Assembly (NCBI GenBank): GCA_024137785.1
Contig: JAHRHZ010000268.1
Coordinates: 30,537,466 to 30,601,465 of the forward strand
Reading direction: 5' to 3'
DNA from: Ginglymostoma cirratum
Lineage: Eukaryota
DNA: 64,000 nt
Part shown: in pieces, positions 1-64,000 of the stretch
How positions within the stretch are numbered: the stretch's first letter is position 1
How the letters are laid out: each line of letters begins with the position of its first letter
The notes under the pieces: generated by a model
Told to the model about the DNA's origin: nothing
Database searches by the model: none
What the model saw: only the letters and a program-made list of their open reading frames with translations
Program-made: the position numbers and the translations under genes

Positions 1-401
1 GCAACAGACATAATGTAGCATCATCTATTCTCCACAAATGACCCAGAAACTAATCCATAGTTTTATAACTTTGACCTTTTTTTGGACTTCTTATTTCTAA
101 TCTCTTTGTATGTGTGTTGGTTTGTTTCTTGTGTTTAGTAGCAAATAAATTCACTCTTTTGTTAACTCAAGAAAGCCTGGTTAAATTTGACATCTTTCAA
201 AACATACATACGTTTAGCCTTGGAGAAAATTAACCACAAGGGAGAGGATCCTTTAAATTCACCTTACTGCAACCAACTGAAGGAACGGGTTATTAAAGAA
301 AGGGAGCCACTTTATCCCTGCACACTCAGGAACTTGACAAATTGAGGTATCCTGGCTGGAACAGGAATAAATTAGGGAACCTTCCCGCAGTCTGTCATAC
401 A
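1..401 (+). mobile_element. 3' part of the 5' LTR of a Gmr1-like Gypsy element
   Basis: Shares the block gttaactcaagaaa-cctgg...ccaca-agaggg...agggagcca...ggaacct with 7281-7523 and 35440-35723. Ends ...cataca and is followed by aactgggggttcatggg, a decayed match to the tRNA-Pro PBS TGGGGGCTCGTCCGGGAT. Confidence 0.65.
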
Positions 402-635
402 AAACTGGGGGTTCATGGGTGTAATTTTAACCCGCAGAAGAAATGAAAGATTTAGGCTATGTAAATTGTTACTTTGATACCATTTTTTTAATATAAACAA
501 AAATGCCAAAGGCTTTTTTGAATTTGCAATGCTATGGTATGGAATTGGCTGCATTTAATTCCAGCACTTCCTAAGCAGAATTAGGGAAAGTTAGTTTTCA
601 AGATCTAAAAGTTCTGCTTTTCAAATGTATGCATT

Positions 636-3600
636 TATTTTTCTATGCATTTGTAGGATGTGGGCGTTGCTGGCTGCCCAGCATTTCTTGCCCATTCCCA
701 GTTGCCCTTGAGAAGGAGGTGGTGAGCTGCCTTCTTGAACTGCTGCAGTCCTCCTGCTGTAGGTTGACCCACAATGCAGTGTGGAAGGGAATTCCAGGAT
801 TTTGACCCAGTGACAGTGAAAATATGGTGATATATTTCCAAGTCAGGATGGTGAGTGGCTTGGAGGGGAACTTGGAGGTGATGCCCTTGTACTTTGAGAT
901 GGAAGTGGTCGTGGGTTTGGAAGGTGCTGTCTGAGGATCTTTGGTGAATTTCTGCAGTGCATCTTGTAGGTAGTACACACTGCTGCTACTAAGCATCGGT
1001 GGTGAATGCTTGTGGATGTAGTGCCAGTCAAGCGGGCTGCTTTGTCCTGGATGGTGTCAAGCTTTTGAGTGTTGTTGAGGCTGCACTCATCCAGGCAAGT
1101 GGGGAGTATTCCATCACACTCCTGACTTGTGCCTTGTCGATGGTGGACAGGCTTTGAGGAGTCAGGAGGTGAGATACTTGCCACAGTATTCCTAGCTTCT
1201 GGCCTGCTCTGGTAGCCACTGTGTTAATGTAGTAAGTCCAGTTGAATCTCTGGTCAATGATAACCCCCAGGATGTTGATAGTGGGGGATTCAGTGATGGT
1301 AACACCATTGAATGTCAAGGGATGGCGGTTAGATTGTCTTTTGTTGGTGATGGTCATAGCCTGTCATTTGTGTGGCGAGAATGTCACTTGCCACTTATCA
1401 GCCTAAGCCTGGATATTGTCCAGATCTTGTTGCATTTGAACATGGACTGCTTCAGTATCTGAGGAGTCACGAATGGTGCTGAACATTGTGCAATCACCGG
1501 TGAACATCCCCACTTCTGACCTTATGATGGAGGGAAGATAATTGATGAAGTAGCTGAAGATGGTTGGGCCTAGGACACTACTCTAAGGAACTCCTGCAGA
1601 GATGTCCTGGAGGTGAGATGATTGACCTCCAACAACCACAGCCATTTTCCTATGTGTCAGGTATAACACCAACCAACGGAGAGTTTGCCTCCAAATACCC
1701 ATTAATTCCAGTTTTGCTAGGGGTCCTTGATGCCACACTCAGTCGAATGCAGCCTTGATATCAACAGCTGTCACTGTCACCTCACCTCTGGAATTCAGCT
1801 CTTTTGTCCATGTTTGAACCAAGGCTGTAATGAGGTCAGGAGCTGAGTAGCCCTGGTGGAGCCCAAACCGGGCATCACTGAGCAGGTGCTGCCTGACATC
1901 ACTGTTGATGACACCTTCCATCACTTTACTGATGATTAAGAGTAGGCTGATGGGGCAGTAATTGGCCAGGTTAGATTTGTTCTGTTTTTTGTGTACAGGA
2001 CATACTTGGGCAATTTTCTATATTGTTGAGTAGATACCAGTGTTGTAACTGGACCAGAACAGCTTGGCTAGGAGAGCAGCAAGTTCTGGAGCACAAGTCT
2101 TCAGTGCTATTGTCAGAATGTTGTCAGGGCCCGTAGCCTTTGTATTATGCAGTGACCCCAACCATTTCTTGATGTCACGTGGAGTGAATCAAATTTGCTG
2201 AAGACTGGTATCTGAATTCTGGGGACCACTGGAGGAGGCCGAGATGGATCGTCCACTCAGCACTCCTGGCTGAAGATTGTTGCGAATGCTTCAGCCTTAT
2301 CTTTTGCACTGATGTGCTGGGCTCTCCCATCATTGAGGATGGGGATATTTGTGGAGCCTTCTCCTCCAGTGAGTTGTTTAATTGCCCACCATCATTCATG
2401 TAGCAGGACTGCAGAGCTTCGATCTGATCTGCTGGTTGTGGGATCACTTAACTCTGTCTATCACTTGCTGCTTTCACTGTGTGGTGTGCAAGTAGTCCTG
2501 TTTGGTGGCTTCACCATGTTGATACCCCATCTTCAGTTATGCCTCATGCTGCTCCAAAAATGCTCTCCTGCACTGTCCATTGAACCAGGGTTGATCCCCT
2601 GTCTTGCTGGTAATGGTTGAGTGGGGATATGCCAGACCACGGGGTTACAGATTGTGCTGGAGTACAATTCTGCTGCTGTTGATGGCCTACAGTGCCTCAT
2701 GAATGCCCAGTCTTGAGTTGCTGGTTAAGTGTGAAGTCTGACCCATTTAGCATGGTGACAGCGCCACACAACACAATGGAAGTTATTCTCAATGTGAAGG
2801 TGGGACTTCGTCTCCACAAGGACTGTGCAAAGGTCACTCTTACCAATACTGTCATAGACACATGCAACTGCAGCTGGCAGATTGGTAAAGATGAGGTCTA
2901 GTATGTTTTTCCCCCTTGTTGGTTCCCTCACCACCTGCCACAGACCCAGTCTAGCAGCTATGTCCTTTAGGACCCGACCAGCTTGATCAGTAGCACTGCT
3001 GGCGAACCACTCTTGGTGGTCGATGTTGAAATCCCCCACCCAGAGTACATTTTGTGCCCTTGCCATCCTCAGTGCTTCCTCTAAGTGTTGTTCAACATTG
3101 AGGAGTACTAATTCATCAGCTGAGGGAGGACAGTATGTGGTATGTGGTAATCAGTACGAGGTTTCCTTGCCCATGTTTAATCTGAAACCATGACACTTCA
3201 TGAGGCCCAGAGTCAATGTTGAGGACTACTAGATCAACACCCTCCCGACTGTATACCACTGTGCCACCACCTCCGCTGGGCCAGTCCTGCCAGTGCGATG
3301 GTGATGGTCGTGTACGGGACATTGTCAGTAAGGTATTATTCAGTGAGTATGACTGTGCCAGGCTGCTGCTTAACTAGTCTGTGAGACAGCTCTCCTAATT
3401 TTGGCACTAGTCGCCAGATGTTAGTGAGGAGGACTTTGCAGAGTAGACAGGGCTGTTTCTGCCATTGTCTTTTCCGTTGCCTAGGTCGATGCCAGGTGAC
3501 CCATCTGGTTTCATTTCTTTGAGACTTTGTAGCGATTGGTACAACTGAGTGGCTTGCTAGGCCATTTCAGAGTCAACCACATTGCTGTGGGTCTGGAGTC

Positions 3601-3858
3601 GCACGGAGGCCAGACCAGATAACTGATGGCAGATTTCCTTCCCGGAAGAACATTAGTGAACCAGATGGGTTTTTCCCGACAATCGGCAATGATTTCATGG
3701 TGATCAGTAAATTCTTAATTCTAGACTTCTTTTCTTAATTATTGAATTCAAATTTCACCATCTGCTGTAGTGGGATTCGAACCCGGATCCCCAGAACATT
3801 ACTTGTGTTTCTGGATCAATAGTCGAGCAATAATACCACTAGACCATCGCCTACCCCT
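636..3858 (-). mobile_element. Near full-length CR1-group (Zenon-like) LINE, APE endonuclease + RT, frameshifted, with tRNA-derived 5' head
   Basis: Minus-strand peptides in order: LTNIWRLVPKLGELSHRLVKQQPGTVILTE, WVGDFN, EPTRGKNILDL, IGKSDL (APE); QGYSAPDLITAL...AVDIKAAFD, ILGVIIDQRFNW, KAQVRSVMEYSPLAW (RT and C-terminus). 3' tail near 640-700. Confidence 0.92.
3765..3858 (-). promoter_or_regulatory. tRNA-derived Pol III internal promoter (A and B boxes) at the LINE 5' end
   Basis: Reverse complement reads ggggtaggcgaTGGTCTAGTGGtattattgctcgactattgatccag...ccGGGTTCGAATCCcact. Confidence 0.8.
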
Positions 3859-4370
3859 GATTATACACAGATTCACTACCTGCGGATGCACGTACTCATG
3901 AGAAACGCTCCCTCTAAGCTGTGCAGTTGCTGTCCGATGCTCCTTGCATGGTGATTGACATTGATTGAAGCATTAACTAATGGTTCTGGAAGATGTTGTC
4001 ATGCATGGGCCTTGCAGCCAGTAAGAAATTTAGAGAAAACGCTGCTCATGAAGTCAGCCTCAGACTCGATTTTATTTTTCCGAATTGACAGATCCCAATC
4101 GGTCACACAATCCTTCATGACAGGTAGGGAATTTCTTGGAAAACGCTATGTCCACTTTTGTGTTATCTGAGGGAGGTTTGTGCCCCTATCCCTTGAGGAT
4201 AACAAGGATTTAGCATAGTTAAAAGATTTGCTCGGACACTTAGGATTGGAAATTCCTTGAAGGCCGGGAAATCTGAAATTATAAAAGTGGTGACCAAGGT
4301 TTATGGGTGACAGCTGAGGGTGGTGAAATGGATGAAGTTGTTGTTGAGAGATTAAAATCGGATGAGTGGA

Positions 4371-4572
4371 CAGATAGTTCTCCTATGACATGATAGTTGC
4401 GTTCTTGTGCAACTTCATGCTATGGAAAATCGTGCCATATAAAATCACATTATAGGGAAATCACTATACTGTACAGCAGAAAGTTTGCATGATCCAAACA
4501 GCATCCACTATTCATCAATCATGTTACAGCCAATTTGTGTTAACAAAACACACATTGTAGCAGAAATACCTG
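4371..4572. mobile_element. Tigger/pogo-like MITE (about 200 bp)
   Basis: Imperfect terminal inverted repeats cagatagttctcctatgaca / tgtagcagaaatacctg, followed by TA on the right; interrupts the gag region. Confidence 0.6.
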
Positions 4573-6132
4573 TAAATTAGAATTTTAAGTAAAAGAAAAA
4601 GAAAGACAAACAGAGAGAGAAGAGAGAAGGGAGGAAGAGAAAGAGAAAGAGCAAGGAATAGAAAAGAGAGAAAAGAGCAAGGGGAGAAAATGGACAATTT
4701 CAGCAAAAAATGGCAGGGTGAGGAATTTGCGTAAACCATCTCAAGCTGAGGAACAGAAATCCTTCAGTGTTCCACGGAAACAGCAATGCTTCAGACTTGG
4801 GAGTGGAACCAACTGTTTACTCATTTATTTCCTAAGTTTGAGAAGGTGGTGGTGGAAACTTTATTTATCTCTTTTGAGTGATGGCACAACAGTTAAAGTG
4901 ACCAGTCCAACATTAGTGCTTATTGTTGTGGAGTAAGCTTTCTCGAGTAAGCTTTCAGGGAAAGCTTATGAGGTTTACTGCCTCTTGTCTATGGAAAGTA
5001 TCACTGATTACAAAGCAATAAAACAGGCGACCCTCAGTGTGTTCCAGTTAGCACTGGAGTTGTGCCATAAAAAGTTCCACAACCACCGGGAAATGGCCTG
5101 ACCAGATGTATCTGGAATTTGAAAGGCTTAAGCTGCTTGCTTTTGACCAGTGGGTACAAGCACTTAACGCAGAAATCACTTATGGAAACCTTTGTGGAAG
5201 AATTCTCCTTTCAAAACTTAAAAAAATCTCCGTCCCCTTTCCATTACAAATGCACCCAGCAGTAGAGAAGGTGATGATTGATTATTATGAGCTGATTCAC
5301 AAACCCCCCATTCCAGAAGAAGCCCTTACTTAAATATCTCCAACCAACTGGAAAACATAGAGATAGGAAGAATGACAAAAAACTGAACACCTGTGAGCAA
5401 AAGTGAAATGATGGGAATCGCCTCAGGACAGAAAGGATGGTGCTGAACTGAAAAGTGAGGCCAAGAAGCTTGTTTTAATTGTTGAAGGATAAGGCATATC
5501 GGGGCTACAGGAAAAAAAAAAGCAATTGGATTCATCAGAGCACATACACACTATGCAGAAAATGAGAATCAGTCAGAGAGCATGGTAGATCAGGCTATTG
5601 CTCTGACTGTAGGTGTGAATCCATGTAAAGGCACTTCTGGAAGGTGGATGATGTTAAATGAAGCACTTGAGGGACAATTTCTCATCAGCCTGTTATGACA
5701 CACCTCTGGAGCATGTGCGATTTGTACTGAGATTTTGTACCCAATGTAATTGTGGCGAAATTTCACCAGAGTGAGGCAGGCAAGCCTATACTGATACTAA
5801 GGATGCAAAGGCCAGCCATGCTCTGGGAAAAGGATGGTGTTTGTGCCAAAATGCTGTCAAGAGGTACAGAAGTACAATGCAAGCTGTCCACCAGGTATAT
5901 CTGGAATGTGACCTTGTAACAGGACCAGTGACTGTGGAAGCCATCTCTACTATTCCTGTGGATGAAATTGACCTGCTGCTCAGTGAGTGACCTGGCAGAA
6001 TCAAAAATCATAGCAATCCAAGAAGTCTCTAAGAAGCCGGTTGAGGTCGGAGAGACTGAACAGCTGGAAGAGAAAGAGCCAGACATTTTCCCTGACTTTG
6101 TGGACACATGGTCTATAGCTAGACAAGTAGCT

Positions 6133-6231
6133 GTTTTCTGATGAAGGGTCTAGGCCCGAAACGTCAAGCTTTCCTGCTCCTATGATGCTGCTTGGCCTGC
6201 TGTGTTCATCCAGCTCCACACCTTGTTATCT
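6133..6231 (+). mobile_element. PLE-terminus mini-element (Neptune family) inserted in Gypsy pol
   Basis: Nearly identical to the reverse complement of 48212-48307, the 3' end of a Neptune PLE. Confidence 0.85.
6135..6168 (+). ncRNA. Minimal type I hammerhead ribozyme motif (intact core)
   Basis: tt-CTGATGA-a-gggt ctag gccc-GAAACGTC-aa: CUGANGA box, stem II, GAAA, vestigial palindromic stem III, GUC site. Confidence 0.75.
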
Positions 6232-6892
6232 AAGTAGACAGATAGTGCAGGCGAAGACAGCATTGCAAACAGATGCCCTCTAGTCTGACTATCTAACTTT
6301 GTTAGAAATGTACAAGACATGATGAGGTAATAAATAGAAGTTTATTGGTTCAAGCCCAATAAGCTCTTCCATTGTTAAAAGTACCAGCTTAGACTGTTCA
6401 CTTTGAAGCAGAGCCAGTCATAGTGGTATTACATTAAAAATGAGGTGCTAATGGGGAAATTGATGTCCTTAGAATTGCTAATAAGGAGTCAACAATGACA
6501 GTGGAGGAGCAGAGATACTATAGGGAAATATTGTGCTGAGCTCATTAAATTCTGGTGGTTGGGCAAACCAGTACCAGATGGTATTCACAGTAGAGAAGGA
6601 AAAGCTCAGTTTTATGCTGGCTTTCGAACACTTTGAGACATATTTTGGAAATAGCCAAAACTAGCCTAAGCCAATTAACCTTTGTGCAGCTGTTTAAGGC
6701 CCAGAAGTCCAAATTATTTTTGTAGGGTGTGAACAGAACTTAAAGAGATTCTGTTGGAATTGAAAAGATAACATAGACAGAGACTAGGAGAATAAGTATA
6801 TTAATGTGTGCATTGATTTTTGTATTGAAATATTTATCACTCTTTGTAGTGAAATAAGAATGGATCACATTCCACTCATCTTGCAGGGGAAG

Positions 6893-7523
6893 TGTATAGG
6901 CTATGGATCATAATAACGTGACTGCAGATGTAAACTTATTGGTTACATGGAGAGAAAGAGAGTGAGACTCTGGAATATCATACCTGATGAGGTGTCAAAA
7001 AAGCTTCAAAAGATCGGACTTAGAAGGGAGAAAATACACTACAACTGCCATGGAACTGTTATCTTCCATGAATTATCTTGGATTGTGAACATGAAGGGAG
7101 TAAAGGCAGCAATCTGGTTGAGAGATATGATTTATACTCCCCCCAACCCTTTAAAGAATGCACAGAAACAGGAGTTAAAAGCCGGTTCAGCTTGATCTGG
7201 GTGCTAGTAGAACAAGGTGTGCAAGCAAGCTGAGCTACTCATGTGTACCAGCCTGGGTTTGACCTGTAACCCATATTAACTTGTTAACTCAAGAATACCT
7301 GGCTAACCTGGTTTCTTTTTAAACATAAATTTATTTGGTATGGGAGAGCGTTTTCCACAGAGAGGGGATTCTTTAGTATTTAAACTTGTTATGACCACCT
7401 GAGGGGTTGGATACATGAAGAAGGGGAGCCAGGTCACTCTGCTCATAAGGGAGCTTGGCGATTTGGAATATCCTCTGTGGAACTGAAATTAATTGGGAAA
7501 CCTCACCTGGGGTCTGATTGTAA
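6893..7523 (+). mobile_element. 3' LTR of Gmr1-like Gypsy element
   Basis: Preceded by purine tract aggggaag, starts TGT; 7281-7523 is similar to 160-401 but clearly diverged. Confidence 0.6.
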
Positions 7524-9356
7524 AAAGGCGTCAGTATTCAATTAGGAAACCCTTGACTCTGAACCCATTCTACTCTGTAACTAGGTAGATATACCAGATT
7601 GGGAAAAGTAAGCTGTGAAATGTTGCAGGCCTCAAAAATTTCAGTGCTGCACATTTTCACTAGATGATTCACATTAAAAGCTGTGCTTGCTACTTAAAAG
7701 ACATAGGATGTGGATGAGTTGGTAGTCATGCGCTGTGACTGTGCAAGCAGCTTTGTAAATACCACCACACGAAATCACTTATATAATTCTTCCATAGGAA
7801 TATTATGAATAGGCATAGTGACGGCGATCCAAGGTCTCACTATATTTTCACCAATCTGCTTCACAGAAATTCCATGACATCTTACTTGACTGTTGATGAC
7901 TGGAAGGCAAAGGTCAATGTGAATAAGTAATGATCTGCAGTGACTATGTGGGAAGTTATTCAGGACTAGGTACTGTGTCAGGTGAGAATGACAATCAGGG
8001 GAGCTGATCCTGTATAGATCAGGTGAATATTTCTAACCCCATACAGCTGAATATAAGATTTCCCACTGTTTGGGGATGCATATCCAGCTAAAGTTATTTC
8101 CAGACGTTCTCTTTTGAAGCTACTCACTATCACTGTCTGGTACTGAGGAACCTCAGTCAGTGTGGTATGCCATGTAGTGGCTGGATTGAGGTGGTATCAG
8201 CAGACCTTGCTGTTCCCAACTTAGAGGCTTGTACATGTCTGCAAAATGGAAACACCAACTTGAAGTGTGACGCAGAATTTGTTTGATGACCGGAAATGTC
8301 AAATCACACACTGGGGGCACAAAACGAGAGAAAAGTAGCACAGTAGATCAAAGTGTTTGATGTAATAGTAACAGATTCTTTAGTTCGACTACGGGTCTCT
8401 TGTCAACAATTGATGTTGATGAAGTGTTGTCTGACAAGACATCCAATGAGCTTTCATTTGGTGATAGATTGATCCTCAATATTAAATTGTAAGATTCGGA
8501 GAGCAAGCCCCTATTGCAGTAACCCCAGAGGGACGTTTCATTTTATAAGTGGTGATTCTGGGGATACAAGGATTCCACGAGGATGCCTTTTTGAGCCCTT
8601 TAGCTTTTATTTCTTAGAATTGGAACTACACTGAAATGTAAGATCATTTGCATTTTGAGGGATGCCTGGGTACTGACGAGGAGTGGGCACAGTATGAGTT
8701 TTGATCTATTGTCACCCTTTCATTTGCTATCTCAAATTATTCCTACTTGCTGGCCTGTACAAATATGAAACCTACTTTTTGGTAGACCTGAGGAGGCTAT
8801 CAACATTTTGTGAACTTTACTGAGGTCTGGCTGCTAATCTGCTTAGGTATCAGCCTGACAGAATCTCAAAAAGTGCCGAGGAAGCATGATGATGTTTTCT
8901 CTGTCATTTATAAATAATGTAAAAGTTCCCAGCTGTTTCATGCAGGTACTTCTAACCCATTTCAGGGTTGCTCCAGGAAATTCAACAAAGATCTGACATA
9001 ATGACCCTCTGCTCGAATAATGACCCTCTGCTCTAATTTCTCCCACCTCACGCCTCAGAACTAGGAGCTCATGCATGTTACGCTGAGGAATATCAGCCCA
9101 ACTACACACTGGAAAGCAGTAAAAGTGAAAGTGTCACATTGTTACAGTAGGGGAATACAGTATTAGCATTGATAGTGTACACAGGTTTGCATTTGTTGTC
9201 TAATTACATGTGGGAAAGGTCCTGACTCAGTTTTTTGAATTGCGGTTTATTGTACTGTATAAACAATTGATGCAAGATGATCATCATCTAAATACAGGTA
9301 TTTTAACAAAAAAGTTGAGTTCAGACTAATTGGTGGAGTAAGAATACAGCAATATG

Positions 9357-9682
9357 GGGAACACGGTGGCTCAGTGGTTAGCACTGCTACCGAGGACCCG
9401 GGTTCGATTCCACCCTCAGGTTACTGTCTGTGTGGAGTTTGCACATCCTCCAGATGTCTGTGTGGGTTTCCTCCCACAGTCCAAAGATATGCAGGTTAGG
9501 TGGATTGGCCATGCGAAATCTCCTGTAGTGTCCAGGGGTGTGTAAGTTAGGTGGATTAGACATGGGAAATGCTGGGTTACAGAGAAAGGGGAGGGGAATG
9601 GGTCTGTGTGGGATGCTCTTTGGAGGGGTGGTGTGGATTTGTTGGGCCAAATGGCCTGTTTCCACACTGTAGGAGTTCTATA
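9357..9682 (+). mobile_element. HE1-type V-SINE (tRNA-derived)
   Basis: A box tggctcagtgg, B box ggttcgattcc, V-domain tgtctgtgtggagtttgcacatcctcc...gggtttcctcccacagtccaaagatatgcaggttagg, CR1-like tail gggccaaatggcctgtttccacactgt. Confidence 0.92.
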
Positions 9683-9802
9683 ATATTCAAGAATAATGTG
9701 GAAGAAATTAAAAGTTGCACTAAATGTCTTTTCATTCAGAGGACTGGTTTGTCATTATGTCTATAGTTACTTGTCAACATGATTTCTTTGGCTATATGGC
9801 AG

Positions 9803-10037
9803 TATAGTAATTGTGGTGAGGTCAGCTTAGTGGACTTCATAGAATATGAGTTCCCTGATTGGGCAGTTAATTTGGTCCAATCAGGGAGCCCTGGCTGACA
9901 GATATAACCAGGACTGTCAAAGGTTCTGTTTGCACTTCGAGCTAGCTCTGAGGAAGCTGGATCAGTGTCAAGGACTCTCCACATGTAAATAAAGGGTGAC
10001 TTGGTGATGGGATACCAGCCTCCATGGAATTATTTCA
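9803..10037 (+). mobile_element. Short (about 235 bp) solo LTR, family A
   Basis: Ends ttatttCA; internal ccctgattgg...ccaatcaggg hairpin, gatataa TATA-like motif, aaataaa. Homologues at about 31598, 48103 and 54745. Confidence 0.75.
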
Positions 10038-10203
10038 GTCAACAATACATTGATTTGCATTGATGGAAAATAAGATTTAAATCTTTGAGGCAAAGATTGA
10101 TAATTTGAGCAAAATCCATATAGGTTTAAAGGAGAGTTTAGCAGTAGTGATTAGAAAGATATTTTGATTGAAGAATCATTGATACTCTACTTATTTGTAC
10201 TGA

Positions 10204-10915
10204 TCCAAAATGGCGGCAGAGTAGGGGCCCTGAGCCGGAGCTCTTCTGTTCCGATCACATTTATTTACTTGTTTCTCACTTTATTCTTTCTTTGTTTAAA
10301 GTTTTTGTCTAGTCTTTTTTTCTCTATTTTCCTTCTGGAAGGAACTTGGTTGCGGAGGCAGCGGTGGTGACAGCAGTGGCTGGGAGCCCAGAGCAGGGAC
10401 TTTTGCTGGTCGGCCACGAGGCAGTAGCTGTTCCCTGACAAAACACTGACAGTTTGCGGCATTGAGGAAGCTGCTGGGGGCCTGGAGTGGCACCAGAGCG
10501 TGACTCTGGCGGCCTGAGTCAAGGCGACTGGTGACCCCTAACGTCGGTCAGCGGCAAGATGGTGGCACCGAGGCTCAGGATCGAGCTATCGAGCCCAGTG
10601 TACGGGGGAGATCGAGCCCTCATGGGGAAAGCTCAGCATGGAGTGACTGCGGATCCATGGTCAAAGAAGGACTATAATTTGGAACTTTTAACTTTATTTC
10701 TTTTTTACTACTTTATACTGAAAAGAACTGTAATGTTGAACTTTTAATGTTATTTCTTTATCTCTCTACTTTTTACCCAAGATTTTGTACCTAGTCGCCT
10801 TATACCTAAGATTGCGGCCTGAATGGTGACATTGTATACTGTTAACTGTACTCCTATATCCCTGTACTTGAGTACACATGACAATAAAGTATCATTATAA
10901 TTCTAATGCTAATTC
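10204..10915 (+). mobile_element. Non-coding, non-autonomous retroposon with Rex1/Babar-like tail
   Basis: Starts ccaaaatggcggc (YY1-like), has a CpG-rich body, and ends cacatgacaataaa plus attcta-like repeats, like the Rex1 3' UTR at 54700-54742. Confidence 0.55.
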
Positions 10916-13784
10916 CAAATGTAACTCTAATTATGTTACCTTCATTATTTCTGAACTACGACAACATAAGTGACATTGATTTTCTTTATTAACAAAGAAA
11001 TTCCCAGATCAATACCCTTTGATAGACTGGATCAATAGAATGGAGATGAGACTTCAAATATTTGATGACATTTTTTATAATGTGTAATACAAATATGAAA
11101 ACAGAAGTATATTGTGTTGTATATTTAATCGATTTTAAAAAGCTTAATTTTAGAGAAGGTGACGGTTGCCAGCCATTTTGAAAACTCTGACCTGTAAATT
11201 CCAAATATTTATCCTGGGTTTTCAAAACAGCTTTGCTTTAAGGGTAAAATACAGATGATATCATTTTGATGCCATTACTGGATGCCTACCTAATAAGTTA
11301 CAGATACCCTTTTGCACTGTAGATTGGCTGATGGCTTTCTTGCTGTGGTTACATCCCACTGGTGATTAATCAAAAACTTGGTTAGCCTTTGATTTTGACT
11401 TGAAACCTTGCGAAAATCTTTCTTCGGATTAAAACAAAGTGACAAGGAGAATTAAAATAGTAGGTAGTTCACAGTGGCAGTTGACCTGTAGCGAGTTTCT
11501 ATCTTCCCTAATGTTTGGAATTTGACCCATTAAATTACTTCTGTAGCTTCTGTCAGTGTGACTCGTCAATTATAATATTTTCCGTTTGCAACTAATTTTT
11601 AAAGCGACAATGCCTGTATAGTGCATTTTCAATGATTTAAATTAAAATATCACTTTGTAAATGAGAGATCTTCTAAAATATTCAGTCCTGGCATTTTCTA
11701 TTAGAGAGTCAAATGTATTTTAGCAGGTCCCCTTTCCTCCTTCTTCCTTTAGCGGTGCAAGCATATGGTCTGTGAATTAGACTTGATTGTTCTCATTGCA
11801 CCTGAAAGCAAAAATCATGAAATCTTTTCATATTTAGGCTTCCATTGAAATTATTTTCATGTGAAGGTGTTACTTTGAATCCTGTTTGTTCTCAGTCCAC
11901 CACTATCTTAAATAGACATCAACATTCCTGTTGGCTGCAGCCCAAAACTGTGAACCTGTTATCAGAACTGTCATCATTCACACATACTTATTAGATGGCA
12001 ATAGATCTTTGATACTTTTGCATGTATCACACTTAGTAAAACACAACCACTTCTCTAATAGAATTGTGGTGTATATGTGACTCCTTAAATTTTAGCTTAA
12101 ACTATTTCACAAAACTTCGCACTGTTCTAACTCCTTTGTTGTTAATTCTGACTATATTTTCCTTTGAAATCTTTGTTATGGGAGGCTTTTTTGCATTAGA
12201 CCACTAATCTTGAACCAGCTGTCTCTTGCTCCTTGATGACTTACAGTTGGTTCTCTAATGAGGAGACTTGAGATAATGGCTGGCTGCCAGCTTTGGAACT
12301 GCAGAGCACAGACTGAAAAAACCACTCATTCAGCAGAGACGTTTGGTTTTATTCATTCTAACCTGGACAGCAAGTCAGGATGTGCTGACGGATACAGATA
12401 CTCAGAGGGAAACAAAATTCACCTTTCTTTCAATAAAATCATGTATTTTTGAACATTGATTGGGAACCCTTCTGGTGAAAGTCTTTTTCAAGTGGGCCTC
12501 AATTTATTACATTTTTAAAAACTTTCACATTTATTTAGTGTACAAAACTTTGTTAATCATACACATGTCAATGTTAACGCAAATTATATTGGTCAATTTG
12601 GTTCAACAGTAAATCTAGGTGTAATTTACTTCTGAGACCTTTATTTTCTAACTGAGATACATCTATAAGATGAAAGTTGCAGCCACTTTTGGGTCTTAAT
12701 AGTCCTAATGTAAATGAAGAGCATTTCGGCAATCTCAGTAAATATAGTTTCACGGTGAAATCTGGCCATAATTCAATGCTAATTAGCTTTAATTGGGCAA
12801 TTGCTCTCAAGGAGACCAAAAGAACAGCTGATTGAGGCATTGGAAATATGTGAACATTTATAGTCATTTAGTATTGGCAGCAAGATGATAGCACTATACT
12901 AACTTGTTGCCAAATTTTTCTTCTATTGTGGTGCTGCAAGTGGTGAAGTAGACAAGAGGAACTGGAGGCTGGTCTAATTCTGACATATTTTTGCTAGATT
13001 TTTCAACTATGTCTTATACCTTGCCAATGTTATTTTATCTGGTATTCTCTGAAACAACCTGCTGACTCACAATGTTCCCATTTTCCACCATTAGCATAAA
13101 CCACTGAATTTGTGGGGTACAATTTCAAGAACACCAGTAGTCCTCTAGTAACTCATTCTACCACTTCTGACCCCAGACCCATAACTATTCTTCTCGTGGG
13201 ATGCTATGTTGTTATTTTATTGATTCATAAAGTGCTGGAAAATAATTGTTATATATATCCTGGGGTAGCACATTCACTGGGATACGAAAGCCATGCGCTG
13301 AGTAACAATGCATCAGTCTATTCAGTCAAAAAACCACATGGAGAGCAGAAAGAAGAACACACAATAAAGTTCCTGTATTTTGAATCTAATTATTTTTGAC
13401 TTATAGAAACCAAAAGAGATAGCATGCTGGCAGCAGTTGTCTGTGAGCAAAAATGCAAACATTTTTTAAAAATTTAGATTGAAAAATCAACCCAATAAGT
13501 GGTAAAAGGAGGCAAAATAAGTTTAAAGTGAAATGACTGCTGCAGAAATTGCATCGTTGCTCTAGCTTATCATGTATTGGGAGCTTAATGATGTCATAGG
13601 GGCATTTGAGAAGTGGAAGCAAAAGTGCAGGCAAACTTTCAGTAGCTTTCTGAAAGGCATCAACGAAGAGGAAAGGTTGAGCTAAATTTTTCTTTTGTGT
13701 GGGCAGAAGGAAAATGGTTGCATTTGTTTAATAGCTGGGAGCCGAATAAAGAAGATAGCAGAAACATACAGGGAAAAAAATTGA

Positions 13785-14100
13785 AAAGTTCAGCTCAGAT
13801 CTCCAACCAGAATCAAATCGTTAGACCCAGAGATGTAAATGTCATAGCCTGAGGCAGATTTCAGGTGAATCTTTTGAAAATTTCATAACAAAACTGAAAA
13901 ATGCAGCCAGAAAATGTAAATTCAAGGACATGGATGAAGGGCGACCAGTTCAGCTCACCTGGGGCTTTGAACGCTCCAAAGTATGAAAAGTATTGTTTGG
14001 AAAGAATAATCCTAATATAGCAGGCTGTGTACACACACTGTCAGAGCACATGAAGCCATAAGTAGCTAGATGAAGATGCTAGCTACCCAAACGATTAGCC
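13785..14100 (+). mobile_element. Gypsy gag fragment
   Basis: QPESNR*TQRCKCHSLRQISGESFENFITKLKNAARKCKFKDMDE resembles the retrotransposon gag RQ..GES..FI..L...A..C.F motif. Confidence 0.65.
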
Positions 14101-14111
14101 TTCAGTTCACA

Positions 14112-14372
14112 CCAGAAATAAGACCAGGAGTAGGCCATTTGACCACTTGAGTTTGCTCTGCCACCCAGCTGGATCTTGGATGATCATCTACCTCAACATT
14201 ATTTTCCCATCCAAGCCCTCTATTTCTTGACACCTTTAATATTTAGCCATCTAATGATCTCTGGAATATACTCAAGTAACTGAACTTGCACAAACATCTA
14301 GGGCAGAGATTCCAAAGATTCATCTCCCTCTGTGAAGAAATACCTCCCCAACTCAGACCTAAAAGGCCTCCT
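14112..14372 (-). mobile_element. Old CR1 3' fragment
   Basis: ggagtaggccattt...ggcagagattccaaagattc...tgtgaagaaa is typical antisense CR1 3' sequence. Confidence 0.65.
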
Positions 14373-15208
14373 GTTTTATTCAGAGAATCATGCACAGGCA
14401 GCACCTCATCAAGACTGCAGAAAAAGTTAAAACCTACAAGAAACTCCTCAGTGCACAGTTTGGAACCTCATGGAGAACACAGGCCAAGACCCAAAGGACC
14501 CCTATTCTTGCCATCACATTCTCACATGTCCTAGTGTGATACAAGTATGCCTACTTTATCTTTATTGGCATGTAACTCAACTCAACAATGCTAATCATCG
14601 TAGGTACACTTCCACCAAAGCCCCCTTCTCCTTCACCTTCACATCTCTCTCCTAATATCAAGATTGTAATTGCAATAGCCGCCTATTCCAACCCAAGTAG
14701 GCCTATTCTTATTCAATTATCTCTTCAACTCACCAGCAGTACACCTTCCTTCACACATCCCAATATGATTGAACACACCATTTAAAGGAATAACAGCTGA
14801 AGATCAATGGCTGAAGGTTAGGCAAGAGAAAGATTACCAGAATCTACTGTGTGCTGTAGGCTCTTGCTGAATCATCTGAATTTGATCTCCCATGGTGACA
14901 AGGATTCCTTGTAAATTGTATCTGACCTGGCAAAGGCCTTTGTGCACCAACTCAACATCAATGACATCATCAAGATCATCTAGACTGCAACTGTGGTAAA
15001 GTCTAAACAATAACTCCCTATGTTTAGATGTGCTTATTGACTAAACGTGAAGATGGGCCCAAAGGCTATCATCTAGACATTGAAAATTTTATTGCTTGAC
15101 TCTGCAATATGCATAATTAACAAATTAATAAATATAGAGTACAAACAATGAAATTTTTTTTGGGCAAGTCATTACTTTCAGGAAAACCTTCATGTGAAGA
15201 CTTCTGTA

Positions 15209-15625
15209 TCAGCCTTCTGATTTCATTCTCATGTAGCCTATCTTGTCTTTCTTGAGTTTTTCTAGTACTTTTCTCTCTGATGTGTTCAGGGTATCCCATT
15301 CGTTCCTATGGCTTAGTGTGGAGGCTATAGTATGTTGGATGGCTTGTTGTGTTTTGCCCATGAGTCTTTTAACGTAGTTTCTAGGGCTCCCATGAATTCT
15401 GGAACAAAAATAAAGTTGCTGGAAAAGTTCAGCAGGTCTGGCAGCATCTGTGGAGGAGAAAACAGAGTTAACATTTTGGGTCCGGTGACCCGTCCTCACA
15501 ACAGCCAAATGAATTCTCACATGAATTCTGTTCTGTTCGCATCTTTGTGGTTATAGTTCAGTCCACAAATTAGGACAGCTTTCTCAGTTTCTGTGAGTCG
15601 TCTGCTGGATAGGTTTCTTATCCAT
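15209..15625 (-). mobile_element. Inverted N-terminal segment of a Poseidon/Penelope-type PLE
   Basis: Minus strand: TWIRNLSSRRLTETEKAVLICGLNYNHKDANRTEF...TLNTSERKVLEKLKKDK, homologous to 62211-62610. Confidence 0.8.
15402..15503 (-). mobile_element. PLE-terminus mini-element with decayed hammerhead, 11-bp TSD
   Basis: Reverse complement gttgtgaggacgggtcaccggacccaaaatgttaac...; catgaattctg at 15391-15401 and 15520-15530. Confidence 0.8.
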
Positions 15626-17250
15626 GTCAAGCATTAAAAAACTCAAGAAAAAAAATTATAATAACCCAACAGTGAACAAAGGGTGCATGATAGGCATTAT
15701 GAACAAATTGGACTACCTTGAGAAAGCACAGGCACTGCTTGCAGATACAAACACTTACCAACAGGTGGTGATAGACCCAACACTGCAGCTCGGAAATAGG
15801 ATCACCCAAACACTGAAGAGACTAAAGGATGCAGGACAGATAACCAAGATGTACTACATGAGAATGAAAACAGAGGGCACAAACACCCCCTGCTTCTATG
15901 GACTCCTTAAAGTACACAAACCAGACATCCCCCTCAGACGCATTGTTTCCCTCCCAGATACACCCTCGCACAAACTGGCCAAGGATGTACAACAGAGAAA
16001 AAACATCTAGTCGACAGATCACTCCATTGCATCCACTCAACCCAATAATTCCTCAATGCTCTTAAGCACATAAAAATCAGCAACGACAAGATTATGGTAT
16101 CCTTTAAAGTCACTGCATTATTCTTGTCAATTGACATCCCACTAACCAAAGAAACACTGGTTACGTTACTAGGGAAAGCAGGAAAGCTACCAGCAGTTCC
16201 ATCAGCAATGACAATATACTCAAACTGCTAGACTTGTGCCTTACTGCACACTTTGTCTTTAATGGTCAAGTATACAAACAGATGAATGGCATACACATGG
16301 GGCCACCCATCTTGGGACTCATCACAGAGGCAGTCATGCAAAGACTAGAACACACCACCGTCCCCCTCATTCAACTTAAACAGTGGATCCGGTATGTGGA
16401 CAACACGTTTGTCACCATTAAATGCACCAAACACATCACTTCATCAATAAAGTATTTGTCAGGATTAAATTCACAAGAGAAGAAGAAAACAACAATCAGC
16501 TTCCATTTCTGGACGTCAGAGTTGAACGTGTGACCAATGGGGACTTCCAAACCTTGGTATACGGGAAAGCAACCTACACTGACCAAATCCTCAACTTCCG
16601 CAGCAACCACCCCAACATCCATAAACAAAGCTGTGTTAGGACATTATTTTAATGGGCCATCACTCACTGCAACACGCCAGAGCTGCCAGGAAAGAGGAAG
16701 AGCACTTATGCGAAATCTTTGCTATGAATGGATATCCCCTCAACTTCATCTGCAGCTGCTGACTAAATAGACAAATTCAAAAGGACACAGTATGCCCTAA
16801 CACACTGGCCACACTGCCCTACATCAAGAACATATCAGAACTGACAATGAGATATCTACTTCCACTAGGAATCATGGTAGCACACACACTTAAACAAACA
16901 CTCACAAGGATTAAAGACTCCATACCCATGACATGCAGAACGAACATAGTTTACAAAATACCATACAACGACTGCCACAAACATTACATTGGACAGACAG
17001 GAAGGAAACTAGCCATCAGAATACACGAACATTGGCTAGCAGCAAAACAACATGACAAACTTTCTCTAATAACACTCAACAATGAAGACCATTGGGTTCA
17101 CTGGGACAATGTAACCACAGTTGCCCAAGCTAAACATAGACATGCACGGGAATTCCTGGAGGCATGGTTATCAACCCATAATGCAATCAACAAGCATGTA
17201 GACTTCAAACCCATATACAAACCCAGACAGAACAGAACAGTAGTGAACTG
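15626..17250 (+). mobile_element. Poseidon/Penelope-type PLE, RT + GIY-YIG endonuclease, frameshifted
   Basis: NKGCMIGIMNKLDY, FYGLLKVHKPDIPLRRIVS, YKQMNGIHMGPP, WIRYVDNTF, LPFLDV, NIVYKIPYNDCHKHYIGQTGRKLAIRIHEH, AREFLEAW. Confidence 0.93.
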
Positions 17251-17999
17251 TTCCAGGAACAGTGCATTGTAAGATGGTGCTAGAATTAGATATAAAAGAT
17301 GCCATGGGATGGGGTAAATAGTACATTATGTGTGATTGGTAAGATGCAGTGAGAAAACTGGCTGTATGTGCAATGAAAAACCCTTCGGAAACTCGATGCA
17401 GCTCACTCTTAGCCAGAAGGAGTAAGATTCAGCCCATTAATTAGAATTTGAGCAACTGAATAAAATGGAATTTTGTTTAACAACTTTTTTTCAAAATAAT
17501 GTTAAAAGCAGTTTATTGAGGGAACCGTAATAACATAATGCCTCTTTTGTGCAGGTGATCTCCATTATGAGCCAATGAAATGGTCCTGGGTTTTAGTTGG
17601 CTTGAGACCCGGGAAAAATTGGATTGCAGACACTGTCAAGGACACACAATTTGTCTTTTTAGGGCACTTTCTGCCAATAACTCATTATCAATATAAATGT
17701 GCTGTACCAGAGAAAAGTTATTGCAGTAATTTACTTCGTTCATGCTGTTGGCAGGGAGTATTTCTTGCCAAGAGCGCATAATGAAAAACATACGCAGCAC
17801 ATGTCCAGATATCTGATACATGCTGATAGTGAATGAAGCTCCTGACTAAGAGCTCAAACTCAAAGCATTACTCTCTAAGATTAGATGAAAACAGAATATG
17901 TTATTCAGGTGAAATACCTATTGTCTCTGAACAACTGGGGGGTTCTTAACACATATTTAATCTGTGAATTATGAGATGCTTCCAATTTTTTAAAACAAA

Positions 18000-19730
18000 A
18001 CTGAAACCAGTCACTCACAGCAGGAGATTCATGGTGTCTACTCTGGCTCTCTGAGCATTTTTGCTTATTATTCTCCTGCTTTTCCCCATAATCATTTTTT
18101 TCTTTTAAATAAGCATCTAATACCCTCTTGAATACCTTAACGAAACCTGTTGCCAACACACTTGCAGGCATTGTATTCTTAACGACTTCTTTGAAAAGGT
18201 TTTCTTTCTCACCTCATATTCGCATTTTTTACAGAACACCTTAAATCTGCGTATCTGGTTCTTGATCTTTTTACACACAGGAAGAGTTTCCTCCTATCTA
18301 CTTGGTATAGACTCCTCCGGATTTTGAAATCTTCTCTGAAATTGCTTCTCAGCCACTCCTCTCCAAGGAATACAGTCCCAACCTCTCCAATCTTTAGTTG
18401 CTCTTTCTTGGATCCATTCTCAAAAAAAAAACTCTCCTGCACTTTCTCCAATGTATTTACATCTTTCTTAAAACGCAGCATCTAGAGCAGTACATAATGC
18501 TTCAACTAAGTTCTAACCAGTCTCCCCGATAGATTCAGCAAACGTCCCTGCTGTTGGGCTCTATGATCCTATTAAATAAGCCTAAACTGCTGTATGCATC
18601 ATTAACAGCTCTCTCTAGGTGTCTGTTCCCCTTTCAGATTTAAGTATATGTATATCCAGGTCTCTTTGTTCTCTGCACACTCATGAATATAATATAATTT
18701 ATTGTATACTGCCTCTTTGTACTCTTTATACCAAAATATATGACCTCACAGTTCTTCACATTGAACTTCATCTGCCGTTTCTCTGCTCATTTCTTGAGTA
18801 TGAAAATGTCCTTTTGAAATTATACACTGTCATCCTTGGGGTTTTTAATTCTCCAAAATTTTGTGTCATCTATAAATATCTTTGAAATTGTCCCTCCAAG
18901 ACTGAGATCATAACTGAATATCAAGGATCTTAGTACTGACCCCAGAGGACTGCACGTCAAAGCTTTTCCCAGCCTGAAAAATACCTTTTCACCACAAATC
19001 TGTTCCCTACCACAGAGCCAAATTTGCATCAATTCTGCTACTGTCCCTTTTATTTCATAGCCTATAACTGTCCTCACAAACCAGTTGTGTGGTACAGTAT
19101 CAAATGCCTTTTGGAAGCCCATACACACCACATCTTGCCTTTATTAACCCTCTCTGATCTCTCTCCAAAACCTTCAGCAAGTTAGGTAGACACAAATTTC
19201 CCTTACTAACTCCATGCTGGCACTTCCAAATTACCCCACCTATTTTTTCATGTGGCTACTAACTCTATTCTGAATAATTGTTCTGAGAAATTTCCAACCA
19301 CTGAAGTTAAACTGACTCTTCCATAAGTGCTAGTCTTGACAGCATTTTTTGAACGAGGGCGCAACGTTAGCAAATGTCCAGATGTCAGGCCCTACCTCTC
19401 CCAAACCCAAGGAAGACTGAAAGATTACAGCCAGTAATTCCCACTCTCACTTCCTTCAGTATCCTTGGATGAATCCCATCCAGTCCCAGTGTCTTATCAA
19501 CATTATGTACTGATAGCCTTTCCTATATTTTCTCCTTGTCAATTTTAAACCCTTCTAGTGATCGAGTTTCCACATCTTTTACTAGGGCCTACATAAAATC
19601 TGCTTCACAGGTAAAGACAGATGCAAAGTATTCACTCAACTCATTAGTTATGCTTCTTGCTTACATGCGTAAATCCCCATTTTGGTCCCTAATTGGCCAG
19701 AATCCTTCTTTCAAAATATATTACTATTAA
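18000..19730 (-). mobile_element. Old vertebrate-type CR1 LINE, 5'-truncated
   Basis: MGFQKAFDTVPHNW, LGSVLRSLIF, ISKIFIDDTK, FKKDVNTLEKVQ. Confidence 0.85.
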
Positions 19731-20002
19731 TGCGCGCCATCAATTGTCATGTTGTCCGGTAAATCACTGTATTTGGGTATTAAAAGAAGAAAATACTGGA
19801 AATACTAAGTTACAATAAATGCACCAAACAAAAATGTAGGGTAATTTCTCTGGATTTATCCTGTTTTATTCCATTATAACCTTGATGCAAACAAGTGCAG
19901 AATATCTAAAATTCAAGAGAGCAGGTGAGAGTGACTGTCATTATCATTAACACAGAACTTGAACCAATGCGGTATCAAGCAGCCTTAGCAAAATTAGTTT
20001 TG

Positions 20003-21386
20003 TTTTTCATTCACTCATAGGTTGTGGGCGTTGCTGACTGGGCAAGCATTTATTGCCCATCCCTTGTTGCCCTTGAGAAAGTGGTAGTGAGCTGCTTTCT
20101 TGAATCGCTGGAATCTGTTAGGTTAGTTGCCATTAGGGAGGGAGCTCCAGGATTTTGACCTTTTGACACTAAAGGAAAGTTGATGTATTTCCAAATCAGG
20201 ATTTTGAGTGGCTTGGAGAGGATATTGCAGGTGTTGGAATTCCCATGTATCCGCTGCCTTTGTCCTTATAGATGGTAGTGGTGATGGGTTTGGAATGTGC
20301 TGTCTAAGGAGTCTCGGAGAATTTCTGCAGTGTATTTTGTAGATAGTGCCCATTGCTGCTTTTAAGCATTGTGATAGGGAGAATAAGTGTTTATGAATGT
20401 ATCAATCAAACAGGCCATATTGTCCTGGATTGTGTCAGACTTCTTGAGTATTGTTTGAACTGTACTCATCCAGGTAAGTGGGGAATATTCCTTTCCACTC
20501 CTGACTTGTGGATGGGGGACAAGCTTTGGGGAGTCAGGAGGTGAGTTACTTGTTGCAGCAGTCCTAGCCTCTGACCTGCTTTTGTGGCCAGTTATATGGT
20601 TAGTCCAGTTCAGTTTCTGGCGAATGGTAATTGCCAGGATGTTGATGGTGGGGAATTCAGTGATGGCAACACCATTGAATGTAGAAGGGAGATGATTAAT
20701 TTCCCTCATATTGCCTGATGTAATGAAAATGTTACTTGCCACTTCTCAACCCAAGACTGGATATTGTCCAGATCTTGCTGCATTTGGACATGGATTGCTT
20801 CAGTATCTGAGGAGTCGTGAATTGTGCTGAATATAGTGCAATCATTGGCAAGCATTATCACTTCTCACATTATGACGGAGGGAAGGTCATTGGTGAAGCA
20901 GCTGAGAAAACTCCTGCAGAAATATTCTGCTGCTGAGATGACTGACCTCTAACCACCTCAACCATCCTTTTTTTGTGCTAGGTTTGACTCCGACCAATAA
21001 AGAGATTTCCCCTGATTCCCATTGACTTCAGTTTTGCTGGGGCTCCTAGAGGCCATACTTGTTCAAATGCAGCCTTGATGTCAAGGGCTGTCACTCTCAC
21101 CTCACCTCTGGAATTCAGCTCTTTCATCCATGTTTGAACTAAGGTTGTAATGAGCTCAGGAGCTGAGTGGCCCTGGTGGAACCCAAACTGGGCGTCACTA
21201 AGCAAGTTATTGCTGAGCAGGTGTCGCTTGATAACACTGCTGATGGCACCTTCCATCACTTTGCTGATAATCGACAGCAGACTGATAGAATGATCTTTGA
21301 TTGGATCGGATTTGTCCTGCTTTTTATTTACAGGACATAATTGAACAATTTTCCACATTGTTGGGTAAATGCCAGTGTTGTAGCTG
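20003..21386 (-). mobile_element. Zenon-like CR1-group LINE, 5'-truncated (same family as 636-3858)
   Basis: YPTMWKIVQLCPVNKKQDKS...ISLLSIISKVME...QFGFHQGHSAPELI...ALDIKAAFEQVW; same 3' tail. Confidence 0.92.
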
Positions 21387-23844
21387 TTAAAATGCACAGT
21401 GCACATGTGAATACTGTACACAAAATGCATTTCAGGAACTCACCAAGCTTCCTTCAAAGACACCTTCTGAACACATGACGTCTACCACCTAGAAGGACAA
21501 GGATAGCAGAAGCACAGTAACACTTCTGTCAATGGAGCTTCTCCAGCTCCTTGTCTTGGTGAACCTTCCAGTCCATCCTTCCTCTCTTTATCTGCTCATT
21601 TCACAACAGCTGCTCCTACAGTGACTTTTCCATACTCTCTGAAAATTCATTCTTCTTCTGTTTTGCTAGCTTTCTCTCTATCCTAAGGAGCACAAAATAA
21701 TCATTTTTGATCACATTTCTGTCTTTCCTGGTGATCCTAGCCTTCTATTTCTTTCTGTTCAGTCTTGATCAATGACCCACTACCCTGACAAGCACTCTGA
21801 TATGTCTCTCGCTGTCTCTATGTGATAGGTAAGAAAGGTAGGTTTTTTTTCAATTATTCCTCATGTGGTGGTAAAGTAGGGGAAAAAGTAGAAGTAGCTA
21901 ATTGTGGGCAATTGGCAGTTTGATTCAAGGGCAAAAGTTTAGGATGGAATTTTTCTTGCCAATCAGTACATTTCTTGTATTTTCTCTCGGTAAGTTGAAA
22001 GCAATATAGTTCATAATGTTGATCAGCCATTTGCTTTGAACGTAAGTTTTCGAGTTGCAAAGATTAGATTTCTCTGTATCCCCATTATCAGATTTTTTTT
22101 TGTATTTGTTCACTTCACAGTATGATGGTTCTATGTCTGTTTACTGAAGACAAACAGTTTGGCATTGTTAACATTGCTCATGTTCTGTTTTGATGTTATT
22201 TTTTGCAAAATGAGGTCCTATTTTAAGGCGGTCCTCAAGAGTTTACCAACATTTTCAGTACTTTCATTATTTTGCACAAAAATTCTTTGCTATTGAAAGA
22301 GATTCAATAGTGACTTTGTTCAGAAATTAATATCTTTAATATTTACCATCTGTATTATGTGCTGCAGTTATGTAAAGACATAAAAGCAGGAACTACAAAT
22401 TTTCTTGACACTGATTTGTCAAGTCTGACTTATTTCAAATGACATTTGCTGTAGTCTGTTAAATATGTAACCACTTTCTGTGATTTTTTTTTCTCTGTAA
22501 AAAAATACACCAGCTCTATTCATCTTACTGGCTTTGTAATCTGTCATTCTTTTCAATAGGCTGATTCCTGGCAATATTGAGACAATTAGAAATTAATAGT
22601 AGCAATTGCGAACAAAAGGCTCCTTTCACAGACAGGAGATGGGGAGAGAGAAGGCATTAATTGATGATTTTGAGGGAGTATAACAGGAGGGGGAGGAGTG
22701 GGATTTGGTAAAAGTTAGTGCTTTCTCCCCAGTACCTACAATATTGGAGAACTGTTGCAGGAAGCAGCTCTAAAATATTGGCTCCATGTCCAACAGCTGT
22801 TCAAACAACTACACTGTTTATATTGCAGAGCAGTTTCTGCACCAGCTGAATAGACCTTTGGTACTTTCACATTGTCATAAGAACCTCATGGGAGTATCAA
22901 ACCAGCACAACCTTCATGTGCTGCTCTCTTCTGTTTACCTCACTTCTTGCCGCTCCTCCAATCAAGATATGTTAGAATTAAGTCAATAATTTCTGTGGCC
23001 AAGAGGAGCGAATCAAGCTCCATTGATTTGATTGGAAGTGGGTGCACATGGTTTTCACAACACTTTCAAAATACTGATGACATTGGCTTTTTGGAGATAA
23101 TATTAAATATCATTGGGCTGCCATTGACCATCATCTTTCAATGTAAAAGAGCCTTTTAATTTTGCAGTTGTACTTGTATGTTGGCACCAAGAGCAGCTCC
23201 CAGGGCAGGGCAAATCAGAGCATTAGTCCTGGGCCCCAACACTGGGCTGCCTGGCACTGGCCCTGTAGGCAACTGGAGGGAACCAGAAAAAAAGCTGGAG
23301 ACCCACCTTGGGGCTTGAAGGATGAGGGGTAGGGGGGGAGGTGTTGCACAGTTTGATTTGCCCCATAACTCCTTAGAGACAGCTTTGTTTTTGGCATCTC
23401 CTGATAAATATACCACTGGATGCAACCGGTTCCAGAAGAAACCTTCTCTTTGTCACACCTAACCAACTGGAAAAGATAGGACAGAAAAGGTGGTGCCAGA
23501 TAAAATATGAAGCAAAAGAAGCCTCTGTGTTTCAATTGCTGTAAAATAGGGCATGCTCAGGCTAACTGCTGACAGATACAAGAGAAAAACTGTGGGAGTT
23601 ATGAGGCCACTCACATCCCATGCAGACAATGTGAGTCTGTTGCAGACCAGACCAGGGTGAGGTGAGCAATAGTGAGATGTATCAGGACCAAACAATCTCT
23701 ATTGCTTGGAAAAAGCATGACCTTTTCAGTGTGTGGTAAGAGCCAAGATGCTGGTAAAAAGAAACGAAGGAGGGTACATGCTATCTCCTTTACTGGAGCA
23801 TCTAGAATATGACTTGTGTCAGGACCAGTGACTGCGGGTGACAT

Positions 23845-25102
23845 GTACGGAAAATCGTGTCTCGCTGAATGAGTTATTTGAAGAAATAACAAAGAAGATT
23901 GATGAAGGCAGAGTAGTGGGTCTGATCTATGTGGACTTCAGTAAAGCATTCAACAAGGTTCCTCATGGTAGACTGGTTAACAAGGTTAGATCACATGGAA
24001 TACAGGGAGAACTAGCCATCTGGATACAGACCTGGCTCGAAGGTAGAAGACAGAAGGTGGGGATGAAGGACTGTTTTTCAGCCTGCAGGCCTGTGACCAG
24101 CGGTGTGCCACAACAATTGGTAATGGCTTTTCATCATTTATATAAATGATTTGGATGTGAAAATTGGACGTAAGGTTAAGAAGTTTGCAGATAACACCAA
24201 AATTGGAGGTGTAGTGGACAGCGAAGAGGGTTAACTCAGAGTACAATGGGACTTTGATCAGATGGGTCAATGGGTCGAAGAGTGACAGATGAAGTTTAAT
24301 TTAAATAAATGTGAGGTGCTGCTTTTTGGAAAGATAAATCAGAGCAGGACTTATACACTTAATTGTAAGGTCCTGGGGAATGTTGCTGAGCAAAGAGATC
24401 TCGGAGTGCGGGTTAATATTTCCTTGAAGGAGGAGTACCAGGTAGACAGGATAGTAAAGAAGGTGCTTGGTATCCTTGTCTTTATTGATCAGTGCATTGA
24501 GTATAGGAGCTGAGAGGTCATGTTGTGGCTGTACAGGATATTGGTTAGGCTACTTTTGGAATACTATGTGCAATTCTGGTCCCCATGCTACGGAAAGGAT
24601 GTTGTGAACTTGGAAAGGGTTCAGAAAAGATTTACAAGGATGTTGCCAGGGTTGGAGGGTTTGAGCTTTAGGGAGAGGCTGAGAAGGGTGGGATTATTTT
24701 CTCTGGAGAATCAGAGGCTGGGTGGTGACCTTGTAGAGGTTTATAAAATGATGAGGGGCAAGCATAGTGTGAATGGACAAGGTTTTTTTTCCCTGGGGTA
24801 GGAGTGTCCAAAACTAGAGGGTATAGGCTTAAGGTGAGAGGGGAAAGATTTAAAAGGGACCTAAGGGACAACTTTTTCATGCAGAGGGTGGTGTGTGTAT
24901 GAAATGAGCTGCCAGAGGAAGTGGTGGAGGTTGGTATAATTACAGCATTTAAAAGACATCTGGCTATGTATATGAATAGGAAGGATATAGAGGGATATGG
25001 GACAATTGCTGGCAAATGAGACTAGATTAATTTAGTATAGCTGGTCAGCATGCCTGAGTTGAACTGAAGGGTCTGTTTCCATGCTGTACAGCTCCATGAC
25101 TC
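23845..25102 (+). mobile_element. CR1 (HER1-like) LINE 3' part inserted in Gypsy protease
   Basis: YVDFSKAFNKVPHGRL, VTSGVPQ, KFADNTK, LYRILVRLLLEYYVQFWSP; tail ccatgactc; tgacat at 23839-23844 and 25103-25108. Confidence 0.95.
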
Positions 25103-25778
25103 TGACATCCCCACTTTGCCTGTGCAAAGGATTGTCCTGCTGTGCAGTTATGCCCTCACAGGATGAAAGATAAGAGCATTGCCTGCCCTCTATTGAAAAG
25201 CCTGTTGTAGTCAAGGAGAACAAATAGCTGCAGGAGAGAATGCCAGGCATTTTCCCTAAATATGTGGTCACATAGTCTATGACCAGACAAGCTCAGTCAG
25301 TGGAGCTTCAGACAGCACTGTAGGGTGAAGACCTGGCTCCAGTTATCTGTAAACTTTCGTGGACATCTAGAAGGCTGCAAAGAGGCAATAAATAGAATTT
25401 CCTTGTTAGCAGCACTACAAGTTTAAAACAGCAGCTTAGACTGCTCACACTGAAGCTGAGGCAGAAGCAATCCCTGAACACTACTATATTTAAAATGATA
25501 TCTGATGAGGAAATGGCAACCCTCTCACAGCCCTGCATATGAGGAATGGACAGTGATCTCATAAGGTAGTGAGCTATCTGAGAGAAATATTGCAGCTAGC
25601 TCACAAAATATTGGAGGCATGTCAGTATCTGCAAAGTCTGAGTCTATGTCAGCCAGCATTTTAACTGGTCATGGCTGCACAGGGATTCGGTAAGGCTTTA
25701 CAGAACCTGCCGTATCTGCAAAGCTGTGGCAAAACCCAAATTTGCAATGAGACCTGTTTCTATGATTCATGTTAGAGA

Positions 25779-25986
25779 CAAAAAAAATTACAGATGCTGG
25801 AATCCAAAGTAGACAAACAGGAGGCTGGATGAATACAGCAAGCCAGGCAGCTTCTGGAGGGAGGGAGACGTCAACATCTCAGGTATAACAGTCCTGAAGA
25901 AGGGTTATACTCAAAACATTGACTGTTCCTTTCCTCCAGATGCTGCTTGGCTTGCTGTGTTCATCCAGTGTCCTGTCTGTCTACCT
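25779..25986. mobile_element. Palindromic PLE-terminus mini-element
   Basis: Arm agtagacaaacaggaggctggatgaatacagcaagccaggcagc and its complement gctgcttggcttgctgtgttcatccagtgtcctgtctgtctac; centre cCTGAAGAagggttatactcaaaacattgac (decayed hammerhead). Confidence 0.8.
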
Positions 25987-26459
25987 ATGATTCTTGAACT
26001 GGTTTTGGGAAATCATTCAGCCAGGTGTCAGTAGATTATGTGGGTTCCTGTGTGAGGGCATTCAGTATATCCTTATCATCATGGATGTAGCCAACAAGTT
26101 CTTAAAGGCACTAACCTGAGATTCAGTATGGGCTGCCCACTGAGATCCAGTTGGATCAGATGTCAAACTACATGTCCAAAATATTCCAGAAAGTTACGAA
26201 TATACCTGGTTCTAGCAAGCAGAAGTCTTCAGTGTATCAGCCGTGATCACAGGGAGCCCTGGAATTGTACCAGCAGACCCGAATCAAATGGTCAGGGAGT
26301 GTTGCCATAATGAGGAGAAAGTACTTGAAATTTTTCTGTGCGCCACCAGGAATTCACCCAATGAATCCACTGGTTTTACTTCATTTCAATTAATGTACAG
26401 GCACCAAGTGTAAGGGCCTCTGAAACCAATAAATAGACAATCGTAGAAAGCAGGAAAGT

Positions 26460-26576
26460 GGCTGTCATGGTGTAGATGTAGCATCCCTTCCTCTGAGCCA
26501 ATAAAATGAGTTCAAGTCCTACCTGCTTCACCATTGTGACATAATATCTCTGAACAGGTTGATTAAAAATTATCTA
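26460..26576 (+). mobile_element. Short tRNA-derived SINE (about 120 bp)
   Basis: catggtgtagatg A-like box, gagttcaagtcc B box, end ctgaacaggttgatta; matches the reverse complement of 40400-40511. Confidence 0.65.
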
Positions 26577-28116
26577 GACTAGAAGGAAGAAATCTCCATG
26601 TTACTCCACAAAGCAGAGTTTTGAGATGACTCAAGAAAACAGTTGAAAATCTGCCGAGTAAGAGGCGAAAGGCAGACAGACATGCCATGACTCAAACTTT
26701 CCAGCCAGGAGGCTACATGTTAGTTTTCCTACCAACACCAGGTGAACTGATTAAGGCCCAGTTCAGTGGTTTGTAGCCAGTAAGCTTAGGGAAGTGAATA
26801 ATTTGATTGGGACCTCAGATCATGGAAAAAAGCAAAGGCTTTGTCATGATAACATGGAAAATACAGTCAACTGACCCAGTGGTCAATTTCACAAACAGTG
26901 AATTCACTATGGCCGAAATGACCTCCGTAGGGCACAAAATGGGTTAGAGAGAGGTATTGCACAGGACTGCAAAGGTAGAAGCAGTAGCATAGTCCTCATA
27001 CTCCCATAACAAAATGGGAAATCATGACAATCTTGGGAATATGTGGGTGCTACTGAAAATTTGACACAAACTTCAGCACGGTAGCCATACTGCAGACGGA
27101 TGTACTACAAAAAAAACAAAGGCAGTACAAATTAAGAAATGCCAAATTGTTTTGAATAATTGAAACCCAGTTTAATAATGAGCCTGTGTTTGCAACTCCA
27201 AACTTTGGTCAAGCGTTTAAAGAAGCCATTGATCCCAGTGACATCAGACTAGAGATGTTTTCTCGTTCAGGAATATCAACCCAGAATAGACTCCAACTGC
27301 ATGCTTTTTCAAAAACTAAGTAACCAGCAGTCATCCACAGTATAGAAGGAAAGTTTTACTTTGCAATCAGCTCTGAAATACCTTGATTTTATATAGAAAA
27401 ATAGGTATATGTTCAAAAGTAAAACAGAGAAACCACAGTCTATACTAACTACAACATATTAAATTTTCTGGAGAAGTTTAAAATCCAAAATTCCAGATTA
27501 TTCTGTTGGAGCTTGTTCCTTAAATATACCAGGTAAAAGTCACCCACATTATCAGGATTGAAGACACCCTTTCTAGACTTAGAGAAAGCCAGTTAGAGCT
27601 GCAAGATAATATTGACCAGAGGGTAAGAGAATTGAATTATATTGAATATATTCAAGGCTGCATTTAGCAGATCTTAGGGGAGTAAAAGGTAATAGAGCAG
27701 GAAAGAAAAGTCAAGGTTCACAAATCAGATCCACAGTGATCTTATTGAGTGGCAAAGCAGGATTGAGAGGTCAATTCAACTATTCCTGTTGCTATTTCTT
27801 GTGTTCTCATGATGAAGTGTCACAACAGTGTTCGCTAGATAATAGTCAGAAGCAGGAAACTTGACCGATTTTTCTCTTCTTTGCCAGAGTTGAAGAAATG
27901 TAATCTTCTTATCATGAACAGAAAATAACTGAGCTCAGATTAGATGTCAAACCTGAAACCATCCTGGTTATAATACAATGCAGTACGTTAAAGTTTTGGG
28001 GATCTCCTACTTCAAGTTATTTGATGCTGAATTGTACATTTCTCGGGTGACATCTTAGTGCAACATGCATTGGCTTGGAGTCTTTTCTTCTGACCTATTC
28101 TGAATAATAAGCATTA

Positions 28117-28703
28117 TAGAGTCATATTTTCATACAGCATGGAAACAGACCCTTCGTTCGAACCAGTCCACACTGACCAAGTCCCCAAACTGAACTAGTC
28201 CCACCTGCCTGTGCTTGGCCCATATCACTCCAAACCTTTCCTATTCTTGAACTTATCCAAATGTCTTTTAAATGTTTTAACTTTACCTGCATCAAACACT
28301 TTCTCTGGCAGCTCATTCTAAACATGTACCCAGCTCTGTGTAAAAAAAGTTGCCCCTCATGTCCTCTTTAAATCTTTCTCCTGTAACCCCCTTAAAAAAT
28401 GCCCTTTTGATTTGAACTAGTTTTGAAAAGGGCCTTGTCGTTCAACTTATATATGACCCTCATGATTTTATAAATCTCAATAAAATCATCCGTCAACTTC
28501 CTACACTCCAGTGGAAAAATGTCCCAGCCTTTCCAGTCTATGTTTACATATCAAATCTTCCATTCCTGGCAACATCCTGGTAAATCTTTTCTAAATCCTC
28601 TCCAGTTTAATAATACCCTTCCTATAACAGGGTGACCAGAACTGCAGACAGTATTCTAGAAGAGGCCTCACCAACATTCTGTACAATTTCAACATGATGC
28701 CCA
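28117..28703 (-). mobile_element. CR1 3' fragment
   Basis: MLKLYRMLVRPLLEYCLQFWSPCYRKGIIKLERI plus 3' UTR like 24900-25100. Confidence 0.9.
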
Positions 28704-28773
28704 GAAAAGTGTTACATTGTAAAATTTCAGAATCTCTTTTAAGAGACACTTGTAACATAAGATTTTGCTGGAA

Positions 28774-28944
28774 TTTTTTTTTTATTTTATTCACAGGATG
28801 TGGACATAGGCCAGCATTCATTGCCCCTCCTTATTTGTCCAGAGGGCAGTTGAGAATTGGCCACATTGTTGTGGGTCTGGAGTCACATGTATGCCAGACC
28901 AGGTAAGGAAGGCAGTTTCCTTTCCTGAAGTACATTAGTGAAAC
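28774..28944 (-). mobile_element. Fragment of the SINE sharing both ends with the Zenon-like LINE
   Basis: LINE 3' tail (ggatgtgg...ggccagcattcattgccc) is joined directly to sequence matching LINE 5' region 3566-3660 (ccacattgttgtgggtctggagtc...cattagtgaa). Confidence 0.8.
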
Positions 28945-30111
28945 ATTTATATAAAATAGCTTACAAATTGGAAAAATTATAGCCAAGAAATTGGACCATA
29001 CCTTGATAAGAGTGTGATCTTGACGCAGAGTATGACGTAACCACCTATAAGGTCGACAGCAAGACTATAGGAAATTGATCAAATGACCTTATCAGTTTAA
29101 GAGCATAAGACTTAATAATTTAAGAAATAGTTGTTTGAGTGAACCACTTGCTTGTCTCATTTAAGTTATCGATAGAGATTATAAATAGTTGACGTCAAAT
29201 ACTGATCCTTGCTTTATCCTGCTAGTTATGATTTGCCAATCCAAAAATATTTATTCCTACTCTCTGTTATCTGTCTGTTAACCCATTTTCAGTTTATGTT
29301 TTTATTTAACTTATGTAAATATATTATCAGAGAGCTAGCAAATAGAATTCACATTAGAAACATGAAGGTCTATAAAATGGTAACATTGCTAATGAATTTC
29401 CAGGTCTATGCTTTTTATGAAAGGTTCAGTAACATCATACCTAATATTTAAGCAAGTGCAAGAAGATTCAACAATCTGCTAATCATGTTTTCAGAAAGTG
29501 TCTGGTTGGCTAAACACTCAAGTTAGATGAGAAGTTTTACAAGGGACTATATTTTCTATTTTATTCATCTCTCAATTAAATAAACCACTTCCTGGAGACT
29601 AGTGTCAATTGTTTACTTCTTTTGGCATACTACTTTTTTCATTGCCCAAAGTCATTTATGCAACAAATGTTTGTACTGCAGAATGTTTTGAAACACCATA
29701 ATATAGTTGCGAGACAAAGTAAATGCAATTCAATTTCACAAAAACAATGCCAGAAAAATCACAAAATTTGGAATCTCCATAATTCAATGCTTTGAGGTTC
29801 TTTTAGTTTTAATACTTTTTGCAGTAATAAGGAATTAGAAGCAATTTTAATTGCTTAGTATTATTTTGATTATATTTTTCAACAAAATGTTTTGCAGCCT
29901 TATGCAGGCAATTGTTTCTGAACCTTTCTGCTGTCATCAGTTTCAAGCGGGATACTCTTCGGCCAGCTATGCTACTGCTGTTTGTAGTGATAATGATTGT
30001 CAAGCAATTGTACAATTGCATTTTTTTCTGAAGAATTAAGTGAAGCAGCCAAATTCCATCAAACTAGCAAAGTTGAAAAAAGTGTGAAAGAAAGAGGAAG
30101 TAAAATGTTTC

Positions 30112-30465
30112 TCTTTATATAGGCAGTCCCTGGGAAATCAAAGATGACTTTCATCTGCTCTGGTTTGATAGGAGTTGAGATGGCTTTTAAATCCAATCCA
30201 CAACCTGTAAACTCTGTAACATGATGGCATGGGTAGGACTTGGAGCGCTTGGGTAGATAAGTTATTCAAAGGTGTGTGCACCCTCTCTGATGCATTGACT
30301 TGCCATATGTACATTTTTTTGATGAGGTCTCTTGATATATTTGTTGCCCTTGTGAACAGACCTTCTCTATTTTGTTCAATCATAAGCTAGGGACTCTCAT
30401 GAGTTAATAGGGATGTTTACTCCATTCAGGAATGCTTTGAAGACAGCCATAAACTTTTTCCATTA
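30112..30465 (-). mobile_element. RTE-clade LINE 3' fragment
   Basis: taggcagtccct...gatgacttt and gctagggactctcatgag...gctttgaagacagcc (antisense K..L..C.I....ES LA motif); similar to 52415-52805. Confidence 0.6.
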
Positions 30466-31597
30466 ACAATAATGTAGTCACATGCTTGGATTTTACAAGC
30501 CTGTAGTTTTCAGGAATTATTTGTGCAGCTTGAGGTCTTAAAAAGAATGAGCTAGTTTAATAAACTTCAAAATGTGTCTTAATTATGTAGGAATAAAAAA
30601 CAAGATCATACACAAATATATATCAGTCTGAACACTCAAGTTTATAGTTAAAGATTAATTTCTATTTAAACGTTAATATAAACTTATATCATGAGTAAAG
30701 CATGAGTTGTGAGAAACTAACATAGCATATTTGCAAAATATTCTTATGCAAATTGAACCTAGGATTTCAACATATATTTGGAAGTATTCCTGGAGAATTT
30801 ATCACATTTTATCCCATTGAACCCATTTTCCAATCAATTGAAGAGGAATTTCCCATCTACACTTAAATCAAATAATAAATGAAAGAAAATGAGGGAGACA
30901 TTTTTTATGTGTCTATAGTTTTTCTCTTCATTTTCTGACAGCGGTGCACGGGAGATTAATCTGTAAATTTTTGTAGACTTCTTGACAACCCCTGAGAATT
31001 GACAACCGTAATTGTACCTGATTTCATAAGAGGAACTTTCCAGTCTAAGTGCTAAAGCAGCAGGCTGTCAGAGCACTGGATGTATCATTTACCAAAAATT
31101 GGGGCCCATTCTGGTTTTTCAAGATCAGACTCACACCCATAACAAGTTCTGCAGAGAAATAGAGCCTGCTGTCTTGGTGGAAATTCAGTTTTGGAGTTTT
31201 TAATGCCAGTTATTTAAGTATGTTATGATTATTTTTTGCTGATCATAAAAGGAGAAATATCTATAGCAAGGAGTAAGTCACACCATTTTCTGAAGTAATC
31301 TTAAAGATTGTTTTACCTGAAGTGCAAAAAGCCAAGCTGTTTGCCTTGGCTTCTTTAACATTACCTTCTGTGGAGAAATGTGCATGCAACATAGAAATGC
31401 AAGTGATTACTGTCTCAAACTTACAGAGCACCTGAAGTCAGGTAATGAAAATGTTAATAGTTTCATGATATCCACCAGCACTAACTAGTGGTACACTATA
31501 TCAGTTGATTTGGTAAAGTGTGCATGCCAGTTTTATCTTGCCCTGACTGAAGCTAAACCAAAGAAAGCAGCTTTTCCTACCTTCATATATTAACTCA

Positions 31598-31817
31598 GAA
31601 AGGTCAGCCAGATAGACATCATCGATATGAGTTCCCTGATCAGTGTTGTTAATGTAGTTCAGTCAGGAAGTCCCAGCTGACAGATATAAACAAGTGTCAG
31701 GAGCTCTGTTTACTCTGGGAGCCAGCTTTGAGTTAGCTGGGACAGCACATGTGCTATGCATGTGTAAATAAAGGGAGACTTGGTGATGGGATACCAGTCA
31801 TTGTGGAATTATTTCAG
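31598..31817 (+). mobile_element. Short solo LTR, family A
   Basis: tatgagttccctgat...cagatataaa...gtaaataaagggagacttggtgatgggatacc...gaattatttca matches 9803-10037. Confidence 0.75.
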
Positions 31818-31964
31818 ATGTAATAATGAAATAACGCGCAAGTTACCTTTTATCTTGTGAATAGGTTTTGTTGATTATTCTGTCACCCAGCTAATACCAT
31901 TCTGCTTATTGTCTGCTTCCTCTTCATGGAGATTTTTGTTTCATATCATCCTATCTGGATTTGT

Positions 31965-32225
31965 TCTGACATATATCTGTGACATTGGGACTTGAACCCT
32001 GACATATGAACACTACCACTGCACTACAAGAGCCTTAAGTAATTCCCAAAGCAGGTCTTGAAACCCAGACCTGTAGAGTATAATTGTAATATGTTACTAA
32101 CTGAGCTATTCCAGCTCATGAGTTGAGTTACTGTTCCACCAACTGCTTTAGTGGGATCTGATTCCATGATCAGAGCATTAGTTTCTGTATTACTGGTCTA
32201 GTGACAGTAAAATTGTACCACCTTG
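31965..32225 (-). repeat. Cluster of three decayed tRNA-derived SINE heads
   Basis: Antisense B-box-like gggacttgaacc, ggtcttgaaaccc and gggatctgattcc, each followed by A-box-like remnants (actaccactgcactac, tactaactgagcta). Confidence 0.5.
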
Positions 32226-32299
32226 GCACAAGTACTTTCTCTTTACATCGACTCATCAATCAATTAATCCCAGACAGCAGCATTCGTTCTTATTATTCT

Positions 32300-32720
32300 A
32301 ATAGTTTATAGTATTTATTTATTCATAGCAATTTATTGTCACCGGTATTTATGAAAATACGGTGAGATATGTGTAAGTCACCACAATTTGGTGTCATTTT
32401 AATTACAGAAATTACAAAATGAAATTGCTGGGACAAAGTTAAGATAAAGTTCATATTTTGTTTCCTCCATGGCTCTGGTGTTTCTGAAGTGGCGATGGGA
32501 CACTGTTGCCGAAGCTGCCCCTGAGGCTGACAAAGCAAGGATTTCCAGACCTGACCCACCATCACTGAAACCAACACTGAAGACACTGCATCGTCACCAT
32601 CGCAAGGAGGGACAGACTGGACCCACCATGTTGCCAATGCTGAAGCGATCGCTCAAGCCATAACCACTCCTGTCAGTGCCCGAAGCTACCACATTGCTGC
32701 CTTGGCCATAATTTCCCCGC
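32300..32720 (-). mobile_element. Non-autonomous retroposon with Rex1-like tail
   Basis: Reverse complement has a GC-rich body, then aaaatgacacc...tggtgac...ggtgacaataaa, parallel to 10805-10890. Confidence 0.5.
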
Positions 32721-34739
32721 TTCTTTTCAAATAAATTTTCCAAAGACTTACTAACAGGCCTCGAAGAGAAACTGATGAAAAGTAAACAACTTTTCAAAAT
32801 TATTATACCTTTCATAATATAACCTTCCATAATTGTGTCCCCCACTGTTTATTGAAAGAAGGAAAAACATTATAACATGTTTAAAAGCAACATGAAGATA
32901 AACATCCTTAATATTCATATAATTTTTCGTATGATCAGGTGCATCCCATGATCTCCCAATAATATCCTTGAACAAGCACATTGTTTTGAGAAAGTGTAAC
33001 AATTGGTGACTAAATATCTTTCATGGAATTTGGAAAAGTCCTTTCAGAAGAGAGAATAACTTCAACATTTAGTCAGAGAACAATGACTGTGGGCCCCTAT
33101 GGTGTGAATGGAAAATGTTTATAATACTGTGAGTTTGTGATAGGTAAACACCATATTATAACCATTTTTGGTTTAGAAGAATCTAGGATGAGCAAGATAT
33201 TTTAATAAAATCAGTTTTAAAAAATCAGCATTGCATTTAGAGCAAGTTTAGTTTACCTTGTAGAAAGACTTTAGAGAAGCTCAGGATCAAGTTCCTCAGA
33301 GACATGTTTGGTTTGTGAAATTTCCAAACCAGTAGAGTCCAGCAATAAATTTACAGGTAATTTGAACTGTGAAAGTCTGCACTCTTGGATTTGTCACAAA
33401 GTTCATGTTGGCAAATTTGGAAATAACTTATTAAATTGGCTCCATTATCCAAGCAATGAAACTAATAGGAGTCAGTTAAGTCAAATCCTATAGAGCTAAG
33501 GCAGGAAAGTAATTTCTCTGGATTTGAGCTTCTGTAATTGATCGTGTCAGTGTTGAAACTTTGTGTTGTTGTCTGTTTTATATATTTTATATTTAGAAGG
33601 CTTTTTAAAAATGTCTACATTTGTGTAATAAAATTCCATGCTGTTAATTACCGCCTTGTGTGAATATATGACCATGTTAAGAAAGGAATGACTATTACAG
33701 CAGGTTTCATTTTGGAATCTGGCTTGTCCAGTAATGCCATGAAGTGTGATCAAAACAAGTTTAATCATTCAACTCTTGTCAGAGATATCTTTTGTCAGGT
33801 GTTAACTGACTAAATGAACAATTTTCCATGTAACATTCTATAAGCAATTTCTTTTCAGATTGCTCTTGTATAATATTTCCTTCAGTATATTAGAAAAGTA
33901 AACCACCATATCTCTTGCTTCTTGGTGCCAGGGTTTCAGTGGCTAAGGCACTTTTAATGATCAATTTTATTTTCTTGGCTTCCCAGACTAACGTACCAGA
34001 TTTATTATTCTTTTCTACCAGAACATAATAAGGCCTGCCATATTAGAATATCCATCCAGAAGTTTGGAATATGCCTTATTACTGAAAAGGACTTGCTTCA
34101 TTCCTCTGGGTCATTCAAGGCTAGAAACTGAATTTTTCTGCATTTAATTTCTTCAACATTTTATTTGCTCTTAAGACTTCCTTGACAGTAACATGTTTCA
34201 TCATAGCAATTAGTTCCAATACATCACAATGAACATCAGGTCTCATCTGAATACATTACCAGTTTAACTGTCCAATCACAAGTCTTAAGCAAGCTGTTTG
34301 CTTTCCTGGATACAAAATAATTTTTCTTTGACGACCTGGGTAGATTTATTGGGATGTGACATTTTCCTCACTTTCCCAGGAAGACCGTGTATCTTAATTA
34401 ATTTTGCTTAATATCTAAGGTTCTGTATGTATAGCCCGCAAAGGCGGACTTCCAGTCCAAATTTCCTATTTTCATTTTATTCATCCATCTGTGAAAGGAG
34501 ATTCTGTTTCTGCTAATGCTTCAGCAAAGCTACAGCAACATAGCGATAATGGATCCAAAGAAGCCCACCCTCAAAATAAAGCAGACCTTTTCTTTACTTG
34601 TTTTATTGCATTTTCAATTAATCATACCTAAACAATAGTTTATTATATTGATAAATGTCAGTATCATGCATATAGCTCTTTAATGTGTCTAAATGGAAAG
34701 ATTTTGCAATTGTCATACCAATGGATCAGAACCCTGAAG

Positions 34740-35723
34740 TACTATGGTATTTTAAACTTTTAACTTTTAACTCCAAAACTGATTTTTAGAGAAATCTGCT
34801 GCAGCTAAAAAAAAGTTAATGCTAATGTAAATGCAGTTTCTGTTTGGCAAAGTTCTGTGTGGGCCCCATGAGATAGTGTACCTGGGAAGGATCAGGAAAC
34901 CTTCAAACAGTGAGAGAACTGTAATGAGAAGAGACAATGCAAGGGCTGACAATCTACCCCCTCTCAGCAGAAAGCCACCTCATGTAGAATGTTTGTCTTT
35001 TGAGGGCTAGGAACATTTACAAGAAGGGTTTAAACCTGATTGCAACATTAGTCTGTGAGTCTTATAGGCCTAAAATCTGATACTGTGGACTAGTATGCTG
35101 TTAGGGCCACAGCTGTGACAACAGTGTTGTGAGCACCCCTGCACTGCAGGTAAGGTAAAAGAATAACACTCACACATACTGAGTGCTGCCAGTCAGCACT
35201 GCTATAAGGAATCATGACAATAGTGGTACAATCAATCTACAAAGCCAAGAATCTCAAAATCGAATGTCCAACTATCAAGAGCAATGGTACTAGTAACATT
35301 CACTGTAATGGCTGCAAAATTCAACTGTCTGTTCTCCACACACAATCCAGAGATTGATATCTCACTTGTTCACAAATTTTATATTTTAAACTTCTCTCTT
35401 GTTTTGAACCTTAGTATATTTCCGTTGCATTACTCTTTCTTTGTGTGTTTAATGATTAGTAAATTGAGTTACTTTGTCAATTCAAGAAAGACTGCTTAAA
35501 TTGGCTTTTTCTAAAGCATAAATTCATATGTGTCCAGGAGAAAGGTATCCACAAGGGAAGGGACTCCTTTTAAAATTAACCTTGTTGCGACCAATCAGGA
35601 ATGTGGATGAATAAACAAGGGGAGGCAGTTTAACCCTTCACACTCAGAAGCTTAACAGTTTGAGGTATCCCATTTGGAATTGTAACAAATCGGAAGACTT
35701 TGCCCCGGTTGAATCAGAACACA
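34740..35723 (+). mobile_element. Solo LTR, Gmr1-like family
   Basis: 35300-35723 aligns by eye with 1-401 (ttctccaca...cagaa, tcaagaaag, ccacaaggga, cacactcag...tgaggtatcc); ends ...aacaCA. Left boundary uncertain. Confidence 0.6.
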
Positions 35724-36129
35724 ATAATTGACAAACTTCAATATTCACAAGGTGCAATGACTATATTTGTCCAATAAAAAATGTTTCATATTTTTTTAAC
35801 CCTAATGAAGAAATAAGGGTAAAATCTCAATAGAGGCTTTAATATTTACTCTTTTGTTTCCACCTAAAACATTAAAGTCTTCCATACTTTGTTCCTTTCA
35901 GGAGCATAATGAACATGAATGTAAAGGAATACAAATATACATTTTATGCAAACATAATTCACACCTTTCTTTGATGTAAATGAATGCAGGGCATTTATAC
36001 TGTGATTTATTTGAGCATCTTGACATCATGTGACTGTTCCTCCAAATTGAAATGTGGAGGAGATTATCATCATATTGATTGGAAATGAATCATCACTGAC
36101 ATAACACAGAAAGAGAATTAAACAGGAGG

Positions 36130-36208
36130 ACTGCAGAAACAAAAACTGAAATTGCTTGAAAAACTCAGCAGCTTTGGCAGCATCTGCTGGGAGAAAGCAG
36201 AGTTAATG
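36130..36208 (-). mobile_element. PLE-terminus mini-element fragment
   Basis: aaacaaaaactgaaattgct...aactcagcagctttggcagcatctg...gcagagttaa. Confidence 0.7.
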
Positions 36209-37889
36209 GGGTGACTGCATGATCTTTATTAAACGTACTGGATTTTCTTTCCATCGATTTTAATTTAGATAATACATCCTCCTTACAAAGTTACTGTCTG
36301 TGCTCCATCCAGGTGATAGCTAATGCCTAGGTGATAAAGAGAACAGCGTCCCCCTGTAAGTTTCTGATTTACTTTGATAGAACTGTTTCTGTAGTGTGCA
36401 AGACAACAGACTCAAAGTATGAGTATCTCTTCACAACAAGATTTCCTACGGTTAAAAGACAAGCATTTTGAATTTTCAATTTGAACCAATGATTGTTACT
36501 TTACTAAGGAAAATTGTAAGTCGTGAAAGAAGCCGAATGAAATAGAATCATGATTTATTCAATTGAGAGTTATATGTAATAAGAATGCCTTTACCAGTAG
36601 AAGGCAGCCAAAGCAATATATTATCTGTAGCCTGAGAACATGATGGTGAAATAGATTGATTCATTATATGAATACACTCTCATTTTGTGCTATATGGAAG
36701 ATTGCTCATAGATATTAAACGTTAATTATAGTCGTTTAGTCAATAAAATGTTTGAGGATTACTCACACTTTAAAGACTCAAAGCAATAAACTTATAGTGC
36801 TGATGGTTTAATGCTGCCATTATTTTGATGTTGTTTTAGTACATTTCAAACTGTTGCATACAAATATATGCATTAGGAGCAAGAGTAGGAGTATGAATCT
36901 GAAATGTAGACAGTATTCTGGAAGAGATCTCACCGAAGCTTTACAGAACCTTTTCAAAACATCTTTACTTTTACATTACATTCCACTTGAAATAAGAAAA
37001 ACATTCCACTTGCCATCCGTATAACCTGCTGTATTTATACCATTACCTTTTGTGATGCATATACCAAAACCTGCTAGAACAGACTAGAACACAAGTTGCA
37101 CACTATTGTAAGATTTGAAGAAGCCACAACATAGTGTTTCAAATATGAATGTTGTAAGATTGTTATTTTTGGAAGAAGTTCAGAGGCAGATAGACAGGCT
37201 GCTGGACGCAGAGAGAGGCTGCTTCAGTGGTCTGCTTTGGTATTATGGGACTTCATTTCCATTTTAATAAAAACTGAAAAGCCTTCCAGCCCTGACTGCT
37301 CACATTCCATGCATTCTAATACACTGCCATGCCTCATCCATTCCCCCACATGTTCTCGCCTACACCCATGGTCTTCATGCCCTGATGCCAAGCTTGGCCC
37401 ACACATCCACACTCCTAACGTGAATCTCTCATGTTTCCTGCACACAGTATTCACCCATATACTCCATATGACTCCTCATGTACATCAGGCCAAACTATGT
37501 TCCCCACTCAAAATCTATGACCCTCATTCCCCCAAGATAGGCTGTGACACCTCCATACCCATTTATTCATTATACACTCAACAGAAGCAATGAATGCTGT
37601 AGGGACTGTAGTAATTCTATAAAATTTCTTTCATTGATAACTTTCAAGTTTCTGTTAAAAATCGTCTTCACTTTATGTATGCCAATCATCCAGATTCTTA
37701 AAAATATCAATAGTTGAAACTGCAACCACTTGAAATCTCTTAACCTTGTGTAAATAAATATTGTGAAATTGCAATAGTGATCAGAGAACCGGAGCTGTCA
37801 ATCAAATAATGTTTTCCTTAGTGCTCATGTGTTTCAAAACAGTAATAGATTTCTGGGATCAGTCAAAAATACATAATGAGGCTTAGCTG

Positions 37890-38465
37890 AGAGCATAGAC
37901 ATTTATTACTCCCTTGAAATGTCTGAAGACTGCTTGATTTAACACTGGTGAGACGACATCTGAAGCATTTTGTGCAATTCTGGTCCCTTTGCCAAAGGAA
38001 GGATACAGTTGTCACAGACAGAATGCAGTGGACATTCATCTGACTGATTCCTGTTATGATGGGGCTGTTTTATGATGAAAAATTGAACATAATTTCTCAA
38101 ACCATCAGAGTTTAGAAGAATGAAAGGCAATCACATTGAAACTTTGAAAATTCTTAAAGGACTAAACAAGTTTGATTAAAAAAAATGCATCCCCCAGCCG
38201 TGAGGTGTGGAACCAGAGTACTGTACAAAATCTCGCTTAAAAAGGCAAGCCCTTGGGCTAATACGAGAATGAGTTCTTCATTTGTACGGTTGTGGAAACT
38301 CAATAATTCATTAAGTTAAATACAGAGATCAATAGTTTTCTAGATACTGATTACATTCAGGGACATGAAGATAAGCTGGAAATATGGCATTCAGCCGTGA
38401 CCTAGAGTGGAGGAACACGAACAAGGAGTTGAATAGCTTACTCTTACTATAATGTTCATTGTCTC
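37890..38465 (+). mobile_element. Old CR1 3' fragment
   Basis: acactggtgagacgacatctgaagcattttgtgcaattctggtcccc (TLVR.HL..FVQFWSP). Confidence 0.7.
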
Positions 38466-38929
38466 TATACAATGTATAGTGGGTGAATGAGCATGAAAGC
38501 ACCATAGCATGGCATGATATGGGGTTGGCATGAGATGCTGACAAGTGTATATAGGGGCATTACTTGGCATGGGAGCATCAGCAGGCACTTTTTAATCACC
38601 TTTCAAAAGGTTCCCTTAACCAGGGTTCACAATAGCATCGTAGCTGAAATCAGAATCTATTTCTGGCTTTACTTAGCTTACGTCTTCCTGTCATCATCAA
38701 TAACATTATGGAGAGAGACATCCGCCCACTCACATAATCTACCCACAACTGATTCTGTTTTTCTGGGAGAAGCTGCACTAATTTACAGCGTTGTATTTCA
38801 GTAAGAATCACAGTCCTGACACAGAGGAAAGCAATGGCAGGTAGGAAGACTACTGCAGCTGAAATAGCTGCAAACACAACATAGTTTACTGGGGGAAAGG
38901 GTGACAGAGAGAGCTGCATTTGCAGTTAA

Positions 38930-39985
38930 ACCGTGAATAATGATCGAAGAGAGGGGGCACTATCTGGGCATCTGTAATAATTGAGCACCCAAGGTTCACA
39001 GAAGCTTTAGCAGAAGGAATGAAGACTCGTTATCAACCAATAATGATATTGTATGTTAGTGGCAAAATATGCACTGTCTATTTTTGAATTCCATGATCTG
39101 ATTTTAATATCTAGGTCTTCCATGGGCTAAAATGATTTTAAAAAGGACCAAGATTGACTTCAAATGGCTACAGCAATAAGCTAGCTACATGTTAGTCAAG
39201 CCTTGTAAAACCAATGCAAGATAAACAAAGCCGAAATTAACACTTTGAAGAAACATTGAAACTCATATCTGTATTTTTAATTTACAACCTTATGTATTGG
39301 TGATGAGAGAATCACCTGCAAGTTATTCATCTTGGAAAACAATGAGCCCAGATACAGGATGTCATGAATGAGCTATCTTTCAAGGAGCTGCTTTTGAAGA
39401 GCAGCAGGGTGAAAGATGGACTTGTTAGTAGAACTGAAAAAGGCTTGCTCACTTTTGCTCCCTGTCTTCTTTCATTCTCTCTCAAAGGACACACAATCAC
39501 GATAAAACAATTTGGAAATAGATCCATCCACGGAAAACTTAAAGATATCTGTAATATTTATTATTTGCTGTAAGATTTGCTGAGGATACAGGACGTCTAT
39601 TCAACAACTGTGATCTCAGGTTAAAACCTAACAACACAAGGAAACTCTAAGGAAATTTGTATTGCATATTACATTATATTCTTTTTATGCTGGGCGCACT
39701 TCCCTTTTTTGAACTTTATAACTGAGTTCGTGTGTGCATTTTACGTCAGGTGTTTATTATTTTTCTGAGGACTGACGAGTAATAGAATTGCTTTTCCTGT
39801 CACACAAGAAAACCACGTAAATTGGTTCTTTGTTTAGCTCTGGTGAACTAGCAAATTACATTCTTATTTCAGTAAGGTACAGCTGCTTGCTAAAAGAATT
39901 TGAAATCTTCATTGTGGCAAACCAAGGTGGGGCAGAGGAGTGAGAAAGATGGGAGCCAAACATTCTTTCCTCATCTGGTCGTAAA
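38930..39985 (+). mobile_element. Probable old Gypsy solo LTR
   Basis: 3' part (cacaagaaaacc...aaattggtt...gggagcca...tcctcatctggtcgtaa) resembles the ends of the LTRs at 1-401 and 7281-7523. Left boundary is a guess. Confidence 0.4.
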
Positions 39986-40324
39986 AATATCTAGAAAGTG
40001 CCAAGCCAATTAGTTGAGTGAGAGGTGAAATGGGTAATCCCTGATACCTTCACTAAATATTCAGTGCTGGAAAAAAGTTAATTAACTCATTAGGCTAGCC
40101 AAGTTAGACAAATGTACTATTTCAAAAGCAGCCATATATAAGACGTGGATATTGGCCAAAGCATGGACACAAAATCTGGACTTCGGCTGTGGAATCAGAA
40201 TGATGGCTAATCACGTCAAGCCAACATTTTATGGAGTACGGCATCAAGGAACTATAGCAATATTAGAAACATTTGGCATGGGGGCTGGGGGTAATTTCTA
40301 CTAATTGTAGTCATATCTAGCATA

Positions 40325-41595
40325 AAAGAAGGTAGGTATGGTTGTTGGGGATCATTATTCCTGACTTTGGAAATCATTCAGGAGTACTTTAGAGTAAATA
40401 TGTTCTAATCAACCTGTTCAGTGATGTTATTACACACCTCCAGAGCATATAGGACCTTAATCCAGGCCACCTGGCTCAAAGGTAGTGACACTACCACTGC
40501 ACCACAAGAGCACCCAAGATCCTCAGGCTAAATGGAACAATTTTCAACTACTTCATCAAAGATCTTCCTTCAGTTGTAAGGTCAGAAGTGGGGATGATTG
40601 CTGATCATTGTACAGTGGTCTACCCAATTCACAGTTCCTTAAATACTGAAGCAGTTCATATCCAAAGGAGAAGAAGTTGGACAATGCTTAGCTTGGGCTA
40701 ACAAATGACTAGTAACATTCACACCATATAAGTGCCAAGTAATAACCATCCCTAACAGGAGAGAAACTAACCAGCTCCCCTTTGCATTAAATGGCATTAT
40801 CATCACTGCATCTCCTACTATCAACTTCCGGGAGAGGAGGGGTTACCATTGACCAGAAGCTGAAATGGACTGGTAACATAAACAACAAAAACAGAAATTG
40901 CTGGAAAATCTCAGCAGGTCTGGCATCATCCGTGGAGAGAAATTAGAATTAACATTTTGGGTCCAGTGACCTGTAATATAAATATTCTGACCATAAGACC
41001 ATGTCAGAGGTTAGGTATCCTGAAATGAATAACTCATGTCCTGATTCGTCTTTGTGTGTCTACCATTTACATGACATAACTCAAGAATACAGAAAAATAT
41101 TCCCATTTGCCCGAATGAGTGCAGCTACAGCAATGCTCAAGATTTTAAACACAGTCTAAGGCAAAATCAGATATCTTTACTGCCACCCATTCACATCCTT
41201 CAACATTCACTACCCCCACCCTCAATGCACTGTAGTAGAAATATATACCATCTACAAGATGCACTGCAGCAACTCACTAAGCTGCTTTGGCAGCATCTTC
41301 CAAATCTAAGACATCAATTGGCTAGAAAGACAAGGGTAGCAGAGGAATATGAAAAAGAAACACCTCCTGCAAATTTCCCTCTGAGCTACAGATGAGCCTG
41401 AATTACCATTCTGTCATTGCCACTGATCAAAATTCTTGAACTCCTTTCCAACAGCACAGTTAATGTAAATTCCCCTCCATGGGCAGCAGCAGTTTAAGAA
41501 GGCAGCTCGCCATGCTCTTTTTAAGAGTAATTAGGGATAGGCTGGAAATGCTGGCTCAGCCAGTGATGTTCATATCCTGTGAATGAATAAAAAAA
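40325..41595 (+). mobile_element. Zenon-like CR1-group LINE 3' part, old; contains SINE (40400-40511) and PLE mini-element (40883-40972)
   Basis: aggtcagaagtggggatgattgctgat, atctacaagatgcactgcagcaactcac, tail gctggctcagccagtgatgttcatatcctgtgaatgaataaaaaaa. Approximate TSD gtaacataaa/gtaatataaa around the mini-element. Confidence 0.85.
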
Positions 41596-42463
41596 GTAGT
41601 TGCTGCTAGCATCAACTTGCTTACAGACTATATAGGATCAGGTAGTGGAGAAAGATAAATGAGACACTGATCACTGCAGGAATTTTTCACTCTCCCACAT
41701 GCACAAAAGGATAGCAAGCAATTTAAATAGTTCAATTTCCTCTTTCATACCAACTTATTTCTGGTTACAGTCTGAGAACACAATACTTCCTCAGGACTAC
41801 ATTGAAGTATCAGCCTTGAGATTTGTACTCAAGTGTTTGAACACAGAATCATTTAACTCCAAGGCAAACGCTGTACACTGAGTCACAAGTGACACCAGTA
41901 GTAGGAAGAACGGGGGGAAACATTTTTCTGTGGGGCTGGACGGAGTAAAATTGCATCTTCCAGACCCACATTGAAGGTTTCTGTCGCTCTGTCACAATCT
42001 CTTCAATACCTCTCTCACAGGGCAACCCTAAAATCTCCTGGGCATTTACTTGCAAGCTGCCAGGTGAGTAACACTATCTTCCCAATGCATTGCTCATCTT
42101 CATGCACAGAATAGCAATGTTGGGTAAATAACTACGTTTTCAGTCCCCTACCACCAACCCCACACAACTCCTCCTATTTGTCCAAAAGTATTGATACCTT
42201 TAAATCAAACACTCTTGTGTTCTTTGCGAATGAGAAACATGAGCAACCAAGTGGAAATAATTGCAATAGGTTCTGTTGCATCTATCCCTTTGACTTTGGG
42301 AAATAAAGAAGTTGGATGAGAGTTGTCGGATTCAGGTTGGCCATGGGATGGAGCACTTACATAACCACAAGCTTTTTCTGTCTATGGACATCATAATGAT
42401 TTGACAGTATCCCACTACTGCTTAGTGGCATATTGTGATTCACATGTCAGAAGGGACCATGCC

Positions 42464-42558
42464 ATTTCTGAAGAAGGGTCTAGGCCGAAAATGTCAGCCT
42501 TCCTGCTCCTCTGATGCTGCTTGGCCTGCTGTGTTCATCCAGCTCTACACCTTGTTAC
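42464..42558 (+). mobile_element. PLE-terminus mini-element (Neptune family), near-intact hammerhead
   Basis: atttCTGAAGAagggtctaggccGAAAatgtcagc...acaccttgtta. Confidence 0.8.
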
Positions 42559-42927
42559 CCCATCCTGCAATATATATTCTTTTTATTCTGTACAGATACT
42601 GCATGCTTACAGAAAGGAAGAACTGATGAACTTTTTGGCAGCTTGAGAGAAAATACTTGACAATTATATGAAGTCAAATGGTGAAAGATTGAATGTTGAG
42701 ATAATATTTACACACTTTTATAATAATTTTTGACAGAAATACACGTTACAGACATTGTCCTCCTAAGATAATCACCATTGTTGCAGTTTATACTATTTAC
42801 AGGAGCATAAGCGAATCCCCAGCTAATGGCTAATATCTATGTACAATAAAATACATCTACTATACAATTTGTATATTTCTTCAACCTGATCCATTGATTC
42901 CATTATGAAATTTGCTCACTTCAGTAA

Positions 42928-43030
42928 AGAATGAAAGTTATATTTATATTGTGTCTTTTGCAACATCCCAAAGTGGTTCACAGCCAATGAAGTATTTGGG
43001 AGCTGTGGTCACTGCATAACATAGGAAAAG
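42928..43030 (-). mobile_element. Deu-domain SINE (SacSINE1-like) 3' tail fragment
   Basis: Reverse complement resembles the DeuSINE end CAGTGACTACACTTCAAAAGTACTTCATTGGCTGTAAAGCGCTTTGGGA...TATATAAAT. Confidence 0.65.
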
Positions 43031-43534
43031 TACCAGTGAGTGGGCCCAGCTTCCAACTTTTCATATCAGCAGAACATGTGGGTGTTCAATATACTCCTTG
43101 TCTGCAATGATATAAATGGAAGACTCAGCAGCTTCATTATTGTTAAATTATGTAGAATGAAACAAGCCACTAATTTTCTGAAAACACTGCTGAACTCTCC
43201 TGGAGAATTTCCCTCAATCTGTTCAGCCATGTATTAACCTCAATAATATGCTGCCCATGCCAACCAACTGGGTGTGGGCAGTTGGTTGGAAGTAGGCAAG
43301 CTATTTTTGAAGCCTACATGACAAAGTAAAGGGAGAGCTTCATTCAGGTAGTGTCCTGTTGGTTTGGGGCAGCCCCCTAAGATAACACCCTACCTCTTTA
43401 TTTGCACTTTCAGCCTGACAGACCTTGGTCCAGCCCTTGCCGCCTCTCTCCCTGTGCTCAAGGATCTCTGAATGCATTAAACATGTGGGGCTTTACCTTT
43501 ATCTGGTGACCATGATCGTTGTTTTAATAATGTA

Positions 43535-43690
43535 AAATAAAGTACTGCAGATGCTGGAGATGTGAAACAAAAACAGAATTTGCTGGTAAAATTCATCAGG
43601 CGTGGCAATATCTGTATGAAGAAAGCAGAGTTAACTTTTCATCAGAATGATGAAGAGTCTCTGGGCGCAAAACGGTAACTATGATTTATT
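43535..43690. mobile_element. Partly palindromic PLE-terminus mini-element
   Basis: actgcagatgctggagatgtgaaacaaaaacag...gagttaac ttttcatcagaatgatgaagagtc...caaaacggtaact. Confidence 0.7.
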
Positions 43691-43789
43691 TGTACCTCGC
43701 CCTGCAGCCCTGGCAACATTCACTGTTGAGATCTAGCACTGCTAGTCAATCAGATTAGCCAGCAGCTCTTGAAGGTCGGCTTTCTTTTC

Positions 43790-45104
43790 AGACCTGACAT
43801 CAGTGGCGGGTAAGTTGTTGGAGGGGTTGCTGACGGACAGGATTTACATGCATTTGGAAAAACAAGAATTGATTAGGGATAGTCAACATGGAAACTGTGT
43901 CTCACTAACTTGATTGAGATTGTTGAGCAAGTGACAAACAACATTGATGAAAGCAGAGCAGCGGACATTGTCTTTTTGGATTTCAGCAAGACATTGTATC
44001 AGGGTTCTACATGGTAGACTGGTTAGCAAGGTTAGATCACATGGAATCAAAACTGGATACAAAATTGACTTGAAGGAAGCTGACAGAGGGTGGTGGTGGA
44101 GGGTTGTTTGTTGGACTGAAGGCCTGTGACCAGCAGTGTGCTGCAAGAATCAGTGCTGGGTCTACTGCTTTCCTCATTTATATAAATGATTTGGATGTGA
44201 ATATAGGCGGTGTGGTTCGTAAGTTTGCAGATGACACCAAAATTGGTGGTGTAGTGAACAGTAAAGAAGATTGTCTCAGAGGGTACAATGGGACCTTGAT
44301 CAGATGGGCAAGTGGGCCGAGGAGTGGCAACGGAGTTTAATTTAATTAAATGTGAGACATTGCATTTTGGTAAGGCAAACCAGAGTAGGATTATACAGTT
44401 AACGGTAGGCCTTAGGGAGGTTTGCCAAGCAAAAAGACCTATGGGTGCAGGCACATAATCCCTTGAAAGTGGAGTTGCAGGTAGACAAGTGGTGAAGAAG
44501 GCATTCGGCATTCTTGTCTTCGTTGGTCAGTGCATTGCGTATAGGAGTTGGGATGTCATGTTGCACTGTACAAGACATTGGTTAGGTCACTTTTAGAATA
44601 CTGCATTCACCTCTGATCTCCCTGCTATAGGAAAGGTGTTGTTAAACTTGATAGGATTCAGAAAAGATGCTGCTGGGATTGGAGGGCTTGAGCTATAGGG
44701 ACAGGCTGAATAGGCTGGGGCTTTTTTCCTGGAGCATTGGAGGCTGAAGGGTAACCTTATAGAGGTTTATAAAATCATGAGGGGTGAATAGCCAAGGTCT
44801 TTTCCCCAAAGGGGAGACCAAAACTAGATGTTTATGGTGAAAGGGGAATGATTTAAAAGGGTCCTGAGGGCCAACATTTTCATGTGGATGGTGATGCATG
44901 TTTGGAACAAGTTGCCAAAGGAAGTGATGGAGGTGGGTACAATTACAACATTTAAAAGGCATCTGGATGGGTATAAGAGTAGGAAGGGATCAGAGGGATA
45001 TGGATCAAATGCTGGCAAATGGATAGATTAATTTAGGATATCTGGTTGGCAAGGACAAGTTGGACTGAGAGGCTTGTTACTGTGCTGTATAACGTTATGA
45101 CTCA
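43790..45104 (+). mobile_element. CR1 (HER1-like) LINE 3' part
   Basis: FLIYINDLDVNIGGVVRKFADDTKIGGVV; collinear with 23845-25102; tail ttatgactc. Confidence 0.95.
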
Positions 45105-45747
45105 ATAACTTTAAGTGAGGAGTACAATTAGGCAAGTGTAGCCCATTTTCAGCTCACTATGGCACAGAGTATGTTTCTTTCTGACCTGGTGTCTCACTGC
45201 CAACTTTTGTTTTTATTTGGGAAGAGGTGCGAGCAGTTCGCCCCATCCGCTTCCTAAATTCTATTTGTCCTGTCCACAATGTACTGGGAAGAATCAGTCT
45301 CTGTCCCTGGATTTAAGCAAAAACAGGATCTATGACTGAAACAATTATTCCCAGCGTTCTAATAGGTATTCTGCCATATTGTTATGGATGAGTAGTGCAG
45401 TTATTTCACTAATAACCAATTTCATCTGTTGATGATCCACTGTCATTACTGGGATTTTCCTTATGAGCTTGTAAGATTGGAAACTCCAGCAGTCCTTAGC
45501 AAGAGAAATGAGATCGGGGCTCCAATTACCAGGCATGGGGACTGCCCAGAGACTTCTAGTCAGAAGTCTGGTACTTTGTGTAAGACTTGGCAGCATAAAG
45601 GGACACTAGAGGAGGTGATCATATTGAGGGAAGACATTGGATCTCTGGAGAGCTGGAATATACTTGTATAAATTTGGGTCATCCCCTGAGATAGAGGAAC
45701 TTGTTGGTTTTGGAAGTTCTGTAAGAGTTGTGACTTTAGTGAACAAG

Positions 45748-45888
45748 ATATGGAGGTGCCGGTGTTGGACTGGGGTAGACAAAGTGCTGCTCCTTCATGA
45801 CGTCACGTGATGAAGGAACAGTGCTCCAAAACATTGTGATTTCAAATCACCCGTTGGACTATAGCCTGGTGTCATCTGACTTCTGAAT
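45748..45888 (+). mobile_element. PLE-terminus mini-element, further family, decayed hammerhead
   Basis: gctccttcatgacgtcac gTGATGAaggaacagtgctccAAAAcattgtg...ttggactatagcctggtgt; short inverted copy at its left. Confidence 0.55.
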
Positions 45889-48211
45889 TGTTGAACAAGA
45901 GGAAGTGTTGCTTGGATAAGGAATCAAAATTTCCACATTTGATCCTTAAAATGACAGAGGAAAAGGAGCAACTTGAAATGGAGTAAACTTGGGGAAAATT
46001 GAAGAGCATTTTGGGTTTTCATACTTATTTTAATGAGAAATGTTTTTTAACAGGAAAGAGCAAGTATAATGTGTGACTATTTAGTACATTTGATTGACTA
46101 AAGCCTAATCACTAAAATGCGGTCTACCAGCAGACCTAATGGCCTATAAAAAGACTAAATACATTCCCTTTCCTTGGAGAGATCAAGCAAACACCAGGTG
46201 CAATACATTCATGTTTCAGTATGACAAACAAGATTGTGAATCTTCGTCAAACCCAGATTTTAAAGTGTTGTTAACAAAATCATATTTCCAAAGAGTGAAG
46301 GAGCAATGCAGATTTCTGAAATTTGTGCCTTCGGACATTTCATTTCTCAATAGATAAACAATTGAATGGAGAAACTGCTGTGTATTACATTTTATACACA
46401 ATTTAAATCTGGCAGGTAGACTTCATTTCTGGTTTATAGAGTTTGCTTATGCATTGTTATTTTGAAAGTTTTGTAAAAGAAAACACTGCAGACCCATATT
46501 TTTTTCTATGCAATGCAGCTGAACAAACAGCTGACACAATATTGTCAATATTAGTTCTGTGCTTGTTTTGACTGAATTTTGCTGCAGGTTTCATACCAAA
46601 AGTTTAGGTTAGAGCTTTATCATTAAAATAAGATGTTAAGTCATAGTTGAGTTGTAAAATACAAGACAATCGTGTACGTTACTTCAGAATATCTGAAGCA
46701 AGATGAAACATGCTCTCTATAATTTGTATTTCTTCAATAAAGAGGACGAGATGAAATGAACATCATTGGTAGTTATAAATCTTACCACTTTGCAAATTTT
46801 GCTTTAAGATTCTTGTAGTTGGAAAACATGTACACAGTATCAATAGTAAATTGTTATCAGAATGGTCCCCTTTTAATTAAATCACAAGTGATACACAGTG
46901 ATACTAATGGTGGATGACAACACCTCCATATGTAGCCATTTTCTGTATTGGTTTGTTTTATTCGCTGTCTGGAAGCAGTGTCTGCAACCACATGCCACAG
47001 TCAGAGTTATTTATTGATCTTTGGCATTTGTGTTCTAAGTAAAACAGATGTCTTTTTGGTTGATACAATCAAATACTACTTACATTTCCTTCTAATTAAC
47101 ATTAGAATTGCCTCCAGTATGAAGGCAATTCAACTGCTTTATGTACATACTGGCAAGTTTAAATCTTATTTTTGCCTCTAGTGTTGCTTGACATTTTTTA
47201 AAAAAAATGTAATTATAGTGTACTATTGAAGCCCAGGTTGTTCATCTTTATATCTGTGGTGCTTTCTCTGTCACTGGTTTAAATGGTAGTATTTTGTGTT
47301 TTCCTGAAGAATTGTATGCAATGCCTCTTGAACTAGATATAAATGTATAAGAAGATGATGTTACAAGGGTCAATTTTTGACATTCATTTTCAAAACTATC
47401 CCAGAAAACTCATAGAGCTCAAAGTTCCTGAATGCCAGGTTGAGAGCTGTGTGCACTCAAGAAAGACATTTACTGCTGAAATCCAACAGGGTTGACATCA
47501 TCAGATCTCCCAGGGTGAACAACTTCCATGACAACGGTGAAATGAGAGTGTGAATCTCTCCGGAAGGAAGCCAGGTATGCCAAAGGGGGCTGAAAAATTT
47601 GGGAATGGGATGGAGCATGATGTCAACACTACATGAAGTGAAAGACTGAGCAGGCACCCAGAAGAAAGAGCAAAATAGCTATTACAGGAAAAAGTACACA
47701 TCCAACGTCTCTGGGGCTTTGTGCATTTGCAATAAGATCTATATTAGTTGAGGGAGCATTGACATTGGTGGAGTATTGCTTAAAAGAGTACGCTGATCAT
47801 CATGACATGAAAAGATTTTTGAAGCCACCGAGGTGAACTATAGACAAGGATTAAATGGACTAAATCCCCTTTATTCACGTGACTGTATTTCTGCTCTTAA
47901 GGATAACAACACCACCTATTAATGCTGGAAAGAACATTTTCAACAATTTCTCAGGTATGAATCTGCAATAGCAACTAATGCTTGCCTGGTTATGCCCTGT
48001 GCCCTGTGGGTGAACCACCAGTAATGGATAATCTGCAATAAGTAATCCATCAGGTGAAAAACACAATGTTTCAGTGAAGATGGCATTCCAGCTGAGGGCA
48101 TCGGAAATAACTGCAGAGGCCGATATCCCGTCACCAAGTCACCTTTTATTTACATGTGCACAGTACATAGGCTCTAAGCAGTCAGCTCAAAGCCAACCCC
48201 TACAATGAGGA

Positions 48212-49058
48212 GATAACAAGCGTGGGGCTGGATGAACACAGCAGGTCAAGCAGCATCATAGGAGCAGGAAAACTTGACGTTTCGGGCCTAGACCCTTCAT
48301 CAGAAATGGGGGAGGGGAAGAGGGTTCTGAAATAAATAGGGAGAGAGGGGGAGGCGGATAGAGAATGGATAGAGGAGAGGATAGGTGGAGAGGAGGCAGA
48401 CAAGTCGAAGAGGCGGGGATGGAGCCAGTCAAGGTGAGTGTAGATGGGGGGGTAGGGAGGAGATAGTCAGTCCAGGGAGGACGGACAGCTCAAGGGGGCG
48501 GGATGATGTTAGTAGATAGGAGATGGGGTGTGGCTTGAGGTGGGAGGAGGGGATAGGTGAGAGGAAAAACAGGTCAGGGAGGTGGAGATGAGCTGGGCTG
48601 GTTTTGGGATGCGGTTGGGGGAGGGGAGATTTTGAAGCTTGTGAAATCCACATTGATGCCATTGGGCTGCAGGGTTCCCAGACTGAATATGATTTGCTGT
48701 TCCTGCAGCCTTTGGGTGGCATCACTGTGGCATTGCAAGAGGCCCAGGATGGACATGTCATCTGAGGAATGGGAGGGGGAGTTGAAATGGTTCGCGACTG
48801 GGAGGTGCAGTTGTTTGTTGCGAACTGAGCGCAGGTGTTCTGCAAAGCGGACCCCAAGCCTCCCCTTGGTTTCCCCGATGTAGAGGAAGCCACAACAGGT
48901 ACAGCGGATGCAGCATACCACATTGGCAGCTGAGCATCTGCCTGATGTGGAAAGTCTTCTTGGGGGCCTGGGATTGGGGTGAGGGAGGAGGTGTGGGGGG
49001 CAGGTGTAGCACTTCCTGAAGTTGCAGGGAAAAGTGCCATATGTGATGGGGCTGGAGC
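48212..49058 (-). mobile_element. Neptune-type PLE 3' part (Cys linker + GIY-YIG + terminus), 15-bp TSD
   Basis: GTFPCNFRKCYTCP, NVVCCIRCTCCGFLYIGETKGRLGVRFAEH, TLQPNGINVD; cccctacaatgagga at 48197-48211 and 49059-49073. Confidence 0.93.
48274..48307 (-). ncRNA. Minimal hammerhead ribozyme motif in PLE 3' terminus (intact core)
   Basis: Reverse complement atttCTGATGAagggtctaggcccGAAACGTCaa. Confidence 0.78.
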
Positions 49059-49779
49059 CCCCTACAATGAGGACACCATCTGAATCTCCCATTTATATCT
49101 ATCAGCCAGTGCTCCCTGATTGGCCCAGGTTAATAACCCCAATCAGTGATCTCATAGTCAAATGAGATCCACCTTGCCCTCCTTCCAATCACTACAGCAT
49201 CACATCTGGGGGTTCTCGTTCACATCAAAACTCAATGCCATCGTCCTATAAATCTGGGGTGAGAAATAACACATTTCAATCAAATTTCAGGTATGTGACA
49301 ATTGTGATCATCTTTAATAAGGGAGATAAATCATGCTGTGGAAACTAATGCAGTATTTCATTCTTGTGCAGTGCAGAGAAATTGCTGACACGTATTTTCT
49401 TGAATCACCTTCTTCCTAATACTGAGGAAATCCTTCCAGAGACGTAATGAGGTTTTAGAAACCAGAGGAACATTTGATATGATCATTGTTATCAGACAAA
49501 TCCAGGAAAAATGTAGAGAGCAACAATAGGAACTCTGGAATACATTCTTTGAGATGACCACATCATCTGACCCCGTAAATTCAGACATTATGTGGATTGT
49601 GCTTCAAAGATTTGGATGTCTAAGAAACTTCATCACAATTCTGCAATTATTGTTTGGGAGGTCTGAAACAGTCCACTCAACATTTGGACTGGGGTCAAGC
49701 AAAGCCGTTTTAGTCTCCAGACTATTTTTGATCTACTTGATACTGGTTGTTCACTTCAAACTACATCTGACTTCTGGTG

Positions 49780-49900
49780 CAGAGCTGGATGAACACAGCA
49801 GGCCAAGCAGCATCATGATGCTACTTGGCCTACTGTGTTCATCCAGCTCTACACCTTGTTATGTCAGATTCTCCAGCATCTGCAGTTCCTACTATCTCTG
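49780..49900. mobile_element. PLE-terminus mini-element collapsed into a loop-less palindrome of about 70 bp
   Basis: agagctggatgaacacagcaggccaagcagcatca|tgatgctacttggcctactgtgttcatccagctct, then acaccttgttat...ccagcatctgcag. Confidence 0.8.
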
Positions 49901-50542
49901 ACTTCTGGTGTTTGTATTAAACACAAAGGATCCAAAACTCTTTAACTTCAGCCACTTCCCTGACCAAAATGAAACTGACATGCATTTCCTACAGGTGGCA
50001 GATAATTGTAGTGCTGTTGCCCACCCCAGATCAGATTTGCAAGTCACTCTTGATCTCTTCAATTCAGCAAGAGAACAAACTCATCTGACTTTGAATATTT
50101 CCAAAGCAAATATATCAAACTCGCCTGATTTGCCAAATAGTTCAGCACCTACATATACTGAAGGAAGGACTCTGGAACGTGTTGAGTACTTTCCATAAAT
50201 GGCCAGCTACCTTCCTCAAAATTTTGCCACTGATGAGGAGATCAAATACCAGATTAGCTGCGTTATTTCAATTTTCTACCAAACAAGACAAGACAGTGAC
50301 CGCAAAAACCCCTGCAAGCCAACAAAAGTCAAAGGGTTAGAAATGGTTGTTTCCTGACATGTAATGTGAGCTGGGCTGCATATCAATGATAAAAAAAAGA
50401 GCACTGGAGAAATACATAATCAATGTCTTCGCTGCCATCGTCTGGGCTCAATGGGAGGAGCAAAGAGCAAATGCTAGTATCCTCTGGAAGCCAAGTGCAC
50501 CGGTATTGAGGCAAAACCCCTGCAAAATCAACGATAATGGAG

Positions 50543-50740
50543 TGAAACAAAAATATTGATTGCTGGAAAAGCTCAGCAGGTCTGGACCATCTGTGAAGAG
50601 AAATCAGAGTTCTGAGAAAGGGTCACTAGCCCTGAAACATTAACCCTGATTTCTCTTCACAGATGCTGCCAGACCTGCCGAGCTTTTCCAGCAATCTCTA
50701 TTTTTGCTTCTGATTTATATCATCTGCAGTTCTTTTGGTT
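50543..50740. mobile_element. Palindromic PLE-terminus mini-element
   Basis: gattgctggaaaagctcagcaggtctgg...gaagagaaatcag / ctgatttctcttcacagatg...agcttttccagcaatc around gttCTGAGAAagggtcactagccctGAAAcattaac. Confidence 0.85.
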
Positions 50741-51819
50741 TTTATAATGGACTGAACACTGGGTCCAGATGACTGAAAGGCATTTTCCCACCAGATTTTG
50801 TTTTCTGAACTCTTGAATGGACAATGCTCCAGGGAATAACAAAGAAAATTCTTCAAAGACGCTCTGAACCTCTCCTTGATGTGGGATATAATTGACATTA
50901 ATATCTGCAATGAGTTTGTTACCAATTATTGAAAATGATGACAAGCTTTCCATTCAGCTGTATTACACTTTTAGTCACAACAGCTTAATGATGAGGTGAA
51001 GCAGCAGTAGTTAGAGGAAAAAAGATATCAAATCCTGCACTCCAGATCTCACTACCTTGAGGACCATTCTGATCCACTGGTGAGTTGAGAATCAATCTGT
51101 TTATGAAGATCAATGGCAGAAATTCATGGCCCTGAGTAGACCTTATTCTTGAATAAAAGACAGTTGTTGCTGATGATGACCACATTAAAAAGCCAGTGCA
51201 AGTAGCAGCATAGGCTTGCATAGAAGATTGTAGCTGCAGTTGAGATTGGAATCAATATAACCCATGAACCTGCTTTCAGTGTCAGAAAAAAAAATTAACA
51301 TACTTAAATGCCAGCAAAGATAAACGCTTTGCCATGTAAATAATAAGGTGACTAATTGAATGACAGTGATACAATGACTATTCACTGGCAAAACAGTCAG
51401 GCTTGGCATCACTTTGCTTAATCTAGATTGGCAAACTGTTGAAGGTACCCCACCTCCCTCCATTTGCCATGATCTTCAGCATCCTATTTATCACTTTCAT
51501 TTTCAATGTCCTTTCCTCACAAGTCCCTTCACACAGACTCAATAGTGATACATCTCCCTTACAGGTTTCCCCATATGCTTAAAACTCTGCCTCTCCAATT
51601 TTCTCCAATGAAAACCATTTATTTGACTACCTTTTGTAAACTCTATTTTGGGCTTGGTGTCCATTTGAATTTGGTTAGCTATGTGAGCTGGTTTGATATG
51701 TTTTACTGCATTATGGTTGTTATTTACATGCTTAGTATTGCTTGGATTCTCCTAATAATCATCACTACCCTGTGTCCAATTTGCATTGTCAGTTGAATAG
51801 TTAATGAATAGACTGCTTT

Positions 51820-52115
51820 CCGTACCTGAGGAGTCATGAATGGCGCTGAGCGTGAGCAATCATCAGCGAACGTCCCTTTGACCTTATAGCGGTGGAAATG
51901 TCATTATTGAACGATCTGAAGATGGTTTGGCCAATGATACAACCTTGAGGAACTCTCACAGTGATGGGGCTTTGAACAGATGAATCATTTCTCCAACAGC
52001 TAAAACCACCATTATTTGTGCCAGATATGACTCTAACTAGTATCCCTTTGATTCCCATTATGTAGTTTTGCAGTGGTCCTCAAAATATCACTCTGTTGAA
52101 TATAGACTTGATGTC
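51820..52115 (-). mobile_element. Zenon-like LINE RT fragment
   Basis: SPITVRVPQGCIIGQTIFRSFNNDI. Confidence 0.75.
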
Positions 52116-52414
52116 TGTGCATTTACACACGTTTAATGTGACTCCCTGAATTTGCACTCTATGCCACTATTGATTAAAACCTATTATTTCACTTGATTTA
52201 TTAACAACTCACTGAACACACCTATCACCTTCAACAACTGTTCACAAATGCACACAAATCCCTGTGCTCCTGCACCCCTTTCACAACTGTAGTCTCATAT
52301 TTTTCTGTATTCATTCTGCCAAAGGGAATCACTTCCCACTTCTCTGGGTTAAATTACATTTGCTACTTGTCTTCCCATTCCATCAACTTGTGTCTGTCCT
52401 TTTGAAGTTCTACA

Positions 52415-52805
52415 GACTTCTTTCAAGCAGTAGCATGATCGAGGATGACTTCCTTCCACAGCAGAGTTAAGAGTCCTGAGGTGACAATAATTGAATGCTG
52501 GATGCGTACTCCCTGCCGTGGAAGGGGCAGGTAGTGTTTGAAGATGTAGATGTGTGGAATCTGCAGGTACTTCAAGTTCATTCAGGTTTGAGCTTGGTTC
52601 AGTAGCTCCTGGATCATCTGGACATCCTCATCAAACCTGTCTCAACATTTCCTGGGAGAAAAAAAAATGGAGTCTCCTTGCAAGTACTATTTATGATGGT
52701 TTTAAGGTCAGACCAGTCATTGTAGACATTCTGTGGTTGCTGTCGCTAAGCACGCAGCTCCACTGTGAGACACGGTCCTTGGCTCTTTCCATATCGGATT
52801 TCCTG
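52415..52805 (-). mobile_element. RTE 3' fragment
   Basis: tcgaggatgacttccttcc tail; similar to 30112-30465. Confidence 0.55.
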
Positions 52806-53015
52806 TGGTGGTAGGTGCCTGCAACACACTGGCAAGAGAGGTGGTAGAAACTGATATAATAGCAACATTTAAGCGGCATTTAAACAGGCAAATGAATGTA
52901 CAAAGAATAGAGGGATTTGAACCATGTGCAGGCAATAGGATCAGTTTAGAATGGCATCGCAGGCGGTGTAGACATAATGGGCCACAGGGCATGTTGCTGT
53001 GCTGGACTGTTATAA
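52806..53015 (+). mobile_element. CR1 3' end
   Basis: VVGACNTLAREVVETDIIATFKRHLNRQM. Confidence 0.85.
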
Positions 53016-53483
53016 AAGAACTATATTTACCTCTGCATATTTATGTCTTACCTTGCTGAATCCATGATCATTCTCCCTCAAGTCTCTCAGTCGTGTATTC
53101 TCTCACATCATCGTTATGAGAAATGTTGTGCATACAGTCCCAGACATTAACCCATACAAAGCAAATATACTCATGACCTAGAAGCTCCTTTCCCTTATGG
53201 CAGCAAGGCAGATAAAGACAATGTCTGCTCCTCACAGAATCTTTCAGAACATAAGCTGCCAAGTAGCACTTTGTTTTCATCTGTTCGCAGGTTATTTCTT
53301 ATTATGGGAGTTTTTATTATTTTACGCAATTACGGACCTTCTAACTTTGCTGCCATTTTCCAGCAATGCATCTCTGTGCTAGGTTTGGACAATAAGTCGT
53401 GCATGTGATCCATAGAAGAAGGAAAAGTTGTTAAATGTGAAGGCATTATAATACTTTCAGAATGAACATGGATTAAACTTGGC

Positions 53484-53846
53484 TGGGGAGATAGTGATGT
53501 AACGGTTTTGCCACTGGACTAGTAATCCACAGTTCCGGGCTAATGATCTATGGGCATGAATTTTAATTCAATTTACTAAATCTGGAATTGAAAACTAGTC
53601 TCAGTAATGATAATTGTGAAACAATATTGGCTATTTTAAATACCCGTCTGTTCATTAACGTCCTTTAGGGAAAGAAATATCTTAACTGTCTGGCCAACAT
53701 GTGACTGGAGACATACAAGAATGTGGTTAAGACTTAACTGCCTTCTGAAATAGGCAGCTCATCACTGCCATCTCAAAGGTAACTATGGATGGACAATAAA
53801 TGCTGGTGCAGTCAGTGTTGCCCACACCCAATGGGTGAATAAAAAT
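53484..53846 (+). mobile_element. Full-length, decayed SINE sharing 5' head and 3' tail with the Zenon-like LINE
   Basis: ggggagatagtgatgtaacgg...ctggactagtaatcc...tctggaatt...ttcattaacgtcctttagggaa...aatgtggtt matches the reverse complement of 3560-3858; ggacaataaatgctgg...gcccacaccca...gaataaaaa matches the LINE tail. Confidence 0.8.
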
Positions 53847-54411
53847 TCAGTGTAACAAGCTGCTCAATTCAAAGGGAATTTGGGATGGTACTAATGACTG
53901 GCTATGCCAATGACACCCATATTTTGTGAAAGAAAGAAAACAAGATAAGTTACCGTGGCATTCTTGTAGATGATCAACTTTTATGTGTCAAATATTTTCT
54001 CATGAAAATCAGTTTCTGGTTATTTTGTTATTGCTATGACATCGAGACAACAAGGCAAACCAAATTAGCCTCTCTCTTCCTGGATTCACAACACAGTTAA
54101 ATCAAAACATTCAATGACCCTCAAAATTGCTCAACTATTCCAAACCAAACTTTAATAATAACAGGTATCAAACACCAAAGTTAACAATTTATTATTAAGA
54201 GTGTAACATAGATAAGCAACGAGGCAATATACTTAATGACTATGATCTAAGTCTAAACATCTTTAGCCAGAACCCTCACTTACACACCAATAGACAGACA
54301 GACACATTTAAGGGACAGATTAAAAGGAAAAAAAATGTAATGTTCAACAGTTTCAAAATGAGGACCAGGCTTTCAGAAATCCTTGGTTAATGGAGTTGTT
54401 CATTGTAGCCA

Positions 54412-54742
54412 GCTTCTGTATCTTTTACCTGATAGAAGAGGATGTAGGAGGTCATTATCAGGGTGCGATAGGTCTTTGATGATGTTGGTCACCTTTCCGC
54501 GACAACGAGCTGTGAAAATATAGTCCATGGATGGAAGGTTGGCTTCTGTGATGGTCTGGGCTGTGCACACCTCCTCCTGTCATTCCTTATGGTCCTGGGC
54601 CTCAAATAATGTAACTTGCATGTATGCCTCTACGTCTTTTTGATCTGTACACCCTTTTCTTGAAATGATCTGCCTGTGCCACTCATAAACAAAGCTTTTC
54701 ACTGTCGGTGTATGTGACAACAAACCAATCAATCAATCAACC
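54412..54742. mobile_element. Rex1/Babar LINE 3' end with inverted 5' part
   Basis: 54412-54600 minus: AQTITEANLPSMDYIFTARCRGKVTNIIKDLSHPDNDLLHPLLSGKR. 54601-54742 plus: 3' UTR aaagcttttcactgt...gtgacaacaaac(caat)n. Confidence 0.75.
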
Positions 54743-54744
54743 AA

Positions 54745-55059
54745 TCTGGACCTCATAGAAAATGAGCTCCCTGATTGGGGCAATTAATTAGGTCTAATCA
54801 GGAAGTCTTGACTGACATAAAAAAAGTCAAGTGTGAGGGACAAAAACAAAAGTTGTTGGAAAAGCTCAGCAGGTCTGGCAACATCTGTGCAGAGAAATCA
54901 GAGTAAATGTTTCGGGTTCGGTGACCCTTCCTCAGAACAGGGATACTGACACTCTGGTGCCTGACTCTAAGTATGAAGCAGGACTATAGTTAAGGGCTGT
55001 TCATATGTAAATAAAGTGTGACTTGGTGATGAGATACCAGCCTGTATAGAATTATTTCA
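54745..55059 (+). mobile_element. Short solo LTR, family A, with PLE mini-element inserted (54841-54938, TSD aggga)
   Basis: gagctccctgattgggg...gtaaataaagtgtgacttggtgatgagatacc...attatttca. Insert reverse complement: gttCTGAGGAagggtcaccgaacccGAAAcattt. Confidence 0.8.
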
Positions 55060-56129
55060 TTCATGGTAAGTACACTGTAGCTCTTCTTTGAATTCGAAAT
55101 CACCAATTCATGCAAACAAGTCGAATAGCTTTCCAGGATTATTCACTCATTTCTTGCAGAGGGATATTTTCTTATCAGAGCAACTAACAAATCAACAACA
55201 GAAAACCAAGGACAGAGAGAGTGCAAAACACAGCAGGCCTGTCTGGGAGCCTTTTTCATAACACACTCACAGTTTCTAAACCCCAGCCAGAACTGGTTCA
55301 CTACATTTTCCTTTCTTTTACCAACATTCTCTGTGATTGGCTGGCTAGCACCAAATAGCCCTTGATTGATCAATTCAACATCCAACCAATTGCCAGCCCT
55401 GAGCCTCGAACACCTTGGTGCTAAAATATCTAAAGTGTTCTCAGGACAATAATTGACCTGAAACTATCTTTTCAGGCCAGTTCCAGTAATCAAAGCTAAG
55501 TTGTTTGGTCTGTCTTCCTTTCCATAACAAGCTGCTGCTCAAAGTTCAAAGTTTGATTCTCAACTTCAGCTCACACTTCCAAATCAAAAATAAAAAAAGA
55601 GAAAATTAAATAATGAAGTTCTCAACAGTATTTTAATGAAAAATGCAGAATCAACTGGCTAAGCACTGTTTGACAGTTTGTGTGGTCTTCATTAAAGTAA
55701 CGGTACATTAGAAAAATGTCTACTGGGGGAAAAAATTAACTTCTATGCATAGATGTCATTTGATCAATTGTTTCAATGACACACAGTGATCTCAAATACA
55801 TTATATTAAATAATAAATGTTTTCTCAGTCCTGCATATTACTATAATGTTTCATGAATTTCAAACTTTATTAAATTTCTTTTATCTGTTTAAACAATGTT
55901 CAACTTTGTCAGCAGCAGTGATACTTCCTGTAACACTGAAAAATATATTTGTCGCAGTGGTATTTTTAAGTTAGCATACCGCAAAAATTGCTAATAACAA
56001 ATTCTATATTTAAATATTTCAAAATAAGGAATTTCAGAATGTCACACAATATTTCAAATTGTGAATGACTGTGGTTCTTTACCTAAAAAGGTTGTATTTC
56101 TATTTTCTCTGACAATGCTTGCATCTACT

Positions 56130-56790
56130 TGACAATTTGGAAATTTGCCCAGCTAGGTCCTATGCATCAAAAGCAGGACAAATCCAACCCAACCAATTAT
56201 TTCCCACCACCTACACTCCATCGTCAGCAAAGTGATGAAAACGATTGTCAACGGTGCTGTCAAGCAGCAATTCCAAATAAATAATCTGTTCATTGATACT
56301 CAGTTTGGGATCCTTTATGGACACTGAGCTCCTGACTTGATTACTCCCTGCTCAAAACATAGACAACAGACCTGAACTGCAGAGGTGAGGGGAGAGTGAA
56401 TGCAACATCTTCCCTCAATGGCAGAAAGCTGTCTAAGAATAACAAAGGATGGGCATTAAGCTCAGCACCAGAAATGACAAAGACACACTCAGCCTGGCTG
56501 ACTACACACTGCAAAGCCCACCTTACAAACAGCTGGGGAGCTGAGCCAAAATTGTAAGAGCTGTCCCACATTCTGATCATAGAACAGCCTGACACAGACA
56601 TACTCACTCTATCTATTTTGCAGCGAATGTCCCACACTCCTCCAACACCATCCTTCTAGAAACAGCAACACAGAATTAACTCCAGGCCCATGAAGTTTCA
56701 TTGCATCAGATCAAACATGAGCAAGAAATCTTCTGCTGGGCAATAAATACCGGCTAACAATGGTGAGATCCCACAAGTTAGTAAGTAAAA
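56130..56790 (+). mobile_element. Zenon-like LINE fragments
   Basis: aaaagcaggacaaatccaacccaaccaatta...ctgagctcctgacttgattac...ctgaactgcagaggtgaggggagagtga; tail gggcaataaatac. Confidence 0.7.
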
Positions 56791-57031
56791 TGCTCTCCAG
56801 TGGTTGGAAAGGTCAATGTTTATGGTCTGTTCAGGGTCTACTCAGACAACTTGATTTCTTTAATTTAGTTTTAACTTCTTTAATGATCCACATTGGACTA
56901 TATTTATGCAGTCTATGGTTACTAATTTCTATTGTGTAAAAATTCTGTATGTTTCTTTAAATTGTGTTAAGATGTTCTCCTTGCCTTGCACTAAAACATC
57001 ATTGAATGAACTCCAACAATCTATTTCCTTT

Positions 57032-58340
57032 ATAACACAGTGTGGAGCTGGAGGAACACAGCAGGCCAGGCAGCATCAAGGGAGCAAGAAAGCTGACGTT
57101 TTGTATTGGGACCCTTCTTCAGAAATGGAGGAGGGGAAGGGGGCTCTGAAATAAATAGAGAATGGGGTGGGGGTTGGGCTAGGAAAGGTAGGTGGTATGG
57201 TGATAGCAGGTAGGTAGTGGTGGGGATTGGTCAGTGAGGTGGGAGGAGCGGATAGGTGGGAGAGAAGATGGACAGATCAAGGAGGCGGAGATGAGAGGGA
57301 GGGTTGGTCATGGAATGAGGCCGGGGAGGTGGTGAGATTTTGAAACTGGTGAAGTCTACATTGAGACCATTAGGTTGTAGGGTTCCAAGGCGGAATATGA
57401 GGTGCTGCTCCTCCAGTTTCCGGGTGGCATCGTTGTGACACTGGAGGAGGCCCAGGATGGACATGTCATCCAGGGAGTGGGAGGGGAAGTTGAAGTGGTT
57501 TGCGACTGGGACATGTTGTCGTTTGTTGTGAACCAAGCATAGTTGCTCTACAAAGTGGTCTCCGAGCCTCCACTTGGTCTCACTGATGTAGAGGAGGCCA
57601 AATCGGGAACAGCATTACAATAAACCACATTAGCAGATGTGCAGGTGAACATTTGTTTGATGCTGAAGGTTTTTTTGGGGCCTGGAAAGGAGGTGATGGG
57701 GGAGGTGTAGGGGCAGGTGTAGCACTTCCTGCGGTTGCAGGGAAAAGTGCTGGGGGTGGTGGGACTAGCAGGGAGTGTGGAGCGGACGAGAGAGTCACGG
57801 AGAAAGCGGTCCATCCGGAAAGCAGATAAGGGTGGGGAGGGAAATATATCCTTTGCAGTGGGGTCAGATTGCAGGTGGCGGAAGTGGCGAAAAACGACGC
57901 GTTGAATCTGGAGATAAATGGGCTGATACATGAGGACAAGGGGAATTCTGTCTTTGTTTTTATTGCGGGAAGGGTTGTGAGGGCTGAGGTCCAGGAAACG
58001 CAAGAGATGCGGTCGAGGGTGTTTTTGACCACTGATGGGGGGACGTTGCGGTCCTTGAAATACGAGGACATCTGGGAGGTTCGGGAGTGGGACACCTCAT
58101 CTTGGGAGCAGATGCAGCAGAGGTGGAGGAATGGGAGTAGGGGATCGCATTCTTGCAGGAAGGTGGGTGAGCGGAGGTGTAGTCTAGGTAGCTGTGGGAG
58201 TCGGTGGGTTTGAAATAGATATCAGTTTCAAGGTGGTCACCAGAGATGATGACAGAGAGGCCCAGGAAAGAGAGAGAGGTATCAGAGATGGTCCAGGCGA
58301 ACTTGAGGTTGGGGTGGAAGGGGTTAGTAAAGTTAATCAA
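57032..58340 (-). mobile_element. Neptune-type PLE 3' half (RT thumb, Cys linker, GIY-YIG, terminus)
   Basis: LSFLGL, DIYFKPTDSHSYLDYTSAHPPSCKNAIPYS, TFPCNRRKCYTCP, FTCTSANVVYC, LEEQHLIFRLGTLQPNGLN; decayed hammerhead at 57094-57126. Confidence 0.93.
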
Positions 58341-60142
58341 CCATATAAAGAGTATGAGGCTAGTATTTCTCCAGCAATGGAAGACTACTCAAATTTCTGA
58401 AGAAGATTGAAAGACCTAGTGAGAAATACAGAGTTCCAATCAGTGCACAAATATGTAAGGGTGAGGTGGCAATCTGATGCTGATGGACCTGAATCATCCG
58501 AGGAGCAGTAATGTTCAACGTTAATGATCTTGCAACAAAGTTTCCATGGAAGGTAAGTACAGCATGAGTATTTCAAGCATTTTCTGTCTTTATTTCAGAT
58601 TTCCAGCATTCACAGTACTCTGCTTTTGTACTCTTTTTTGATTGATTTGAGTCTTTATTTCATGGTGTTTAGCTTTTCTTAAAATCTATATAGCTGGACA
58701 GAGCTAATTCACATCTCCAGAACATGTTAAACCTCATCATGTGTGGCCATTGCTGTCAAGCAATGACTCTTTTGTGCATTGACTGGATCCTTAGGTAAGG
58801 TAGATGTTGCTAAATAAAAATTTCAAAGTTAAGTTATCCCCAATGTTTCCATCAGTTGCGTGACACTACTGTATATAACCTGATTGCTGTAGCACAGGAT
58901 ATTAATGGTGAGCTCAATGAATATTATGGCATAAACATTTAATGACAATTGTTTATTTAGCAAGAGCTGCCTAAGGTAGAAATTGTCTGCAGGAGTTGAC
59001 ATAGCCTGCTGTAAAGCAAATTTATTCTAAATAGCAGAAGTCTATTTTAAGAGGTTGTAGAAATGCTCGGCAAGCCAGTGGGTTTGGTTGCAAACGTTTC
59101 ATCACCCTGCTAAGTAACATTGTCCGTGTGCCTCCAGTGAAGCGTCGCTGTTCTGTCCTGCTTGTTATTTATATGCTTTGGTTTGCTGAGGTGGTTGGTA
59201 TTACTTACGGTTCTGTTTCTCAGTGGTTTGTACAGAGGGTCTAATTCAATGTGTTTGTTGATGGAGTTCTGGTTGGAATACCGGGCTTCCAGGAATTCCC
59301 TGGCAGGTCTCTGTGTGGCTTGTGCAATTATGGATGTGTTGTCCTCGGCAAATTTGTGTCTCTCATTGACCATGTGTAGTGAGAAAAGTGAGAATTGGTC
59401 TTGTCTCTTGGTGGTTAGTTGGTGTTCATGTACCTGTATTGTCAGTTTTCTTCCAGTTTGGCCTATGTAGTGTTTCTCACAGTCCTTGCATGGTATTTTG
59501 TATATTACACTGGTTTTGCTGATTTTGGGTGTGGGATTCTTTACGTTTGTCAGTAGCTGTCATTGGGTGGTTGTCGGTTCCGGGCTAATCTGATACTTAG
59601 GGGTCTGAGTAGTCTTGTGGTCATCTCTGAAATGTCCTTGATGTATGGTAGGGTGATTAGTGAGTCTGGTCGTGTTGTGTCTTCCTGTTGTGGTCTGTCT
59701 CGGAGGTAACGGCGGATTGTGCTTTTCAGGTATCCATTCCTTTTGAAGATTCCATATAGGTGCTTCTGTTCTGCTTTGCATAGCTCCAGCTTGATGCAAT
59801 GTGTTGTGGCTCATTTAAATAGTGTCCTGATGCAGCTCCGTTTGTGGGCGTTGGGGTGGTTGCTATGGTAATTGAGTATTTGGTCCATATGTGTGGTCTG
59901 TCTATGTACGCTAGTCTGGAGTTCCCTGTTGATTTTACATTCTACCATTACATCCAGGAAGGGTGGTCGGTTGTGGTTCTCTTCTTCTTTCATGAATTTT
60001 ATCCTGGTGAGGATGTCGTTTATGTGTCGATAGGTTTCTTCTAGTTTTGTGCATTTAATAATCACGAAGGTGTCATCTACACATCAGACCCAAAGTTTGG
60101 GTTGTATACTGGGGAGTGCTGTCCATACTAACCTTTGCATTC

Positions 60143-61655
60143 TGTATGGATTCTGGTTTGCTATCAGTAATCTGCTGATTTTTAGGTGGTTCAAGTCACC
60201 CCCAGATTCTTGGTTCTGACACTGGACTTAATTTAGGAATGTGAAGTGAAGAAGGCAGCAGACAGGTGTTTCAGGGCAAAGAATCTCTGCGTTTATTAAA
60301 TGCAAAGGTGAGTCACAAGAAATCACAAGAAATAAAAAGGCAGAAGTAATAAAACAAAGGGAAATAAAACAAAGGTGAATACAAATACAAGAGTTAAAAA
60401 GGCAAATTCAAAACAGTGGAACTGACAATATCAGTTATTAACTTAACACAGGCTAATGACTATTAGAAACTAAACAGTAGTTTCAAACACAGACATTTTA
60501 ATCTGTCTTCCTGACCTCGGGGTTTCTTGCACTGTCACCAACCCACTTTCCCCATCCTGCTAGCTAGGGTGGATGCTTTGGCCCTCGAAGAAATAGGCTC
60601 AACACTGGGGACAAACACAATTTTGAAATACAGCTGGCTATTTCCACTTGCTGTAGCCGGTGCTTCGCTGAAGACTTCGGATTGTGTTCAGTCTGGTTTG
60701 AGAACTTGGGTTTCCTTACTTTGCGATGGCTTTGCGAGCCAGTTTTCACCCCAGGAAGTGTCTGATGCCTTGTCAGTGATGTCGGTGGTTTTTGGAGGTC
60801 GTCAGGTCTGCTGGTCGTGGTCGGTTGTCGTTGGTTCCCCTGGTACGGAACAGGCCTGTTTAGGGAGGTTTCGGAGAGAAACTTCTCTTTCCTTCACCGC
60901 TGTGCTGGGCTCAGGGTCTCCAGTTATACCTAACCGCAGGCCGCCCCTAACCTCCTGCCAAATCTGTTGAGCCATTGTTCCTCCTCTCAGGGCTGAATGG
61001 GCTTTCTGAGTAATGCAGAAGGTGTGAGTGGATTTTTGATTCAGGTGAATGGTATTGATGGGTTTGGAATGCACTTGGATTGGGTATCTGTTCAGTTCAC
61101 CTAGTGGTATGAAGGTTTTTTTAAACATCCAAGGTGAAATAGGTTTGCATAGAGCACAATGGTGTGGAATGTTCAGTAACTTTGTGCCTGAGCACTGATT
61201 TGGAATTGAATGGGTTTATACCTGTGTAGGCTCCAAAGTTCTGAGGAACGGTCACTGGGCCCAAAACGTTAACTCTGATTTTTTTCTTCATAGATGCAGT
61301 CAGACCTGCTGAGCTTTTCCAGCAACTTCTGTTTTTGTTTAGGCTCCAAAGGGTCAGAAGTTGTTGAAATTGTCTGTTTCCTGCAGACTGGCTTGCATTG
61401 TTTTAGCTGAGGCATGAAATGGGGGGTTTTCCTTTGGTTTCAGTTAGCTAATCTCAGTCCCAGGCATCTACCTGTGGGCATGTATATATCCCAGTGTGTC
61501 CCAGCCAGCCTCGTCCTGGCTCAGTTGCAGCCCATGGTTTCTGGACTGCTGGTGACTTAAATTCAATATAATATAATTCCACAACTTCTGCCTTGGGAAG
61601 GGTTTAAGTCTAGGATATGTCCACAACCTGATGGGGATTTTTGCCCCACCTTACA
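60143..61655 (-). mobile_element. Long (about 1.4 kb) solo LTR, TG...CA, 4-bp TSD attc/atta
   Basis: Removing it restores the PLE RT sequence (cctttgc-atta-ctgcttctgc, antisense AEAVMQRL); antisense AATAAA near 60292. Confidence 0.8.
61238..61340 (+). mobile_element. PLE-terminus mini-element with about 12-bp TSD
   Basis: taggctccaaag at 61227-61238 and 61340-61351; begins gttCTGAGGAacggtcactgggcccaAAACGTTaac. Confidence 0.88.
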
Positions 61656-63186
61656 ATTACTGCTTCTGCAATCAGTCCTGATATTGGGGATCCCATTGAT
61701 GTTCCATTGATTTGTTTCTATATGCTGTCATTGAAGGTGAAGTGGGTTGTGAGGTACAGATCTAGTAATTTCATGGTGATGACATTATTGATGTTGTTGC
61801 TGTCCTGGGTTGCCTGCCTACTTGACTCGTCTGGCAGTGTGGCAATTATTTCTTTGGCTAGGTTGATGTTTATGGATGTAAATAGTGCTGTTACTTTGAA
61901 GGATATCATCATCTTGTCTTCTTCTATCCTGGTGTCCTTGATGATGAGGAATTCTTGGAATGAGTGGATGGTGTGTATAGTGTTGTTCGCTTAGTGTTTC
62001 AATTTCAGTTGTAGTTCTTTGGTAGGTCTCTATGTTGGTGTGCTTGGTAGTGAGACAATGGGTCAGAGGGGTCCCTTGGTTTGTGTACATTGGGGAGTCT
62101 GTAGAATTGGGGTGTGTTGGATCCTTCTGGCTTCATTTTTTGTAGTCTGTTTTGCTAATGTCTCCTGAGTTGTGTAATTTCTTTAGGGTCATTGTAATCT
62201 GGTTCCCTAACTATGGTGTCGGGTCTATCTCCATGTGTTGGTAGGTATCAGTACCTGCTAGTAGTGAGTTAGCTTTCTCAATGCTTTGAGTTCTATTGAG
62301 GATTACTGTCATGCATCCTTTGTCTGCTGGTAAGACTACAATGTTCCTGTCTTTCTTGATCCTTTCCAAGGCTTTCCTCTCCTCTGTGTTGAATGTGTTC
62401 CACATTCCTTTTTTGCTCAGTGTTGGGACTATCATCTGTCTGACGGTCTGCTGTATTTCTTCTGTGAGTCTGTTGCTCTTTAGTGTTGATTCCAGCGCAG
62501 CCAGGAAGTCAGTCTTTTTGGCATCTCTGTAGGTATAATTCATTCCACGTACTAGGACGGTCTTCTCAGTGTCTATAAGTGGTCGGTCCGAGATGATTCT
62601 AATCCATGAATCTGTGTTGTTTGTATCGTTGATGTGGTTGATTTTGGACAGTTTTTCTTGAAGGGCTATTCTTTACTTTGTTCTGGTATTTTGTTGTTGC
62701 ATGCTGATGGCTTGTTCCAGTGTGGATGGCCATTTCTGGTCAGTTGCGTTGGAGCACAGCGCTTTTTGACGTGCAGTTTCCCACTTGTATTTGTGGAGGC
62801 AGTTGAGGGCATTGTTGATCATAACCCTTACCATTGTGTAGCCATTCTGTTCAGCTGCCCTCCGTGCCTGTGGATTGTTGACAGGTAGTTTATATTTTAA
62901 GCTTTGTGGCAGTGCTTGCTTTCTGAGGCATTCGTGCAGGAAGTATAGTTCTCTGCGGATCACATTCAGTCGGATGGCATTTGTTTCCCAACTGTGGGCC
63001 AGTTTGAGGGTGTTGTGCCCCCATAGGTGTTTAAAGTTTTCGAAAAGATTTCCAACCGGAACTCCATCAACAAACACATTGAATTAGACCCTGCGTACAA
63101 ACCACTGAGAAACTGAACTGAAAGCAATGCCAACCATCCCAGCGAACAATACAAGCGGGACAAAACACCAATGCTTCACCGGAGGC

Positions 63187-63225
63187 GCACTGATGATGTT
63201 ACCTAGCGGGTGACGAAACGTTTGC
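63187..63225 (+). ncRNA. Minimal hammerhead ribozyme motif in Poseidon pLTR
   Basis: gca-CTGATGA-t-gttacc tagcg ggtgac-GAAACGTT-tgc: stem I gca/tgc, 6-bp stem II, NUH = GUU. Confidence 0.78.
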
Positions 63226-64000
63226 AGCCAAACCCATTGGCTCGGTGAGCACGTCTACAACCTCATCCACAACCCGAGCTACAAATCTTCTCAAAAACTT
63301 TAAAGAAGTCCATTTTGTATTACTGAGGGAACATCAGTCCTGCAATAATGATGTTCATCTACACATTGGTTCAAGTGTAGTCCTTTTGTCCTCTCTTCCC
63401 TTCATGGACTATTCTGGCTTCTCCAAATTTAAAACATTGGATCATCAAAAGCACTTGGCATCTTGACCATATAGGCTGCTGCAAATGAATTAGGAGTTGA
63501 GAATAAGACGTTTATTGCCAAATTACAAAATCTTAGGTAGTTAAAAAAAATCAAGTAATAGTTAATGGTGCTGAAACAAAATGTTCAGAAAATAAAATGT
63601 TGAACAATGCTACACAAGACAACGTGACAATATTGCAGACATTTTATATGAACAAGCTACAAGGTACAAGGAGCTGGCATTCATTGCCATCTCAGGAACA
63701 GCAAACATTTTTGAATCACAAGCAATGCAGTGTGCTGTGATGTAGATGCACCGTGATAGCATCTACCCTGAGACACACACTAACAGTTAGTAAGGCTGTA
63801 TGCAGTGAGCAAAACCGTTAAAAAAAACTCTAAAATGCAAATTGTAGATTTTGATATGGAGTTATTATAACCTTTGTCTCCATGTTGATGAACTGTGTAC
63901 AATGATGGCAGTATTGGTGTAAAAACACCTCTAAATTAACCTGTTGGTAAATTTTCATTGATTTTTTTTCTCACTGTTGGAATTTCATTTGGGAAGTCAT

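What the first reader, a model, noticed from the sequence alone, without database searches (positions are those of the whole stretch)
636..3858. ORF1-less LINE with a tRNA-derived Pol III head
Seen: the APE domain starts at about 3450 (LTNIWRLVPKLGEL...VILTE). Only about 400 nt lie upstream, and they begin with A box TGGTCTAGTGG and B box GGTTCGAATCC around an anticodon-like arm (ctggact...aatcca in the 53484 copy, reminiscent of tRNA-Gln). There is no room for an ORF1. Established: CR1-group LINEs normally have ORF1 and a Pol II 5' UTR, and tRNA heads define SINEs. Inference: an autonomous SINE-LINE chimera that may use a Pol III-type promoter for a coding RNA.
Basis: partly seen in the sequence, partly recalled or inferred. 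Interest (0 to 1): 0.7.

Follow-up and report, generated by a model that had tools for sequence, protein, structure and literature searches.

The report
Shark LINE with a tRNA-like head
This is a broken copy of a very abundant shark-and-ray jumping gene (a Zenon-type LINE) whose full-length form begins with a tRNA-like promoter head normally seen only on short parasitic SINEs, and that head likely lets RNA polymerase III copy the whole protein-coding element, which has not been tested.

Summary
Observation confirmed, and not a chance neighbour. The element (minus strand, 3857 to 636) is a decayed elasmobranch Zenon LINE: A/B-box head, 220-nt body, short linker, one endonuclease-RT frame, A-rich tail. 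The same head, body and junction open 7 of 7 published shark and ray Zenon consensuses (5 species; supplement of PMC13343379) and none of the 3 hagfish/coelacanth ones; other copies in public runs and gene models bridge body and ORF. Lacking ORF1 is normal for Zenon, so that half is known. The head goes unmentioned in that paper ('tRNA', 'promoter': 0 hits); one earlier precedent is a passing remark on RTE-1_DAn. Abundant short elements are body plus tail of this LINE; they are not the V-SINE HE1. All seven consensus 5' ends sit 5-10 nt before the A box, and the sense strand is poor in T runs, but codon bias may explain the latter. Pol III transcription of the full RNA is my lead mechanism (about 0.5), untested; the start codon is unclear. 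This scan already reported the same arrangement on other DNA (e1-7940754, e1-8041298).

The parts
636..3857 (-). Full-length but decayed Zenon-type LINE (about 3.22 kb)
   Evidence: 5' 400 nt match RhiTyp_Zenon-1 (3293 nt) by eye; depth falls to about 10-30 beyond 3879
3765..3857 (-). tRNA-like head; 5' end 10 nt before the A box in the matching consensus
3836..3846 (-). A box TGGTCTAGTGG
3773..3783 (-). B box GGTTCGAATCC, 63 nt after the start of the A box
3543..3764 (-). Body (5' UTR) shared with the short elements; not a V domain
   Evidence: V motif absent
3438..3542 (-). LINE-specific linker: arginine-rich in the endonuclease frame; carries an out-of-frame ATG at 3514 opening a 35-codon upstream ORF that overlaps the endonuclease start
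   Evidence: same linker in P0001, P0004, P0006 and in the consensuses
2860..3437 (-). AP-endonuclease domain of the single ORF (broken by stop and frameshifts)
1058..2203 (-). Reverse transcriptase region (5 in-frame stops)
636..745 (-). 3' tail with predicted stem-loop and A-rich end, shared with short elements
   Evidence: (z -1.76, 10 of 200 shuffles fold as well)
53484..53845 (+). Short element: decayed head, body, then tail, no ORF
28775..28960 (-). 5'-truncated short element: body joined straight to the last part of the tail
19999..21386 (-). 5'-truncated copy of the same LINE (73% identical)
40536..41595 (+). Older 5'-truncated copy in pieces
56112..56728 (+). Rearranged fragments of the same LINE (RT piece before endonuclease piece)

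Best explanation
The element is a dead copy of the shark-and-ray Zenon LINE, a single-ORF retrotransposon whose full-length form starts with a tRNA-like A/B-box head, and that head likely acts as an internal RNA polymerase III promoter that would make the whole 3.2-kb RNA. Shown: the head-body-linker-ORF order is the family's own structure in sharks and rays; ORF1 is absent; short elements consist of the same body and tail. Established for LINEs in general: the endonuclease nicks DNA and the RT copies the RNA from its 3' tail, so 5'-truncated copies outnumber full ones and a promoter survives only if it lies inside the transcript. Inferred: TFIIIC binds the boxes and Pol III starts 5-10 nt upstream of the A box, which sets the family's 5' end; the T-poor sense strand lets it read through; the uncapped RNA is translated by a non-standard start (no in-frame ATG precedes the endonuclease); the head was captured by an ORF1-less Zenon after the split from chimaeras and before or across the shark-ray split; and deleting the ORF gives ready-made SINE-like elements. 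My odds: family architecture 0.97, short elements as internal deletions 0.6, Pol III makes the full-length RNA about 0.5.
For: (1) 7 of 7 elasmobranch Zenon consensuses (white shark, whale shark, catshark, dogfish x3, stingray) begin with head, body and the same junction; 0 of 3 hagfish/coelacanth Zenons do (first 400 nt of each, compared by eye). (2) Five B-box 10-mers searched over the first 400 characters of all consensus rows (row numbers run to at least 910) hit 6 times, all in elasmobranch Zenon rows; a 12-nt body motif hit 7 times. (3) The authors' table gives top insertions of 3299 nt and 1419 long copies for RhiTyp_Zenon-1, 1 with intact ORF2. (4): 5 of 32 listed contig pieces, from 3 of 4 runs, reach 31 or more letters into the body shared with short elements and into the linker, each with 25-57 differing letters, so they are other copies; summed depth over the linker (47,000-129,000 in X1) is of the order of the endonuclease start (109,000-199,000) and the head (138,000-312,000), against 10-30 in the flank. 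(5) 2 of 4 whale-shark gene models found with the junction peptide (P0004, P0007) and 1 horn-shark model (P0001) align to body and endonuclease in this order. (6) In all 7 consensuses the 5' end lies 5-10 nt before the A box, and both boxes are kept (B box exact in 6 of 7) while the arm between them varies. (7) Sense strand: runs of 3 or more T 11 against 28.3 expected from base shuffles (0 of 2000 as low), runs of 4 or more T 2 against 6.4 (P 0.05); 0 of 3 four-T runs are shared between the two Zenon copies that align, against 5 of 7 between two canonical CR1 copies in the same window; the first 400 nt of the 7 consensuses show no TTTT (by eye; related sequences, so about one observation). 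(8) In cell culture Pol III transcripts retropose without ORF1p while Pol II versions need it (PMC2666806, abstract only).
Against: No transcription data: nothing here shows which polymerase is used. The four-T deficit is not significant against first-order (3.6 expected, P 0.31) or second-order (1.5 expected) models; Phe codons favour TTC 15 to 3 but Tyr favours TAC 13 to 3 and Leu CTC 23 to 9, so a general C-ending codon bias could produce it (2 of the 7 segments were read partly in the wrong frame). The three older Zenon fragments show no T-run deficit, and Penelope-like fragments also have few four-T runs. Zenons without a head also lack ORF1, so ORF1 loss does not need Pol III. Pol III RNAs are uncapped (recalled) and held to be short, 100-700 nt for SINEs (PMC10886601), and LINEs are stated there to be Pol II transcripts. 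No listed contig piece spans head to ORF; only this window copy and the consensuses do. The stingray consensus has an imperfect B box. Only 400 nt of each consensus could be seen.
Confidence: 0.5

Rival explanations
1. The head is part of the family, but the full-length RNA is made by Pol II from an internal promoter in the head or body that starts at the same first base; the A/B boxes serve only the short elements or act as a TFIIIC-bound chromatin element.
For: LINEs are generally Pol II transcripts (PMC10886601; PMC5786205); a capped RNA is easier to translate; headless Zenons exist and their short deletion derivative Persaeus has no Pol III promoter (PMC6740152); the T-run deficit may be codon bias.
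Against: Needs a second, unseen promoter that happens to start where Pol III would; 8 ATGs lie 5' of 3510 and none opens the endonuclease frame in this copy, which does not suit cap-dependent scanning either; boxes are kept across sharks and rays in the long element itself.
Confidence: 0.33
2. Split labour or processing: the RNA is cut out of longer host Pol II transcripts at the tRNA-like head (RNase P-type cleavage, working like the 5' ribozyme of R2), or Pol III makes the template while read-through Pol II RNA from intronic copies supplies the protein.
For: Several LINE clades free their 5' ends by self-cleavage (PMC5786205); 39% of whale-shark CR1-Zenon-like sequence is intronic (10.1101/443036).
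Against: The head does not fold as or score as a tRNA (z -1.14), and the boxes, not the cloverleaf, are what is kept.
Confidence: 0.14
3. Chance juxtaposition of a SINE and a truncated LINE at this locus, or consensus-building that borrowed the head from the more abundant short elements.
For: The body is about ten times deeper than the linker in summed contig depth, which could pull a consensus extension; no listed contig spans head to ORF.
Against: Same junction in 7 of 7 consensuses from 5 species, in 5 of 32 listed contig pieces and in gene models of two shark orders; this window holds one unbroken head-to-tail copy whose head matches the whale-shark consensus at 103 of 115 letters (by eye); top genomic insertions reach consensus length.
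Confidence: 0.03

Closest known systems
Elasmobranch Zenon LINEs (RhiTyp_Zenon-1, CarCar_Zenon-1, ScyCan_Zenon-1, SquAca_Zenon-1/2/3, HypSab_Zenon-1; Stuart et al. 2026, PMC13343379)
   Same: Same 5' 400 nt by eye, same length (3.2-3.3 kb), single endonuclease-RT frame, no ORF1, A-rich tail.
   Different: Nothing in sequence; the paper does not remark on the head ('tRNA', 'promoter', 'polymerase' 0 hits in the main text; 'tRNA' 0 hits in the supplement). This copy is dead.
Butterfly Zenon and its short internally deleted element Persaeus (PMC6740152)
   Same: Single-ORF CR1-group LINE that gives short 5'+3' deletion derivatives.
   Different: Persaeus has no tRNA homology and no Pol III promoter; here the parent LINE itself carries the A/B-box head.
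Bipartite LINE-derived SINEs (Bov-tA, AfroSINE, RTE- and Vingi-derived; Kojima 2018, PMC5786205)
   Same: tRNA head + LINE 5' part + LINE 3' tail.
   Different: There the head is added to an already deleted LINE and the autonomous LINE has none; here the full-length LINE has it. The paper lists only RTE, Ingi, Vingi and R2 as sources.
RTE-1_DAn and relatives (one sentence in PMC5786205)
   Same: An autonomous LINE said to hold a tRNA-like sequence.
   Different: Different clade; position and function not described; the name occurs in 1 paper of the library.
HE1 V-SINE and HER1 CR1 LINE of sharks and rays (table row in PMC3747384; original papers not held)
   Same: tRNA-headed SINE and CR1-group LINE sharing a tail in the same animals.
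   Different: The V core is absent from this body; a separate V-type SINE with a canonical CR1-like tail lies at 9358-9685 and shares only the B-box region with this head.

Membership tests
Zenon (CR1 group) | Single ORF with AP endonuclease and RT, no ORF1 | tested here: met
Zenon (CR1 group) | Poly(A) 3' end rather than a short tandem repeat | tested here: met
   A-rich ends in 6 of 6 aligned tails; short and decayed in this copy
Zenon (CR1 group) | RT groups with Zenon in a tree | not testable with these tools
   RT parts of the published consensuses are cut off at 400 characters; RT is 75% identical to shark-type relatives but 27-34% to canonical CR1 fragments in the window
Elasmobranch Zenon-1 (RhiTyp_Zenon-1 type) | Over 80% identity to the consensus | tested here: met
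   103 of 115 letters in the head by eye; majority bases in the runs at 3769, 3787, 3817 agree with that consensus; only the first 400 nt could be compared
tRNA-derived SINE head (Pol III type 2 promoter) | A box and B box in order near the 5' end | tested here: met
   0 of 100 simulations; motif definitions recalled
tRNA-derived SINE head (Pol III type 2 promoter) | Similarity to a specific tRNA or cloverleaf fold | tested here: inconclusive
   ARAGORN 0, Rfam tRNA no match; a 5-bp stem with 7-nt loop is present in the consensuses and in the 53484 copy; no tRNA database to compare
tRNA-derived SINE head (Pol III type 2 promoter) | Transcribed by Pol III | not testable with these tools
   only contigs available, no RNA ends or strand
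tRNA-derived SINE head (Pol III type 2 promoter) | No internal run of four or more T on the sense strand | tested here: inconclusive
   2 runs in this copy, neither seen in the relative that covers it (P0003); not significant against dinucleotide models; full consensus not visible
SINE (as a class) | Short and non-coding | tested here: not met
   3.2 kb with an endonuclease-RT frame; met only by the short derivatives at 53484 and 28960
V-SINE / HE1 | Central V domain | tested here: not met
   V core seen is absent (0 matches; body versus the 9358 V-type SINE no better than 176 of 200 shuffles)
Meta-, Deu- or UCON3-SINE | Conserved central domain | tested here: not met
   no resemblance by eye to the domains printed; body motifs gave no matching hit in three papers' supplements
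Canonical CR1 (HER1 type) | Esterase ORF1 lineage, tandem-repeat tail | tested here: not met
   no ORF1, A-rich tail, low RT identity to the canonical copies at 23838-25102

The most novel reading that the evidence does not exclude
Sharks and rays carry an autonomous, protein-coding LINE family (up to about 7% of the genome) that is transcribed end to end by RNA polymerase III from a captured tRNA-type promoter and translated without a cap or a normal start codon, and that spawns SINEs simply by losing its ORF: a LINE with a SINE's promoter and a direct route from LINE to SINE.
Probability: 0.4. Interest if true: 0.88.

Novelty: new variant of a known kind. Interest (0 to 1): 0.6.

Why it matters
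The working rule is that LINEs are Pol II transcripts and that Pol III heads belong to short non-coding SINEs (PMC10886601, PMC5786205). A tRNA-headed LINE that is fixed across sharks and rays and makes up 6.75% of the whale shark and 4.4% of the dogfish genome breaks the structural half of that rule for certain. If the head is the promoter, it is a natural 3-kb Pol III messenger, a direct test of the idea that the polymerase decides whether ORF1 is needed (PMC2666806), and a source LINE for a SINE body, something Kojima 2018 could find only for RTE and Vingi. It also warns that repeat annotation in sharks will count LINE 5' ends as SINEs.

Tried and rejected
No whole genome is held, so copies could not be counted. 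Searches for other DNA copies found nothing: viral contigs, metagenome contigs, prokaryote genomes. First reading as HE1/HER1 (V-SINE and canonical CR1) was rejected. tRNA-Gln origin not supported by the loop; parent tRNA unresolved (Thr by the loop triplet; Leu-like features are only recalled and untested). ARAGORN and Rfam gave no tRNA. No target-site duplication. Expression: no RNA holder listed on record; run X15 is only guessed to be RNA and contigs cannot show strand, start or level, so it is not used as evidence of transcription. T-run test: significant against base shuffles only, not against dinucleotide or trinucleotide models, and confounded by codon bias. Paper search on 'HER1' returned unrelated papers; the V-SINE paper PMC155270 is not held; the search on translated uncapped Pol III RNA gave nothing on point by listing. 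Repbase, Dfam and SINEBase could not be consulted. No structure prediction was run, as the protein families were clear.

Full report
What is in the sequence. The element lies on the minus strand from about 3857 to 636. From its 5' end: a head with an A box (3846-3836) and a B box (3783-3773), a body of about 220 nt, a 100-nt linker, then one endonuclease-RT frame whose LTNIW codons start at 3428, and a tail with a predicted stem-loop and an A-rich end. The frame is broken by frameshifts and stops (5 in 2190-1060). Of 10 fragments scanned with Pfam, one gave Exo_endo_phos_2 above cut-off and one a weak RVT_1. An A box followed by a B box occurs twice in the window and in 0 of 100 simulations. 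ARAGORN and Rfam do not call the head a tRNA. No target-site duplication over 5 nt was found. No genome is held; protein relatives come from sharks and rays.

Is the head part of the family? Three lines say yes. First, gene models from other loci: the horn-shark protein P0001 and whale-shark P0004 and P0007 align to body then endonuclease; P0006 aligns to linker then endonuclease; P0005 begins with residues that read like the body but gave no alignment there. These are automatic predictions and may be spliced. Second, contigs of 4 public runs laid on 3150-3950 at 80% likeness: of 32 listed pieces (141,667 not shown), 5 from 3 runs extend 31 or more letters beyond 3569, where the short form leaves, and also cover the linker; 4 of them include the endonuclease start; each differs at 25-57 letters, so they are other copies. 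No listed piece spans head to ORF. Summed depth, which the tool warns is no copy number, is of one order over endonuclease start, linker and head and ten thousand times the flank; the body is about ten times deeper. The six best loose ends per run include tail sequence joined at 3559 and 3569 but none leading away from the linker on the body side (3754 more not shown). Third and decisive, the supplement of Stuart et al. 2026 (PMC13343379; I saw passages, the methods section, the outline and supplement rows cut at 400 characters): all 7 elasmobranch Zenon consensuses from 5 species open with this head, body and junction, while the 2 hagfish and 1 coelacanth Zenons do not. RhiTyp_Zenon-1 matches the window head at 103 of 115 letters by eye. 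Five B-box 10-mers hit only 6 places in the whole file, all in these rows. The authors list top insertions of 3299 nt, 1419 long copies and 1 intact ORF2 for the whale-shark family and 6.75%, 4.4%, 0.7% and 0.018% Zenon in whale shark, dogfish, stingray and elephant shark.

What was already known. The same paper says Zenon elements universally lack ORF1 and have a poly(A) tail, and that the elasmobranch ones were not in repeat repositories. So the missing ORF1 is ordinary for the clade. The words tRNA, promoter and polymerase do not occur in its main text, nor tRNA in its supplement. [quoted passage not shown] Butterfly Zenon gives a short deletion element without tRNA homology (PMC6740152, passages); CR1-Zenon partners SINEs in bivalves by the tail (PMC11481361, passages). 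I found no paper describing a tRNA-headed Zenon in searches; the library lacks most subscription papers, including the original HE1 and V-SINE papers (not seen), Repbase, Dfam and SINEBase entries could not be checked, and bioRxiv supplements were not seen. After reaching this reading I found that the scan had reported the same arrangement in two other genomes; these are AI notes and are not counted as support.

The short elements. 53484-53845 has a decayed head, the body (134 of 206 aligned columns) and the tail (69 of 94), with no ORF; 28960-28775 joins body to the last part of the tail. I first took them for HE1, the shark V-SINE (table row in PMC3747384; PMC4824008 passages and supplement), and rejected that: the V core is absent, and a separate V-type SINE with a canonical CR1-like tail sits at 9358-9685. 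The body does not resemble Meta, Deu or UCON3 domains as printed in the hagfish paper's supplement (PMC7245038; by eye). The short forms meet the tail at more than one point (3569, 3559; a longer tail piece in the 53484 copy), while the LINE junction is the same in all consensuses; this favours repeated internal deletion (0.6) over an older SINE lending its 5' part, but the head itself must once have come from a tRNA or SINE.

How it likely works. A LINE keeps only what is inside its transcript, so RNA of master copies must start at or before the first base of the head. In all 7 consensuses that base lies 5-10 nt before the A box, where a type 2 Pol III promoter starts (recalled), and the boxes are kept while the arm between them drifts. 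A 3.2-kb Pol III RNA needs a sense strand without T runs. This copy has 11 runs of 3 or more T against 28.3 expected and 2 runs of 4 or more against 6.4; neither four-T run is seen in the relative that covers it, whereas 5 of 7 four-T runs are shared between two canonical CR1 copies nearby. Against this, the deficit vanishes under dinucleotide and trinucleotide models, C-ending codons are favoured generally, and the three older fragments show no deficit. The result is compatible with Pol III, not proof. Translation is odd under either polymerase: the three ATGs in the endonuclease frame are closed by stops before it, and an ATG at 3514, present in all consensus rows but one by eye, opens a short frame that overlaps the endonuclease start out of frame. 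Pol III transcripts retropose without ORF1p in culture (PMC2666806, abstract), which would suit an ORF1-less LINE, but headless Zenons lack ORF1 too. PMC10886601 (passages) states the usual view that LINEs use Pol II and that Pol III limits length. PMC5499810 and 10.1101/443036 (passages) added only context.

Verdict. Real, family-wide and conserved across sharks and rays; a known LINE family with an unremarked SINE-type head. Architecture 0.97; Pol III making the full RNA about 0.5; Pol II from inside 0.33; processing or split labour 0.14; chance 0.03. New variant of a known kind; interest 0.6, rising to about 0.88 if Pol III transcription and translation of the full RNA are shown.

Noticed in passing
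window 9358-9685 (+): A second kind of tRNA-headed SINE with intact A and B boxes, a partly deleted V-type core and a tail like the canonical CR1 copies; probably the HE1 V-SINE (name recalled and from a table in PMC3747384).
   Followed up: partly
window 3514-3407 (-): Out-of-frame ATG opens a 35-codon ORF overlapping the endonuclease start; no ATG opens the endonuclease frame, whose upstream part is arginine-rich. Start mechanism unexplained.
   Followed up: partly
window 53846-53935 (+): A second, more diverged copy of the tail directly follows the short element's tail, preceded by a few letters like the end of the body: a nested or tandem insertion.
   Followed up: partly
window 53484-53660 (+): The short element's 5' part looks more like the dogfish and white-shark consensus heads than the whale-shark type head at 3857, suggesting an older subfamily (by eye).
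   Followed up: no
window 3600-3739 (joints): A joint skipping about 138 nt of the body recurs in 22-24 contigs in three DNA-type runs, hinting at a further short subfamily; what lies between is not known.
   Followed up: no
window 3835-3784 (-): The A-to-B spacing is long (63 nt) and holds a hairpin where a tRNA's variable arm would be.
   Followed up: no
window 56112-56728 (+): An RT piece is followed by an endonuclease piece of the same LINE, reversed order, ending in a few tail-like letters.
   Followed up: no
window 23838-25102 (+), 43911-45103 (+), 28133-28697 (-): Canonical CR1 copies, T-rich on the sense strand with shared four-T runs; used as control.
   Followed up: partly
window 15718-17272, 48536-49092, 57235-58221, 59206-60006, 61656-62672: Fragments of two Penelope-like families with GIY-YIG-type motifs (label recalled, not tested).
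   Followed up: no
window 6135-6231, 42462-42557, 48211-48309, 57032-57128, 49776-49862: A short young repeat (83-97% identical copies); at 49776-49862 two arms face each other as an inverted repeat.
   Followed up: no
P0001, P0002, P0008, P0012, P0017, P0020: Pieces of this LINE appear inside annotated shark and ray gene models (immunoglobulin-domain gene, CWC25, cystathionine beta-synthase, anoctamin): exonisation or prediction artefact.
   Followed up: no

Follow-up and report, generated by a model that had tools for sequence, protein, structure and literature searches.

The window, that is, the whole stretch of 64,000 nucleotides of Ginglymostoma cirratum DNA analyzed here, contains 16 insertions related to Penelope-like elements (PLEs), made up of 22 arms. 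These fall into five families: the ORF-linked family A, of the Neptune type, the A-related families F and B, the Poseidon-type family C, and family E; the preliminary description had recognized at least four. Every arm from the profile search was counted, core-bearing or not, and weak profile matches with E>0.02 (47458-47519, 42563-42635, 38849-38892, 37180-37225, and others) were left out. The insertions are as follows, with 5' ends numbered from C3 of the hammerhead core and TSD standing for target-site duplication.

6135..6231, plus strand: family A, solo copy of the pLTR end, 97 bp; min-HHR intact (C3 6138), 5' end -3, no tail; weak 6-bp TSD, its score reached by 8% of 400 controls
15403..15502, minus strand: solo copy of family B, 100 bp; 5' end -3, core disrupted at C3 and G12; TSD 15387-15401/15516-15530, with a few additional bases at the junction
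25773..25984: family F head-to-head pair; left arm (minus) tailed, starting at about +10; right arm (plus) starting at -4/-5, C3 25894, G12 changed; TSD 25760-25768/25985-25993
36137..36210, minus strand: family B stub without core, starting ~2-4 nt before the predicted cleavage site; 7-bp TSD
40884..40971, minus strand: family B stub starting within stem II (+9); 10-bp TSD with 1 mismatch
42462..42558, plus strand: solo copy of family A, 97 bp; change in the G12 region, 5' end -4 to -6; TSD search without significant result against 400 controls
43540..43694: old family B head-to-head pair; left arm (minus) with tail, stem II missing; right arm (plus) decayed and shortened; junction readable in two ways (-2/+1, or about +22/-7), TSD not found
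45749..45891: family E head-to-head pair; arms starting at about -4 and -2, right core broken (C3, G12), internal deletion in left arm; 9-bp TSD, 45740-45748/45892-45900
48212..49058, minus strand: 5'-truncated Neptune-type PLE, family A; Cys-rich linker, GIY-YIG, 3' UTR, intact min-HHR (C3 48303); perfect 15-bp TSD
49780..49896: family A head-to-head pair without hammerhead; both arms starting at about +44, right arm tailed; perfect 14-bp TSD
50547..50743: family B head-to-head pair; left start at the predicted cleavage site, right at -4, arms joined via 4 stem I bases common to both; right arm tailed; core altered at G8; 13-bp TSD
54840..54938, minus strand: family B solo, 99 bp, inside another repeat that resumes directly; core bases intact, loop 3 CpG decayed, 5' end -3; 5-bp TSD, not significant
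57032..58343, minus strand: 5'-truncated Neptune-type PLE, family A; RT thumb, Cys linker, frameshifted GIY-YIG, min-HHR with changed G12
58565..58621, plus strand: old family B stub, ~30 nt of terminus plus tail; profile E=2e-5
59051..63303: family C Poseidon-type PLE, minus and plus arms with junction at about 63047; minus arm near unit-length with broken RT-EN ORF, decayed HHR (59126), no tail; plus arm ~255 bp with intact HHR (63190) and a 40-nt tail running into the ORF 5' region; 13-bp TSD
61238..61340, plus strand: solo copy of family B lying inside the family C element; 5' end -2 to -4, core altered at G12; TSD ~12 bp, directly abutting the element

A CTGA-type motif, or a decayed version of it, is present at all 13 positions previously listed for the window, with C3 at 6138+, 15499-, 25894+, 42468+, 43647+, 45807+, 48303-, 50612+, 54935-, 57122-, 59126-, 61241+, and 63190+. 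The strict pattern CTGANGAN{10,24}GAAACGT matched three times in the window and not once in any of 100 shuffles. The structure-aware scan, based on the core, stems I and II, and loop 3 and controlled with 12 Markov sequences, returned four matches with zero core mismatches (0 in 12/12 controls), nine with at most one (0-1 in controls), and 16 with at most two (1-6 in controls); 12 of these 16 are listed motifs, the motif at 43647 being absent because it carries three changes. Motif abundance is therefore far above chance. All core bases are retained in only four motifs (6138, 48303, 54935, and 63190), the other nine being broken, and only 3/13 combine complete core bases with a palindromic loop 3. 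G12, a CpG position, has decayed in seven of the 13 cores, and the core change rate equals background (14/143 versus 76/786, P=1.0); the decay is neutral and of CpG type, and at the level of individual copies the core is no better conserved than its flanks, a result that counts against the preliminary description. Stem sequences vary between families yet still pair in the structure-aware scan (a comparison made without statistics), and pair counts within family B gave no stem covariation above shuffles. Monomer folds reached z of about -2 in 2/8 stretches, both from family C, and were no better than shuffles in the other six. An Rfam search of the window found no hammerhead family at E<=1, which was not weighed against the identification because minimal hammerheads lack stem III; its seven microRNA-precursor matches, all under the gathering score, are explained by the palindromes.

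All 13 motifs lie in the sense orientation relative to a PLE 3' end, 60-110 nt inside it, in agreement with the earlier placing of minimal type I hammerheads at PLE pLTR ends, and as in EN+ PLEs the min-HHR sits in the pLTR on the sense strand. Families A, F, and B are ~64-77% alike across the terminal 80 nt, and sequence comparison gave no matches of C and E to these three. Reading of the ORFs confirmed that four of the motif-bearing termini (48212, 57032, and both ends of the family C element) are ORF-linked. In family A, 48577-49038 is 79% identical to the whale shark RT-EN protein P0001 (RVT_1 + GIY-YIG), and a C-x4-C-x2-C linker is present in both A copies and in P0001. Because the Neptune clade is defined by a CX2-5CxxC linker between RT and EN (PMC8557442), family A is assigned to it on this signature. 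Family C, on the other hand, shows RT motifs and a C-terminal EN that aligns to P0001 (E=2e-5) but has no Cys-rich linker, and its assignment to the Penelope/Poseidon clade is by motif; among 84 candidates, no longer relative of its N-terminus was found. Pfam matched 1/5 raw window ORFs, this being the RVT_1 of an unrelated LINE-type piece, and among six proteins it matched GIY-YIG in three, above cut-off only in P0001. Within the 64-kb window, no ORF-linked copies of families B, E, or F were found, and all eight family B arms are short.

The remaining nine motifs had been described as standing alone; they do lack coding sequence, but four of them (25893, 43650, 45807, and 50608) are arms of head-to-head pairs. 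A further nine arms lie beyond the listed motifs: seven without a CTGA core (36139, 40885, 58565, both arms at 49780-49896, and the left arms of 25773 and 50547) and two deleted left arms (43540 and 45749). TSDs are significant in 10/16 insertions (score reached by at most 3% of 400 random controls), and six insertions are head-to-head inverted pairs, five of which have a demonstrable one-sided tail; together, TSDs, tail, and inverted arms bear out the earlier suggestion of insertion by PLE machinery. In the family C tail, 19 of the last 21 positions equal, by eye, the start of the ORF-bearing arm, and its template therefore extended ORF-ward, as in A. vaga (PMC3846280). The center of the palindrome differs in every pair, so the pairs were not copied as units. 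The five full-size single-arm solos (97-103 bp), on the other hand, are all tail-less. TRF over the window returned four rows, none at a hammerhead, and no tandem hammerhead units. The absence of a Pol III head, also noted previously, was upheld: there are no tRNAs in the window and no tRNA, 5S, or 7SL Rfam match, and box B occurs in 0/12 and box A in 1/12 short insertions.

The further proposal, that an independent family of SINE or retrozyme character has arisen from the ribozyme-bearing terminus, found no support. Among the four family A copies compared, no solo-only clade was found, and the solos have diagnostic sites in common with different ORF-linked copies, three for solo 6135 with 48306 and two for solo 42465 with 57125; in overall identity, solo 42465 is closest to solo 6135 (87/96 versus 81/95 and 78/95 to the ORF-linked copies). 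Among the sequencing runs listed as matches to the window, the best shared 0.29 of words and none was RNA. Contigs of four related runs, aligned to 48160-48760, cover family A without gap from the 3' end into the endonuclease gene, and the family is abundant well into that gene in related genomes, although such coverage is unable to rank element parts or reveal RNA starts. The SINE/retrozyme reading is thus not supported, because tandem arrays, Pol III boxes, and a solo clade are lacking and family A is abundant into the endonuclease gene. Exact-pattern scans of metagenome contigs, viral contigs, and prokaryote genomes gave zero matches, as expected for shark DNA.

It is at the 5' side that the arms depart from ordinary truncation. 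Half of them (11/22), from four families, start within -6 to +1 of C3, the 5' edge of stem I; of the others, seven start at +2 to +65, none at -7 to -142, and four beyond. The arm ends were anchored by TSD, host-repeat sequence, partner arm, or ORF-linked reference. Against a constant-hazard model, the corrected P of this pile-up is 1.3e-8 for arms and 1.8e-6 for events, and still about 5e-5 without the two ambiguous pairs; the 8-nt window was picked post hoc, P being corrected for 26 windows, and the sample is 16 events from one window in which paired arms are non-independent. Stub truncation is not random, and the random lengths that the preliminary description associated with ordinary 5'-truncated PLEs were not found. 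The edge is common to families A, F, and B and to the unrelated family E. Its recurrence across four families points to something inherent in the PLE cycle rather than to four separate masters. At position -4, families A and F have an A preceded by C, an initiator-like arrangement; CA is a common dinucleotide, here partly fixed by stem I pairing. No pile of loose ends at the stem I edge was seen among the matches listed for the related-run contigs, which are poor detectors of such junctions. Run-off at the predicted cleavage site was rejected as the chief source of stubs, only 2/22 arms (50611 and 36208) having 5' ends at or adjoining it.

Much of this anatomy has precedent. Solo min-HHRs, probably truncated PLEs, were described in 2014 (Cervera & de la Pena, PMC4209133), and in the accessible text of that report metazoan PLE min-HHRs resemble those of the window in the CUGANGA core, one unpaired base, stem II and GAAA, in a vestigial palindromic stem III and short stem I, in the many families per genome with most motifs single, and in opposite-strand pairs 100-700 bp apart; thousands of copies are given for coelacanth and Xenopus, whereas that text names no shark and gives no distribution of solo 5' ends. 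EN+ PLE units (Arkhipova 2013, PMC3846280; Craig 2021, PMC8557442) likewise show RT-GIY-YIG order, TSDs of ~9-15 bp, an inverted 5'-truncated arm, an optional one-sided tail of 30-40 bp continuous with the ORF 5' region, and solo pLTRs, and their clades differ by the Cys-rich linker that is present in family A (Neptune) and absent from C (Penelope/Poseidon). In contrast to these units, both arms in the window are often stubs, and half start at one point. The anole Poseidon PAc (Frangieh 2024, PMC11167929) also has two 3' ends, with and without tail, a hammerhead directly upstream of them, and both-strand insertion; fixed-length genomic stubs are not described in the accessible part of that paper, and run-off at the first pLTR is our own inference. 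Animal non-LTR retrozymes (PMC7229834; Li, Clavereau & Pollet 2026, 10.64898/2026.07.22.740005) are similarly non-coding, bear a type I hammerhead, and derive from PLE pLTRs, with monomer copies reported, but they are defined by tandem repeats with a hammerhead per unit and by circular RNA, whereas 0/16 insertions here are tandem.

We favor, with a probability of roughly 60%, a reading of the sequence in which Neptune- and Poseidon-type PLEs left the short repeats as fragments of their 3' ends, likely dead on arrival, and the shared stem I edge is the likely RNA start. The PLE RT is primed at two neighboring sites within the RNA, which flank the tail; it cuts and extends both strands and requires RNA beyond the priming sites, and hammerhead cleavage is dispensable for insertion (PMC11167929). 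Transcription of Penelope begins in the upstream pLTR (PMC2377424). A pLTR-ORF-pLTR transcript would then contain two copies of the priming site. Use of the one in the 3' pLTR would give ordinary copies truncated to varying extents (48212, 57032, both family C arms, and early-stopping stubs), whereas after priming in the 5' pLTR the RT would run ~100 nt off the 5' end of the RNA and leave a fixed-length copy from stem I. Two cDNAs, one per target end, might be joined by microhomology into palindromes, and the hammerhead would be a decaying passenger. In the sole PLE studied in vitro, the RNA requires sequence ~55 nt past the distal RT start (PMC11167929), which the inserted stubs lack; this downstream-binding requirement is known from one anole Poseidon and from no Neptune element. 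Against a start at stem I, the D. virilis start site precedes helix I by ~120 nt and is separated from it by an intron (PMC2377424, PMC4209133). The absence of a family B parent element from the window also counts against the explanation.

The same D. virilis intron, which ends at the 5' end of helix I (PMC4209133), raises the alternative that the boundary is a 3' splice site, with an upstream exon joined to stem I and the cDNA ending or switching there. Families F and probably B have AG at -4/-3, but family A has none, its nearest acceptor-like site lying ~26 nt upstream while its solos start at -3 and -6; moreover, the G at -3 is kept in copies and these share no upstream exon sequence, so we regard splicing as quite unlikely. 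Plain random 5' truncation of autonomous PLEs, with the boundary a small-sample or ascertainment effect, agrees with the seven arms scattered over +9 to +63 and the four far upstream, with the published account of most min-HHRs as single and probably truncated PLEs (PMC4209133), and with the summed contig depth of family A, which has no step at the stem I edge (6.3M, then 4.8M, 5.1M in X1) in a measure that cannot rank parts. It is nevertheless unlikely, since the constant-hazard model is rejected at corrected P of 1e-8 to 5e-5, core-less arms were counted too, and the ends are anchored as described above.

A self-propagating non-autonomous PLE family, chiefly B, with a short master and an internal Pol II promoter at stem I and mobilized in trans, would account for the five single-arm solos of 97-103 bp and for a family B that is short in 8/8 arms; trans action is known for PLE pLTRs (PMC3846280) and an internal promoter for Penelope (PMC2377424), and the Chlamys PLEs include non-autonomous ones, for example MRC1 (PMC8557442). 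Yet one boundary in four families would demand four parallel masters, the full-size single-arm solos are tail-less and therefore unable to template tailed copies, no solo clade appeared among the four family A copies, and there are neither tandem copies nor pairs sharing a palindrome center. We consider this reading improbable, and no less so the specific form in which Pol II would drive family B, perhaps together with E and F, as a self-propagating PLE "SINE" of ~100-140 nt, its RNA starting with the first base of the hammerhead and being inserted by Neptune RT/GIY-YIG without a tandem or circular stage. By analogy with animal retrozymes, which share the type I hammerhead and PLE origin (10.64898/2026.07.22.740005; PMC7229834), self-cleavage might yield small circular RNAs that reinsert, and the 5' ends of two arms (50611 and 36208) do fall on the predicted cleavage site or beside it; such a cycle is highly improbable given that 20/22 arm ends lie away from that site, tandem hammerhead repeats were not found in the window, and the motifs are minimal rather than canonical, with 9/13 cores broken.

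The elements themselves are ordinary, hammerhead-bearing PLE stubs having already been described and being abundant in non-mammalian vertebrates. What makes them useful is that four families share a sharp 5' boundary at stem I, which may bear on where PLE RNA starts, how the pLTR is regenerated, and how the hammerhead is used. We put at somewhat under even odds the milder possibility that the stubs record, throughout the genome, both where PLE RNA begins and that priming took place in the first pLTR. Should the boundary hold across the genome, the many shark stubs would locate the RNA start and first-pLTR priming without experiment and would explain how repeat catalogues could mistake such stubs for SINE- or MITE-like families.

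All 13 hammerhead motifs claimed in the preliminary description were located in the sequence, and every one of them lies in sense orientation near the 3' end of a Penelope-like element (PLE), 60-110 nt inward of it, in agreement with its view of them as PLE termini. A strict hammerhead pattern matched three times in the window versus never in 100 shuffles, and a structure-aware scan (core, stems I and II, CG-derived loop 3) gave 4 hits without a core mismatch (12 Markov controls: 0), 9 when one was allowed (controls: 0-1) and 16 when two were allowed (controls: 1-6). Self-BLAST and profile searches (reversed-window control: 1 hit, E 0.65) resolved five families, A, F, B, C and E, where "at least four" had been proposed; A, F and B are mutually 64-77% alike across the last 80 nt and have similar tails. 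Counting all arms (single PLE-end pieces) at E<0.001 with their partner arms, there are 16 insertions and 22 arms, or one insertion per 4 kb. The ORF-linked copies are as follows.

48212-49058, family A copy, GIY-YIG behind a C-x4-C-x2-C linker
57032-58343, family A copy, GIY-YIG behind a C-x4-C-x2-C linker
59051-63303, family C element, near unit-length broken RT-EN copy without the Cys linker

Such a linker before GIY-YIG is the mark of Neptune elements (PMC8557442), and the closest protein relatives of family A come from sharks, namely whale shark (79% identity) and zebra shark (74%), which makes a shark host probable. Both long family A copies conserve an antisense AATAAA ~30 nt upstream of the hammerhead (48325-48340 and 57144-57160), which overlaps a sense-strand splice-acceptor-like site. 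The family C element is, judged by its motifs, of Penelope/Poseidon type; its long, ORF-bearing arm is joined head to head with a ~255-bp arm, and the short arm ends in a 40-nt tail that overlaps the beginning of the long one. Besides the nested family B solo, the element contains, at 60100-61700, ~1.5 kb of further inserted DNA that includes a 152-aa ORF (60515-60970), and a second Poseidon-type relic (15718-17245; EN 52% identical to family C) is without a hammerhead-bearing 3' end. LINE-type relics, which we take to be CR1/L2, lie at 783-1896, 20136-21439 (RVT_1 match in 20981-21439), 24020-25033, 28187-28697 and 44053-45021.

In 10 of the 16 insertions the target-site duplication (TSD) score was matched by no more than 3% of the 400 random controls, perfect 14- and 15-bp TSDs being among these. 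Six insertions are inverted pairs, five of which show a tail on one arm only; for the family E pair we infer the tail, since the left arm is deleted. Pair junctions differ in each case and use short microhomologies, for example four stem I bases common to both arms at 50608-50611. Inverted pairs, a one-sided tail and TSDs are the published anatomy of EN+ PLE insertion (PMC3846280, PMC8557442). Two of the six palindromes (43540-43694 and 45749-45891) have one arm internally deleted beside the centre; an unstable hairpin or a template jump may be the cause. In the stretches 48116-49194 and 54742-55063, a PLE insertion lies within a copy of one and the same other repeat family, which also occurs near 9805-10041 and 31600-31820.

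Arm 5' ends, counted from the core C near the 5' edge of stem I (C3 = 0; hammerhead positions follow the standard numbering), are truncated non-randomly. Eleven of the 22 fall at -3, -6, -3, -3, -3 (range -2 to -4), -5, -4, -2, +1, -4 and -2; seven start at +9, +10, +27, +30, +44, +44 and +63, none between -7 and -142, and four at -143, -755, about -1221 and about -3924. Ends were set by TSD, host-repeat sequence, partner arm or ORF-linked reference and are therefore independent of knowing the upstream sequence. Relative to a constant stop rate, the pile-up has a P value, corrected for 26 windows, of 1.3e-8 when arms are counted and 1.8e-6 when events are, 8.5e-7 and 7.8e-6 without the ambiguous pair at 43540, and 5.4e-5 and 3.4e-5 when family E is also removed. 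The five single-arm solos measure 97-103 bp. Literature searches, in a collection short of most subscription journals and of Repbase, listed no paper describing PLE stubs in sharks or such a pile-up of 5' ends. Random truncation, which the preliminary description had named as the outcome that would speak against its proposal, is thus not what the arms show. In contigs of run X13, two joints (places 48304 and 48275) link hammerhead position -1 to the base that directly follows the predicted cleavage site, as in the pair at 50547-50743.

The short hammerhead pieces could instead be SINE-like or retrozyme-like elements, or descend from an independent short master. Neither tRNA genes nor Pol III boxes (box A and box B consensus) were found in the searched sequences, so the claimed lack of a Pol III head stands; the window has no tandem hammerhead units, family A solos share diagnostic sites with ORF-linked copies, and just 2 of the 22 arms have their 5' end close to the cleavage site, which argues against a retrozyme cycle. 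Overall, the interpretation in the preliminary description is partly supported, but its SINE- or retrozyme-like reading is not. In family A, solo 6135 and ORF-linked 48306 agree at three sites, among them N7 and an additional A following the cleavage site, and solo 42465 and ORF-linked 57125 agree in the alternative states of these two. Overall identity is mixed (6135/48306, 90/96; 6135/42465, 87/96), so the shared sites speak only weakly against a separate lineage of solos. Family B, with eight short arms and no parent copy in the window, could conceivably have an independent short master. In four related runs, contigs span family A all the way from the 3' terminus to within the endonuclease gene, and their depth shows no clear step at the hammerhead; because such depth cannot rank parts, we conclude only that long copies are common there. 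The minimal RNA of anole Poseidon (PAc) extends to +172, with a distal RT start at +111-118 (PMC11167929); the stubs, ending at the RT start, would be without the binding region. We favor the view that the short pieces are stubs of autonomous PLEs (probability about 0.8).

Why half of the arms begin at stem I is a separate matter. One rival explanation is a splice acceptor at stem I; D. virilis has one (PMC4209133), but an AG is missing from this place in family A. PLE transcripts begin in the upstream pLTR, the terminal repeat (PMC2377424, PMC8557442), and PLE RT primes at an internal site a short way past the hammerhead (PMC11167929), so the priming site is present twice per transcript. Priming at the first site would yield cDNA running off the RNA 5' end, which in these families would lie at stem I, and priming at the second would give long, randomly truncated copies. 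We regard this scheme as tentative, its chances falling a little short of even. Families A and F carry an initiator-like CA at -5/-4, resembling the familiar initiator consensus.

The ribozymes themselves are not kept up in the copies. Only 4 of 13 cores are intact; G12, within a CpG, has become A in 7, and 6 show a decayed CG in loop 3. Among the nine motifs without an ORF, two have a full core and one of these an intact loop 3 as well. The core upkeep beyond flanks that had been expected is not seen, with changes at 14/143 core positions versus 76/786 for the 3' part outside the core (P=1.0), or 7/130 excluding G12 (P=0.14), and covariation in family B stems does not exceed shuffles. The family E pair (45790-45815) reads G at core position 3 in both arms, so the RNA that served as template may already have carried a broken core and been inserted nonetheless. 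Hammerhead mutants of PAc still insert (PMC11167929). The motif is conserved at the level of the family, where it is required by the active parent, whereas its decay in the copies is neutral. Because four families share the same stem I edge, that edge points to the PLE cycle itself.
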